Assembly (NCBI RefSeq): GCF_003918875.1
Contig: NW_025764940.1
Location: forward strand, 186,001 to 250,000
Direction of reading: 5' to 3'
DNA length: 64,000 bases
Origin: Haliotis rubra
Taxonomy: Eukaryota
The position numbers and the translations under genes were made by a program. How positions within the stretch are numbered: the first letter of the stretch is position 1; each line of letters begins with the position of its first letter. The notes beneath the pieces were generated by a model. That model searched no databases and was not told the origin of the DNA. It was given only the letters and a program-made list of their open reading frames with translations. Positions 1 to 64,000 of this stretch are shown one piece after another.

Positions 1-1
1 G

Positions 2-202
2 AAACAGGAGGAAGACACACCTTTTCAGGACATAGTCAGTAGAAATAGGCACAACTTGACCGCCCGAGGTCTGGTGTTGGCAAGTGACATCCATGGGATA
101 CTGGAGCTCAATGCTGGGGATCAGCTTCGTGTTGACATATCAAGAGTAACTCAGTCTGGCTACGAGAAGGATTGGTATTACTTTGGACTATACAGGATCT
201 GA
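2..202 (+). CDS. TNF-superfamily ligand paralog 1; 3' part of the last exon only (gene starts left of the window)
   Basis: Frame 2 reads KQEEDTPFQDIVSRNRHNLTARGLVLASDIHGILELNAGDQLRVDISRVTQSGYEKDWYYFGLYRI* (TGA 200-202). It is collinear with the C-termini of the other paralogs (SDIHVLVQLNAGDQL...DWHYFGAYII) and matches the TNF homology domain end motif LxxGDxL...YFG. Confidence 0.88.
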   Translation, partial: KQEEDTPFQDIVSRNRHNLTARGLVLASDIHGILELNAGDQLRVDISRVTQSGYEKDWYYFGLYRI

Positions 203-2169
203 ACTACTTCTTCTTGTTGGCGATTTAATAGGTCGTTTGTTATGAAGGGAACAGATTTTACATGGCTGAATTTTCTCATTGAGGTACATCTGTTATACAA
301 AACAAAACAAATAAAGACAGGCTTAGAGTATATAATGTTTATAGATCATGTTAAAGCTACCTTGAACGTTAGGTTCAACACTGCATGTTATGATCAGTTT
401 TTGTGTCCATCACATGTAAATACTAGTATGGATATGGATAGCAAAAACCTTGATCACCTTGGAAGTCCCGCATGGCATAGCGATTTCCAGAAAAAAAGCA
501 TGTAGTCCAAACTGTGTTTGATGTTTCGTTTTACTCTTGTGTGGTGAATGTTTTACGCATTTTTCCAGAATGAAAACGATGACTTCTTCCTGGAAACAGT
601 ACTCATGCGATTACTCTTAGAGATATATTCTTAAAACATAATATCCTTGGTATAGTCCACTTAAAAGATTACCTATGATATTAGTTCCTGTGGAAGGGGT
701 GCGAGGAAAGGGGCAGAAGTTTGGGTTGGGTGGTGGGTGGGGATGAGTGGTTATTCTTACATAGATACATTTATATCCATCTCTGCTCTACCACTAACAG
801 AGTCTTTACTCCTCTCTCATTATACCTCTCTAATCCCACGTTATTTCGTTCTGGGTTGGGTGTGTTGGTACATAAGCGGACATGGGTGGGGTCATAATTG
901 AATGAATGTTATAATAATCAAGTAATACAACGGCTTTGGAAACTAGAAACGGACAGTACACACATTTGATAGTCTAGGGGAATCAAAACTGTTTCCGCTT
1001 GACAAGCGAACCCGGTGTGCAAATAAGCCATTCACCGCTCCTGCGTTGACAACACACTTAACAGCTCACTGTGACGTCACTGTAACTCTACACAAAGCGA
1101 AGGCAGTAACTGCAGGTCGCATCATAGACTATGCTTAGAAAGCCACTTAATCGATACCTCATTTTTGTTATGAAACATGTTTGAAATTGCAACTTGTCTA
1201 ATATGAACATTACTTGTTAAATAGATCGGGTATTTAATTGTTACGTTTTATTATTTAATTAAAAATGCCTTAAACTCAATAGTGCTTCGGCACAAATGTA
1301 TTCTTGCGCAGCTTTGGACGACGACATATGAAGGTTAGTAAATTCAAATGTGTTCCTAACGTCAGCAAGGAATGAACGTCAGTTGAGAACAGAAAGAAAT
1401 AGTAGTTGTCTCCAAGAACGTTCCTAATTTTGGGAGGGTAGATAATGAGTGATTATTTCTCGAGGGAACGCGGAGATGAAGTAACTATTTTGACCGCCTT
1501 TTTCCTGATATCCAGAGCTAGGGCATAAGCAGAGTCGTGCGCGACTGGCCTGCATTGTTGTTAGTTGTAGTTAGTTGTAGTGTGTGCATACTCATGACGT
1601 CAAACTAACGCACCGGGTGCAGAAAATGAAATCTATATATGCTTTCCATATGTGTCCAATATAACGCATTCATACATATTCATGTATTTATTTTTATAGC
1701 GTGTTTCCTTGATGCAATACGTTTCCTCAATCAAATCAACTTTTTATCCTAGAGCTAAACAGGTTGATATGCCAAATATATGAAGGTTTCGACCATTTTG
1801 TGTTTTACAGTAACCATACAATATCTCAAAAGTAGTACTACATTTATGCTACATGTATGAAACAAAGCTTTGATATTGAATTTCTAACAAGATATATGAC
1901 GACATCTGAATGGGTCATTGAACATGATTTCCGTATTCTGCACCCGAAGCGGGAACTAAACCTCGGCGTCTACGGGAGACGTAATCTATACGTTACCTTT
2001 GTTTGTGTGTTGCTGAATGCCGCACTCAGCAATATTCCAGCAATATGGAGGCAGTCTGTAAATTATCGAATCTGAACCAGACAATCCAGTGATCAACAGC
2101 CCGAGCATCAGTCTGGCCATCCGATCCCGTTAATCGTCTTTTACCACAAGCATGGGTTTCTGAAGACCA

Positions 2170-2427
2170 TCCATGCAGGCAGCAAAAGTAATGTAAGTCC
2201 CCATGGGCCCTAGTATGGTGATCTACCTTCAGTTGTTGGCGATCAGTAGCCCAGATAAAGATATATGCTAGCTAGTTTTAGCTCAATCTGTGATAATCTA
2301 GTGGTTTACTGTCCTTCGTTGACAGGGTTATATATTATATGTATGTATTATGAATTTCGAACTAGTCACGATATGGCTGAAATATTGCCGATGTGACTTT
2401 AAAGCTTAACTTACTCACTCACTCACT
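2170..2427 (+). mobile_element. 3' UTR and tail fragment of the same LINE, inserted into a SINE-B copy
   Basis: Highly similar to 4848-5140; TSD CTGAAGACCA at 2160-2169 and 2428-2437; the host SINE-B fragment is at about 1998-2168 (-). Confidence 0.8.
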
Positions 2428-4459
2428 CTGAAGACCAATCACTGGTCTTCTGCTGAAATTAAACTGTATTCATTTATGGAAAGTTTGACATCAACACCGA
2501 ATAGTTTGGATGTTATGTATCAGTCATTGATTGTGGCTGTTTAGAATGTACAAAACATATGATTTGATGGCATTTCCTTGTCAAAATGTCAAAGAAATAG
2601 TTCCGCGCCCATGTGTTAAAGACTGGTATGATTAACAAGTGACCATTGCTGACAAGCATCTGAGCGTTTAAAAAATAGCATGACCACACATATGTGTTTT
2701 CAAACAGAAAAAATGCACTAGTTAGTGGATTTTGCGTTTTCTAAAGCATGGGTGCATACAGTGCGTGTTTGTCTGCCTGTGCGTGCGAGTTGGTCCATGT
2801 GGGCTGTTTGGATAAGTCAGGGAAAATCCAGTTTTACAGCGGGGATCCAATGAGGTACCATGCCGGAACTTTAAATAGTAGATAATAAATAACCATATAT
2901 TTCTATTATTAATATAAATCACCACAATTCACTGTAAAGTGAATGCATTATTTCTTAAGCGAAGTAGGCATTTCGTTGTTTACAAATATGCATATTGATT
3001 TAATAAATCATTTAATCTACGATCTATGTATGATTCTTAATAACCATAAAGGTTATGTTGAATGCTTCAAGTGAATATAAAACCAATAATTACTGCACAT
3101 ATTGGTTCAGGTACTTTATATATTTACAGAAACCCTAAACTGTTTTACATCTACAGAAAACCTAAACCCATAATTTAAGGATTATATGATTCATGATATG
3201 TCTCATATATACCTTACACGTGACCTCTGTTCACCCAGCAGAAACTATGTACCCGGTGAGATAAGTCATATGACTAGTAACCTTCTAGCGCCCCACAGGC
3301 AGGTTAGCCTATCCGGGATAATAATGTCCCTTATGCTGTATGCGCTTAGAGCATGTTCCAGCGGCGGGATTGCACCGCGGTATGTGTGCCCTCATTGTCA
3401 ATAACATTATACAAGCTGATACAAGCGCGCACTAGGCGTTGTTTGACCTTTAAGTGGGTCAGAGAGAAACAAGGCGATGCAACGTTTACTCGCTTTATTT
3501 TTTACAGAAAAGATCAACATCTCACGTCATTGACGTTAAACACAAGCATGTACTAAATCATTGCATCAACATCGTCAGTATTATGTCCAAAGGAAATTAT
3601 AAGCACAAATGAAGCGAACTATATATCTATTTTTATCTATTGCATCCTTTTTATGGTTACATAAAATTACTGCTGGTCGCAAGCAATATGTGAAACAGGT
3701 AAGGATTTGTCTTTCTAAATTCATTTTGAAACATTCAGAATAATCAATAAATTCTTCTAATCCAGATACACGGTGTACAGAACAATAAGATTTCTCTGTT
3801 CATGGATCCAACAAAGGCTGTGCTGTATGAACAATCAGTTATAAACAGTCGTGTTGCATTGACTGTCAAGTATGTAATCACATATTCCCCGGCAAGTAAG
3901 AAATGTGATAAATTTTATAACAATGGCACAGGAAGTAATTTGATTTCACCATATCAGTTATAAAGCGGCACTATTTCTTGTCGCGCTATCTAGGTTATAT
4001 GCTGCGCAGTTGCAAAACTTGTCACAGGCTAAATAAAGCGGAACTTGTCATAGGCTAAATAAAGAGGCAGGCTGGCATTAAATATGTATGGACTTGGGAA
4101 AAACCAGAAATGTCTAAAAATAGGAGGCGAACCTATTGTGGTGATATGACTCCATGAAAACTATTTCAGTTGTATTAATAGATGTGTATCGATCGTGTGA
4201 ACATTGCGACATTGTGACAGCTGCTACCTAAGACGGATAATGTTGTACTAAACATAGCGCAATTTCGGAATGCCTTTTAGATTTGAATTCGCTCTCCTAT
4301 GTTTAGGTCTCGCGTGGTAGCAGGGACCACATGTTTGCATTGCTGTGGATTCGGGCTTGTTATCGTCAAGTCATTCCTGAACGTAGATCGTGTTCTCTGA
4401 TTGATAAAAGTATTTGAGTGAACGAATGATGAAATATTTGAATTTATAACGTGACGTTC

Positions 4460-5140
4460 AAGCATGTCCTGCTTGACTGTGTTGAGTATTCCATCACAAG
4501 GGATATCTCTTTCAAATAACGAACTATGAAGGATATTTTTAATAATGTCAGTTCTCATTTAATTATTGCATTTTTAAAAGAATTAGATTTGTTAAATGAT
4601 TTGTAAATAGATAAATGGTATTTTAAACTTGGTAGTATAAATTTGCAACTGCGATTGTTAGTTGCTGTATCCTCGTAGGGGGTTAAAGTATCGTGAAATT
4701 ATTGTCCTCTTGAGAGAAGTCCCAAAACTTTCAAAGTTAAATGTTTCCTTACCCGATTTTTTTAAACGTAGTATATTTGTTCCCATTCGGCTAAACTTTT
4801 CCTACAATCGCCAGCGGCTGAAGGGATGGTGTAAATCAAACTAGGGTCCATGCAGGTAGCAACGGCACTGTAAGCCCCATGGATCCTAGTATGGTGATCT
4901 ACCTTCAGTTGTTGGCGATCTATAGCCCATTTTTACATTATATTGTCCAAAAATAATTTTCTACTTTTACAGATATACACTAGCTAGTTTTAACTCAATC
5001 TGTGATAATCTAGTGGTGTTATTGTCCTTCGTTGACAGGGTTTTATATATCATATGTATGTATTATGAATTTAGAACCAGATTTGGTCACGATATGGCTG
5101 AAATTTTGCCGATGTGACTTTCAATCTGAACTCACTCACT
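4460..5140 (+). mobile_element. 5'-truncated LINE (I/Nimb-type): ORF2 C-terminus, 3' UTR and tail
   Basis: Flanked by a 14-bp TSD ATAACGTGACGTTC (4446-4459 / 5141-5154). Starts KHVLLDCVEYSITRD...KDIFNNVSSHLIIAFLKELDL, matching the fragment at 23142-23400. Ends GTCACGATATGGCTGAAATTTTGCCGATGTGAC...(ACTC)n. Confidence 0.85.
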
Positions 5141-5204
5141 ATAACGTGACGTTCGACTCCAAATGACGCAATTAGGGCTGTATCATCACAGTTATTATTA
5201 AATC

Positions 5205-5312
5205 AGGGTCCCGTTCCTCAAAGCAATCGTAGTACTAAGACAGTCGTAACTCACGGCCTTTAAAATAGATTTACGACTGTCGTAGAGCTACGATCGCTTT
5301 GAGGAACGGGGT
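5205..5312. mobile_element. Short palindromic MITE
   Basis: CCCGTTCCTCAAAGCAATCGTAG...CTACGATCGCTTTGAGGAACGGG inverted arms; a related end at about 45195-45224. Confidence 0.6.
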
Positions 5313-5669
5313 GCCGGGAGACTTCCTAATTTCTTGTCATATGTAACTGTTTAGGTGACCCAGTGATGAATAATGCTAATTTTGGAAATAGACTTGGTGT
5401 CGTGTAAAATCGATATTCCCCGTAAAAGACATCCTTACATGTTCACATGTTCATTTGGTGTTTTTGAAGATACATTTGCATCAATCAAATCTATTTAGAC
5501 ACTGACCTGACCGGTAGTCGAGTTATTTTCCTTTGTTAAAACAGGATCATGAGTTCTCTTGAAAGACAAAGACATTTGTATGCTGTTACTTAAAGTGGTG
5601 ATTCTTGTGACCGCTACGCAGATATATAATCAACAATAACCAGCAATTGTACATGACATATTTCTAAAA

Positions 5670-6205
5670 GAGTCCCCGTGGTTCCAATTATGGTGATACC
5701 ACTTCAGTTGCCGGCGATCTGTAGCCCGTCTTTATGCTGTAATGTCCTAAATAGCATGTGCATATATAAATAGCACAATAGCATATATTAACTTACATGC
5801 AAGTCCCTAACTGTGATATACTTGTCGTTTTCTGTCTTACAATACAGTAAACTCCCTGGATCTCGAACTCCAAGGGACCATCAAGACAGGTTCGAGAAAT
5901 CGTGTGATTCGAGATTGAAATACATTGTATATATGCACATTGTGTACATAGTACCACATACATTGAACTTGTATACGACAACGTAGAAAAAAACAAATCT
6001 CTAGTTTCATTCTTTTCACAGTAATCGTCATAATCATCATACACACGCTACATATTTAAAAGCATAAATTATGTGTAAATACAAACTGTATTCTAAAAAT
6101 TTGTTACATGTATATCATCCTAAATTATTTAATTATGGCCTGCTTTTGTCACGATATGGATGAAATATTGCCAAAGTGACTTTAAATTTTAACTCACTCT
6201 CTCAC
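5670..6205 (+). mobile_element. Older LINE 3' UTR copy interrupted by a Tc1/pogo-like MITE end (about 5843-5920)
   Basis: Similarity to 4870-4930 at the start and the same tail at 6148-6205; TACAGTAAACTCCC...TCGAG terminus inside. Confidence 0.5.
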
Positions 6206-6279
6206 TAATAGCTAAATTTGTCGTTTTATGGTTATATGCTAGTTTTATGTGATTAGTTGTTTTACTCTTCTTTGCAAAC

Positions 6280-6449
6280 TGACTGACTGACTGACTTTAG
6301 TTTTACGCCGTTTTTAGCAATATTCCAGCAATATCACGGCGGGGGACACCAGAAATGGGCTTAACACATTGTGACTATGTGGGAAATCGAACCCGGGTCT
6401 TCGGCGAGACGAGCCAACGCTTTAACCACTAGGCTACCCCATCGCCCCT
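6280..6449 (-). mobile_element. tRNA-derived SINE-A, full length
   Basis: A box (TAGCCTAGTGG), B box (GGTTCGATTTCC) and tail CCGCCGTGATATTGCTGGAATATTGCT...GGCGTAAAAC plus microsatellite; TSD TTCTTTGCAAAC at 6268-6279 / 6451-6462. Confidence 0.9.
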
Positions 6450-6632
6450 GTTCTTTGCAAACAGGTAAGTATACTAACATTAGTTTTTATTCATTCATAA
6501 ATTCATACATTTTCATAGTCACGATATGGCTGAAATACTGCCGATGTCACTTTAAATTTAACTCACTCACTCACTATTTTATGTCCAATATCGTTTTAGA
6601 GACAAATGTCCGCACTGGCCAAATGAAACATC

Positions 6633-9094
6633 ATGCGATGGAAGAAAGTCGTTGTGGGCGTTGTGCTCATCCTCAACATAGCTGTGGGAATCGCAGTTAT
6701 TGGTGTTGTGGTGACAATCCAGCAGGAAGGTTATCCCTCTGCCACTCTTCGGAGCACTGCAGATAATTTGAAGAAACACCTCGAAGAAGTACGAATTAAA
6801 AAAAATATATATTGATTAAAATTCTATTAGAGAGAATTATAACCTTTTTATTCAGTCGTAAATGAAATATTGTCGGCTGCATTGAAAGTTTGCTGCAAAC
6901 AGAAGACCTGGACTAAAAACTAGTCTCTGAAATGAACATATTTTACAGACAAAAACACTTCATAATGAAAAATATAATGACAGGGAGCCCTGAGACCATA
7001 CTCTAGACTTGCATGGGCTTTCTTGGATATAGTAAAACTTGTTTCAGGGTCTGTATGACAGACTATCAGAAGACATTACATTAATGATTTGGTTCAATAT
7101 TAATATATTAACTCTAAGTTTCTATTTTTCGTTGTTGTTTGTTCAAAACGAAAGTAAATATAATAAAAGTGATCGTGTGTTATCACTGAGAACTGATGTA
7201 TCTATGAGGCTGAAAATGTATGAAAACAAATGTCGTTTAATCTACAAATGGAACAGCATGTCAATGATAACATAATGATTATTTCAGACTTATGCAGATC
7301 TTCGACAGACCCTGCTTCAACAACCTCCCAGTAAGTGGGTCTATTTTGCCCTAAGCTCGGTTCCTGTGAATGTTAAAGCCATCGCTTACAAAAATGAAAC
7401 ATGCATTATCAAATCTTATTTTCTCATTTATCAACAGAGTTTATCAATATAAACTTTTCATACAAGGTACATGGTATAGTTTTTTGTAGACAAGTGTAAA
7501 GGAATGTGATATTATGAATGTTTCTATTGATACAGGTCCACAACCGATCGCGACACAAGAACACTGGAATATCCTGAAACCTATCGCATTCTTTACGGGA
7601 CTTGAATTTGATATTAACAAGGAAGGTATGTATCTCTCATGTTGTCGACATATTGTTTTCAGGTTAACATCGTTACGTTGCCGGGGAGATGTCTGTCCAG
7701 CATGCTACCATTCAGCAACTATGAGCATCGAGAAATCATTTGTAATCTTGTAAATATGCTCTATTTATATGCCTAACTAGAGCTTTCAAAACATACTGGT
7801 GACATGTTATGGTTGAAATATTATTTCCAAACTTGACTTAACAGTCACAAAAACTGTGTCCAATTCAGTTTCCCCTTTTCGACATTTAGTATTTACACGT
7901 GTTAATAATTGCCTGTATTTCGCCTTGTGTCATCGGTTTGGAAGAACGCGCTCGCGTATTGGCAACACCTGATGCGATCACTATTTGATCTGTTTGTAGT
8001 TTAAATTGCTTGGGATTGTGTACAATGTTCTTGTCACTTCTTATGCAGTAAAGCAAACTTTTAACCAAGGTATCGGGGACCGAAGGAATCGGATTGTTGA
8101 CGTCAAAGGACAAGTGCTTCATCCATGCTTTTCCATGGGTCAACAGTCTGATTAAGTTATTTCTTCTAAATAGAGTTACCATAACTATAAACAGAGGTTT
8201 TGTTTGTTTTTTTATGTGCTCGTACCACACACACAATTCAAATCCTGTCTCACATGTATTGATATTATACGACCGACTCCGTGGTGTACTGGTCAGAGCG
8301 TCCCCCCGGAGAGCGGAAGTTCTCGGGTTCGATCCGGCCGCGTCATACCAAATGACGTTAGAATATGGTACTTGTTGGTCTCTGTCTGGCGCTCGGCATT
8401 AATGGGTACAACAAGGACTGGTAGGCTAGGAGTCAGTATAATGTGTCTGAGTGGGGTATTACTGCAGTATGGTATCTCAGTGAACTAGCACTATAAAACC
8501 AGCTTAATTCTGGGCTAGTACAAGCAGCCACACAGACGCATGCACGTCGTCATATGAGCGAAACAATCTAAAGTACGACGCTAAACCCCATTTCACCTCA
8601 CATGATATTATACATCCTTGGTCACCGCACTTAATCTGTAATACTGACACACTTGTGCCTTCTTAACAGATATGCCTTCATCCACTGCAGTCAGGAACTG
8701 GGTGCCTTTCGTTGCACCAGGAGGCCGGCAGTACTTGTACAATGGTATGAAGTATGAAAACGGGAGTATTGTGGTCCCGGCCGCTGGAATATATGCTATA
8801 TATGCCCATATGAAATTCTACACAGAATACAATCATCGCTCAGATCCCGAGTTAGATTTCCATCACAGCATAATAAGATACAATGCCGCAAATCAACAGC
8901 TGGAAACAGTATCGAGGAACATAGTGACCGAGAACAAGAACGATATCATTGATGGATCAAGTCTGGAATACTCCAGTGATATCCACGTGTTGGTGCAACT
9001 GAACGCTGGTGATCAGTTAATTGTAAATGTGTCGCATTCGGAACAGTTAAAGCCTGACAGGGATTGGCATTATTTCGGAGCTTATATTATTTAA
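6633..9094 (+). CDS. TNF-superfamily ligand paralog 2; type II membrane protein, about 237 aa; exons 6633-6788, 7288-7330, 7536-7625, 8670-9094
   Basis: GT-AG introns with phases 0,1,1 join into one open frame. It contains a TM segment VVVGVVLILNIAVGIAVIGVVVTI, a stalk, strand A LKPIAFFTG, then VRNW...NGMKYENGSIVVPAAGIYAIYAHMKF...LNAGDQLIV...HYFGAYII, which are typical TNF homology domain motifs. Confidence 0.9.
8271..8602 (+). mobile_element. tRNA-derived SINE with a Meta-domain-like core, in intron 3 of TNF paralog 2
   Basis: A and B boxes (TGGTGTACTGG, GGTTCGATCC); core GTCATACCAAA...ATGGTACT...CTGGCGCTCGGCATTAA; TSD TGATATTATAC at 8260-8270 / 8603-8613. The Meta assignment is from memory of the core motif. 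Confidence 0.75.
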
Positions 9095-11084
9095 GGTCAA
9101 TCTCAACACCACAGTGCGCACTGCAAACCCCGGTAACATAAGTTTTACAAGGCGAGAGTTTATGGATGTCAACTTCTTAATTCTGAGGAACCCGACATTT
9201 CGGAGGTTAGGTAATGGAGTAAGGAGAATATATTCCGAAATGTCGTTTTTCTCAAAATAAATAAGTTGACATATTTAAATACTATATAGCCTTTAATGCG
9301 ACTCACTAATGCTGTGCTGTTCAAAGACTTTAACCTAATAGCAGTCATATGCGGATCAAGAAGGGGGGAAGGGGGGGTGCACTCGTGCGCACCCCACTTT
9401 TGTCCTGAGAGTTTGTTCAGTGACCACTGAAACTCGGGTGAAAATGAGGTGTCCACCACCACCCTTTTCTCAATAGTGTGCACCCCCCGCACCACCCCCC
9501 ACCCCCCTTCGCAAAAAGCTGCATCCACCCCTGGTAGTCTTCCTCCCGACCGTGCCCTTAACGGTACTTAACCTTAACCGTCCTATTCAGCCAACAAGGA
9601 GAGTTTTTTGTTCGCTATATCAATATCCAATCTCCAAATAAATCTTTCCAGATAATCGTCAACCCCAGGAGGCATTTAATGCCTCTACAGCAGTCATTTT
9701 GACGACGTCTCGTGTAATCCGCGTCTACCCTGTGATTGCTTCGACGAACTCCTTCTATTTTCCACGAAGGACAAGCAATCCGCGGCCATTTTCCACAACA
9801 GGAAATCGTAAGTATAACGCGTATACATAAACTAGTAATCATTACCTTGAAAGAAATTAGATTCTTAAGTCGAGAATGGAACATCTTTGTGTCAGTATTT
9901 GTACAAAAAGAAGGTAAAAGTTAATGGAGCATGATATAGTAAAACATATGTACAGACACTACACAAACGGGTTAGGAGAAACTGTAGAATCGTGTAAACA
10001 TTTGTGTGTAAAAAATACATAATCGTGTTGTTACGTATACGTATATGTACGCAGGTAAATAAATACATACTCCCGCCCCTCCATGCCTATAAAGTACATG
10101 GGTATATAAGCATACCTTGCATAAGATACATATAGAGAAAGAAAATGTATGCACATATAAAATATACAATAAATACATGAATTTTATGAAATTACATATT
10201 AAGGTAAAAGCAGGTTAAAAGATGGCGCTAAATAGACAAAACAAAGTATACTTATTTACACTCAAAAAGATCTTAAGTTATTTTACTGTTATCTAAAACT
10301 CACCAAACAACTGCACTAATCTCACAACCTGCGCATATACATGTACATTGTAATCGCAGATTCGGCAAAGCTCGTACCGTGACGTAAGATAATGAGTTGC
10401 CTCCGGTTTTTTTGTGTTCGTGGGGGTGGCCCAGTCCATCCAAAGAAGGGCACCTTCAGAATTTCAAGGGTATAAAGGATCCATTCAGCGAAGAGGAAAT
10501 TTCAGATACGGCAAAAATGGTATAAACGGTAAATACTCAACCGCGTACATTTGATACACCTTTTCGATAGTAAAGTCAGCAGAAATCATAAATAATGATG
10601 CGTTAGACATCGCTAATAAAAACAATTAAAAGTTTTTGCTTCGGGAGCTACGCTTTATAGATAAATGACAAAGGGAAAATGCTGTTTGTCAGTTGTTGTT
10701 TTTATAAACATTGTTTATCTGGATATATGTTTATCATCAGTCAAAGATCCTTGGCGGATCCTTGTCTAGGGTTTTTCAAGCAAAAAAACTGTTTTATAGA
10801 GATATACAATTGCACCTAATGAATTGACTAAAGTATTGTCGTTAAAGAAAATAGGTCAGTTGTGGGCTGTGGAATCGGAAGTTCACTGTGGCGCCGGCAC
10901 GTTGAAGAATGACAATGAAAATTAATGGTTTTGAACAAATATGACTTAAACGTTTGTTTGCGGGAACCGGTGGGTTACAATATCAGGCCGTTTCAATCTC
11001 CATCTTGTGGGATCCAGATCTCAAGGAAGTAGGAGCGGGTATGGTTCAGTGTGTAAATCTCACTTAAACAGATCCTAGGTTCTA

Positions 11085-13558
11085 CAAACCGAAACATGAG
11101 TCTCATTAACCAATACAGACAATGACCTACTTTTCAGCCGATCCTAATTTTCTCGTGTGCAATTGAAAAGAAACTCTACAATCAACTATGAATTCGAATT
11201 ATTTGCTTCATAAGAAAATGGGATTTACAAGTTAATCTTAATGTTAGAGTTTAATAAAATCGTATTTCTACATTTTATGTCGAGGTTTAGTTAGCATGTC
11301 ATTAACTAAGACGTCGCAGACTGCCCATGTTTGAAGAGGTCGTATATAATTCACAATTCATCTGTCACACTGGTTACACCTGTTTGTGCTATTTTGCGCT
11401 TATTAAATGCATTTTTGTAACATTACGAAAAACATTGAGTACACATCAGTCTCGTTTCTTGCTGACTGGGTTCCGTCCTATTGCGCAACTTAGTACAAAA
11501 ACCAGTTCAGAATTCATTCAACTTGATATATAGATATTAATCAGTATTATTTGATAAGTGTAATCACTTGTATATTGCAACACTACGCTCCTTCTAACCC
11601 TTGCAAACACGTCGTGGTCGTGCAGCGTTCTCTGTCGTACAGCGTGCTCTGACAAACGGAAAACTGGAAATCGAGAGAATCTCAGATCGAGGCTCGGCCG
11701 TTAGACAAGTTTGGCGGTCTGGTGCGGTCTTGATATTATATCAGTCACATTGTACGTTACAAAAATACACTTAATAAAGGCAAAAAAAACACTATAACAG
11801 TTGTAACGAGTAAGCCAGATGAATAGTGAATCATTGTGCTACCTCTTGTAACAGGGGCAATCTGTTACGTCTTACACCCCCATTCCACTGACCATCGGAA
11901 CCTCATCTGAAGCCGATCTGATCCCAATTATGTTACAATTTTGGCATTCCGATGAGTTCAGATGAAAATTGACTCGATATCCTTTTTGGGTGGACCCCTT
12001 TTCCGCAAAATCAGATACAGATCCAACATTGATCGGATTAATCGGATGAAAGACTGGTAGAGGCCCGATGTCTGTCCGACATATTCATTGGCGGCGTCCG
12101 ACTGATCCAATTGCGGTCGGATTGTAAACCGAGGGTGACCTGACACTAATCTGACACTTCAAATACTCTCCCCACACCAATCCGACAAATCGGTTACTAT
12201 TCGTTAGGTAATCCGACACTGACCAAATGCTGGTCGGATTTGTCGCCACAATCGGCAGTCGAGCGTAAACACGGGCTGCACCTCCTGACGGTACTAGTCA
12301 TGGATCAACTCCCTCGCAACGCTGCAGCCCTGGGCTTTGTTTTATGCTGCAGCAACAAACTATGCAACAAGATGCAATGACCCTTGAGGTCTTGAGAAGG
12401 AATAGAAGACCACGTCGCTGTTGGGTTCGACCATGACTGCAAGCTGATAGAAGGATAATATACGGGCACTACATCAGACTAATGAATGAACTGAGAATGG
12501 AGGATACAACGACATTCTTCAATTTCTTGAGAGTTAGGCCAGTATTGTTTGATGTACTACTCCAGAGCCTCGCACCAAGACTCGCGAAGGCTGATACCAA
12601 TACTCTTGAGAGCTCTTGAATCTGGTCTGAAGTTAACCTGCACCCTAAGGCACCTTGCAGTCGCTTCTTTGCCTTCTCTCCCCGAACATTTCAGTTCTTT
12701 CTTGGATCCATCTTCAGGATCTTGGTGTTCGATGAAAATCTGCTGAGTGAGTGTCGGCTGACCCTCCTTTGTAGTCCGTTGACCGTCAGATGTCACCGCT
12801 TGCTATGCTATGTCGGATGGCAGTTGAGTTAATGAGCGCTTATCCTCCGACGTCACAACGGGTTGCAATCAGTCGGTGCTAAATCACCCTCCGATGAGTT
12901 GAATTGGTGATGGGCGGCTATCATTCGCGTTCGGCAGACTGCAGATGGCAATCAGATGAGCGTCAGATGACTGTTAATCATCGGACACTTATCCGATTGC
13001 CGTCAGACGTCGGCTTGACACGTCCGATAGTTGCACAACACGAATCTGACACATATCGGACTGACTCGACATTCATCCGACATTGACTCGATTTTTTGCA
13101 ACCGGAAATAGCGTCCGATGGCGAACTAAGCTCTGAGCTGAGTTCCTTCATTGGACGATTTTGCCTCGTCGGATCACGCCCGACACGTCGGACACTCACC
13201 TGATAGTCGACAAACACAAATCGGATTCATCGGACTGTGGTACGATACTCTTCCGTGGGTTACCGGATGGAAAAATCTTTGCTTCCGATGAATGACTGAT
13301 GAGCCAGAAATCTCTGTGGAATGGGGGTGTTAGTTAACGAACGACATACTGACTAAACCTCGACATAAGAAATAGACATACGATTTCATTAAACTTTAAG
13401 ATTAATTTGTAAATGCCATTTTCGTATGGAACAAGGAATTGGAATTCAGTGTAACCATAGTTGCTTGCAGTGTCTCTTTTCACTTTCACTCGAGAAAAAT
13501 CGGATGGGCTGAAAAGGTCATTGTCTGAATTGGTTAATGAGACTCTTGTTTCGGTTTG
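11085..13558. mobile_element. Foldback/MITE with about 225-bp inverted arms, hosting the Harbinger element
   Basis: 11085-11315 is the reverse complement of 11867-11874 plus 13330-13558 (CAAACCGAAAC...GTTTCGGTTTG). Confidence 0.75.
11875..13329 (+). mobile_element. PIF/Harbinger DNA transposon, internally deleted
   Basis: TIR CACCCCCATTCCAC / GTGGAATGGGGGTG with TTA TSD on both sides. Decayed transposase N-terminus at about 12390-12660 (RRPRRCWVRP*L...YGHYIRLMNELRMEDTTTFFNFLRV...FDVLL...LESGLKLTCTLRHLA). Confidence 0.9.
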
Positions 13559-13751
13559 ATGATTTAATTAACCAAGGCGACTTCATGTAACCATAACAAC
13601 CGACAGCAGGTAAATAATGCTGACCAAATGGAACGCCTATATATGATAAGCATGTTCCTGGAAGTTTCAAACGCTTTCGATATGAATTAGCTTAACGGAC
13701 TCATAGAAAAACCCTAAAATGGCGTAGTTATATCTAATTTCTCTTCATTGG

Positions 13752-13908
13752 AGTAAGTGAGATTAATTTTACACTGCTTGTAGCAATATGATAGCAAGAC
13801 GGCGGGCGACACCAGAAATGGGCGTCACCCATTGTGTCATGTTTGGAATCGAACCCGGGTCTTCGGCGTAACGAGCGAACGCTTTAACCACTTGGCTACC
13901 CACCACCT
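13752..13908 (-). mobile_element. SINE-A copy
   Basis: Matches the SINE-A consensus. Further degenerate or partial copies at about 18088-18220(-), 23470-23558(+), 40192-40280(+, TSD TCCACAACACTC), 41085-41170(+) and 41365-41532(+). Confidence 0.8.
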
Positions 13909-14569
13909 CACTCTTCGTTGGAAATAGAAATGGGCAGATACAGTAGTCCCCCTATTCCTCCACCAGAAAGTTAATGTAAAATTTGTATTGATGAAGTGCG
14001 TCGATGTTATAGTGATATTCCTCTCAATGAATAACAGGTTTTTAATTAATAATCGAGCTTTTGTTAATAATACACCAGATGGAACACGTAATCAATTAAT
14101 GCATGCGTCAGCTACCCTTTATTAAGGTATAATAAATTTTCAAATATGTAGACGACAAACGCACGTTTCAAACGTTTAACTACGCAATTTTTACCAACTT
14201 TGTACATATTCTTTTACATTTACTATTCATTTCACAATTATGTAAATATATATAATATTCTAATGCATGTTTTAGTGAACAGTGTATCGTCGGAATATAA
14301 TAACCTTGCATAAAACTATATGCGTATACCTACAATTTATATAAGGCACGTACATTCTGTGTGACATTTAAGGGATGTGTTGTTGTCACCCAATTGATAT
14401 GTCCTGGGGAGGTAGGGGTGTCATCAATTTTGCACACATGCACAAGGGGTGGAGGTGAGCAATGTTTTTTTGTGCATGACTTGCAGAGGGTCACTTTGTA
14501 TATAACACTAAGGGTTTTCTTTCACATTGTACATGCTTCTCAATAAAAATTGTCATCTATATCACCAAC

Positions 14570-15560
14570 TAGATCAGCCACACGCACACAGCAAGGCACC
14601 GCACTCATATCCCTACAGGCATTAGCCGGCGAGACTCCAACTGCATACTCCATGAACAGCTGACAATAATATTCTGGGCATACTCCCATATAACCCATGA
14701 ATCATAAACGAGTCATTTTATACACTAAAACAAACCCGAAACAAGCAGTTCATCCATTCCGTCCCCCAATAAACCACTGCATACTTGACTACCTAACAAA
14801 ATACTAATAACCTAAAACAAAACTACCAGCCATGAAACATCTTCAAACCTAAACTACAACAACAAAAAACAACAACAAACAACCAAACAAAAAACAAAAA
14901 CAACAACCCAAAAACAAACAAAAAACAACCAAATAAGAACAAATAACCCAAACACCACTAAAGCAATAACTCTAGGATACGAGTATTGACCTAATTAGTG
15001 CGACACAACGGGTCCTCTAGCCGGGGTTCATAACGCACTGGCTTCAACAGAAACATAGCACAACCTAATCACCAAACAACAAAATAAAATTATGATACTA
15101 CCTTACTAAATACCACCTTACCCTTTCAAAGCAAAACTGAATAAACGAACAAAGTTAATAAATCACACATAATCTATTTTTTTAGACAAACACATCCAGT
15201 TCCTTTGGATTTTTCCCCACGCCAAAGTGTTTGGTAAAAATCACGCCGACCTAATAGCCAAAGTGACCCTCAACCTATGACAAATAAACGTAAATGCACC
15301 CTAAAATAATTACTAAAATTCTAATCCTGATCTGCAATACCCACTCATGTATTACATTGCAGTACTACATACACCAAAATAATATTACCTCGGAGATCAC
15401 TCTCAAGAAACACTTCACTATATTTGCAATCACCCCTGATGCTTTTAAACAATACTTTTAAATCCATAAGGCATCTTATAATTTGAAACTGTCCTTCTCC
15501 ACCGGACATAATTACACCCAAAATAGCACTAACGTTCTAAAAGCCTACATACCCCTTCCA
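14570..15560 (-). other. Strongly strand-skewed segment; possible decayed mitochondrial insertion (nad5 3' part / nad6-like)
   Basis: The + strand is very G-poor and C/A-rich. The minus strand in invertebrate mitochondrial code gives broken hydrophobic frames with LKVLFKSISGDCKYSEVFLESD, ISSAWFLPN...KKMDYVWF and W...FVLVY...MGYMGVCP. Confidence 0.3.
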
Positions 15561-16344
15561 TCTTGAACGCACTGCTTATCATAACGGTGTTCATTAGCAC
15601 GTCATTTTGGGTTTTGTTGTCCATATATTTTTCTCTCTAAATGTTTAGTCGTATACATGTTATGCTTTGGTATCAGTGTGGACAGACAAACTCATCTACT
15701 TTAGTTTTTTGTAACTGCTTTTATCAAACACTATGTAGACATTTCTAATGTATTTCTAGCCATTTAAGCCATTATAGGATATTGTACATATCTTTTCATC
15801 ACGTGTTTTATTTGGTATTTAGATCTGCACTATTGGTTCAGTAGTGTGCTAAAGATAAGATTAAAGATAGATTAAAAAGAGGTACTAATAACGATGACAG
15901 CAAGAGCTGAGTTGACACACGCAGAAACATGTTAACTAAACCCATCCTAAAAACATTGGACTAAGGACCCCCTAGTATCACATTGTGTAATCTTGTAAGA
16001 TCTCAAGAAATATGTTATTCAAAGACTAATATGTATTAGCTAAAAATCATAAACGACTTTAGAAAAATATATATTATTCCGAAGACATGAATTTTATAAC
16101 AAATAGTGAATGCTTTATCCCAGAACATATATAAGAAACAAGAACCAACAATGCTTGAATTGATGTGTTACTTACTCGTACATCACGTGCTGGGGTCAGT
16201 TTATAGAGAAAAGTGAACATTTTGCTATCGATTGGAAATAAACCAAAAGTTCTTTCCATGCTTTGAAAGAAATGGAATACAGTAATGAACGATTTTGTTG
16301 ATACTGATGGAAACTTAAGCAATATGTACTATAAACAACAAGTA

Positions 16345-17243
16345 TGGGAACACCCTCAAATTTGATAGTCATATATACACTTAAACGTGGTGAGGTCACT
16401 TATGCTCTAAGGTAAATGCAACTTTTTGTGTGCTTAATGGACACTTTAAACGACATGTTGGAACATGCAGTGAAGCAACTGATTCAACATTCGTTGAGTT
16501 TGAGTGAAATGAAACACTGAAACGACAAGGGTGCTGAAACACACCAGCACCATGTTTGATTCAAACACAACAGCTTAGTGCATGTGGAAAACTTCCCATG
16601 CAGCCTATGGCAACTGGACACTGGCAGTTGTGAATCGGTTCCGAAGGGCTTGGGCCTCCTTGATGCTGACCTTTTTGTATGTTTTGGTCTTCCAGAGCGA
16701 CGGCTGTTCTGTACTCTGCCAGTGGCCTGAAACCTGTCCCCCAGTCTGTGAATGACAGTCTGAGACACCTGTAGATGGAGAGCCACACTTCTTATGGATT
16801 CACCATCCTGTACCCATGCAATGACCCTGCTTCTGTTGTGGGCGCTTAACGGTCTGTTCCGTGGCATGGTGAAGAAGTTGTTAGGGGCTTCGATACTGTC
16901 AGTAGCTTCTTTTAAAGGAAACGTTGCCACAAGCTGCATGGGAAGTCTGTCTTCCACATGCACTAGGCAGTTGTCTTTGGTCGTTTGAATCAAACATGGT
17001 GCTGGTGTGTTTCAGCATCCTTGTTGGTTCAGTGTTTCATTTGGGCGTTTGAATCAAACATGGTGCTGGTGACATTGTTTTTAACAATGTTACATTTCAA
17101 TCAAACTCAACGAATACTGAGTCAGTTGCTTCACTGCATGGTCCAACATGTTGTTCAAAGTACCCATTAAGCACACAAAAAGTCGCATTTACCTTAGAGT
17201 ATAAATGACCTCACCACGTTTATCAAATTTGAGTTTGTCCCCA
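16345..17243 (-). mobile_element. Tc1/mariner deletion derivative with long (about 270-bp) inverted repeats
   Basis: Arms at about 16345-16615 and 16922-17243. The internal reading frame MPRNRPLSAHNRSRVIAWVQDGESIRSVALHLQVSQTVIHRLGDRFQATGRVQNSRRSGRPK (ATG 16867) is a Tc1 paired-like HTH plus GRPR motif. Confidence 0.88.
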
Positions 17244-18386
17244 TCCTTTAAAAGTGTTTGTTTGGAGTATGATTGCAAAACTAATTTTCGGGAAAAAGCA
17301 GGCATTATAAGACACATTGTAAACTTCAGTCAATATAGAAGGGAAAAGAATTATTCTTTATGTGCCAAATTGTATGTAAATGTTTACCTGTGTGTTGTCG
17401 TATACAGATCAAACTCGACATACACAATTGTAAATTGTGAATATATGAAATATGACGATAAAAAATGACAATGTATTGTCTTGTCCGTTCTCCTTCAATT
17501 TGTATCAGCTGTATGTACATGTAATGTGTACACTTCCACGCAATGCTTCGTCGTTACAGCTATGCAATTCCGCCTCATTGGTTGATTTGTTCTCTCATGT
17601 GCTCTCCTTCTCTCTCATGTTTTCAGGACAACATCCTTACGTCACCGGGCAGATACTTTTCCAACATGATACCATTCAGCAACTATAAGCATCGAGGAAT
17701 CACTTGAAAATAGTTGGTTGTTGTTAAACGCCGCACTCAGCAATATGTCAGCTATATTGCGGCTGTCTGTAAATAATCGAGTCTGGCCCAGACAATCCAG
17801 TGATTAACAGCAAGAGCACCCATCTACGCAAAGGGAAATGATGACATGTGTCAACCATGTCAGCGTGCCTGACTATCCGATCCTAATAGTCGCCTCTCAT
17901 GACAAGCATGGGTTGCTGAAGATCAATTTGCAACCCGGATCTTAACGGGTCGTCTCATATACGTAAAACACAGACCTACTAATCCTTTTAACCGGTTCTA
18001 CAATGTGCGCATAGAGCCCCTTGATATGAAAGAAAATGGCTTAGGAATATCTGAGTTAAAGAGATTTTAGATTTGGATACAGGATAAGTGAGTGAGTAGT
18101 GTTTTACACTCACGGCATGTAGCAAAAGAAATAGTTTTCACACATTCTCCCCATGTTGGGATTCGAACCAAGTCTTCGTCGTGACGAGCAAGGACTTTAG
18201 CCACTTGGCTACCCAACCGACTGCTATACAGGATGAAGGAATGATGAACGCGTATTTGAAATTGACACTTATAAAAACTGCAGCATCTCTATGTTTTCAG
18301 GGATATGATAAACCTTTAACGAAAAACCCTGGCTGCTGAACCTTTTGCCAACAACAGTTACTGTGCAAAACCGTACTTTCTCATTG

Positions 18387-18685
18387 GAGTTGAGTTGAGT
18401 TGAGTTGGGCTTTACGTCACATATGCATTATTCCAGCATTATAGTGACGAGAATAAGTCTGCGTTAATAAACATTGTAAGTACAGAGTCAAAATGAGTTT
18501 TATTTGAAAAAACTTATATTCATTACATTGTCTTTTAATGACAGAAAAAGGCATATCACTAAATTGAAAAGCAGGCAATTTGTTAGTCACATTACACAGT
18601 TACAATTTATGATACAGATCAACTTCCCTCAGGTAGTTCACTATCAGATGAGCGCTCACGCGGGAGAACAGATCTTTCAGATTTG
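18387..18685 (-). mobile_element. LINE 3' fragment, same subfamily as 38340-38920
   Basis: The reverse complement matches 38650-38920 (AAAGATCTGTTCTCCCGCGTGAGCGCTCATCTGATAGTGAA...), with a (GAGTT)n tail. Confidence 0.8.
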
Positions 18686-19842
18686 TTGCATCATAGTGTG
18701 AGTCGTGTAGGCAAAATAACATAACACAATATGAGAGTTAGAGGCAAACAGGTATATGGAAGATTGAGAGTAACCTAGAGCTGGCTGTGTGGTTTTGGTT
18801 AAAATTTAACGCCGCACTCAGCAATATTCCACCTATATGGGGGCGATGTATCGAGTCCGGACCAGACAATCCAGTGAACTACATCATCAACATCAATCTA
18901 CCCAATTGAGACTCGAACATGTGTCAACCCACTCCGCGAGCTTGACCGCCCGATCCCTTTAGTCGCCTCTTGTGACAAGTATGGGCCACTGAAGATCAAT
19001 TGTAACCTGGATCATCATGGGTAGGAGCTGTGTGAAGTATTCCGTGAAGTAACACATACGTTAGGCAAGGAACAATGGGTGATTTTTACACATTAGAAAC
19101 GCAAGGAATAATAAAAGGCATGAATACGTCCACCATTTCATTTAAAATAAAACAATAATTGTCCTCTAATCGTAATATTTGCACGTCCATATGTTACCAA
19201 GGAATGTGGGCTTTGGGTACTGATGGATGCCGAATCATGTTTACATTGGAGTAAATATGCGCAAGAGCTACTGTCCAGTTCAACATTCAGATGCCGGTAC
19301 ACAGATCTCATCCTCATCCAGCCAAACCAGTTTCGCGCCTACTTCCCGTCAAACGCGATCAGAAGTCAGAGACGATCCAAGGGAAACAACTCTTGTGCTT
19401 TTACAAGAAATATATCCCCTGCTCGAGAAAAGCGATTCATTCTCCCTCGCTGCAACATTGGGCCCAAACATCCGGTTCAGTCCAAAGGGTTATATTAGAG
19501 TACGCTGCTGCATCAGGCAAATATGAGACTATCTAAGCATATGTCGTCCAATTAGAAACATTAATCCAAATATATTGAAGCGCAATAGGGTATCATTATA
19601 TTATTCTAAAACGTACCGATCATTACGTCATTCTGCACGTAACTGTCGAATCGAATGTCCATCATACTTCCGGTAGAGTCCTAGGTTAGATTATGACTTT
19701 AGGAAGCGATTGTACATCTTTAAACTATTTCTCAAGTATATAGAGATTACTTTCATTACCTTACTGTCAGAATACGATATGTGCGTAAGCCCTATAGTTG
19801 TTAGAATCGTCAAACAGCGTAGGGATGACAGGTTGTTTTATG

Positions 19843-20035
19843 GGTGCCGCCATCTTTGTTTACGAATCTCTGGCATGGTCACGTGGTCACTGCAGCGGGT
19901 GCATTTCGATTGTGACGTCATTGTAATTAAGTATAAAAGGGAGACGCTACCGTAAAACTGCCTGCACTTTTCCAGGAAGCCTAAGCAGCTTTACAACTAT
20001 TTAAGCAGGACACCAAAACAAGTAAAGAGGTGAGG
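19843..20035 (+). promoter_or_regulatory. Pol II promoter-like cluster with a candidate first non-coding exon
   Basis: GCCATCTT (YY1-like), E-box CACGTG at 19880, CRE TGACGTCA at 19913-19920, TATAAAAG at 19932-19939, TTCCAGGAA (GAS-like) at 19970-19978, and donor GAG|GTGAGG at 20029/20030. Confidence 0.45.
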
Positions 20036-22669
20036 ATGGTAGAACAGTCACCAGGACTTAATACTTTATACAAGTAATTTGTAAATGTCAACCAGGACTT
20101 ATAAGAATTATATTGGGGAATTTCTGATTAGGATTCAGTCAGTTGGTACTATGTCACGATCGGGATGCACCGACTTTGAGTATTTGTTTTAAGTGTCTTT
20201 TAAAAGTGTATATATGTAAATATGTTATAATATTAATAAATTATTATTGTTGCTGAAATACATCTTATACGTTTTTATACAAAGTTTCTAGTTGTTGTTC
20301 CAAAAGTTTTGGAGTTATGGAAAGTATAAGTTTCGCGGGTTCAGAAACCAATGCTAAGTCTAGCCATTAGCAAACGTCAGCTAGCTAATTAATATGCAAG
20401 GGATATCGGGTCAGAGGTTAAAGGGCGGTCCTCCCCAGGAACTGACCAATCGGGAGCCAGTACTTTATTATGACAATATGGCTGACGTTTGCTATGAGCT
20501 AGACGCGAAGCATTGAAGTCTTCATTTCAAACGAATTACACGGAACACAATAGTTTACATATCACAAGTTAATTATCTTAAAGCGGATTCCCTACATTTA
20601 TCACTATTCAGCAATATATATTCTTGGAGGAACAAGCAAACTCATTAGTGTAATGCAAATTAGGGGGCGGAATTTTAGACATGTTTTGTAAACAAACTCG
20701 CGCTACCAGGTTATCAATGGGACTATGTAGATTCTACACTTGTACTTTCGCATGCACTAAGACACATATTTTAGTGACTGAGCATCGAATAGCATACCCT
20801 CCCCTGTTTGGCGTTACAATATGTATTTTTTAAAATCGTTTTAACATTTCTTTTCAGTTTGATTACTGCTTTTTTTTATTGAACGAGCATTATATTTTTG
20901 TGTTGGTTTTTTTTTCAAAACGAAAGGTAGTTGCTTGATGTTTTAATACATATCATTAAGCCGAAGATCCTATAATTTCATCAAAATATCTATAGATAGT
21001 GAATTCATTTTTTGCATGCTAAATATAAACATTTGCAGTAGGCTAGCCTAGAGCCGCGATGCGGTCCTATACAGTCAAGACATGACCCTGCATCGCGGCC
21101 GAGAACACCACCTTCATAAATCCTATTCAGGTTCTAGTGGCCGATTACCCCTCGTATTTTCTTGAGATTTTTTAAATATATTTCCTGTGGGTTTTTGACT
21201 GAAAAGTCGATATCGATGTACTCCCATATAATTGCCCTATACATACACCTAACTGTCATGTTTTTGTGATCATACATTTAGATATTAATGGGCCTGAAAC
21301 CCGTTGAGGTCTTGTTTTAACGATAGCATGTTGACATGTTGACATGTTGTGCGCATGCGCCAAATTTCTATAGTCCGTATCGGAAGACATTCTTCATTAG
21401 CGGTACGCAATACTTACTCTCGCCTCCCCTTTCGCGCGCTCGTACTTTGGGTGAATCACACTTAATGTATATTAAATTTATCTGCTTTTATGTCATAATT
21501 TACAGATTTTCCTTGCAGAGAGGATTCCATTCATATCTCTACAAAAGGATGTGTCCATGGGATCTAGCAGATTTATTAATATACAACGTAGAGCAAAGGA
21601 CACGTACAATATAGTATGGTTATGTAAAAAGGTCACAAATTTGACGTATTTACAGACTGTGTATGAGATATATTTTTCTGAATGATGTAGGTTTCAGGAG
21701 GTATGTTTTAGTTCGGTAGTATTATGGAGATAATTTTTTGTGCAGACGTAAGTTTTGTTGCAAGGTATATTAAATTCACAGGTGATTACATTTTTCTTTA
21801 AAGCCAAAAAATGATGTGATTCTATTCTAATTTTAGTTTAGTTCCGGATTTATTTTCTGTCTATTTTATAAGGTTGTGGCTCAATAGTTTTACCTGTGTA
21901 CATTCAAATAACAAACGAATGATATTTTCAGTTTCAGCTTTGCACAAAGAATATAAAGCATATGCTACAATTTTATATTTGAACATGTTTTTATCTGTTG
22001 TCAGCGTTCTATGAATAATATGGTGTTGGAATTAATTATCTGAACTTTGTCTTATTCGTTGTTCTTGACGGTAAATAGTTTTCCATCCAATTATATTTCG
22101 ATATTTCTGTATAAATATTAGTTTGCCATTGTTATTGACTATTTTTTTCCTTTAAGGCAACATCCTTTAAACAGCATCATAGATTAATCTGCATACTTTT
22201 CCCTCCATGTATAAAGTTCTGAGGTTACATGGATCGAATGGTTCTTCCAATATGCTATCAAATGATACAGATTATTTCCATATATTTTTTTTATAGATTT
22301 GATAAGATCTGTATGTTCTCAAAGAAATATAATTTAAAGGATATATTAGTAGAACAGAATGTTTTACTTTAGGAAAGTTATTAATATATGTTTAAATGTA
22401 TATGAAGACATATTTATTAGAAATTATCATGGTTATGAAATTTGTATTGTATCTTTTTTTAGACAATGGTGTTTATGGCGAATCAGCTGCGCGCGTTGTA
22501 CACAGTAAGATACATGGTAAACTATCCAACTGTTTATCTATCCAGGACATTATTCAAATGGTGAGTGAGTGAGTTAAGATTATAGTCAATATTTTAGCTA
22601 TATCGTGACTAAAACAATTCATTTATCACTCCCTCCACCCCACCCAACCCCACACCCCGGCATGTAAAT

Positions 22670-23110
22670 TTGTTTCCAGAGTCTTAACTCAAAAACCGTT
22701 CAATATTTTTCAACAAGAAGAAGATGATTTGACAGCTACTTAAAGTCCAACTTGATTTTTTAGACTAAGTCAGAATCGTTAACATGGAAACCGGGAAAAA
22801 TATGAATGTCGAAAATCCGCAAATAGTAAATGGAACTACTTTCTCATATATCTAATAAGTTCTGTTGAACACCCCTCCTTTTGAGACAATGTCCGAATCA
22901 TTTCCATGGAAACCGAGAAAAATAAAAATGACAATAATCTGTAAACATCAAAAGGCACCGCCTTAGGTTATGTTTGACATATCTACCAATTTTTGCTGAA
23001 AAATATCGAACGGTGTTTGAGTTATGCTCTGGAAACAAAATGATTACAAACGGACGGACGGACGAGGCGACGACGATATCCCACCGCATTACATGCCGGT
23101 GGGATAAAAA
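22670..23110 (+). mobile_element. Helentron-associated (HINE/DINE-like) element 3' end, nested in the MULE-like element
   Basis: (ACGG)n microsatellite followed by a terminal hairpin CCCACCGC...GCCGGTGGGA and TAAAAA. Confidence 0.55.
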
Positions 23111-23141
23111 TGCATATACATGTATCTACAAAACAGATCAA

Positions 23142-23410
23142 TCAAACTTTATCGATCAGATCAATTTCTTTTATAAAATCAATAATTAAATGACAGTTAA
23201 CATTATTAAAAAGATCTTTAACCGTTTTGGCACGGAAATATTTATCCTTTGTGATGGAAAAATAACAGTCAAGCAGGACATGTTTGACTGCGATTCTTTC
23301 ATCACGAGGGGCACAAAGTGGAGGATCCTCACCTTTTCGTAAATATTCATGCGTATATCTTGTGTGGCCAATACGACCTCTTCGCATAATAACCTCGTCA
23401 ACCGATACTT
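23142..23410 (-). mobile_element. LINE ORF2 C-terminal fragment (zinc-knuckle region of RNase H-containing I/Nimb-type LINEs)
   Basis: RRGRIGHTRYTHEYLRKGEDPPLC...IAVKHVLLDC...LFNNV...IIDFIKEIDL motif. Confidence 0.8.
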
Positions 23411-25127
23411 GGTTTTATTGAATGTAATTTATTGATACCTACGTCAGTGCACATGTCCAACTTATTCTGCCACAATGTGGGAAGCCCATTTCTGGTGTCC
23501 CCCCGCCGTGATATTGCTGGAATATTGCTAAAAGTGGCGTAAAACAATACTCACTCACTTCTTCTCCATCAGATTACGAATATAAGATCTAATGATAGCT
23601 AAAAAACAGACATTTGATACTATGATAAACCGAGATTTTTATACTTTGAACGGAAATTAGGTGAGATATATACTAAACAACATACAGATGTCATCTTTCT
23701 CCGGCGTTGTCAAATATTTACAACATACAACTAATGTGGTGTCGTATTTTCAGAAATGTCATTACATTTGAAAATACGGCTCGATCTCTGTTAATAAGGA
23801 TGCAACGTTAGTCAAAATACATCTACATAATCAAGAGAGTTTGGGAATCTAACAACTAATTTCTAGGTAGATAGGAACACCATTTAGCTATTACCTCCTT
23901 TCTCATGTGCGATTTCCTAATTCATTATAATTTGTGATAATACCTAAACGCATCCGGTTACAATGTGGATTTTTGTATTGAAACAGATTGGATCATCGTG
24001 TGTATATGTGTGGGGGGGGGGCTTACGTCAAGCCATTTTTAACATTGAACGTAGAAAGTTATACATAAGCATACAAATCCATTTCATATATTGTTATGTC
24101 GTTCAGATATCACGCAGTATTTCATTCGCACAAAGTTTCATTAAAGATGCCAAATAAAGAAATCGTCGCGCTGTAAACGGAGACATTTACTGCTTTTCAA
24201 TGCAGTAGATTGCGGACAACCTTTAACAAAGTCTACTTTCCAAACAGTCTGTGTATTGGTGCTTCAAATTTACATCATCGGATAGGAAATTAAATACTCT
24301 ACATATCTGTGTTATAGCCGTATCTAGAAGCAGGGCATCACTAACGCAATTGTTGCTCAACGTTCATTTTTCACAACTTCAGAGAAAATAAACCTCGGCA
24401 TCCATGGGGTTAAGTCTTCTGTGCACTGCGTTGTATATTTCATTTTAAAATAAATCTGCTAGATCCCATGGACACATCTTTTTGTAGAGATATGAATGGA
24501 ATCCTCTCTGCAAGGAAAATCTGTAAATTATGACATAAAAGCAGATAAATTTAATATACATTAAGTGTGATTCACCCAAAGTACGAGCGCGCGAAACGGG
24601 AGGCGAGAGTGAGTATTGCGTACCGCTAATGAAGAATGTCCTCCGATACGGACTATAGAAATTTGGCGCATGCGCACAACATGTCAACATGTCAGCTTGC
24701 TATCGTTAAAACAAGACCTCAACGGGTTTCAGGCCCATTAATATCTAAATGTATGATCACAAAAATATGACAGTTAGGTGTATGTATAGGGAAATTATCT
24801 GTGAGTTCATCGATATCGACTTTTCAGTCAAAAACCCACAGGAAATATATTTAAAAAATCTAAAAAAATACGAGGGGTAATCGGCCACTAGAATCTGAAT
24901 AGGATTTATGAAGGTGGTGTTCTCGGCCGCGATGCAGGGTCATGTCTTGACTGTATAGGACCGCATCCCGCCTTTTGGCTAGCAGTAGGCCTACTTATAT
25001 TTATAATAGTTAATGTCTTGGGCGCAAATAGATCTTAGTTACGGTCCAAAGTCGCCATAAAGCTATATCACCACCACCAAGATATATCCATGTCAGTTTT
25101 GAAAAAGGTAAATTCCGATTTAAGAAA

Positions 25128-25284
25128 NNNNNNNNNNNNNNNNNNNNNNNNNNNNNNNNNNNNNNNNNNNNNNNNNNNNNNNNNNNNNNNNNNNNNNNNN
25201 NNNNNNNNNNNNNNNNNNNNNNNNNNNNNNNNNNNNNNNNNNNNNNNNNNNNNNNNNNNNNNNNNNNNNNNNNNNNNNNNNNNN
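25128..25284. other. Assembly gap (N run)
   Basis: Run of Ns. Confidence 0.99.
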
Positions 25285-25923
25285 GTAATCATTTGATTTG
25301 ATACACACTCGCTCTCATTAGTGGAGACAGACTCATCTTGCTGTAGGATGTCAGCTGACAAGGTACAAATTAACGTATTTTGTAGAAATATCTCATACAG
25401 ATAAGAAAAGATAGATCTAGCGTTTGTTGATAGGCGTGGTGGTAATAACACCTAGTAACACCTAAAAAGGAGAAATTCAGAATAATAGGTGTCGACCATT
25501 ATTTCGATCACAGCACGTGAGATGGAACATCCGCCCCAGACTGACCGAACAACTTGTAATAGCTTTCCTTTATAAACAAACGGCACGGTTTTTATATTTT
25601 CCTCTTGATATCCCAATACTGCATTATTCACCAACTTTTTTTTCTCTCGGGATGGACCAATAACCATTCCCTAAACTGTCTGTCGAAACATTTGTGTTTA
25701 ATTCAACAGTGTATATACATTATATGGAGAATTTCAAAACTGTCATTGATAATGCATATCCATGAATCCGCTATGGTTGAAATGAAGCTGACAAAAATTA
25801 TCTTAGTTGTCACACTGTGCAATTAGAAATATCACTAACCCGGAATGGAATTGTCCAGATTAATACATATTCGGATTAAATAACAAGGGTAGGTAAATGT
25901 AGCAATAAGTCATAATGGTTTAA

Positions 25924-26190
25924 TCATAATGGTTTATCCCCCAGAACTACAGGTTTCCGGATAAACGGGATCCAGACAACCCAGGTTTTATTTACATTTA
26001 GTGTATATTCCGTGTAAATATTATTATTGTCAATATGATCCTCACTTTCAGAATTATCAATAGACCCAACCATATAATCATCATCATCATCAAAATCAGA
26101 ATTGTCCAAATCCGAAGAGTCGGTGTCACTTTCAACAATCATACCTAAAGCCTGAGCAGTTGTGTATCGCGCTTGATGTCTTGCCGTCTT
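25924..26190 (-). pseudogene. Decayed acidic N-terminal exon resembling the start of a DNA-transposon ORF (piggyBac-like)
   Basis: After an acceptor (ttgtaatag) the frame reads (ACG)ARHQARYTTAQALGMIVESDTDSSDLDNSDFDDDDDY; ACG sits in an aagA(C/T)GGC start context. A further exon-like piece at about 25290-25355 runs into the gap. Confidence 0.35.
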
Positions 26191-28600
26191 GGTTTCAAAC
26201 TATTACAAATATAAAACCGATTAATATTGAAATCAAAGCTGTTGTTGTCTATGAATGTACTGGTAGGATGCAATATGCTGGATGAAAATTGCAGTTAAGC
26301 ATGTGACAGTACCAGAAAACCTTCCACACGTTTGACAATATCTGCTGGGGTCCCCAAATAACTTTTCAAATTAATATTTTTGCAAGAGAGGTCAACAGAA
26401 TGATACTTTGTGTATTTAATGGCAATACGATGAGTGACAACTACCTAATATATCAACCAAATATGATCAGTCGTTTCGAAAAGAATAGGGAATGCATACC
26501 GCTGGTGTCCGCATGGACCCAACGTGTACTACTTAGGGTTAATATTTTGATTGCGTCAATGGCAACTGTAAACAGACGTTTCCATATGAGGTAAGCTGAT
26601 AAATAAATTCGCTCTCTTCTGACTCGATTTATGTATCTGTACAATGCTACATTTATAAGATTTTAAAGGGGTTTTAGCTATTGTGAACACATCTGTTCAG
26701 ACTCTCCTGTTTTGGGTGAACAGCTATGTATGATATTGTCACCACATTTCTTAACCAATCGCTAACCGCGTACCGTTGTGTTACACATAAAGTAATGCTG
26801 ATAAGTTTCACATCCATACGTGACAGCTTTCGCTCAGGTCACGTACTGACTGAATTAGCATAGGATGTGCTTGTTTCAGACACTCCTGTTTTTTGTCTTG
26901 AGGCAAATGTGGTGACAACGTTCTCCTCGTATCGATCGCTGTTACAGGTCATTGGCTCCCTCCCTCTGCAAGCTGTCTGCGTTCTGCTGTTTATTTTGTT
27001 GACAGTTACATAGACAGATTCTTTAATACAAATGCATAAAATCGGTGATTTACAATGTGATTAGGTTGTCTGACAAAACATCCACTTGCACAGTTTGAGA
27101 TAGATTGGGTCATTGGATGAAGCGATATTTACAAAAAAAACGGGTCCACATGCATTTCATGCCAAACTATAGTTGCCACCGCTAGGGAGTCGCGTGATAT
27201 CATGCTCATTAATTCTCGGTATTTTCCGGAATACGAGTAGGTTGTTCCAGATATTGCATTATGGTATTTTTTTCACGCTACTCGAATTAATATGCTTTAG
27301 AAATGATTGGGTTTTTCACAATGTGTCGTGTGTAAGATCCTGTACCCATGCGAATTGTGTTACATTGATATCTCTTAATGTGTTATCTATAAATAGCGAC
27401 TTGGGAAGTCGCAGGCTTTTCTCCTTGAGAATTCTAAATCCTGTCCATATTTCACGGAAACATTTGTAGATACGGTGCGTCTAGTCACAGTGAGTAATGA
27501 TTGTATGTTTGAGTTTGATTTGCTTGGCTTTTTGAGGTAGATATAAAGGTGGACACTTACCCTGACATGTCCAATAGTGTGTCAAACTGACATGGTAATG
27601 CATAGTTTTCGTGTACAGGTTGTTCAGGTTGACCTGAGCTACTCTACATATGAATGGCGCGGGAGGTCAAATGGCACAAACGGCAGGTCGAGGTATCTTC
27701 ATTAAATAGGGGGATTAGAGAATGTTACACGGCGACCTTGTGTCGGCTGTTCTGACATGTTGACAATCAACTGACAAAGGTGCACCCCGTCACAATAATA
27801 GACCAAACCTGTTGTGACACGATCACGCAATGCATTAGTATTCACTTGATCAGGTCAAGTTGAACAGGCTATTTACATATATAGTCTCTACGCTTTGCTG
27901 GTGGTACCAATTTATTTCATAACAACATGTTAAATGCATGAAACATACACGATGGTAATGCTACACTGTTGATTGAAATTTATGACAGTACTAATTTGCC
28001 TTAGTGACAGACGTTTTGATTTATTAAATGTCAAACTGACAAAGAAATACATTTGATACTCTAGTAGTACCAATATGAATCTATGGGGATACAATACGGG
28101 ACTATGAAAGGTTATCTTATGTCTAAAATGTGCACTTATATTGTATTAGAAAACTGATTCCAGGTAAAGAAAATCCACTCCATTATTTATGCTATAGGGA
28201 GGAGGAAGGAAGTCTTTATATATCATACTAATGTGTAAAGTGACTAAGTACTGGTCAAACTTATTAACTGGTAAATCATATACTATGATTTGTTTTCTTG
28301 TATATACTTTATCATACATAAATAATACTGTTTACAATGCACCATGTGGATGGTTCGTATACATTAAAATGTGTTTATACAAACCGGTAATAATATATGG
28401 GAAAGCCATCTGCTTATCAAATGTGTATTTACATGATAAAGTATACCGTTATCTTGAAAGCCACTATATTCAGAAACAGAAATCTAAAAGGAAATTTGTT
28501 TCATCTAAACCAATTTTTATAAAGTAGTTAACAGTTACATTGAATTTGAAAATTATTGCGTATTATCTTGATAGTTTTTATGTCTGTTAAACTGAAGATC

Positions 28601-28638
<38 letters not shown>

Positions 28639-28944
28639 CTGACTGGGTACAACTAGTTCACATTTATATTATCTTGAGAGGAGCTAGTACTGTAATATGC
28701 TTGTGTTGTGCGGACACATGGCGCCAGACACCCCCAGATGTTACATTCATTCATTCATTACTTCATTCATTCATTCATTAAACTAATACAGTACAGAACA
28801 CGTAACAATTCCAATGATTTGCTACAGCATCGAATTTCCCATGAAATCAGTTATTATAGCCCACTTCACCCCCAGGCTTATAGGTTATGGATAAACCGTG
28901 ATAAAATTTGTCAATCCATGTCATACATACTCTCGTTGGGCTGT

Positions 28945-29110
28945 AGGGGCGGTGGGGTTGCGTAGTGGTTATGTAAAGCCTTCGTACGTCTCGCCGAAGA
29001 CCCGGGTTTGATTCCCCACATAGGTACAATGTGTGAAGGCCATTTCTGGTGTCCCCCGCCGTGATAGTGTTGGAATATTTCTAACAGCGGCGTAAAACTA
29101 AACTCACTCA
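28945..29110 (+). mobile_element. SINE-A, full length
   Basis: Same consensus; TSD CTCGTTGGGCTGT at 28932-28944 / 29111-29123. Confidence 0.9.
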
Positions 29111-29509
29111 CTCGTTGGGCTGTTCCATAACCGTAATTTATACTTGTAGAACGTGAGCCGAATGTATGTTGCTTTCACAAAGTACGTAAATACGAAATCT
29201 GTGATGATCAATGTAGATAATAATGGATCATGTTAATAAAACCGCATAATAATAGAATATTGGTAATGAAGAGGCTACATTGGAAGCCTGCTAAAAACAT
29301 TCTTACCCCTGTCCCAGTATCAGGTCGAACTCCCCTGGGAATGCACCACCAAAGAGGATTAATAGTCACTTAACCGTTTCATCCTATCAGCTGAGTGAAC
29401 AGAGGCACATAATAGAACACAGGATGATAATAGAATTTGGCCAGTTTCTTTAGCATTGTTACATTAACTTTTTACTACCAATGTATCATTTTTACTACTA
29501 ATGCTAGGG

Positions 29510-29754
29510 CCCGTGAAGATCCGGGTTAGAATTGATTTTCAGTAACCCATGTTTTTAGTAAGAGACGATTAACGGGATCGGGTGCTCAGACTCGCTGACT
29601 GGCTCGATACATGTCATCGGTTCCCAATTGCGTAGACCGATGCTCATGCTGTCGACCACTTGATTGTCTGGTCGAGACTCGATTATTTACAGACCGCCGT
29701 CATATTGCTGGAATATTGGTGAGTGCGGCGTAAAACTCAACTCGCTCACTCACT
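29510..29754 (+). mobile_element. SINE-B-like retroposon (about 240 bp; core CCCATGCTTGTCGTAAGAGGCGACTAACGGGATCGGG)
   Basis: Dispersed copies at about 33900-34118(+), 45829-46058(+), 51493-51655(+), 48910-49072(+), 52865-53020(+), 17714-17950(-), 18800-19022(-), 51055-51255(-), 1998-2168(-) and 32912-32978(-). The 3' tail GCTGGAATATTGCTGAGTGCGGCGT is shared with SINE-A. Confidence 0.8.
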
Positions 29755-32441
29755 AAGGATATATTTTTAGTGTTTCAGCTTACAAATGGAAGAACGAAAT
29801 ACAAAGTATAATGATAGGCATTGATTTATGTATTTTCTACAACTACTACATTGCAAAAGATAATGAAATTAGTAAACCATATCAGCACTATTACAGAGTG
29901 TACAGTTCCGTCCAAGTTACATTTATCCATCGTCCGGTTTCTACAGGAAGTCGGTGACAGGATCTTAAGTTTAACAGACATAAAAACTATCTAGATAATA
30001 CGCAATAATTTTCAAATTCAATATAACTGTTAAACAAATTTCCATTTAGATTTCTGTTTCTGAACATAGTGGCTTTCAAGATAACGGTATACTTTATCAT
30101 GTAAAAACACATTTGATAAGCAGATGGCTTTCCCATATATTATTACCGGTTTGTATAGACACATTTTAATGAACCCAGTCAGCCCTATATATATATATAT
30201 ATATGGCATATATATATATAGGGCTGACTGGGTACAGCCAATAAATAAGTATTACCAAGCTGACAGTGTACAACAATAACATACGAAATAGGATCGAAGA
30301 ATTACACGTGAAGTACGCGTTAATGTGAAAAGGAAGGCGAGTTACAAGATAAAGTGTTGATTACCCGGAAGCAGGTGTAGCAACGATATAGAGGATGGCA
30401 TGAATTTCCTGCTGGACTGTCTCTTTCATTATGATGTTTAGCTGACTGTAAAACAACTCTTGAGTGAGTGAGTGAATATTGTTTATCACAGTTTTGCAGC
30501 TGTTTGCTGCTAAACAATACTGGAAGTGTAAATGGCTTCAGTTGGATCAATTCAGGATTACAAAGATTATGTATTATCGTGGTGATTCTACTTTTGTTTC
30601 GGTGCCAGTGTGTCCCTGGTGTGTTGATTTAATTAAGTATAGTTTTTAGCACCGGCATGAATTATTTTCTCTTTCAGTAACACTGACGTGGTCCAATCGT
30701 GGTACATATAATTTTGCTCCTTAAATGCTAATTATTATGTGTGGTAATATTATGTCTCTTCTGTGCAGCAACTTCATTTCGAATATCATTGTGATCGTGA
30801 GACGAATATCAAGTTGGTTAAAACATGTTTGTAATAATATCAAAACAATCTTTAAAGCAATGATGTAATTGTGGAATGCTATGTGCATAAAACATATATT
30901 TCGTGATCTATATCATGGTCAACTATCTCAAAAGGCCTACTGGGTAACTTTTGTACAACCGTATCGGTCTCTTAAAAATCATTGTACTTAATGTTTACAA
31001 CAGGTGGAATGTTAATCAGCACATTTTCTTTCTCCGTTTGTTTTTGCATTTCTCTCTCCAGTATGGACTACATGGTTCATGGTTACCTAATTTACTAAAT
31101 GGGCAGAATAATCTGATGTACCTCCAGTTTATGATGGCATGATTGCAATTTAATCCTGATAACCTGGTTTACAACATAGTCATGTTTACCCGACTTACAA
31201 TAATAATGATCTTGATAAGGTGTTTTAACTACATAATCATGATTACCTGGTTTACAAAACTAACTACTGGGTTTTCTGGTTTATGGATCACTTGTCAAGA
31301 TTGTTTATAAGATTGTGTATGTTAACTGAAGTTCCATTGTGACATGCCAACGTTGTGCATTTCGTCATGCTAACGGTGCAAGTCCTTTTGCGCTTTGTGC
31401 ATTTTGTTGCAAACCTTTTGCTTAGTCATTAATCTGTATTTATACATGGGTTTTACACTATTAGAGGTTTACCCACGAAAAAATCTTGACGGCTGATGAA
31501 AGAAAAATATCAGAGTGAATGTGTTGCGTGAACATTGCATCCCGGTTGACCTCAGGAACGTAACTTTGCACGGCGAATCTCCATGTGATTTTATGTAGTA
31601 AGGATGTCTTCAATATCTCACCGGCTGGTTCAGAAAGACTGGTTTTCATTCATAGTCCCTGTTGGAGACAGATTGACACACAATATGACACACAATATGT
31701 TTATGCAACAGCTGTACATGTCGCACTGTTTAAGGTGCTTGTCATAACAAATATTTTTGACAATAGTCACACAAAAGAACATCAAATATTGACACATTAT
31801 CTTTCAATGCTACTTCTCGAATTGGCTTTTGATGTAGCAAATGGCACACGGTAGGATAAGATTATTATGAATATTATATTTTCACAACTGTTTTTATGCA
31901 ACTTTGAGATCAAACTCATAGATCTAAAGTGAATTTTTTTCCTCCGGGAGGTAATGTTTTATCACAAATACATTACGGTGTGTGTTCGTTACCAAGACGA
32001 CTGGCCACAAAAAACATTGCCTCTTGAGATCTCTGGAAAGAACACATGCCACTATGCAGAGGTACAGATAAGCTGTGTACCTCCGTAAATTACGCAAATA
32101 TTTATGTGAAAACTCAGTTCTTATTAAGTCAGTTGCCTACAAGTACACTTGAATTTTTGCTTGCGTACCGGTGCATAGATAAAATAACTGAGGTAAATTG
32201 GGAGGTTCTATTTCAACACATGAACTTGGCAACTTGCGGTCTTGATTATCGTTCCTCATATTACAGATCCAATATAAATACCATTTAAACTTTATTATAT
32301 ATTTACGATTAAGGGGACTGACATCAAACATGTTTCTCTTCAGCATAATCCCGAAATAATTGCACAGAGGGTTACAACGCCTTAAAAGACAAGTCAGGAC
32401 GTGTTCATGGCTGTTTAAATGAACGTTTTGTTTGTTGCAGA

Positions 32442-34654
32442 ATGGATTGCATCGAAGGACATAAAGCGTTAAGAACGAAACAGCTTCAGCTGGCTGGCTG
32501 TGCTTCACTTCTGCTGTTGAACATAGCAGTGGGTATTACGGTTATATGCCGGGTGGTGTCCAACAACCAAGACACACAGGTTACGAACAACAGATTGATG
32601 CAAGAAATAAACAGGGTAAGAAGAAACCTTCAGCATGATTTGGAAACTCCAGAATATGTTACCAAGAATGTTAGGCGTATTTTTTTCTGTAAACCTGTTT
32701 TTAGCATTCATTTAATTGTTGGATATTTTCGACACCATACCGTGATCCACTCATTTTTTAAATATTTAAAGAATACCCTGTCTTGACAGCCCTCAGAAAC
32801 AAATTTATTTTGGTGTAAGGCGATAAATAGATGTGAAAATTCCATCAATGGATCAATGAATATCGGTAATAACACCGGGTGTCGTGACCAGCCCTACCGG
32901 TAAAGTATAAGTGAGTGAGTTTAGTTTTACGCCGCACTCATCAATATTCCAGCTATATGGCGGCGGTCTGTAGATAATCCATAGGATTTCTATACATAGT
33001 TTTGCTGCAAGCATCAATGATTTAATGTTCATTCAGTGTTGCAGATTTATGTTTGCATGCCATGATTCATTCAGTTTGTAAATATAAAACGCTTGTGCCA
33101 AAGAATACCTAGTCTTAAATATCCTCACATAAAGATTTCTGTTTGGTGTAAAGAGATAACTAGGTGTAAAACGTCCATGAATGAATTACTTACTACAGGT
33201 ATTCAAGAATAGGTTAAGCATGTCAGACCCTACAGCTAAACTAAGGCACCAGTTTGATCATTTTACAGATATACGATGAGCAACTGGAGAAAATGAATGA
33301 TGATGATAATGGTGATTCCAAACGTAAAGGTGAGCAGATTAAATCATAACAATTCTTATTTTCTAATCGGATATATCCAACACATTCACCTGCCCAGTTT
33401 GTATTGGAAATAAACATGTTAAAGGTTTTCTACCGTCGCAAAAGCTGATAGAAATAATGAGTTCAAAGACGAGTGAGTGAGTCTGGTTTTATGCCGCTTT
33501 TAGAAATGTTCCATCAATATCAAGGCGGGGGACACCAGAAAAGGGCTTCACACGTTGTATCCATGTGAATCGGTCCCTGACCTTCGGCGTGACGAGCGAG
33601 CTCTTTAACCACTGGGCTACCCCACCGCCCCGTTCAAAGACGGAGCTGTGTTGTTGACTGATATGTTATGATGACTGTCCTACAATTGCCTCTGCCTGTG
33701 TATTGACAGCTATGTTTATACATATTACAGGTGGAAGGAAACCGACCATGTCGCCAGCCTTCTTGAACCTCCTGAAACCTATAGCATACTTTACTGGACT
33801 GGACTTCGATCGATACATTGGTAAGACATTCATTTCATCCTACCTATCCACATACGTTCGATCTGCAGTACTTATATGACATTTATAATGACATAAGTGG
33901 CGTGAAGATCCGGATCAGAATTGGTCTTCAGAAGTCCACGCTTATCTCAAGAGGCGATTAACGGGATCGGGTGGCCACGCTCGCTGACCTGGTTGAGGCA
34001 CCTGGGCATCCCAGCTGCTTAGATCAATGCTCACTTGACTGTCTGGTCCAGACTCGATTACTTTCAGACCGCCGCCGTGTAGCTGCAATATTGCTGAGTG
34101 CGGCTTCAACAACAAACAAAAACTCAAATATAGCGAACGGTAAGTTTTCAGGGTGTGTGTTTATCTCACTGCAATTAAGGAATTACAAGCAATAACTCCA
34201 CCAATTCTATGAACAATTTATCATTCCAGAGAATCAACATGACACAGCCATAAGAAACTGGGTACCCTTCGTCGGACCTGGAGGGCGACAACTGAAGTAC
34301 AATGGAATGCAGTATGAGCATGGCAGCATCATAGTTCCCGCCACGGGTGTGTATGCTGTGTACAGCCATGTTAAATTTTACACAGAAAAAAATCGTCGGG
34401 GAGACACCGAAATTGAGTTTCACCATTCCATAATGAGGTACAATGCATTAAAACAGACGAGTAAACCTGCACTTGCTGACACAATGTCTGAGAATAAGAA
34501 CGACGTCATTGACGGAGGCTCTCTGGAATACTCCAGTAACATCCATGGACTCCTGCAGCTCAATGCTGGGGATCAGCTGCTTGTTAAAGTATCACATCTG
34601 AAACCTCTACAGCACGACCGGGACTGGCATTACTTTGGAGCATACATGATTTAA
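32442..34654 (+). CDS. TNF-superfamily ligand paralog 3; about 249 aa; exons 32442-32615, 33269-33329, 33731-33820, 34230-34654
   Basis: GT-AG introns with phases 0,1,1. Exon 3 (90 nt) and exon 4 (425 nt) are identical in length to those of paralog 2. TM LAGCASLLLLNIAVGITVI; LKPIAYFTG; IRNWVPF...GSIIVPATGVYAVYSHVKF...LNAGDQLLV...HYFGAYMI. Confidence 0.9.
33472..33631 (-). mobile_element. SINE-A in intron 2 of TNF paralog 3
   Basis: Same consensus; TSD GTTCAAAGACG at 33461-33471 / 33632-33642. Confidence 0.9.
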
Positions 34655-35033
34655 AACATCTCGGCAATCTGGGCGGTTGTCGATATGTAAAAAATATCAT
34701 GTGTTTTTCCTTATGGTGAATGCTTGAAATTCTAATTTTAGCAGTGTAGCTGCTGTACATTGTATATGAAGAGATGGTGACGGTGTCCATAGACTTCATC
34801 CTTTAGAGGGCGTTAACGATGTATTCAAACTCTACTTTGATGAAGACAGAATGCCTTTTAGTGAAGAGTCTAATACTTTGGTTAGATGAGTCCCATCCAG
34901 GATTCTAAACAACCATGTCAGAGTAAGCATCTATTCGCCAGCACACAAAGTCAACCATCTCACCCACTCAGCCACCGTGGTTTGTATTGAGATCGGACAG
35001 CTCCTACTGCCGTTACTAGAGGTGTGTGTATGC

Positions 35034-35065
<32 letters not shown>

Positions 35066-36354
35066 TTTTGCAATCTTGTGTTTTGAAATATACGAAGGTT
35101 ACATAAACGGATGTATTTAGGTTGTAAATGCTTGGAAAGTAATTCAATTACAATGCAATAACACCTTCAATGGCAATGATATATTCGTTTTCAGACATTT
35201 ATGCTTTATATCAGTTGTACATAATTTTACATGCATAGATTCTTTCTATATATTTTTGCAATAAATGTTATTTCTTTCGTAAGAAATCCAGTATGTTCAA
35301 TGATTTCACCAATAATAACTTACTGCTTGAACAGTGCTATTTGGTTCAGAAATCGGCGGGCACATGTAATCGTTTTGCGATAACCCAGTGTGTTTGGCCA
35401 CACAAAAGAAGAACTATTTCTGGGCATCGGGTAGTTTCACTGTGGAGAATAGGTTTATCTTAACTTTGAAGATGACACATTTCTACTGGATGAACATCTA
35501 GTAACGGATGTTTTCATGACTTTAAAGTAAACCAAACAATCCTGGACGTATTGCAAGCCAGGTTCTATGGACGGGGTGGAACCAACTTAAGGTTTTACTC
35601 AAATTTCAAACTGAGTTTGACAATTTGAAACAGCTGAATTGTTAACTCAACTGCATTTTTTAAATAAAGAAAAGCCCATCAACTTTAGTAATCTATCCAC
35701 GAAACTCAAATTGTCTACTAAGTTTGGGTTTAATACTGATTTCAGTTTATTCTGGGAAATGCATTTTCCTGCGTTTTCTCAAATTTTGAGTAAAACACTG
35801 ACTTAAGTTTGGTTCGAGAAATCGGGGACCAGGTAGTTGAGACCTGGTTTTAAATTGAGTAATATACATAAAGAACTTCATTACGCACCACATGTATTTT
35901 TGCAATGATAGGTTTTCAAGACATACATAAAACTTGCGGTAATCCCATAAAACGTGTGGTGACCACAATGGAAAAACATGAGTTTCTTCTGATCCTTTGA
36001 TTCATAAAAAAGACAAAATGAACAATGATCATTTATCAATGTCAACCACATACAAAGAACTTAATCAAGCACCCCCTGTATTTTTGCACTGATAGGTTTT
36101 CAACACCTACATAGAACCTTTCGTGGTGGCCACGATAGAAAAACATGAGTTTTTCTGACCCGTGTGATCCTTTGACCAACCAACAAGCCAACAAAATGAT
36201 TGGAATCCCAGCTAATTTTATGATGATAATTGCTCATTTAAACAAAAACAAACACTGATACAAAACCATGTCGGTACAGGCCCCGGAATGTGTAATGTTG
36301 ATTTTTATTGGTGAATGTAAACATTCAATATGTCATTTTGAGTGTCTTACACGA

Positions 36355-36580
36355 TTCAAGGTCAATACCGACCGTAACCTCCATGTGACTGTATGACAGC
36401 CATCACTGTCCTCCTCATACCCCATGTCAGCCTCCTGATCCTCCGACGGCCCAGTCTACGCCATTTCTGGTGTAAAGCAGCTTCCAACTGGGCCAGGTTC
36501 TGTACAGGAGGATCCTTTTGTTGCACTCATAGCCAATCATGTCCCAGAGAAGCGCCAAAGGGTTCAGATCGGAGCTTATT
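36355..36580 (-). mobile_element. Tc1 transposase C-terminal remnant
   Basis: The minus strand reads SDLNPLALLWDMIG, then after a frameshift DPPVQNLAQLEAALHQKWRRLGRRRIRRLTWGMRRTVMAVIQSHGGYGRY*, matching the Tc1 SPDLNPIE...GGxTxY end. Confidence 0.8.
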
Positions 36581-38339
36581 CACTCGTGAGATATTTCAGG
36601 GTGGGCATAACTAAGTTCTTTGTGTATAGGTAGGTTTGACATGATAGCCAAATGAAAAACACAATACGCAACCAGGGGGGCATTTGTCATTATAGTCACG
36701 GCTATACAAGGCATTCAGTCATCAGCAACAGCGAGGTATACGGTATTTAATGGGTTTCTACGCCACACGAAACTATGTGACGTTTTCAATGATATATCCG
36801 TATAAGCCGAAACGTGATAGTATTTCTCTTGAAACCCCTAGGACACTGTGTTTTGTAACTTAATGTTCGAGAAGTACTAATGTTGCCCACAGTGGCCAGA
36901 TAAACAGTTTTACATAACGAAACATTATCGTTTCATCTCCAGACCTATCATAGATATGTGTCGCGAGATTTACCAGCACACCATCATTGCGTTATTGCCA
37001 AGGCAGCTGCTTAAGTCAAATATTTTACAATACCCTACATGCATACATTCTTGTAGCGGTAAGTGAGAAACATACATTATAATATACATCATAATACAAA
37101 CATCGTTATAATTAAATGATGATCAATATTATCGGATATTTCAATAATTTCTTATCCAACACTGAAAACTACTGTAATTCTGGGCAAGTGGTTTTCCCCT
37201 ACCAGGAAGTTATCTGCACATGTGATAAGAGCACGACGTGGTTGTGTATAGCCAGGATATGAGTCCCTGCACGTATTTCTTGGGGAATACTGTGCCTATC
37301 AGATTTCGTTATTGATATCAGTAAATGGTTTAAGAAAAACACATGTATGCAGTGAATAGGCGCACCAGGACGTGTTCCTCTTAGAACACAACATGGTGGT
37401 GATATTACAGAAACGCAGGTCTCTTGTCCTCATTTTTGAGCAATCATTTACACCAGGGTTGTTTATTTTGACGAGCACAAACAGGTTGTCGTAATCATTG
37501 CTTGAGTAAATACGTACAAAAGGCTACTCGTAGTGTCGGCATTGAATGGACAAAGCAATCAGTCAGTTTACTATGCGGCGTAAACAGTGGCTGTGATATT
37601 AATGGATGAGTATTATATACATATTATATTATATATTATATTTGAGTAGACAAAGTCTGTTCCGAACTGGATCAAATAGGATTACGCCACAACTATTAAG
37701 TAATTAATTGCAATTTAAATCCGCTGGCAAATGAAAAAAATACAAGCAGTTTCTTTAATTCCATAACAGATAAATCTCCACCAGCTGTAACTTTGTGCTT
37801 TGTGTCAAACAGTTTAATCTTCAAGTTTCATACTGTGATCAACTTATACAATATGAAACTGTGGTCTTATAATTCTTCCGATTACTATTTGGTCACCGGG
37901 AGGCTTTTTACCCATGCAGTTTGCGGTGCAACGCTGATAACCAAATTGTATTGTTACGGTTAATAAATTTGCCGTGACAAAAGGTTTAAGTGTCCCTTTG
38001 AACCAACAAAATAGAACACAGACTAGTCTAAAATATTCAATAACATATTGAACAAACAATGAGCAAACTACAATGAATGACAATACAGATATCTAGTACA
38101 ATGCAATTGAGTCACAAATCTATAATATTGGGTCACAAATATAAAATATTAACTCACCAGAGTCTTGACATTCACGGCGTAGGAGTTGTGGATAAACGTC
38201 TTGAAAGGCATTTAGAAGTTGGACGAACATGAATGCATGCCACGTATTATGGATAATAAACCAATTGTATTCTTTATACGACGTTTCCGAGCTAACTCTA
38301 GCTCTATTTCCCTGATAAAGGAGCAATAAAGAATAAAAG

Positions 38340-38920
38340 GTAATTACTTTCCATATTCATAAACAACATTATCACTCAAGTTATATATGTTATAACTATG
38401 ATGGGACACTCAAGTAGGAAGAAATAAACTGTATGAACTGAAAGGAACAATTCGTTATACCTACTTGGGTTGTCAGTCAAGACGTGATGAGGTAATTTTA
38501 CGGCGATGTCGTATTGGCCACAGTCGATTTACTCATGATTATCTGCTGAAAACGGATGGGGATGGACCCCCCATGTGTGTCTCTTGCGATGAGGTTGTCA
38601 CCATCAAGCATATTCTGCTTGAATGCGTGGACTTATGATGCAACAAACCTAAAAGATCTGTTCTCCCGCGTGAGCGCTCATCTGATAGTGAATTACCTGA
38701 GGGAAGTTGATCTGTACCATAAATTGTTACTGTGAAATCTTACTATCATAAATTGTAACTGTGAAATGTGACTAACAAATTGCCTGCCTTTAAATTTGAT
38801 GTGTTTTTGAAATAAAACTCATTCCGAGTATGTACTTACAATGGTTATTAATGCAAACTTGTTCTCGTCACTATACGGCTGGAAATTTCCGATGTGACGC
38901 AAAACCCAACTCAACTCAAC
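38340..38920 (+). mobile_element. LINE 3' fragment (related subfamily) ending in (AACTC)n
   Basis: Reads RRDEVILRRCRIGHSRFTHDYLLKTDGDGPPMCVSCDEVVTIKHILLECVDL at about 38480-38636, then 3' UTR and tail. A second copy of its 3' end lies at 18387-18685 (-). Confidence 0.8.
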
Positions 38921-39445
38921 TTACTATGTTATATGTGTTTTAACAGTGAATAGCACTAGTTTTGTATGTTTACACGAATGCGTGTATGTTTCGATGTGCT
39001 TGTGCTACTATGTACTACTATTTACTATGGGTATGTTCAGTTCGTCATGTGTGACATTGCATCTAATGCTAAAACCCTATAGAAACATGTAATATTAAAA
39101 ACAATTAAATCGGCGAAGAGAACGTATATGTTTATTTGTGTATTACTGACCACATGTTAAGGAAAACTTCAATACGATTCCTGACAGATCATTGCATTAG
39201 AAAGGACGATTAGCAAGAATTTAAGATTTAGGATCAAATGAAACTCCATGACATCAATGTTGAGAAGATTTAATATTTGTCTCATACTTTATGTCATCAT
39301 ATCAATTGAACATCTGTTCTGTTGATGTACAGTTTTCATTATCGCAAATCACCTAACATTTAAGTCCATAATCACTTTGTCGGTCTCTGGACATGAGGAG
39401 AATTTGTTCACATGATTAAGGATATGTTTCCTTAAGGATATGCAC

Positions 39446-39736
39446 CTACTCGTCGGGGTCTCCCGACAGCTTTGGGTACACACCATACAAGAAGATTAAT
39501 CTTGTCCCGAAAGCTGCTGCTAAAGTTCCCAGGATCATATTCTTTCCAATGGAACCTCCGCCTGTAGTGACTGCAATTGCGATAACGATAAAATCAGCGG
39601 CAAATCCAATACCAGCACTCTTCGCCCGATCCTTCGCCATGTCTTCATTTTCATCTTGAAGGTAAACAGTAGCAGAGCGCAGGTCATAGCATGGGCCTAC
39701 AATCGGGATGTGCTTGAACAGTTCATGGAAGGTCAT
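39446..39736 (-). CDS. Small (96 aa) uncharacterised Gly/Ala-rich protein with two hydrophobic segments; single coding exon
   Basis: The ORF MTFHELFKHIPIVGPCY...SAGIGFAADFIVIAIAVTTGGGSIGKNMILGTLAAAFGTRLIFLYGVY is preceded 13 nt upstream by a good acceptor (ttttctgtttcag, exon starts 39749). A candidate non-coding exon ends at CAG|GTATTG (40838), with TATATAAA at 40914-40921 and AATAAA at 39131-39136, all on the minus strand. Confidence 0.65.
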   Translation of the reverse strand: MTFHELFKHIPIVGPCYDLRSATVYLQDENEDMAKDRAKSAGIGFAADFIVIAIAVTTGGGSIGKNMILGTLAAAFGTRLIFLYGVYPKLSGDPDE

Positions 39737-41533
39737 TTCCCTACTGTCACTGAAACAGAAAATATTTCATCACACTATTGCAAAAGGACGTATTTTTGCT
39801 CGCCATTTATTAATATCACTTGAGTCGTATGCTGATGAACGAGCAGGATCCGGTCTTTTTACAAACTGCACCTCGTAAAGACATTAGCTTGTAGATGTCT
39901 TGAACAGATGAGGTTTGCAAGACATTTACAGTTTTGTAAAGGTGGTACTGCGATCGACTTATATTATATGAACAACAGGCTATATATTTATTACCAATAT
40001 GTAGACGCTTTACCCCATGTCATACAGGTTGTGGTGCAGTACTGTTAACCAAATTGTATGTTAACAGAACAAGCAGATGCCTCACATCACCCTGACTTGT
40101 ATTCCATGCACATTACCGCTAAGATGCGGCAAATGTTGATCGTAATCATTTTTAATCAGATATGATAATGGTATGAATCTCCACAACACTCGTGTGAAGC
40201 CCATTTCTGGTGTCCCCAGCCGTGATGTTGCTGGAATATTGCTAAAAGCGGCGTAAAACCAAACTCAGTCAGTCAGTCAGTCCACAACACTCATCCGCAT
40301 TTGGACGTATGAGCTGTAGATAACATTCTTGAAAGGCATTTAGAAGTTGGACGATCATGAATACACACACTTTACCGTACAAATGAAATGATAAACAAAT
40401 AGTCCTGGCATTATGCAATATAATACATGAACACTTTTGACCTCACCCCTTTGCGAATAAAGTCTCGATCATGTCTGTTCAAAGAATAGGTTGACGAATA
40501 ACGGAATGTTCCTCTCAAGCGCCTTCTTATGGCTGGGGGCTGGGGGTGCTGGTGGGGTTGGGTCACCGTTAAGGGGGTCGTCAGTTTTGTTCTGGGGAGG
40601 TAGGGGGTCATCAATTCGTACATGACAGGCGGGAGTTCACTAACTTTGTACATAATTTTCAGGGGGTGTCATTCGCAGTTTACATGCTTCTCCTTAAATA
40701 TCACCCACCTCCTCCCAGCCATAAATTATTAACTGTCCCTCATATAACAATTGTGTTGTAAGAGCAGCAACGCAATGCAGCTAACGTTTGAAGCCAGCAC
40801 GACAATGCTATAAAACATCTATTATACATAACAATACCTGCAAACCCCGTTCCACAGCCACGGGTAACCTCTGTCATGTGCTGAGACGATTGTACAATTG
40901 CGAGTACAATGTGTTTATATAAAAGAGTTGATACCAGGTGTTCGAGAAAAGGTGAATTAATTCTGTCCTAACCTCTAGCATTCTGTCAAAAAATACATGC
41001 AAAGATTAGTCACTTGTACAACTGAATCGGGAGGATATGGCACAATTCTAAACGGCGAACTGCATGGGGCATATTTTTTTGGGTACAAAGTATGAAGAAC
41101 ATTCTGCTGTCCTCCGCCGTGATATTGCTGGAATATTGCTAAAAGCGGTGTAAACCTATACTCACTCATTCACTAGATACGTTCATGCTACACCTTATAG
41201 GTTGGTTAAGTGTCATGACAGAACAAGAATATGAAGCACTACTTTTATTAAAATCAGATACACACCAACAAATAAAATATCTGTATTCCATTCGTCGTTA
41301 TTTACGGTTGAATTACTTGAGATATCCCTGAAACACAATGCTGAGGTGATATTCATAACACACATAGTGGTTAAGCGTTCGCTCGGATCCGCAAGATCCG
41401 GGTTCGATACCCCACATGGGTACATTGTGTGAAGCCCATTTCTGGTATCCCTCGCCGTAATACTGCTGGAATGTTGCTAAAACGGCTTTAAACTAAACTA
41501 AGTAACTAAGTAACTCACTCACTCACTCACTCA

Positions 41534-43878
41534 CCGTATGTCAATACCCGTTACCTACCTTGTTATCGTCTCCGTTACCCACAGTGCATCATCCCGTTAC
41601 CCACCCTTTATCACCTCCGTTACCCACCGCGTATCGTCTCCGTTACCCACCCTGTATCATCTCCGTTACCCATCCTGTATCATCTCCGTTACCCACCCCG
41701 TATTGTCTCCGTTACCCACCCGTATCTTCTCTGTTACCCACCTTGTTATCGTCTCCGTTACCCACAGTGCATCATCCCCGTTACCCACCCTATATCACCT
41801 CCGTTACCCACCGCGTATCGTCTCCGTTACCCACCCTGTTTCATCTCCGTTACCCACTCTGTATCGTCTCCGTTACCCACCCCGTATCGTCACCGTTACC
41901 CACCGCGTATCATCTCCGCTACCCACCCTGTATCATCTCCGTTACCCACCGCGAATCATCTCCGTTACCCACCATGTATCATCTCTGTTACCCACCCTGT
42001 ATCATCTCTGTTACCCACCCTGTATCATCTCCGTTACCCACCCTGTATCATCTCCGTTACCCACCATGTATCACCTCTGTTACCCACCCTGTATCATCAC
42101 CGTTACCCACCGCGTATCATCTCCGCTACCCACCCTGTATTGTCTCTGTTACCCACCGCGTATCATCTCCGCTACCCACCATGTATCATCTCTGTTACCC
42201 ACCCTGTATCATCTCTGTTACCCATCCTGTATCATCTCCGTTACCCACCGCGTATCATCTCCGCTACCCACCCTGTATCATCTCTGTTACCCACCGCGTA
42301 TCATCTCCGTTACCCACCCTGTATCATCTCCGTTACCCAACCTGTATCATCTCTGTTACCCACCCTGTATCATCTCCGCTACCCACCCTGTATCATCTCT
42401 GTTACCCACCGCGTATCATCTCCGCTACCCACCCTGTATCGTCTCCGTTACCCACCATGTATCATCTCTGTTACCCACCCTGTATCATCTCTGTTACCCA
42501 TCCTGTATCATCTCCGTTACCCACCCTGTATCATCTCCGTTACCCACCCTGTATCGTCTCCGTTACCCACCCTGTATCATCTCCCTTACCCACCCTGTAT
42601 CATCTCCGTTACCCACCCTGTATCATCTCCGTTACCCATCCTGTATCATCTCCGTTACCCATCCTGTATCATCTCCGTTACCCATCCTGTATCGTCTCCG
42701 TTACCCACCCTGTATTGTCTCCGTAACCCACCGTATATCATGTCCGTTACCCACTTTGTTATCGTCTCCGTTATCCACAGTGCATCATCCCCGTTACCCA
42801 CCCTGTGTCGTCTCCGTTACCCATCCTGTATCGTCTCCGTTACCCACCGCGTATCATCTCCGTTACCGACCCTGTATCGTCTCCGTTACCCACCGTATAT
42901 CATGTCCGTTACCCACTTTGTCATCGTCTCCGTTACCCACAGTGTATCATCTCCGTTACCAGCCCTGTATCATCTCCGTTACCCACAGTGGATCATCCCC
43001 GTTACCCACCCCTTATCACCTCCGTTACCCACCGCGTATCGTCTCCGTTATCCACCCTGTATCGTCTCCGTTACCCACCCTGTATTGTCTCCGTTACCCA
43101 CCGTATATCATGTCCGTTACCCACCATGTATCGTCTCCGTTATCCACAGTGCATCATCCCCATTACCCATCCTGTATCGTCTCCGTTACCCATCCTGTAT
43201 CGTCTCCGTTACCCACCGCGTATCGTCTCCGTTACCGACCCTGTATCGTCTCCGTTACCCACCGTATATCATGTCCGTTACCCACTTTGTCATCGTCTCC
43301 GTTACCCACAGTGTATCATCTCCGTTACCCACCCCTTATCACCTCCGTTACCCACCGCGTATCGTCTCCGTTATCCACCCTGTATCGTCTCCGTTACCCA
43401 CCCTGTATTGTCTCCGTTACCCACCGTATATCATGTCCGTTACCCACCGCGTATCGTCTCCGTTATCCACCCTGTATCGTCTCCGTTACCCACCCTGTAT
43501 TGTCTCCGTTACCCACCGTATATCATGTCCGTTACCCACCATGTATCGTCTCCGTTATCCACAGTGCATCATCCCCATTACCCATCCTGTATCGTCTCCG
43601 TTACCCATCCTTTATCGTCTCCGTTACCCACCCTGTATCATCTCTGTTACCCACCGCGTATCGTCTCCGTTACCCATCCTGTATCATCTCCGTTACCCAT
43701 CCTGTATCGTCTCCGTTACCCACCCTGTATTGTCTCCGTTACCCACCGTATATCATGTCCGTTACCCACCATGTATCGTCTCCGTTATCCACAGTGCATC
43801 ATCCCCATTACCCATCCTGTATCGTCTCCGTTACCCACCGCGTATCGTCTCCGTTACCCACCGTATGTCAATGTCCGT
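41534..43878. repeat. 23-bp minisatellite (CTCCGTTACCCACCCTGTATCAT), about 100 copies
   Basis: Direct reading; the translated ORFs have a 23-aa period equal to three units; followed by (GA)n at 43880-43922. Confidence 0.97.
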
Positions 43879-44831
43879 TAGAGAGAGAGAGAGAGAGACA
43901 GAGAGAGAGAGACAGAGAGAGATTAGTGGATGTGTCACTGTTGTGCAATGGGTATTTCAAAAGGTAAAGTTCAAAGTTGAATCAACGTTTGCTTAATCAG
44001 ATGTTTTGTTCAATTTTCGGTTTCATCAGGAGAACGGGTATTCTGGATCAAGAAAATCACCACAAGTTCTTTGTAAGCATAGCAGTCGCATTCGTGAGCA
44101 AATCGTCATATTACATGACAAGTCGAACGGAGAATCGACGCAGTTGATACAATTGTCAAATGTCGACATTCATGCATCATCCACCTTTATCGATTAGGGG
44201 TGGGTCTTTGCAGGTTACCGGATATGAAGGGGTGCTTGGTGAGTCAATGCTCAACTCCACGCATAGTTGTTGGCCGCCAAGCATTGTTGGGAGCATTTGA
44301 CTAGCGACCGATTCACTGCAGAGAGCTTCGCGAATGGGATATTGTTGCATGGTGGCTGACATAAGGTATGCATGGGTACGTTCTGCATCGATAACTGATT
44401 CTGGGTGGTATGACCACACTCTTGTATTCACCATTTACCAGTCGTGTACATGACAATTGTACCTATTCTGTCAGCAGATTACATGGGAAAATATGTCCGA
44501 AAGTCACCAGAAGAGGGTATCTCAGTGAAGGTCACCTTGCCTAATTCCAACTGCGCAGTACATGATGGCCATGCAACTATAACCTGTAGTGATCCGTTAC
44601 TGGGATAGACGGGTTAGCATGTGCTTTAGATTAGGAACATGTTATTGCCAAGTAATTTGAATATGTGATCCTATGTTATATCCTATGTATATCGACAGCA
44701 GCATGTTTGAGATGCCCATGTTACTCTGAAACATACATCACTAAGAGGCAGTAAATGCATAATTTGGCAAAGGTTTGTATGCTAGTGTTTAAATGTTTGA
44801 GAGGGATCCAAACATATTTTAATTTTTCAGC

Positions 44832-46595
44832 ATGGGTTGTGTACGAGGACGGACGGTATTGATTACAGTAACTGTTTCCATGGTTATTGCGAACATTGTC
44901 GTCTTCGGCGTGGCTGTGTATTTGGCGTCAACGAGCCAGACGGATCGACAGCCCGCTGCTGAAGCCCAGAGATTCAAAGATTACATAGACAGCAAGGTGT
45001 GTGGATCGTGTTTACTTAATAGTGTACTTGAAACATTTATAGGTTTAATCTGGCATATATGTGTTCGTACCGACCACTGAAATAGAGGTTATACCCTTAC
45101 GTGTAACTAGGAGTTCGTTATTATTGCATCGTCAATGTTATTGAACTGAACATTCGTAAGCTTATGATGAACTATAGAGTAACGACGGGTCCTAATGTTA
45201 CGAACGCTTTGAGGATCGGGACCCTTTAACTCTTTGCTTGAGTGTAGGAATGTAGTTCATATTTGACCCAATGATCAGATTTACCCTTTTCTGCTACAAG
45301 ATATGCTGCTTTCATTAAAGTCAACCTAAATGATAAACCGTAATTCTGTTAACATTTTCATGACTTGAGATAATTATATCTGCAGATAGCCGATGCAGTG
45401 AAACTGGCAGAGAAATCATTCAAGGACAACAGTTCTGAAATTAAAGGTATGATGAACATTATCAACACAATCACAAAGAAAATGTCACGTGAGACGCAGG
45501 TATACATGGGATTTAAAATGAAAAATCAGGTATTTGAAAGAAATAGGTAGCTGCATATACTCGATTCCACAGATGACAATTTCAATTTGCTTTGTAGATG
45601 CACTGGATTTGACTTTTCTGAACCTCTTGAAACCCATGGCTTTCCTTCATGGAGTGGGTCCCTTTGACGAGTCAGGTATGTATGTGAGGCATGTGTAGCT
45701 GCTAAAACATGTATAACCTATGTGTACATGTAGATGCATAGACAGCTGGTTTGTCATATTTCAAAGTTAGTGATAATTTGTAAAATACGATTAGGGATAT
45801 TCAAATTGCCATGTGTCCAGCGTAATCATCCGTGAAGATCTGGGTTAGAGTTGATCTTTAGCAACCCATGCTTGTCATAAGAGATGACTAACGGGATCGG
45901 GTGGTCAGGTTGGTTGACACATGTCATCGCACCCCAATGTGGTATATCGATGCTCATGCTGTTGACCACCGGATTGTCTGGTCCATTATTTACAGACCGG
46001 GGTAATATAGCTGGAATATTGCTGTGTGTGGCGTTAAACAACAACCAATCAATCAATCCAGCAATTATAACAACATCTGTTCATGGACAGTTGTATGTAT
46101 AGTCAAAATAGATAAACTATAACTTATAAATGTCTTACCCACTCCGGTATATAGTTCTATAAACCTGTCAATATCACTTCAGACATTCAAGGTGGAAGAA
46201 CTACAGTTCGAAATTGGATAACAACAGATGGTCTGAAGAAGGCCGAGCTTCTTAATGGGATGAAGTACGCCCGTGGCAGAGTCATAGTCCCTGAGAGCGG
46301 CTGTTACCGGGTAACTGTTAGTGCAATGATGCACTATGAGGGTACAAGGGGACATTGTAAAACCTTCTCACTTGACGTCATCCGATATAACGCAAACACA
46401 AAGAAAGAAGAAGTCATATATCGTGAGAATGAAGAGATGTGTCCTGAAACCAAGGACGGGGCTTCTGACTACCACAGTCATTTCGTCGGTCTTGTAGAGT
46501 TAAATCCTGGAGATCAGATATTTGTCGTTGTATCAGATCTGTCACTTCTAAAGACACACAGAGACGACCATTACTTTCAAGTTTGTTTAACTTAA
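44832..46595 (+). CDS. TNF-superfamily ligand paralog 4 (divergent); about 238 aa; exons 44832-44996, 45386-45446, 45598-45675, 46183-46595
   Basis: GT-AG introns with phases 0,1,1; exon 2 is 61 nt as in paralog 3. TM VLITVTVSMVIANIVVFGVAVYL; LKPMAFLHG; VRNW...NGMKYARGRVIVPESGCYRV...LNPGDQIFV...HYFQV. AATAAA at about 47012. Confidence 0.88.
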
Positions 46596-47701
46596 AAAGA
46601 TGAAGAATCAATACCTGGCAGTCTAGTCGGCTGTCAAAAGTTGCATTGATTTCCATAACCCGAAAGCAGGTGATAGGCATGTCACACAAACTTAATATTA
46701 GTTTATACTGCTTTTATGGTATGGCATCTGAAAATCAGTGATAGTATTCGATTTAATTAAATCAACTATCACAGCATTAGTTTTATTGCTTGTATTGATT
46801 AGTTATGTTGCTATGTCGCACTTTGTATGCACATTGTTTGTTTTAATGTTTATTTTTCACTCTATTCTGTTTGTATGTATATGTTTATGGAAAGGGTTTC
46901 TCAAGTTAGACCAGACTGAGGGGCACAATGTAAAAACCGTATCTTTTTTATGTGTTCCCAATCTCCAACCGCAACCAGTAAGAAAGCGTGTTGTCCGAAA
47001 ACATAAGTACAAATAAATTTATATTCTAAAAATACTCTTCACCTGTTATGTACATTGTTTTCGGAAATTCGGAAATTGCAAAAACGGTACAACTAACGGA
47101 CCTGCTTGTGACCTAACGTGTGCAATTGTAATTGTATTATATCAGGACATAGATTGTCAAAACGGCCAGGAAAATTGAGATAACGACTGCCTATAGTTTC
47201 GGAACGAAAGGTTAGGGCTTGTGGGATCGGAAGATGGTAAATAGAGGAAAATACTGACAGGCGCTAACCTGAACAAGGACGCTTCACGCACTGTGATCTG
47301 AGTTGTATGTATTTATATACTCTGTGTCACTCATGATCTGTGACGTGTGGCTATTTATATCCTAGCGTGACATGAGCACTGTGACATTTATAGTTTCTAC
47401 TGTTCAGATCACGGGCGGGTTTGTGATTAATTCCCCACAAATCCCGCGTGTGTAATTTGAGATACCGTTACATGTCCAACTGACAAGAGTATTGGATAAG
47501 TTCATAAACCTGTTAGTCTAATAACAGTATAGCACAATATGTGTATAGAGGACACTTCATTACATTCGGGATCGCACATTATATTGATCGAGATGTATCT
47601 ATTTACTTGATCTACGCGTAAGAATATACATCCTCTCAACAAAGAAGCTGACCTTCGTATGTATGTTTGTTGTTTAACGTCTTAGTGAGCAATGTTCAGG
47701 T

Positions 47702-48258
47702 CCACACGAGCTAGTGATTGACATCATGAATACCACACAAGCTAGTGATTGACATCATGAACACCACACAAGCTAATGATTGACATCATGAATACCACAC
47801 AAGCTAATGATTGACATCGTGAATACCACACAAGCTAGTGATTGACATCATGAATACCACACAAGCTAATGATTGACATCATGAATACCACACAAGCTAG
47901 TGATTGACATCGTGAATACCACACAAGCTAGTGATTGACATCGTGAATACCACACAAGCTAGTGATTGACATCATGAATACCACACAAGCTAATGATTGA
48001 CATCGTGAATACCACACAAGCTAATGATTGACATCGTGAATACCACACAAGCTAATGATTGCCATCATGAATACCACACAAGCTAATCATTGACATCATA
48101 AATACCACACAAGCTAATGATTGACATCATGAATACCACACAAGCTAATGATTGACATCGTGAATACCACACAAGCTAATGATTGACATCATGAATACCA
48201 CACAAGCTAATGATTGACATCATGAATACCACACAAGCCAATGATTGACATCATGAAT
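47702..48258. repeat. 31-bp minisatellite (CCACACAAGCTAGTGATTGACATCATGAATA), about 18 copies
   Basis: Unit starts at 47702, 47733 and so on; embedded in a minus-strand SINE-B. Confidence 0.95.
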
Positions 48259-49456
48259 ATCTAAGCAAGTGGGATGCAATGATATGCATGAACCAGGTCA
48301 ATGGGTCTGACCACCCCATCCCATGAGTTGCCTTTTAAGGTAAGCGTGGGTTCTTTGGAAGAACCCGGATCTTCACAGGTTGTTCTAACTTAATTGCTTA
48401 TCATAATAGCAAATGTGGCTGCCCTTAAATTGTGATGGAAAAGAAACACAAAATTCTGATTCTGTGTTTGCTTTCGCTCGTTTGGTTACTCCTCTTGGTG
48501 TATGCAATAGCGCGAGGGTGTGGCTCATAGAGATGCAAAACATTGTCTAGTAACAGATTAAAACAGATAAGATACATTGCCTGTGTTTTCACAGATATAT
48601 TGGTGAACAAAAAGCTTGATCATGTATGTCAACTTTATATTGTAGTAGTATTCCAGCTGCACTATAGGGTATCTTGGGGAGTGAAGGAGTAGTTTTCAGC
48701 ATGATCTGTTCATTAATCGAGATATGCACTCTACTCACAGTACGTATTCTGTATAAACGTACTTTACTCTTGATCGTTTTTGAGACAGTACCTCGCATTC
48801 ATGGTTTATCCGGGAATTCCGTAATCCCCTGGAATGGTATAGTTAGATTATTGCTATAATGTGTTCACCTAACTTCAAGAGTTGAACCTGTACCGATACT
48901 GTTTCCAATTGGTCTTTAGCAACCCATCCTCGTCGGGAAAGCGACGAATGGGAGAGGGTGGTCAGGCTCGATGCTCATGATATCAGTCCCTAAATTTTCT
49001 GATCCTGACTCGAATATTTACAGACTACCGTCATGTAGCTCGAATATTGCTGAGTGCGACTTTTAACAACAAACACATACTTCCAGGGTTGAAACTGTAA
49101 AGATACTGTTTAGAACCCATGCATGTCCTAAAAGCAGTGAACGGGAGAGGGCTTTCAGGCTCGACTTGACGGATGCATGTTTTTGTGACCCACTTGCAGA
49201 GATATACAGGCAAGTTACGCTGTAGAAATATTGCAATAAACTTCATTAGATGTCCATTCGTTGTTGTTATAAGTTGTTTAAATTTCCGAATCTTGATGGA
49301 GAGACAGTTTTCTATCTACAGAATAGAATGGACAGACAAGTAAAACATGAAATTCATCTAGTTTAACATTACAATGACATTTGTCACATATCAGCACATT
49401 GTTATTTATATTACTTTTATAACGTTGTTGCTGAACATTCAATTTATTAATGTATT

Positions 49457-49738
49457 AGGGACCGTTAATAATTTATGGGTGTGGGGGGATGATGATTTTA
49501 ATGGGGGGTTCCCCAATTTGTTTGGGAGGCAGGGGTCATCAGTTTTGTACACAAGTACTGGGGGCAATTTTGTACACAGAAATATTTTTTAAATTATGCT
49601 TAAATATTATGGGAAGGGGGGGGGCATTGGTTTTGTACATGACATGCAGGGCGGGGTCACTTACTTTGTACATAAATGTTGGGGGGGGGGTGTCATTCAC
49701 ATTTCACATGCTTCACCATGAAAATCACCATCATCATC

Positions 49739-49777
<39 letters not shown>

Positions 49778-49798
49778 CAAGCCACAAATTATGAACGG
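49457..49798. mobile_element. G-run-rich MITE (AGGGACCGTT.ATAATTTATG termini)
   Basis: Ends GACCGTTAATAATTTATGG / CCACAAATTATGAACGGT; related copies at about 40530-40740 and 14400-14545; internal (CA)n. Confidence 0.6.
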
Positions 49799-50506
49799 TA
49801 GATCGAGTTGCCTTGCTCTAGAAACAAGTTTAGAAAAAAAGTTTCACCTCGCTTCATTTTGTGAGTCTGCCAGTATATTTGTATTATGTCAGGACATAAA
49901 TTGTCAAAACGGCATGGGACACTGAAATAACAGTTGTCTGCAGTGTGGGACTGACAAGTTAGGGCCTGATTGAGATGTTAAATAGAGGAAAATACTGACA
50001 GGTAGTCTGTCGTACAGACCCTGAAGCAAATATAGCCAAGAAAGCCCACACAAGTCTAGAAAATGTGGCAAGTCTAGATTTCCTCAGCTTCTTATATATT
50101 TTTTTACAATGATCTTTTTTTCAGTAAAATATGTTCATTTCAGAGACTAGTTGTTAGTCTAGGTGACAGGCTAACCTGAACAATGCCTCGCCACGCACGC
50201 ACGGTGATCTGAGTTGTATGTATTTATATACTGTGTGTCACTCATGATCTGTGACGTGTGGCTATTTATATCATAGTGTGACACGGGCACTGTGACATTT
50301 TCTTCTACTGTTCAGGTCACTGGCGACTCCTACATCCTACAGTAATTGAGTCTACATGTGCAATACCCGATGTTGTCAGCTGTGCGATACTGTTGCACCT
50401 CAAACTGACAAGTCGTGACAGGAAACAAAGAGTAAATATGTGTATTAGTCCTAATTGCAGTATAACACAATATTTGTTTACAGTATCACAGCGTTGCATT
50501 CAGGGT

Positions 50507-50876
50507 AGGATGATACATAGAGAATCTCACCCGAGTGCCTTTTGATATCAAATATATCACCACGAGTTGATATTTTTACTTTTATCAAAGAGTGTTGATA
50601 TATTTGATATGAGAAGACACGAGGGTGAGATTCTATTTATCATCAAAAATCACTCGTCATTAGTTTTCAATGAAAAATGTACATCTCTGAACACAGTACT
50701 GCCATTTGATTTGCAGTGCAGCGATGTCTTAACATTGTGACGTCAACACGTTCATGAAGTCATAGCATTGTCAGGGCATTGTACAAAATCAACTGTCAAA
50801 ACAATATCTCCTAGGAGATATCGTCTGATCTCACACAAGCGATATCTACTGTGGAACACAGTTTTGGATGATACAT
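50507..50876. mobile_element. Hairpin-containing insertion present in only one copy of the local duplication
   Basis: Internal palindrome AGAATCTCACCCGAGTG...CACGAGGGTGAGATTCT; GGATGATACAT direct repeat at both ends. Confidence 0.5.
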
Positions 50877-50882
50877 GTGTTA

Positions 50883-51048
50883 TGGGGGCGGTGGGGTAAC
50901 CTAGAGGTTAAAGCGTTCACTCGTCATGCCGAAGGACCGGGTTCGACTCCCCACTTGGGTACTCTGTGTGAAGCCCATTGTCTGGTGTCCCCGTCGTGAT
51001 ATTGCTGGAATACTGCTAAAAGCGGCCTAAAACCATACTTGCTCACTC
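50883..51048 (+). mobile_element. SINE-A, full length
   Basis: Matches the SINE-A consensus from GGGGCGGTGGGGTA to the (ACTC) tail. Confidence 0.85.
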
Positions 51049-52651
51049 AGATGTGTTGTTTTGTTTGTCTGCTCGTTGCACTCACCAATATTCCATCTAG
51101 ATGACAGCCTTGTCAGGTTCAGACAATCCAGTGATTGACGCTTAGCATCGATATACACAGAGGTCAGCGTCAACCAGGTCAGCGGTTATGACTACCCGAT
51201 CTTGTTATTTGCCACTTAAAACAAACGTGGGTCGCTGAAGATCAGACCTTCATGGGCTATATCATATTTATTCAGCCTTATGAATGAATTGCTTTCTTAT
51301 TATAGAAGATATGGTTGCACTTAAATTCTGATAAGAAATAAAAACAAAATTCCGATTCTGGGTATGTTTTCGCTTCTTTAGTTTCTTGGTGTATGCAATA
51401 ACTTCAGTGAGTGGTTGATATAGATGTCAAACATTGTCTAATAAATGCAACTAAGATATGATACACTACCTGTGTTTTCATTTGTATAATTACCCATGAA
51501 GGTCCGGGTTAGAATGTTGATCTTCAGTAACCCATGCTTGTCGTAAGAGGCGACTAACGGGATCGGGTAGTCAGACTCGCTGACTTGTTTGACACGTCAT
51601 CGGTTCCCAATTCCGCAGATCGATGCTCATGCTGTTGATCACTGGATTGTCTGGTGATATATTTGTAGAACTGGAATGTCAACTCAATTTTGTAGTTCAT
51701 AAAATTCTAGCTGCACTATGATTGCATCTCTTTGCTCATTCCTCGAAATATCCAATATTATCAAGATCAGAGCAAGTACATATATTCGTTATGTGGTTTT
51801 TTTTGGTCATGAACGCAGTTTACTCTTTATCATTGTTTAGATATAGTACCTCGTATTTACAGTTTGTCTGGAAACTTCGTAACACGGACAATATTGTCCT
51901 GTAAGGATTATGCCCAGATTAAGAGGATTGTATTAAGAAATGAAAAAACGTTGTTTTGAAGCTGAGGGAATCTGCGTAAATACTTCGAGTTAGCGGAAGT
52001 TCGACTCAACCGCAAAATGATGAGAAAATTAAGAATATGCAGGGAATAAGCTTTTCTTCGAGACAACCGTACATTCCACCTATCAAAGTTCGACACAACA
52101 GTGTTTGTATATATTTCAATTCTATGCATAAGTGACATTAGCAGAGGAGAAATCGACAAAGTTTCTCACTCGTACACAATACTAGGTTTATGTAGTTAAA
52201 TTTTTGTACAATTTTCACACTCAAATCAGCACTACACAACATAATCATAGAAAATAACCCATATAGTGATGACCATCACCATCCGGAGCTAAACAAGTCT
52301 ACCGACATTCATTAGAACATGACACATGGACAGGAAGGTGAACGGAGTTGTCTCCCTTGTCTCATCTCAACTGTTAGTCATTGTGTTAAAAAGGCATGGA
52401 ACGAGCAAATACACACATGCGCTTGGTTCGACGTGAGATAGAACAGACGGGTTATCTCCCTTACATCAGGTGTTTCGCGAGAAGCAATTTGTTCGTGCTT
52501 ATGGAGCAAAATGTTAATTATTAAGAGCTTGTTTTCAAGACGATTTACAGAGAAAAACGTTGAAAATATCATATTGCTATATCGTTTATATTTGTTACTT
52601 GGGGTCCCCTGGAATGGTATATTATTGCTATAATGTGTTCGCCTAACTTCA

Positions 52652-52824
52652 GGGGCGGCGGGGTAGCCTAGTGGTTAAAGCGTTGGCTCGTCATGCCGAA
52701 GACCCAGGTTCGAATTCCATCATGGGTACAATGTGTGAAGCACACTTCTGGTGTCCCCCGCCATGATGTTGCTGGAATATTGCTAAAAGCGTCGTAAAAC
52801 CAAACTCACTGAGTCAGTCATTAA
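52652..52824 (+). mobile_element. SINE-A, full length
   Basis: TSD CCTAACTTCA at 52642-52651 / 52825-52834; the empty paralogous site is at 48868-48877. Confidence 0.92.
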
Positions 52825-54027
52825 CCTAACTTCAAGAGTTGAACCTGTACCTATACTGTTTCCAATTGGTCTCTAGCAACCCATCCTCGTCGGGAAAGCG
52901 ACGAATGGGAGATGATGGTCAGACTCGATGCTCATGATATCAGTCACTGAATTTTCTGATCGAATATTTACAGACTACCGTCATGTAGCTCGAATATTGC
53001 TGAGTGCGACTTTTAACAACAAACACATACTTCCAGGGTTGAAACTGTAAAGATACTGTTTTGAACCCACGCATGTCGTAAAAGCGATGAACGGGAGAGG
53101 GCTTCCAGGCTCGACTTGACGGATGCATGTTTTTGTGACCCACTTGCGGAGATAGCTTTCTGATCCTTACTCGAATATTTACAAACTACCGTCATGAACC
53201 TGAAACATTACTGTGTGCGTTGACAACAAATGGTTACCAGGGTAGCATCCGTGTCCTAATAGACGAGGACACAGGTGACTGAAAGGCCATAATGCTGCGA
53301 TTACTGGACACAAATGGCGGGAAGCGTTGGCCATACTATTGACCACAGGTTTACATGAACCAGACACAACTATTTATGCAGTGTTCGCAGCATGCGAAAA
53401 TCAATAGCAATAAAAAACTTACAGTTACTATATTACTTATACATACTAGCATATACAAGCCTGTAATGCATGTAATTTTACGTTACTAAGTTATTACTGC
53501 TCATATGTCGTGACAAGCGACATCTACAGTTCAATAATGGTAATCACTTGTTGAACAGGTCGTTCATCAATGTCGTTTCGAGGTTCTTCCACCCATTAGC
53601 AACGCTGAAAACAAAAACATAGTAAGATCGCATTGTACGCATGCTTTAAATAACATCATCGTTGGTAAGATAAGTCGGTAAAATAAGTACAAATGTTACG
53701 CAACACTGTGGCCACGCATGTTTATGCCTTTTGTCAGTGGACATTGGCACGATCTGTTCATTCCAACAAATAGCAAACACGGCAGTATATACTGAGACGT
53801 CAGATAGAGGTATTACATACTCCCCTATTGTGCTTTACACTGTGGTGCTTGACAACTGGAGACCTAGCATTGCAGGTTTGCACAGGAATTCAGTCACCTG
53901 ATTGAATTCTTTGAACGGTGACAATGAATAACACGGGGAGAACACTGTGTCTTACATTAGCTGTCGACATAAATAAATATGACGTCATGTCATTGGTCAC
54001 TTCATGCCAGTCCTTCCTGAAGACATC

Positions 54028-54162
54028 ATGTTGGTTTGTTCTGCTTGGTTACTGATTGTGGGTTACTTTGTACCTGTTACATTCTCATATGAGAATTTTA
54101 CTGTGCATGGCAACTGCTCAGGGACTCTCCTGCAAGAGAGGTTTGCTGTATGGGGAACGCCG
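54028..54162 (+). CDS. Probable first coding exon of a secreted or membrane glycoprotein (alternative start 54004); remainder not found in window
   Basis: MLVCSAWLLIVGYFVPVTFS resembles a signal peptide, followed by two N-glycosylation sequons (NFT, NCS). The exon ends at a consensus donor CCG|GTAAGT (phase 0). CATAAATAAA and a perfect CRE TGACGTCA (53980-53987) lie just upstream. Confidence 0.5.
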
Positions 54163-54401
54163 GTAAGTAGAAATATGTCTTGGATCATTTATTCTTAAAG
54201 GTATGTATCGACATAGAGTTGTCATAGTCAAACGCAAATGTTTTGGAAACATTCCGCAAAGACATTTTTTTAAAGGGAAATGCGAAATCCAGGATAACAA
54301 TAGTCAGTGACTTACTTTCTTGATTACTTTAATTCAATGTTCGTATACATGAAGGAAAACCAGGTTCAATGGATATATACAATTGACAAGGTTGATGTAT
54401 A

Positions 54402-55252
54402 CTATTCCAAAAAAAGAAACGCACAACCCAGAAATCTGCTGCGAAAATGTTGTATTTTCAAACATGTATAACTCGTCCACAAATAGACTTTAGTACATGG
54501 ATTTTCAGTTTAGAAGAAGGTAATGTCTATACAGCCTAGTTGACGATTCTAGATAAAGGGGACGTTGAGAGCGATGGTGACCACGTAGCATGGTCCCGAC
54601 TTCGGGTCTCCTGGCACACAGTCCAATCTCTCTCAACCTGTTCCGTACAGTTTGACGGATATCTTCCGAAGTCTAGGCACCCTGGCTGCTGTGCTCTCAC
54701 CCATGGCAGTACGATCACGCAAATGTAGTACTCGGATTACCGATCTTGGGCTGAGGTCTGCCTGTACGGGGACGGTCAATTGTTATACCTGTTTGGTTGT
54801 AACGAGGTGCAAGCAATGATATCGTGCTCAGACTAACATTCTGACGCCTGGCAACTGAACGTTGGTAATCTCCATCGTGCATTCTGTCAACGGCGGTGAT
54901 CCGTGTCGCAGCGTCAAGACGTGGCGTAGTGATTTGACCTTGAAACTCCTTCAAAACGAATTCAAATTTCCGAAATAATCTGGATTTCTATAGCCAGACA
55001 GTGCGTGCTCTTTGCTGCACAATTTCAACTGGAATGTGATTTCTGTGGCATTGTGGCGATGCCTTTTTAATTCTTGTATAAAATCTCATCAAATGAACAT
55101 TTTTTAGGTAAAGTCGATTTTTCTCTTGTGCAATCGTGTAAAATCATGTTATCGACACTTTGTTACATATTTTGAAGATTGTTTGAACACAATTGGTAAT
55201 TAATAGATTTTTCAAAATACAAAAAGCCTATGCGTTTCTCTTTTGGGGATAG
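54402..55252 (-). mobile_element. Tc1 deletion derivative
   Basis: TIRs CTATTCCAAAAAAAGAAACGCA / TGCGTTTCTCTTTTGGGGATAG with TA flanks. Remnant PRLDAATR...QRSVARRQNVSLSTIS...DRPRTGRP and, after a frameshift, QTVRNRLREIGLCARRP. Confidence 0.88.
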
Positions 55253-55802
55253 TATAATTTGGATTGCTATATTAGTGATTTGAGCAGAGTAGGTTGATGT
55301 ACAGAGCGATAGTGATTAAAACAATATGCAGAAAGAATGAGTTTATACAATAGTTGAGTTATACTGAGATGGTAATTAATAAGTATGAGAGAAGAAGACA
55401 GAGAAAGAACTTCACGACCCATAGAACTTGGTTTTCCTTCACCTATTCAACTTCTAAAATGCCTCTCAAAGAAGTTCGCATGCATGATTAATTGAAATAA
55501 AATCAATCGATATATAACCGAAACAACGGTAGATTCTGGCCCTGAGGCAGTCAGGATTCTGCCAGTCCCGACGTGGAATTTCAGATGGCGTGCTGAATTC
55601 CTTTCGATGATGTTCTTGTATCACCCTGTACAATAATGCAATTCAGGGAACGGTAACTCAAAGTATTCCTGTCTAGGATAATGTAAGTTTACAGTAACTA
55701 CATTTGAGAATAAACAGGCATCATATCATATATATAATGCACGTAAATGTAGTTAATGTAGGTTTACTTCATTTCATAGCAAACATGTACCATATATTAT
55801 AT

Positions 55803-56946
55803 CAGGGATAATCTACAACAGGGATAGGTCACTCGCTTGCATTCTTTCCCATTTGTACTGACTAGCGTGTGCCTCGTCATGCTCCAAAGCACACATTGAC
55901 TTGATTCGTTCCCAGTGCAACTTCGGTTGCGTTTAACAGTACTTTGGCCAGTGTATTGTATCAGTCGGAATTTTAGATTAATGAATGAATGAATGAAGAT
56001 CAAGAGTTATATGTGAATGAATGAACGAAAGAAATAAAGAAAAAGAACAAAACAAAGAAACACATATGTGAATGAATGAAAAAATAAATGATACACCACG
56101 GCCATCCCTCCCCAAACATGTGAAAGAACGCAAAACTATCGGTAGAGCACATGTGTTAACATCAGCTGTCCTTTTTTTAAAAATCTACTTTAAAACATTT
56201 TTTTTACATTAGTAATTAATTCAGATATCGTATTGCATGTGTGGAATGGCATGGACATTGATAGAATGTTAAGTGACACTGTCACACACCCCTCAAAAAC
56301 AGAAAGTTTAGAACTATCACAAAGCGTTGTAAACACCATTCCAGTTTTGTCAAATACTAAGATCAACAAGAAAGAAAGAAGTTGTAGAACTATAACACTC
56401 AAGCATCACAAGCATCAATGGCGGATCAGAACAGATCGGCGATATGTCATATTTTTCACACACCTCAAATACACCCTAACAATTGTTTTTAAATTATTAA
56501 ACTATCATTATTACTTGCAAACACCTTTCACCTGGTGGTATATCCCCCTCATAAACGAATATGTGAAAGAAGTTTTTAGCGATAGAATTTAGTCTTTCTT
56601 CGCTGTGTACCGAGAACTGAAGCCAGTCAGCTACACCAGAGACCATATGGTCTCTGGCTACACCATGCCGACTTGAAACTTTAATACAAATCTGCTCTAC
56701 TAATACTGACACTAATAACAATTATTTGACTTAAAATGAAGTGACAGAATAGGTAACTTATCTTCTACATGTAAGTTTTCAGTTGTCACAACACTTAGCG
56801 AATGTAATCAGCTGTTGAAAATAAAACAAGCTTAATCTTGAAAACTACGCTGTCGCCATATTGGCTACACTGGTCACGTGACGAGCCGAGGCATACGCTA
56901 AGGGGCTTTTCCAGGAGTGACCACTCCCCGTTATATAGTCTCCCTG
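55803..56946. mobile_element. Non-autonomous DNA transposon with CAGGGA termini and a 7-bp TSD (P-superfamily-like)
   Basis: Imperfect about 32-bp TIR (CAGGGATAATCTACAACAGGGATAGGTCACTC vs reverse complement CAGGGAGACTATATAACGGGGAGTGGTCACTC); TSD ATTATAT at 55796-55802 / 56947-56953. Confidence 0.7.
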
Positions 56947-56966
56947 ATTATATACATAGCGAAGTT

Positions 56967-59900
56967 AAATGTAGTTAATGTAAGTTTACTTCATTTGATA
57001 ATAATCATGTACCATAACGATGTTGGCTGTAGTTACTAAAGTTTACTTCATTGATAATAGTCGTGTACCATAACGATGTTGGCTGTAGTTACTAAAGTTT
57101 ACTTCATTGATAATAGTCGTGTACCATAACGATGTTGGCTGTAGTTACTAAAGTTTACTTCATTGATAATAGTCATGTACCATAACGATGTTGGCTGTAG
57201 TTACTAAAGTTTACTTCATTTGATAATAGTCGTGTACCATAACGATGTTGGCTGTAGTTACTAAAGTTTACTTCATTGATAATAGTCGTGTACCATAACG
57301 ATGTTGGCTGTAGTTACTAAAGTTTACTTCATTGATAATAGTCATGTACCATAACGATGTTGGCTGTAGTTACTAAAGTTTACTTCATTGATAATAGTCA
57401 TGTACCATAACGATGTTGGCTGTAGTTACTAAAGTTTACTTCATTGATAATCATGTACCATAACGATGTTGACTGTAGTTACTAAAGTTTACTTCATTGA
57501 TAATAGTCATGTACCATAACGATGTTGGCTGTAGTTACTAAAGTTTACTTCATTGATAATAGTCGTGTACCATAACGATGTTGGCTGTAGTTACTAAAGT
57601 TTACTTCATTGATAATAGTCGTGTACCATAACGATGTTGGCTGTAGTTACTAAAGTTTACTTCATTGATAATAATCATGTACCATAACGATGTTGGCTGT
57701 AGTTACTAAAGTTTACTTCATTGATAATAATCGTGTACCATAACGATGTACCATAACGATGTTGGCTGTAGTTACTAAAGTTTACTTCATTTGATAATAA
57801 TCATGTACCATAACGATGTTGGCTGTAGTTACTAAAGTTTACTTCATTGATAATAGTCGTGTACCATAACGATGTTGGCTGTAGTTACTAAAGTTTACTT
57901 CATTGATAATAATCATGTACCATAACGATGTTGGCTGTAGTTACTAAAGTTTACTTCATTGATAATAGTCGTGTACCATAACGATGTTGGCTGTAGTTAC
58001 TAAAGTTTACTTCATTGATAATAGTCGTGTACCATAACGATGTTGGCTGTAGTTACTAAAGTTTACTTCATTGATAATAGTCGTGTACCATAACGATGTT
58101 GACTGTAGTTACTAAAGTTTACTTCATTGATAATAGTCGTGTACCATAACGATGTTACTAAAGTTTACTGTAGTTACTAAAGTTTACTTCATTGATAATA
58201 GTCGTGTACCATAACGATGTTGGCTGTAGTTACTAAAGTTTACTTCATTGATAATAGTCATGTACCATAACGATGTTGGCTGTAGTTACTAAAGTTTACT
58301 TCATTGATAATAGTCATGTACCATAACGATGTTGGCTGTAGTTACTAAAGTTTACTTCATTGATAATAGTCATGTACCATAACGATGTTGGCTGTAGTTA
58401 CTAAAGTTTACTTCATTGATAATAGTCGTGTACCATAACGATGTTGACTGTAGTTACTAAAGTTTACTTCATTGATAATAGTCATGTACCATAACGATGT
58501 TGGCTGTAGTTACTAAAGTTTACTTCATTGATAATAGTCATGTACCATAACGATGTTGGCTGTAGTTACTAAAGTTTACTTCATTGATAATAGTCATGTA
58601 CCATAACGATGTTGGCTGTAGTTACTAAAGTTTACTTCATTGATAATAATCATGTACCATAACGATGTTGGCTGTAGTTACTAAAGTTTACTTCATTGAT
58701 AATAGTCGTGTACCATAACGATGTTGGCTGTAGTTACTAAAGTTTACTTCATTTGATAATAATCATGTACCATAACGATGTTGGCTGTAGTTACTAAAGT
58801 TTACTTCATTGATAATAGTCGTGTACCATAACGATGTTGGCTGTAGTTACTAAAGTTTACTTCATTTGATAATAATCATGTACCATAACGATGTTGGCTG
58901 TAGTTACTAAAGTTTACTTCATTGATAATAGTCGTGTACCATAACGATGTTGACTGTAGTTACTAAAGTTTACTTCATTGATAATAGTCGTGTACCATAA
59001 CGATGTTGGCTGTAGTTACTAAAGTTTACTTCATTTGATAATAATCATGTACCATAACGATGTTGGCTGTAGTTACTAAAGTTTACTTCATTGATAATAG
59101 TCGTGTACCATAACGATGTTGGCTGTAGTTACTAAAGTTTACTTCATTGATAATAGTCGTGTACCATAACGATGTTGGCTGTAGTTACTAAAGTTTACTT
59201 CATTGATAATAGTCATGTACCATAACGATGTTGGCTGTAGTTACTAAAGTTTACTTCATTGATAATAATCATGTACCATAACGATGTTGGCTGTAGTTAC
59301 TAAAGTTTACTTCATTGATAATAGTCATGTACCATAACGATGTTGGCTGTAGTTACTAAAGTTTACTTCATTGATAATAATCATGTACCATAACGATGTT
59401 GGCTGTAGTTACTAAAGTTTACTTCATTGATAATAGTCGTGTACCATAACGATGTTGGCTGTAGTTACTAAAGTTTACTTCATTGATAATAGTCATGTAC
59501 CATAACGATGTTGACTGTAGTTACTAAAGTTTACTTCATTTGATAATAGTCGTGTACCATAACGATGTTGGCTGTAGTTACTAAAGTTTACTTCATTTGA
59601 TAATAGTCATGTACCATAACGATGTTGGCTGTAGTTACTAAAGTTTACTTCATTTGATAATAGTCATGTACCATAACGATGTTGGCTGTAGTTACTAAAG
59701 TTTACTTCATTGATAATAATCATGTACCATAACGATGTTGGCTGTAGTTACTAAAGTTTACTTCATTGATAATAGTCGTGTACCATAACGATGTTGGCTG
59801 TAGTTACTAAAGTTTACTTCATTGATAATAGTCGTGTACCATAACGATGTTGGCTGTAGTTACTAAAGTTTACTTCATTGATAATAGTCATTGATAATAG

Positions 59901-62900
59901 TAATGTACCATAACGATGTTGGCTGTAGTTACTAAAGTTTACTTCATTGATAATAGTCGTGTACCATAACGATGTTGGCTGTAGTTACTAAAGTTTACTT
60001 CATTGATAATAGTCATGTACCATAACGATGTTGGCTGTAGTTACTAAAGTTTACTTCATTGATAATAGTCATGTACCATAACGATGTTGGCTGTAGTTAC
60101 TAAAGTTTACTTCATTTGATAATAGTCGTGTACCATAACGATGTTGGCTGTAGTTACTAAAGTTTACTTCATTGATAATAGTCATGTACCATAACGATGT
60201 TGGCTGTAGTTACTAAAGTTTACTTCATTTGATAATAGTCGTGTACCATAACGATGTTGGCTGTAGTTACTAAAGTTTACTTCATTGATAATAGTCATGT
60301 ACCATAACGATGTTGGCTGTAGTTACTAAAGTTTACTTCATTGATAATAGTCATGTACCATAACGATGTTGGCTGTAGTTACTAAAGTTTACTTCATTGA
60401 TAATAGTCGTGTACCATAACGATGTTGGCTGTAGTTACTAAAGTTTACTTCATTGATAATAGTCGTGTACCATAACGATGTTGGCTGTAGTTACTAAAGT
60501 TTACTTCATTGATAATAGTCATGTACCATAACGATGTTGGCTGTAGTTACTAAAGTTTACTTCATTGATAATAGTCGTGTACCATAACGATGTTGGCTGT
60601 AGTTACTAAAGTTTACTTCATTGATAATAGTCGTGTACCATAACGATGTTGGCTGTAGTTACTAAAGTTTACTTCATTGATAATAGTCGTGTACCATAAC
60701 GATGTTGGCTGTAGTTACTAAAGTTTACTTCATTGATAATAGTCATGTACCATAACGATGTTGGCTGTAGTTACTAAAGTTTACTTCATTGATAATAATC
60801 ATGTACCATAACGATGTTGGCTGTAGTTACTAAAGTTTACTTCATTTGATAATAGTCATGTACCATAACGATGTTGACTGTAGTTACTAAAGTTTACTTC
60901 ATTGATAATAGTCATGTACCATAACGATGTTGGCTGTAGTTACTAAAGTTTACTTCATTGATAATAGTCGTACCATAACGATGTTGGCTGTAGTTACTAA
61001 AGTTTACTTCATTGATAATAGTCATGTACCATAACGATGTTGGCTGTAGTTACTAAAGTTTACTTCATTGATAATAGTCGTGTACCATAACGATGTTGGC
61101 TGTAGTTACTAAAGTTTACTTCATTGATAATAGTCATGTACCATAACGATGTTGGCTGTAGTTACTAAAGTTTACTTCATTGATAATAGTCGTGTACCAT
61201 AACGATGTTGGCTGTAGTTACTAAAGTTTACTTCATTGATAATAGTCGTGTACCATAACGATGTTGGCTGTAGTTACTAAAGTTTACTTCATTGATAATA
61301 GTTGTACATAACGATGTTGACTGTAGTTACTAAAGTTTACTTCATTGATAATAGTCGTGTACCATAACGATGTTGGCTGTAGTTACTAAAGTTTACTTCA
61401 TTGATAATAGTCATGTACCATAACGATGTTGGCTGTAGTTACTAAAGTTTACTTCATTGATAATAATCATGTACCATAACGATGTTGGCTGTAGTTACTA
61501 AAGTTTACTTCATTGATAATAGTCGTGTACCATAACGATGTTGGCTGTAGTTACTAAAGTTTACTTCATTGATAATAATCATGTACCATAACGATGTTGG
61601 CTGTAGTTACTAAAGTTTACTTCATTGATAATAGTCATGTACCATAACGATGTTGGCTGTAGTTACTAAAGTTTACTTCATTGATAATAGTCGTGTACCA
61701 TAACGATGTTGACTGTAGTTACTAAAGTTTACTTCATTGATAATAGTCGTGTACCATAACGATGTTGACTGTAGTTACTAAAGTTTACTTCATTGATAAT
61801 AATCATGTACCATAACGATGTTGGCTGTAGTTACTAAAGTTTACTTCATTGATAATAGTCATGTACCATAACGATGTTGACTGTAGTTACTAAAGTTTAC
61901 TTCATTGATAATAGTCATGTACCATAACGATGTTGGCTGTAGTTACTAAAGTTTACTTCATTGATAATAGTCGTGTACCATAACGATGTTGGCTGTAGTT
62001 ACTAAAGTTTACTTCATTGATAATAGTCATGTACCATAACGATGTTGACTGTAGTTACTAAAGTTTACTTCATTGATAATAGTCATGTACCATAACGATG
62101 TTGGCTGTAGTTACTAAAGTTTACTTCATTGATAATAGTCATGTACCATAACGATGTTGACTGTAGTTACTAAAGTTTACTTCATTGATAATAATCATGT
62201 ACCATAACGATGTTGGCTGTAGTTACTAAAGTTTACTTCATTGATAATAGTCGTGTACCATAACGATGTTGGCTGTAGTTACTAAAGTTTACTTCATTGA
62301 TAATAGTCATGTACCATAACGATGTTGACTGTAGTTACTAAAGTTTACTTCATTGATAATAGTCGTGTACCATAACGATGTTGGCTGTAGTTACTAAAGT
62401 TTACTTCATTGATAATAGTCATGTACCATAACGATGTTGGCTGTAGTTACTAAAGTTTACTTCATTGATAATAGTCATGTACCATAACGATGTTGACTGT
62501 AGTTACTAAAGTTTACTTCATTGATAATAATCATGTACCATAACGATGTTGGCTGTAGTTACTAAAGTTTACTTCATTGATAATAGTCGTACCATAACGA
62601 TGTTGGCTGTAGTTACTAAAGTTTACTTCATTGATAATAGTCATGTACCATAACGATGTTGGCTGTAGTTACTAAAGTTTACTTCATTGATAATAGTCAT
62701 GTACCATAACGATGTTGACTGTAGTTACTAAAGTTTACTTCATTGATAATAGTCGTGTACCATAACGATGTTGGCTGTAGTTACTAAAGTTTACTTCATT
62801 GATAATAGTCATGTACCATAACGATGTTGGCTGTAGTTACTAAAGTTTACTTCATTGATAATAGTCATGTACCATAACGATGTTGGCTGTAGTTACTAAA

Positions 62901-64000
62901 GTTTACTTCATTGATAATAGTCATGTACCATAACGATGTTGGCTGTAGTTACTAAAGTTTCACTTCATTGATAATAATCATGTACCATAACGATGTTGGC
63001 TGTAGTTACTAAAGTTTACTTCATTGATAATAGTCGTGTACCATAACGATGTTGGCTGTAGTTACTAAAGTTTACTTCATTGATAATAGTCATGTACCAT
63101 AACGATGTTGGCTGTAGTTACTAAAGTTTACTTCATTGATAATAGTCATGTACCATAACGATGTTGGCTGTAGTTACTAAAGTTTACTTCATTTGATAAT
63201 AGTCGTGTACCATAACGATGTTGACTGTAGTTACTAAAGTTTACTTCATTGATAATAGTCATGTACCATAACCATAACGATGTTGGCTGTAGTTACTAAA
63301 GTTTACTTCATTGATAATAGTCATGTACCATAACGATGTTGGCTGTAGTTACTAAAGTTTACTTCATTGATAATAGTCGTGTACCATAACGATGTTGGCT
63401 GTAGTTACTAAAGTTTACTTCATTGATAATAGTCATGTACCATAACGATGTTGGCTGTAGTTACTAAAGTTTACTTCATTGATAATAGTCGTGTACCATA
63501 ACGATGTTGGCTGTAGTTACTAAAGTTTACTTCATTGATAATAGTCGTGTACCATAACGATGTTGACTGTAGTTACTAAAGTTTACTTCATTGATAATAG
63601 TCATGTACCATAACGATGTTGGCTGTAGTTACTAAAGTTTACTTCATTGATAATAGTCATGTACCATAACGATGTTGGCTGTAGTTACTAAAGTTTACTT
63701 CATTGATAATAGTCATGTACCATAACGATGTTGGCTGTAGTTACTAAAGTTTACTTCATTGATAATAGTCATGTACCATAACGATGTTGGCTGTAGTTAC
63801 TAAAGTTTACTTCATTGATAATAGTCGTGTACCATAACGATGTTGGCTGTAGTTACTAAAGTTTACTTCATTGATAATAATCATGTACCATAACGATGTT
63901 GGCTGTAGTTACTAAAGTTTACTTCATTGATAATAGTCATGTACCATAACGATGTTGGCTGTAGTTACTAAAGTTTACTTCATTTGATAATAATCATGTA
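56967..64000. repeat. 56-bp satellite (GTAGTTACTAAAGTTTACTTCATTGATAATAGTCRTGTACCATAACGATGTTGGCT), about 125 copies, running off the window
   Basis: Unit starts at 57029, 57085 and so on; highly homogeneous with a few recurrent variants. Confidence 0.98.

Follow-up and report, generated by a model that had tools for sequence, protein, structure and literature searches.

An old, genus-wide tandem array of TNF-superfamily ligand genes in the abalone Haliotis rubra

Several genes resembling ligands of the tumour necrosis factor superfamily (TNFSF) lie one behind another in a stretch of the genome of the blacklip abalone, Haliotis rubra, which raises the question of when they arose: in a recent burst of duplication confined to this species, or earlier, in an ancestor common to living abalones? 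The stretch analysed, C50:186001-250000 (64,000 nucleotides, termed the window; coordinates below are those of the window unless prefixed with a contig), holds three TNFSF ligand genes in full and the end of another, all lying on the + strand. A preliminary description of the window had taken them for a lineage-specific cytokine cluster built by serial duplication. The array is real, its genes are already in RefSeq, its family is known in abalones, and it is old and genus-wide; we consider it very probable that it was built on C50 before the Haliotis species split and that it is still turning over.

Gene models and extent of the array

Five intact copies, numbered 0 to 4, make up the array, and all of them have four coding exons separated by canonical GT/AG introns in phases 0,1,1. 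Copies 2, 3 and 4 are complete in the window. Copy 1 enters it only as the last 202 nt of its last exon (1-202, + strand, stop at 200-202), visible as an open reading frame at the left edge; the gene is completed just to the left, at C50:184664-186202 on the + strand, with coding exons of 108/55/93/410 nt specifying 221 aa.

Copy 2 (+ strand) begins with a 156-nt exon (6633-6788) comprising the ATG, a 5-residue tail, the transmembrane anchor and the start of the stalk, followed by the phase 0 donor GTACGA; this exon is 79% identical to exon 1 of the H. asinina protein P0015. Exon 2 (7288-7330), 43 nt of stalk, is the best AG/GT candidate (TTTCAG / GTAAGT), matching P0015 residues 50-70. Exon 3 (7536-7625), 90 nt encoding LKPIAFFTG, and exon 4 (8670-9094), 425 nt encoding the TNF homology domain and the stop, are respectively 85% and 86% identical to P0015. 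Copy 3 (+ strand) is laid out in the same manner: 174 nt of tail, anchor and stalk (32442-32615), 61 nt of stalk (33269-33329), 90 nt with LKPIAYFTG (33731-33820) and 425 nt of TNF homology domain and stop (34230-34654). Copy 4 (+ strand) follows with 165 nt of tail, anchor and stalk (44832-44996), 61 nt of stalk (45386-45446), 78 nt with LKPMAFLHG (45598-45675) and 413 nt of TNF homology domain and stop (46183-46595). Once spliced, the models of copies 0, 3 and 4 reproduce RefSeq proteins P0010, P0001 (249 aa) and P0024 (238 aa) exactly, and H. asinina orthologues cover all four exons of the other two—P0027 on copy 1 and P0015 on copy 2. Support for the predicted junctions comes from this match to RefSeq and orthologue models. 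For copy 1 a single public gene call was found, P0026, which is truncated, at 163 aa, and lacks the membrane anchor. These models bear out the description of three complete genes and one partial gene on the + strand with phases 0,1,1, and the exon sizes given in it are exact: copies 2 and 3 share exons of 90 and 425 nt, and copies 3 and 4 one of 61 nt.

That the array might reach beyond the left end of the window proved correct. In addition to the rest of copy 1, the left flank holds the fifth intact copy, copy 0, another 49 kb out, and then, after roughly 107 kb more, a sixth, broken copy (C50:21-31 kb; 92% identical in DNA), so that the order along C50, on one strand, is broken copy, then copies 0, 1, 2, 3 and 4. 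The sole assembly gap in the window, a run of 157 N at 25128-25284, is intergenic: the stop of copy 2 lies 16 kb before it and the ATG of copy 3 lies 7.2 kb after it, and it interrupts none of the claimed exons or frames. Searches of the gap flanks and the rest of the window for further TNF exon fragments found none, all matches outside the 13 exons having E > 0.1. An Rfam search gave no match, and the window ORFs at 4277-4558, 39446-39736 and 56233-56592 matched no Pfam family. The long ORFs at 41538-43996 are artefacts of a 23-bp minisatellite. In the H. rubra genome as a whole there are at least 41 TNF-domain matches, grouped in clusters.

Protein plan and predicted trimer

All copies exceed the curated cutoff (23 bits) of the Pfam TNF family, PF00229: in the window, copy 2 scores 57.6 bits (8672-9091), copy 3 51.4 (34307-34651) and copy 4 39.4 (46260-46592), and the genes completed from the flank score 45.2 (copy 1) and 53.5 (copy 0). 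The intact genes encode proteins of 221-249 aa with a C-terminal TNF homology domain and a predicted type II membrane topology. A hydropathy test of the five copies picked out one hydrophobic 19-mer in each, within residues 6-35 (mean Kyte-Doolittle value 2.26-2.84), preceded by an N-terminal tail of 5-16 residues in which K and R are at least as numerous as D and E. The stalk is 42-58 residues long and contains no cysteine in copies 0, 1, 2 and 4; the single cysteine counted in copy 3 sits at the end of the membrane anchor, not in the stalk. A C-x2-C ... C-C module was sought between anchor and TNF domain in the five copies, and none has it. The proposal that these are TNFSF-type type II ligands therefore stands, on the Pfam match, the single N-terminal anchor, the stalk and the C-terminal domain. 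The C1q domain family, which belongs to the same fold superfamily and has a signal peptide and often a collagen stalk, does not fit: Pfam matches TNF only, the N terminus is a membrane anchor, and the stalk is devoid of collagen repeats.

Exon 3 supplies the LKPxA[F/Y] strand of the TNF homology domain, and the large last exon supplies the remainder. Most of the motifs offered as subfamily signatures were recovered as described: NI in the transmembrane segment and RNW are present in copies 2-4 (copy 1 carries RGW instead), and LNxGDQ and a YF end, the latter as [H/Y]YF, are found in all four copies represented in the window. LKPxAFxxG needs widening to LKPxA[F/Y]xxG, which is present in all, copy 3 having Y for F.

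RANKL and TNF are the nearest solved relatives (E 5e-8 to 4e-6). Modelled as a homotrimer, the copy-3 ectodomain scored 0.83, against 0.22 for the best control; contacts agreed between runs in at least 69%, and partner pLDDT was at least 75. The pass mark had been benchmarked on solved proteins, being reached by 21 of 30 solved as one-chain pairs and by none of 23 solved as single chains. The TNF homology domain of copy 3 is thus predicted to form a homotrimer, though the model may here be reproducing TNF trimers already solved. The predicted interface includes residues 94-100 (LKPIAYF) and 243-249. Vertebrate TNF genes, too, have four exons, the last of them large, and encode a first strand of the form KPxAH. 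Sequence alignments of the abalone copies with solved TNF and RANKL chains begin only past the LKPxA[F/Y] strand, so this strand may correspond to the vertebrate first strand, as its place in the predicted interface would suggest.

Age of the array and its turnover

The last exons of copies 3 and 2 are 67% identical over 136 aa (E 2.6e-70), well above chance, and copy 4 shares 27-32% full-length identity with the others, making it the most diverged, as had been thought. The pairing of copies 2 and 3 as closest applies inside the window only: over their full length copy 2 is 52% identical to copy 3, and copy 0, to the left, is nearer at 61%.

Origin by serial tandem duplication, as first suggested, is shown by the common strand, the common exon plan and the placing of all copies in one clade. 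In the trees, each copy is joined first by an orthologue of another species (H. asinina, H. diversicolor, H. rufescens or H. cracherodii) and only then by other window copies (supports 98/95 to 100/100); each of copies 1-4 is represented by orthologues in two to four further species of the genus. All copies lie in a clade of 29 tips made up of Haliotis alone (support 100/96), to which Gigantopelta is sister, and their TNF domains form a clade separate from the C2077 and C456 clusters. Bootstrap values for the order in which the groups of copies 0, 1, 2 and 3 branch are only 74-81. Gene order is kept as well: in H. rufescens a copy-0-like gene and copies 1 and 2 stand in tandem, with a copy-3-like gene following after 36 kb, and in H. 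cracherodii copy 4 comes 7 kb after a copy-3-like gene. Synonymous divergence between paralogues is saturated, that between orthologues being 0.6-1.0. The copies are not recent duplicates, because they pair first with their orthologues, their order is kept and paralogue dS is saturated. The term lineage-specific accordingly applies at the level of the genus or deeper and not to H. rubra. The preliminary description had set separate orthologue groups against its own reading; such groups do exist, yet all of them fall within the one Haliotis-only clade.

Read strictly, a lineage-specific cluster would be a burst of duplication peculiar to H. rubra. Two loci do have a recent look—a duplicate of copy 0 on contig C513, at a dS of only 0.047 to copy 0 and thus evidence of recent turnover in the copy-0 lineage, and the broken copy at the far left of C50—but the trees and the synteny refute such a burst for copies 0-4, and as an account of the array we find it very improbable. 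Still less credible is an assembly artefact, in which haplotypes, collapsed or duplicated, would have been placed in series. The assembly is fragmented (2855 contigs), there is a gap inside the array, and the copy-0 locus recurs almost unchanged on C513; against this, the proteins of the window copies differ from one another by 48-73%, far above allelic divergence, and the order recurs in chromosome-scale assemblies made independently for two other species.

Whether all five copies are in working order is a separate matter. The intact copies are under purifying selection: dN/dS against orthologues is 0.16 for copy 0, 0.22 for copy 1, 0.26 for copy 2, 0.14-0.16 for copy 3 and 0.49 for copy 4. 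It might nevertheless be that at least one intact-looking copy, copy 1 or 4 being the likeliest, is unexpressed or decaying. Copy 4 evolves faster than the rest, copy 1 combines a long branch with a shorter domain, the altered RNW motif and a truncated gene call, and a clearly broken copy lies on the same contig. Every frame is open, however, all splice sites are canonical, and copies 1 and 4 have intact orthologues elsewhere with dN/dS below 1, so that we regard decay as unlikely, if less so than either a recent burst or an artefact.

An old array that continues to turn over remains the reading we prefer. Serial tandem duplication would have followed the split from the Gigantopelta lineage and preceded the divergence of living Haliotis species, and turnover would have continued since, leaving the young duplicate on C513, the decayed copy on C50 and the extra co-orthologues present in H. 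rufescens and H. cracherodii. Alternatively, C513 may be an overlapping haplotype of C50, since the two are collinear at 91-98% around copy 0; however, no match to the copy-1 region was found at the end of C513, and the C50 DNA in between consists entirely of multi-copy transposable elements. Intron loss was considered for sister copies on contig C437, which present open frames of 209-217 aa, and rejected: the frames are open intron sequence, with an LKPxxHF exon about 250 nt upstream.

Known relatives and implications

Over the TNF domain, copy 3 shares 81% identity with the published TNF-alpha of H. diversicolor (E3UTM8, here P0003), which has the same type II layout and a similar length, 250 aa to the 249 of copy 3. 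It groups with P0003 and H. asinina P0002 (99/95), and copies 0, 1, 2 and 4 fall in other groups. By these sequence comparisons copy 3 is to be taken as the orthologue of H. diversicolor TNF-alpha; copies 0, 1, 2 and 4 are uncharacterised members beside it. What had been published as a single cDNA is here one member of a conserved five-gene array. The AbTNF-alpha sequence of H. discus discus (De Zoysa 2009) was absent among the matches found, and a full-text literature search found no paper describing this array. In gill, bacteria and LPS are reported to induce abalone TNF-alpha (De Zoysa 2009, cited by both PMC12367993 and bioRxiv 10.1101/2024.07.27.603686).

Oysters and scallops, too, have expanded TNFSF families of up to 27 paralogues per species (bioRxiv 10.1101/2024.07.27.603686), their many paralogues having arisen, as in H. 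rubra, by tandem duplication. Unlike those expansions, the abalone subfamily is confined to Haliotis in a set of 1.84 billion cluster representatives, in which the closest sequences from other taxa are 32-39% identical. The vertebrate TNF / LTA / LTB cluster, RANKL, FasL and TRAIL have in common with the abalone copies the Pfam TNF domain, the type II anchor and the homotrimer (here a prediction), and TNF / LTA / LTB are likewise in tandem; the similarity is only distant (E about 1e-6 to 1e-8), and the abalone expansion is independent.

By analogy with the family and with published abalone TNF-alpha, the products would assemble as homotrimers through the TNF homology domain. They would sit on the surface of haemocyte or gill cells or be released from it, and would act in immunity and the response to stress by way of TNF-receptor-type proteins, roles that the five retained paralogues may have partitioned or diversified. 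More speculatively, and with little likelihood in our view, paralogues may mix into heterotrimers, like vertebrate LT-alpha / LT-beta, giving a combinatorial set of ligands for putative TNF-receptor clusters; a related idea, which we hold equally doubtful, is that the four-exon plan with phases 0,1,1 is the ancestral bilaterian TNFSF structure.

The general picture of TNFSF biology is unchanged, because tandem expansion of the superfamily in molluscs was already documented. What the analysis provides for one abalone TNF-ligand subfamily is a validated map, with exact exons, orthologue groups and conserved order for its five intact genes. Since the published abalone TNF-alpha is one member of this array, expression and knock-down studies of abalone immunity, whether to Vibrio, herpesvirus or heat stress, need paralogue-specific assays.

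The TNF-ligand genes of the window

Four mutually similar reading frames lie on the + strand of the window, at 2-202, 8648-9094, 34196-34654 and 46155-46595, belonging to the TNF-ligand genes here termed copies 1 to 4, copy 1 being partial; copies 3 and 2 are 67% identical over 136 aa (E 2.6e-70). All three complete frames pass Pfam TNF (PF00229) at 57.6, 51.4 and 39.4 bits (cutoff 23), and the TNF-family assignment of the preliminary description was thus right. To model the genes, acceptors and donors were read directly and candidates for the small exon were enumerated; database searches were run per exon or with stored proteins, and exons were joined for frame checks and protein comparison. 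Copies 2-4 each comprise four coding exons on the + strand, with GT/AG introns of phases 0, 1 and 1: 6633-6788, 7288-7330, 7536-7625 and 8670-9094 in copy 2; 32442-32615, 33269-33329, 33731-33820 and 34230-34654 in copy 3; and 44832-44996, 45386-45446, 45598-45675 and 46183-46595 in copy 4. The spliced copy-3 product is identical to RefSeq P0001 (249 aa, LOC124274928 X2) and that of copy 4 to P0024 (238 aa, LOC124274966 X2), while the four copy-2 exons are matched by an H. asinina orthologue, P0015, whose 237 aa are also the length of our model. Exon models, Pfam matches and RefSeq identities show the array to have been described correctly and precisely, down to its exon sizes (copies 2 and 3 share exons of 90 and 425 nt, and copies 3 and 4 one of 61 nt). 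A pyrimidine tract and AG 2-35 nt upstream of the ATG, in copies 1 to 4 and in orthologues of other species, would imply a putative non-coding first exon in these copies.

The sole run of N in the window, 25128-25284, lies 16 kb past the copy-2 stop and 7.2 kb before the copy-3 start codon, and is crossed by no claimed exon or frame. Searching its flanks by tblastn with exons of all five copies (copy 0 being an intact gene left of the window) gave no TNF similarity, and relaxed tblastn with every exon of the five gave no TNF exons in the window beyond the 13 known (all E > 0.1).

The remaining sequence is rich in repeats. Just upstream of copy 4, 41548-43862 is taken up by about 100 copies of a 23-bp minisatellite unit (83% matches), strongly skewed towards C over G; the ORFs of up to 809 aa at 41538-43996 are its spurious products. 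A 31-bp repeat is present in 18 copies at 47702-48259, and a 56-bp satellite (about 125 copies, 95% identity) fills 56970-64000 to the window end; the next 10 kb of the contig (L004) hold no such array, hence the satellite ends close to the window edge. A repeat of about 170 bp lies interspersed, in either orientation, at 6276-6449, 13751-13901, 28944-29113, 33471-33634, 41365-41516, 50880-51049 and 52651-52820, also within introns of copies 2 and 3, on very many H. rubra contigs and, at 81-90% identity, in H. rufescens; it has no Rfam or tRNA match and looks SINE-like. The 169-aa ORF at 16484-16993 on the - strand, whose matches of helix-turn-helix transposase type are weak (HTH_29, 24 bits, under the cutoff), is probably the remnant of a transposon lying between copies 2 and 3.

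Extent of the array and its relatives in the genome

The array had been thought perhaps to extend left of the window, and it does. A genome-wide Pfam TNF scan of the H. rubra assembly (1.38 Gb, 2855 contigs) yielded five matches on C50, the contig in which the window occupies 186001-250000. The whole of copy 1 spans C50:184664-186202; it has exons of 108, 55, 93 and 410 nt and a 221-aa product validated by H. asinina P0027. Among public gene calls a single one was found for this copy, P0026 (163 aa), which begins within exon 3, without the anchor. Copy 0 (C50:134124-137163; exons of 144, 55, 93 and 425 nt) is identical to RefSeq P0010, 'tumor necrosis factor-like'. At about C50:25.9-30.6 kb (about 4930-9642 of L044, C50:21001-31000) there is a sixth, broken copy akin to copy 0: exons 1 and 3 are intact and resemble those of copy 0, as do the initial 36 codons of the last exon, but the last exon is interrupted there, its remainder lying 2.5 kb on, degenerate and with an in-frame stop.

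The spacer between copies 0 and 1, 3.5 kb in H. rufescens, is 47 kb here and full of young multi-copy transposable elements. Two of about 2.6 and 1.9 kb in C50:146001-156000 (L003), whose copies on dozens of contigs reach 98% identity, represent recent transposon activity inflating this spacer. In intron 1 of copy 0 (about 3720-4540 of L006, a stretch of the C50 flank) a repeat of about 97 bp stands in about eight tandem units, where the broken copy and a near-twin of copy 0 on C513 each have just one. This near-twin (C513:1856001-1866000, L045, at 4253-6391) is intact and recorded as RefSeq P0011 (isoform X3, 207 aa). Its identity to copy 0 is 97% in protein and about 94% in DNA, introns included, with dS 0.047 and dN/dS 0.27; it is allelic to copy 0 or else a segmental duplicate of recent origin. 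Duplication in the copy-0 lineage is still going on.

As many as 27 TNFSF paralogues are reported from a single mollusc (bioRxiv 10.1101/2024.07.27.603686). The scan of H. rubra gave at least 41 TNF-domain matches in several clusters, on contigs that include C2077 (15 matches, 409-860 kb), C456, C437, C2358 and C256. Genes on C437 and C42 form the sister group of the C50 array; they share its exon-3/exon-4 split and carry an LKPxxHF motif. From the C2077 and C456 clusters the TNF domains of the C50 array stand apart as a clade of their own.

Lineage and age of the array

Word searches with copies 3, 4 and 1 returned Haliotis proteins only. Since the claim that the array is lineage-specific depends on the absence of outside relatives, an exhaustive search was used; it returned 63 of 1.84 billion cluster representatives at E ≤ 1e-3, the best named outsiders being amphioxus FASLG, Gigantopelta aegis and Mya arenaria (32-39% identity). 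Separately, P0030, a 6458-aa protein of the beetle Brassicogethes aeneus with 26 short matches to the copy-3 TNF domain (query 46-77, 31% identity, E 3e-36), appears to be repetitive or mis-predicted, not a TNF ligand.

In a first tree of TNF domains (54 rows; two support values per node) each copy pairs first with its orthologues, or for copy 0 with the C513 twin: copy 4 with H. asinina P0025 (100/99); copy 2 with P0015 (98/95), then H. cracherodii and H. rufescens (99/91); copy 3 with H. asinina P0002 and an H. diversicolor protein named TNF-alpha (99/95); copy 1 with P0027 (100/97), then H. cracherodii and H. rufescens (100/100); and copy 0 with its twin (100/88), then five H. rufescens genes (96/92). 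A second, careful tree, with 55 rows added from the exhaustive search, has a Haliotis-only clade of 29 rows (100/96), comprising the copies on C50, C437, C42 and C513 and those of other abalones, with two Gigantopelta proteins and one other as sister (73/93). Copies 0 to 3 form one clade (99/96), the order among their groups being unresolved (supports 74-81), and the copy-4 group is separate (100/99); copy 4 was rightly singled out as most diverged.

Gene order is shared too. On H. rufescens chromosome JALGQA010000009.1 a copy-0-like gene and the copy-1 and copy-2 orthologues stand in tandem on one strand within 15 kb, with a copy-3-like gene about 36 kb further on; in H. cracherodii the copy-4 orthologue comes 7 kb after a copy-3-like gene, and the two share a strand. 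Nei-Gojobori dN/dS, computed on the last exon only, is 0.16, 0.22, 0.26 and 0.16 for copies 0 to 3 against H. rufescens (dS within 0.59-0.99), and 0.14 for copy 3 (dS 0.84) and 0.49 for copy 4 (dS 0.60) against H. cracherodii; all copies are therefore constrained, copy 4 least so. Nine of the ten paralogue pairs have a dS that exceeds 2 or is undefined, and the 1.1 of copy 1 versus copy 3 is still higher than in any orthologue comparison. The origin of the array thus long predates the Haliotis species splits. Its origin by serial tandem duplication was correctly proposed; 'lineage-specific' holds in the sense of a Haliotis-only clade, but is wrong if taken to mean recent, given the orthologue pairings, the synteny and the paralogue dS.

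Protein architecture and predicted assembly

Each of the five products has an N-terminal tail of 5-16 residues with at least as many K/R as D/E, one hydrophobic segment (mean hydropathy 2.26-2.84) containing N-I (N-V in copy 1), and a cysteine-free stalk of 42-58 residues. The motifs beyond it are LKPxA[F/Y]xxG (exon 3), RNW (replaced by RGW in copy 1), L[N/D]xGDQ and, at the C terminus, [H/Y]Y[F/V]; a TNF domain with four cysteines is peculiar to copy 4. Among solved chains, RANKL (E 5e-8) and TNF (E 4e-6) are closest in sequence, with alignments starting past exon 3; the LKPxA[F/Y] strand would correspond to the first strand, KPxAH, of vertebrates.

A homotrimer is predicted for the copy-3 ectodomain (P0001:84-249, modelled as three copies), scoring 0.83 against 0.22 for the best control, with at least 69% contact agreement between runs and partner pLDDT of at least 75. 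Of 30 proteins solved as pairs of one chain, 21 reached the score mark, against none of 23 solved as single chains; this calibration was made on two copies rather than three, and a pass can reflect memory of solved like complexes. The modelled interface includes residues 94-100 (LKPIAYF) and 243-249, which would make two of the signature motifs predicted trimer contacts.

As cited in PMC12367993 and bioRxiv 10.1101/2024.07.27.603686, De Zoysa 2009 reported the cloning of the first molluscan TNF, from disk abalone, and its induction in gill by bacteria and LPS. The genes of the array are already annotated and the family is already known; the only novelty lies in describing a conserved set of five genes, in an array around the gene for abalone TNF-alpha.

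Follow-up and report, generated by a model that had tools for sequence, protein, structure and literature searches.

A small gene lying between two TNF cytokine genes of the blacklip abalone Haliotis rubra is real, spliced and transcribed. Nearly the whole of its protein of about 100 amino acids is encoded by one conserved terminal exon. We consider it fairly likely that the locus is a true protein-coding gene, young, fast-evolving and under weak constraint, which belongs to the H. rubra/H. asinina branch of abalones and is in flux. The original prediction had put the gene forward as the best candidate for an undescribed component of the 64-kb window (the whole stretch of DNA that was analysed). 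It was already in RefSeq, as H. rubra LOC124275014, "uncharacterized", with three isoforms. The features are collected in Table 1.

The 96-aa ORF had been quoted with exactly the sequence that we found, and it is identical (100%) to residues 14-109 of XP_046566445.1. The open frame extends four codons (DSRE) beyond the ORF, up to the splice acceptor. Exact-product look-ups gave no record for either the 96-aa ORF or the RefSeq isoform. Several ORFs of about 96 aa occur by chance within the window, and the ORF by itself could be such a case; that it coincides with a spliced exon and is conserved in H. asinina exceeds chance. The ORF had a GC content of 0.478, compared with 0.327 for the 3' UTR and 0.388 for the intron.

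The 3' side of the predicted transcription unit was confirmed. Single contigs of the RNA-like runs X1, X3, and X5 span 39131, 39120, and 39116, respectively, to 39750, ending exactly at the predicted acceptor, where all three RefSeq isoforms also join. The AATAAA is present as proposed, with contigs terminating at 39116-39131. No depth was seen in 39788-40183 in the RNA-like runs, with the intron skipped. The terminal exon has one genomic copy both by DNA and by protein, so the reading as a transposon fragment was rejected.

Table 1. Coordinates of the features in the window.
Feature	Position	Strand	Remarks
Segment at rearrangement edge	38923..39039	.	matches H. asinina twice, collinear and inverted
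Terminal exon	39116..39749	-	13 nt before ATG, ORF, 3' UTR of ~315-330 nt
AATAAA polyadenylation signal	39136-39131	-	contig ends 0-15 nt downstream
96-codon ORF and stop	39446..39736	-	
Complex variant	39669..39674	-	39669 G>A, 39671 A>G, 1-nt deletion 39674; polymorphic
Splice acceptor AG, phase 2	39751-39750	-	exon start 39749; RefSeq isoforms and contig ends
Alternative 5' coding piece, RefSeq isoform X1 (MTWGKASTYC)	39995..40023	-	donor GT 39994-39993
Alternative 5' coding piece, RefSeq isoform X2 (MIETLFAKG)	40447..40472	-	donor GT 40446-40445
Originally predicted TATA and first exon	40838..40921	-	unsupported
Minisatellite, 23-bp unit x 100	41548..43862	.	separates the small gene from TNF paralog 4
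Alternative 5' coding piece, RefSeq isoform X3 (MVGNGDDTG)	42044..42067	-	inside minisatellite

The 5' side turned out differently. A TATA (40914-40921) and a short non-coding exon ending at 40838 had been proposed, and neither received contig depth; the RefSeq coding sequence lies elsewhere. The RNA-like runs had no depth in the bins of 40778-40975, a gap that proves little because the DNA-like run was also empty in 40778-40876. For the proposed junction from 40838 to 39749, the acceptor side was supported by contigs and RefSeq, and the donor side at 40838 was not. RNA-like contigs were also found inside 40382-40777, a region previously taken as intron, with depth in 40382-40579 around the 5' piece of isoform X2. 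The N-termini of the RefSeq isoforms were placed by locating their peptides in the window. The piece of isoform X3 has an identical second candidate at 42435-42458, also in the minisatellite, every unit of which supplies a minus-strand GT donor. Related arrays are present in H. asinina (L007:759-3408 and 7400-7814). Transcripts enter one conserved terminal exon from several alternative, non-conserved 5' exons. Translation would begin either from a short upstream ATG or, in the case of H. rubra, from the ATG that the exon itself contains.

An intact ortholog was found in H. asinina in two copies (tblastn against congener loci, E 2e-22 to 2e-24), at a locus where the H. asinina annotation calls no gene. 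Amino-acid identity to H. rubra was 49-52%, the stop was identical, and the acceptor lay at the same place and phase (tatttcag/G at L008:3020/3021). In an alignment made from nucleotides only, all gaps between the two species (4/4) were in frame; in six non-coding alignments from the same loci, used as the control, 10 of 49 gaps were multiples of three. A frame of 100 codons would stay open through 30% neutral substitution with a probability of 0.12. The dN/dS between H. rubra and H. asinina was 0.64-0.69, the changes by codon position were 26/29/34 with no position bias, and the two H. asinina copies differed at 0 synonymous and 6 non-synonymous sites. The dN/dS and the codon-position counts are close to neutral, which speaks against the explanation that we favor.

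Among other abalones, the fully covered syntenic interval (TNF3-like/TNF4) in H. cracherodii lacks the ORF, and no ortholog was found in the paralog-3-like TNF flanks of H. rufescens (L003) and H. cracherodii (L004, L009, L010, and L012). Conservation in congeners, by which the original prediction was to be judged, thus held in H. asinina and failed in the syntenic interval of H. cracherodii. The gene is restricted, so far, to the H. rubra/H. asinina branch.

The flanking TNF genes, as originally stated, are real: PF00229 matches lie at 34307-34654 and 46260-46595 (E 1e-10 to 1e-15). The small gene sits inside the TNF cluster in both H. rubra and H. asinina, and its own product has no TNF homology domain in the Pfam search. 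The antisense arrangement, head-to-head with TNF paralog 4, was correct for H. rubra only; in H. asinina, the ORF and the TNF genes share one strand. As the head-to-head layout is specific to H. rubra, it argues against a conserved promoter shared with TNF.

A complex variant interrupts the ORF. Its deletion at 39674 shifts the frame after residue ~24, so that the conserved N-terminal motif and the hydrophobic tail no longer lie in one frame. The variant was carried by the exon contig in runs X1, X3, and X5 and by one of the two contigs of the DNA-like run X6; all assembled transcripts that were observed have the frameshifted form. The reference state at 39669-39674 agrees with H. asinina. In total, the runs labelled H. 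rubra gave 5 synonymous and 5 non-synonymous polymorphisms in addition to the frameshift, which may be an allele within the species or a difference between sister species. The broken allele is common and expressed. An indispensable role is made less likely by the weak constraint (dN/dS ~0.65) and by expression of the frameshift allele. The switch of orientation between species, the near-neutral residues and the common expressed frameshift point to a gene that is dispensable or in flux.

The same observations could be read as decay. The exon would then be the last one of an older gene whose promoter and 5' exon were cut off by an inversion in the H. rubra lineage, and it would now be transcribed from cryptic 5' exons, minisatellite units among them, while drifting to a pseudogene. 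This is consistent with the opposite orientation to the TNF genes in the two species and with the flanking edge segment, which matches H. asinina both ways (L006:15541-15651, +/+; L007:3434-3524, +/-). The three alternative 5' pieces are unrelated, one of them in the minisatellite; no 5' exon was identified in H. asinina, and tblastx found none conserved between the species. The derived frameshift allele is present in all RNA-like runs, and the start ATG of H. rubra is missing from H. asinina, whose exon has no in-frame ATG at all. However, the reference and the second haplotype in run X6 retain the intact frame, and the differences listed for that haplotype (39644, 39698, and 39722; contig 39614-39756, covering the N-terminal part of the ORF) are all synonymous. 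The outgroup lacks the exon, so that the inversion may have occurred in either lineage, and in H. rubra the gain of an in-frame ATG, which has an A at -3, makes the ORF self-contained. We therefore regard decay as unlikely and retain the reading as a young gene in flux.

The protein begins with a conserved module of ~50 residues (IPIxGPCxDLxSAxxYLxD...DMAKDxA..AGIG), followed by a hydrophobic Gly/Ala-rich helix-turn-helix, whose turn carries GGxIG, and then by an acidic C-terminus. It has no signal peptide. The two small-residue-rich hydrophobic segments described originally were borne out as predicted helices (35-62 and 66-94 by AF2, with low confidence); pLDDT was 48.8 with a single sequence and 48.2 with a three-sequence alignment, values at which fold matches would be meaningless. 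For H. rubra, the Kyte-Doolittle peaks over 19 residues were 1.84 and 1.63. The second segment reached 1.31-1.41 in H. asinina, below the usual transmembrane threshold, and bears R, K, and D, thus membrane insertion is not secure. The protein is probably membrane-associated. The N-terminal module would face the cytosol, and the C-terminal hairpin would anchor the protein to, or associate it with, the membrane. A possible resemblance to BH3-only or tail-anchored proteins is not claimed here.

The protein had been likened to glycine-zipper proteins, and this assignment was not upheld. No Gly-zipper match was obtained for the H. rubra protein or for either of its H. asinina orthologs in hmmscan searches of Pfam-A at E<=10. 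A repeated (G/A/S)xxxGxxxG register was not conserved in the ortholog alignment (A1), where only AGIG and GGxIG were invariant; G73 and G80 of H. rubra were not conserved, and the one conserved GxxxG was the GGxIG at the turn. The small protein is like Gly-zipper_Omp (PF13488) and its relatives in its small size, its Gly/Ala/Ser-rich hydrophobic helices and a single GxxxG, and an Atlas cluster with PF13488 was listed at 0.88 for the H. asinina ortholog. It is unlike them in keeping charged residues within both helices (D52, R83).

Other protein searches gave no family. With phmmer, both word-indexed and exhaustive against 1.84 billion representatives, the 96-aa protein found only itself; the same database contains annotated TNF orthologs from three congeners. 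Pfam, NCBIfam, and PHROGs gave no usable match, the PDB profile search was blank, and no relative was found in the viral, metagenome, and bacterial contigs scanned with the alignment or the module. A sub-threshold match to Hemolysin_N (E 0.016), obtained with the H. rubra sequence only, was rejected as chance. The Atlas feature search led from the H. rubra protein to an unnamed fungal cluster, with a PT-TG cluster also listed at 0.81, and from the H. asinina ortholog to unnamed Bacillota, colicin-like, and Gly-zipper clusters, the small colicin-like and Gly-zipper ones at 0.88-0.90, as leads only. The two orthologs thus led to different clusters, and no family was assigned.

A resemblance was seen inside the H. 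rubra genome. When the profile of the small protein was searched genome-wide, it matched 304-aa ORFs at E 0.017 and 0.028, members of a multi-copy family of intronless ORFs of 304-318 aa (L017:1501-2412+, L018:1501-2415+, and L019:1498-2451-). BLASTP against a 304-aa ORF gave 36.6 bits, with 33% of 49 residues identical in an ungapped match of the two N-termini, and hhalign of the small-protein alignment against the family gave 79.6% probability (E 1.5e-5). These comparisons give moderate support to a common N-terminal module of ~50 residues. It is gapless, starts at the very N-terminus in both, and shares the patterns IP[VI][VA]G, C/Q-x-G/E-D/N-x-D-[LM]-A-K-[DE], and A..G[LF]..D[VF]. Beyond it the two differ: the 304-aa ORFs are unspliced and have their own Lys/Ala-rich linker and a C-terminal domain of ~170 aa (YMYDYYGNN...YVDEYAKQYW), whereas the small gene is spliced and its protein has the hairpin. 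Neither blastn nor tblastx found similarity to the family beyond residue ~55 in any frame, leaving the C-terminal half unsupported as a frameshifted copy of a 304-aa gene.

The module was also compared with the PT-TG pre-toxin domain (PF14449) of bacterial polymorphic toxins, whose domain architectures have been surveyed (PMC13483458). In both, a short helical module has an IPxxG turn close to its beginning and leads into a hydrophobic stretch rich in Gly. In the 304-aa family, DWLDFIPVVGTVKNTVEAVT matches positions 8-26 of the PF14449 profile at E 0.014, below the membership threshold of 23.5 bits. The small protein itself gave no match to PF14449, a six-frame search of the genome at E<=1 gave none, and hhalign of alignment A1 against four true PT-TG domains gave 1.4% probability. 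The 95% probability obtained by hhalign for the 304-aa family against PT-TG was discounted as circular, because the PT-TG examples had been fetched by a pattern taken from that family. Unlike PT-TG, the small protein lacks the eponymous TG...TGE motif, having YLxD(E/G)(N/D)xDMAKD there, and no toxin domain follows the module, just the hydrophobic hairpin of ~45 residues and then the stop. It seems rather improbable that the module shared with the 304-aa family descends from bacterial PT-TG, as a polymorphic-toxin-type cassette acquired and diversified by the animal lineage, with one offshoot fused to a membrane hairpin as a fast-evolving conflict or immunity protein in the TNF cluster.

We also asked how well the locus would fit a spliced, polyadenylated lncRNA of the TNF intergenic region with a fortuitous ORF. 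Near-neutral dN/dS without third-position excess, protein databases without a homolog, a tolerated frameshift allele and an H. asinina annotation without a gene would all be compatible with it. Such an RNA would not, however, be expected to keep its frame open in two species at ~30% nucleotide divergence, with all indels in frame and the stop and acceptor phase shared, nor to show higher GC within the ORF and an N-terminal module resembling an independent ORF family, and we consider this reading very unlikely. Equally little credence is given to the original proposal, in which the protein would be an immune effector of the glycine-zipper kind, active on membranes or oligomerising, and regulated together with the TNF cytokines: the location in the TNF cluster of two species, the small-residue-rich hydrophobic helices and the Atlas leads of the H. 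asinina ortholog agree with it, but there is no Gly-zipper HMM match, conserved GxxxGxxxG or signal peptide, the two species differ in how the gene is oriented to the TNF genes, the orthologs point to different Atlas clusters, and a null allele is expressed.

The young gene in flux that we favor resembles orphan small genes in being short, with few exons and variable 5' ends, and in its dN/dS near 1, presence/absence and null polymorphism, and homologs only in a narrow clade. Unlike them, part of its protein can be traced to another lineage-specific family, thus it is not purely de novo. The locus is a well-documented gene in flux, in which one conserved coding exon is combined with turnover of start codon and 5' exons, splice donors from a minisatellite, an inversion between species and a segregating, expressed null allele. 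It can be used for studying the origin and loss of small lineage-restricted proteins, and it cautions against inferring function from a place in an immune gene cluster. Should the module prove to have its origin in bacterial pre-toxin domains, or should the gene respond to infection, the find would matter more, as an abalone-specific player beside the expanded TNF ligands.

The 96-aa ORF on the minus strand between TNF paralogs 3 and 4 translated to exactly the protein of the original prediction. The gene had been proposed as an undescribed component, but it was already present, albeit unnamed, in the RefSeq annotation: the protein matched the C-terminal 96 residues of each of three isoforms (109-110 aa) of LOC124275014 (Haliotis rubra, "uncharacterized protein") at 100% identity. 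These isoforms differ solely in 9-10 N-terminal residues, which we located as peptides at three separate minus-strand sites upstream of the exon. In isoform X3, both the first coding piece and its donor come from one minisatellite repeat unit. The exon was single-copy in the genome, both by DNA and by protein, which rules out a transposon fragment.

Features of the small gene, its TNF neighbor and related loci (positions without prefix are those of the window)
Feature	Position	Strand	Remark
96-aa ORF	39446..39736	minus	frame open 4 more codons, as far as the acceptor
Splice acceptor AG	39751-39750	minus	bounds the open frame upstream
AATAAA	39136-39131	minus	
Isoform N-terminal piece	39995-40023	minus	GT donor follows
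Isoform N-terminal piece	40447-40472	minus	GT donor follows
Isoform N-terminal piece, inside minisatellite	42044-42067 or 42435-42458	minus	GT donor follows
Likely first coding exon, TNF paralog 4 (RefSeq LOC124274966)	44832-45080	plus	ORF with type-II membrane anchor
Small-ORF homolog, H. asinina	L007:2-295	same as TNF genes	tblastn
Small-ORF homolog, H. asinina	L008:3022-3318	same as TNF genes	tblastn
304-318-aa family ORF	L017:1501-2412	plus	H. rubra, another contig
304-318-aa family ORF	L018:1501-2415	plus	H. rubra, another contig
304-318-aa family ORF	L019:1498-2451	minus	H. rubra, another contig
304-318-aa family ORF	L020:1501-2352	plus	H. rubra, another contig

Contigs from small, transcriptome-like runs of two studies (X1, X3 and X5) and from a large, DNA-like run (X6) were compared with the window. 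Each RNA-like run gave one contig, spanning 39131, 39120 and 39116, respectively, to 39750, and nothing in 39788-40183, an intron that was covered in X6. The contig ends and the skipped intron confirmed the predicted splice acceptor, terminal exon and polyadenylation site. The exon contigs end at the acceptor. Those of X1 and X3 carry 63 and 49 further letters, and the matches listed contain neither a second piece nor a joint for these. A TATA box and a first exon had been placed at 40838-40921, where depth was zero in the RNA-like runs; since part of this interval was also empty in X6, the absence of RNA-like depth proves little. Contig depth was present within 40382-40777, previously read as intron, and fits a RefSeq X2-type exon better. 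The 5' end of the gene is evidently heterogeneous. For the terminal exon the original prediction mostly holds; its 5' end is wrong or lacks support.

The small protein matched only itself, both in a word-indexed search and when phmmer was run exhaustively on 1.84 billion representatives. A TNF exon of the window served as control and matched annotated orthologs from H. asinina, H. cracherodii and H. rufescens, so these three proteomes are in the database; no homolog of the small protein is annotated in any of them. Congener loci were obtained via their TNF proteins. In H. asinina, the ortholog of TNF paralog 3 (loci L005 and L006) was collinear with the window as far as 39027, where the match ended. 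An intact homolog, showing that the ORF is conserved in a congener, was found by tblastn 7-10 kb upstream of the paralog 4 ortholog (loci L007 and L008), with E-values of 2e-22 to 2e-24, 49-52% amino-acid identity and 70% nucleotide identity. Its acceptor position and phase are as in H. rubra, the ...DE stop is identical, AATAAA signals lie downstream, and the H. asinina record has no gene call there. The chromosomal copy of the homolog and the copy on an unplaced scaffold differ at 6 non-synonymous and 0 synonymous sites. The H. asinina exon has no in-frame ATG upstream of "DMAKD", so the start codon must sit in an upstream exon; no match to such an exon appeared when the 3 kb preceding it were compared with the window by tblastx.

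The small ORF lies on the strand of the TNF genes in H. asinina and on the opposite strand in H. rubra. Window positions 38947-39750 were collinear but inverted relative to L007:3524-13, and a flank segment (38923-39039) matched H. asinina in both orientations. The predicted head-to-head layout with paralog 4 therefore stands for H. rubra, not for H. asinina, and is a one-species arrangement. The two species share the location of the ORF within the TNF cluster but not its orientation. No trace of the ORF was found in H. cracherodii in the fully covered interval from a paralog-3-like gene to the paralog 4 ortholog (L011:11363-18574), in ~89 kb of that species' TNF cluster, or in 21 kb of H. rufescens.

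The neighboring genes do encode TNF domains (PF00229, E 1e-10 to 1e-15). The coding sequence of paralog 4 probably begins in the ORF with a type-II membrane anchor; the H. asinina ortholog of this paralog is named TNF ligand superfamily member 6-like (last exon 68% identity), and the H. cracherodii ortholog lies at L011:18574-20261. A minisatellite at 41548-43862 (23-bp unit, about 100 copies, strong GC skew) yields spurious ORFs as long as 809 aa, and related arrays occupy the equivalent H. asinina site (L007:759-3408 and 7400-7814). In H. rufescens, a 1278-aa gene call (L003:13558-19451) that lies downstream of a TNF gene and belongs to no Pfam family overlaps 33-38-bp minisatellites at 12599-13872 and 15217-18964 and is probably a translated repeat, not a real protein. 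A short interspersed repeat (40192-40282, 41080-41174, 41365-41516, 33471-33631 and others) showed very high contig depth in every run and recurs at 84-93% identity in the H. asinina, H. rufescens and H. cracherodii loci. A 169-aa ORF at 16484-16993 (minus) with sub-threshold helix-turn-helix matches (HTH_29, HTH_38), characteristic of transposase N-termini, is probably a transposon remnant within the cluster. Positions 25128-25284 consist of N, from either an assembly gap or masking.

When the H. rubra and H. asinina ORFs were aligned as nucleotides only, all four gaps were multiples of three (3, 3, 3 and 6), compared with 10 of 49 in six non-coding alignments from the same loci; the chance of this is (10/49)^4, about 0.002. 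The probability of 100 stop-free codons after 30% neutral substitution was 0.12, and GC content was 0.48 in the ORF versus 0.33 in the UTR. The 47 invariant residues cluster in IPIxGPCxDLxSAxxYLxD...DMAKDxA..AGIG and near GGxIG. A dN/dS of 0.64-0.69, changes spread evenly across codon positions (26/29/34) and the 6:0 differences between the H. asinina copies speak against strong constraint. From these comparisons we conclude that selection acts on the frame and not on most residues, as in many young small proteins.

The exon contigs of X1, X3 and X5 differed from the window at 13-14 positions. One base was missing at 39674, as part of a small complex change (39669-39674). Applied to the reference, this deletion shifts the frame after residue ~24, adding 42 out-of-frame residues before a stop; the conserved N-terminal motif is kept and severed from the hydrophobic part, which could start only at the internal Met of "MAKD". 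The remaining listed ORF differences were 5 synonymous and 5 non-synonymous. The deletion is derived, because the reference state is shared by the H. rubra window and H. asinina; both forms were present in X6. With the species label of the runs coded, the deletion may be an H. rubra allele or may belong to a very close relative. Whichever its origin, the ORF is not uniformly preserved.

A profile of three orthologs, searched in six frames across the whole H. rubra genome, matched the N-termini of intronless 304-318-aa ORFs on other contigs (E 0.017 and 0.028). This family has at least four intact copies and many degraded ones, clustered on three contigs. The similarity is ungapped over about 50 residues from the N-terminus of both proteins (BLASTP 36.6 bits; hhalign 79.6% probability, E 1.5e-5), with none in any frame past this module. 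Searches of Pfam, NCBIfam, PHROGs and PDB sequences gave nothing above threshold for the family, its C-terminal ~170 aa included. The opening 20 residues of the family (DWLDFIPVVGTVKNTVEAVT) matched the core of PT-TG, a pre-toxin domain of bacteria, at E 0.014 and 15.8 bits, below the cut-off of 23.5 bits, and true bacterial PT-TG domains resemble the family in that stretch. An hhalign probability of 95% between the family and these domains was discounted as circular, since the bacterial examples had been chosen with a pattern from the abalone family. The small protein itself gave no PT-TG signal; the Atlas listing of a PT-TG cluster for it at 0.81 is a lead only. PT-TG ancestry is an interesting possibility of low probability. 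We file the small protein neither under PT-TG nor under the glycine-zipper families to which it had been likened.

The protein lacks a signal peptide. Its conserved N-terminal module (~50 residues) is predicted to be helical. The module leads into a Gly/Ala/Ile-rich helix, which turns at GGxIG into a second hydrophobic helix, and the C-terminus is acidic; each of these two helices keeps one charged residue (D52 and R83). Kyte-Doolittle peaks were 1.84 and 1.63 in H. rubra, above the usual threshold, and 1.31-1.41 for the second helix in H. asinina, under it. AlphaFold models were all-helical at low confidence (pLDDT about 48). The C-terminal hairpin putatively associates the protein with a membrane. 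The earlier interpretation as an immune effector is an overreach, and none of the results connects the gene with immunity. The small gene is lineage-restricted and evolves fast; it probably encodes a protein, which probably associates with a membrane, and a null allele of the gene is expressed.
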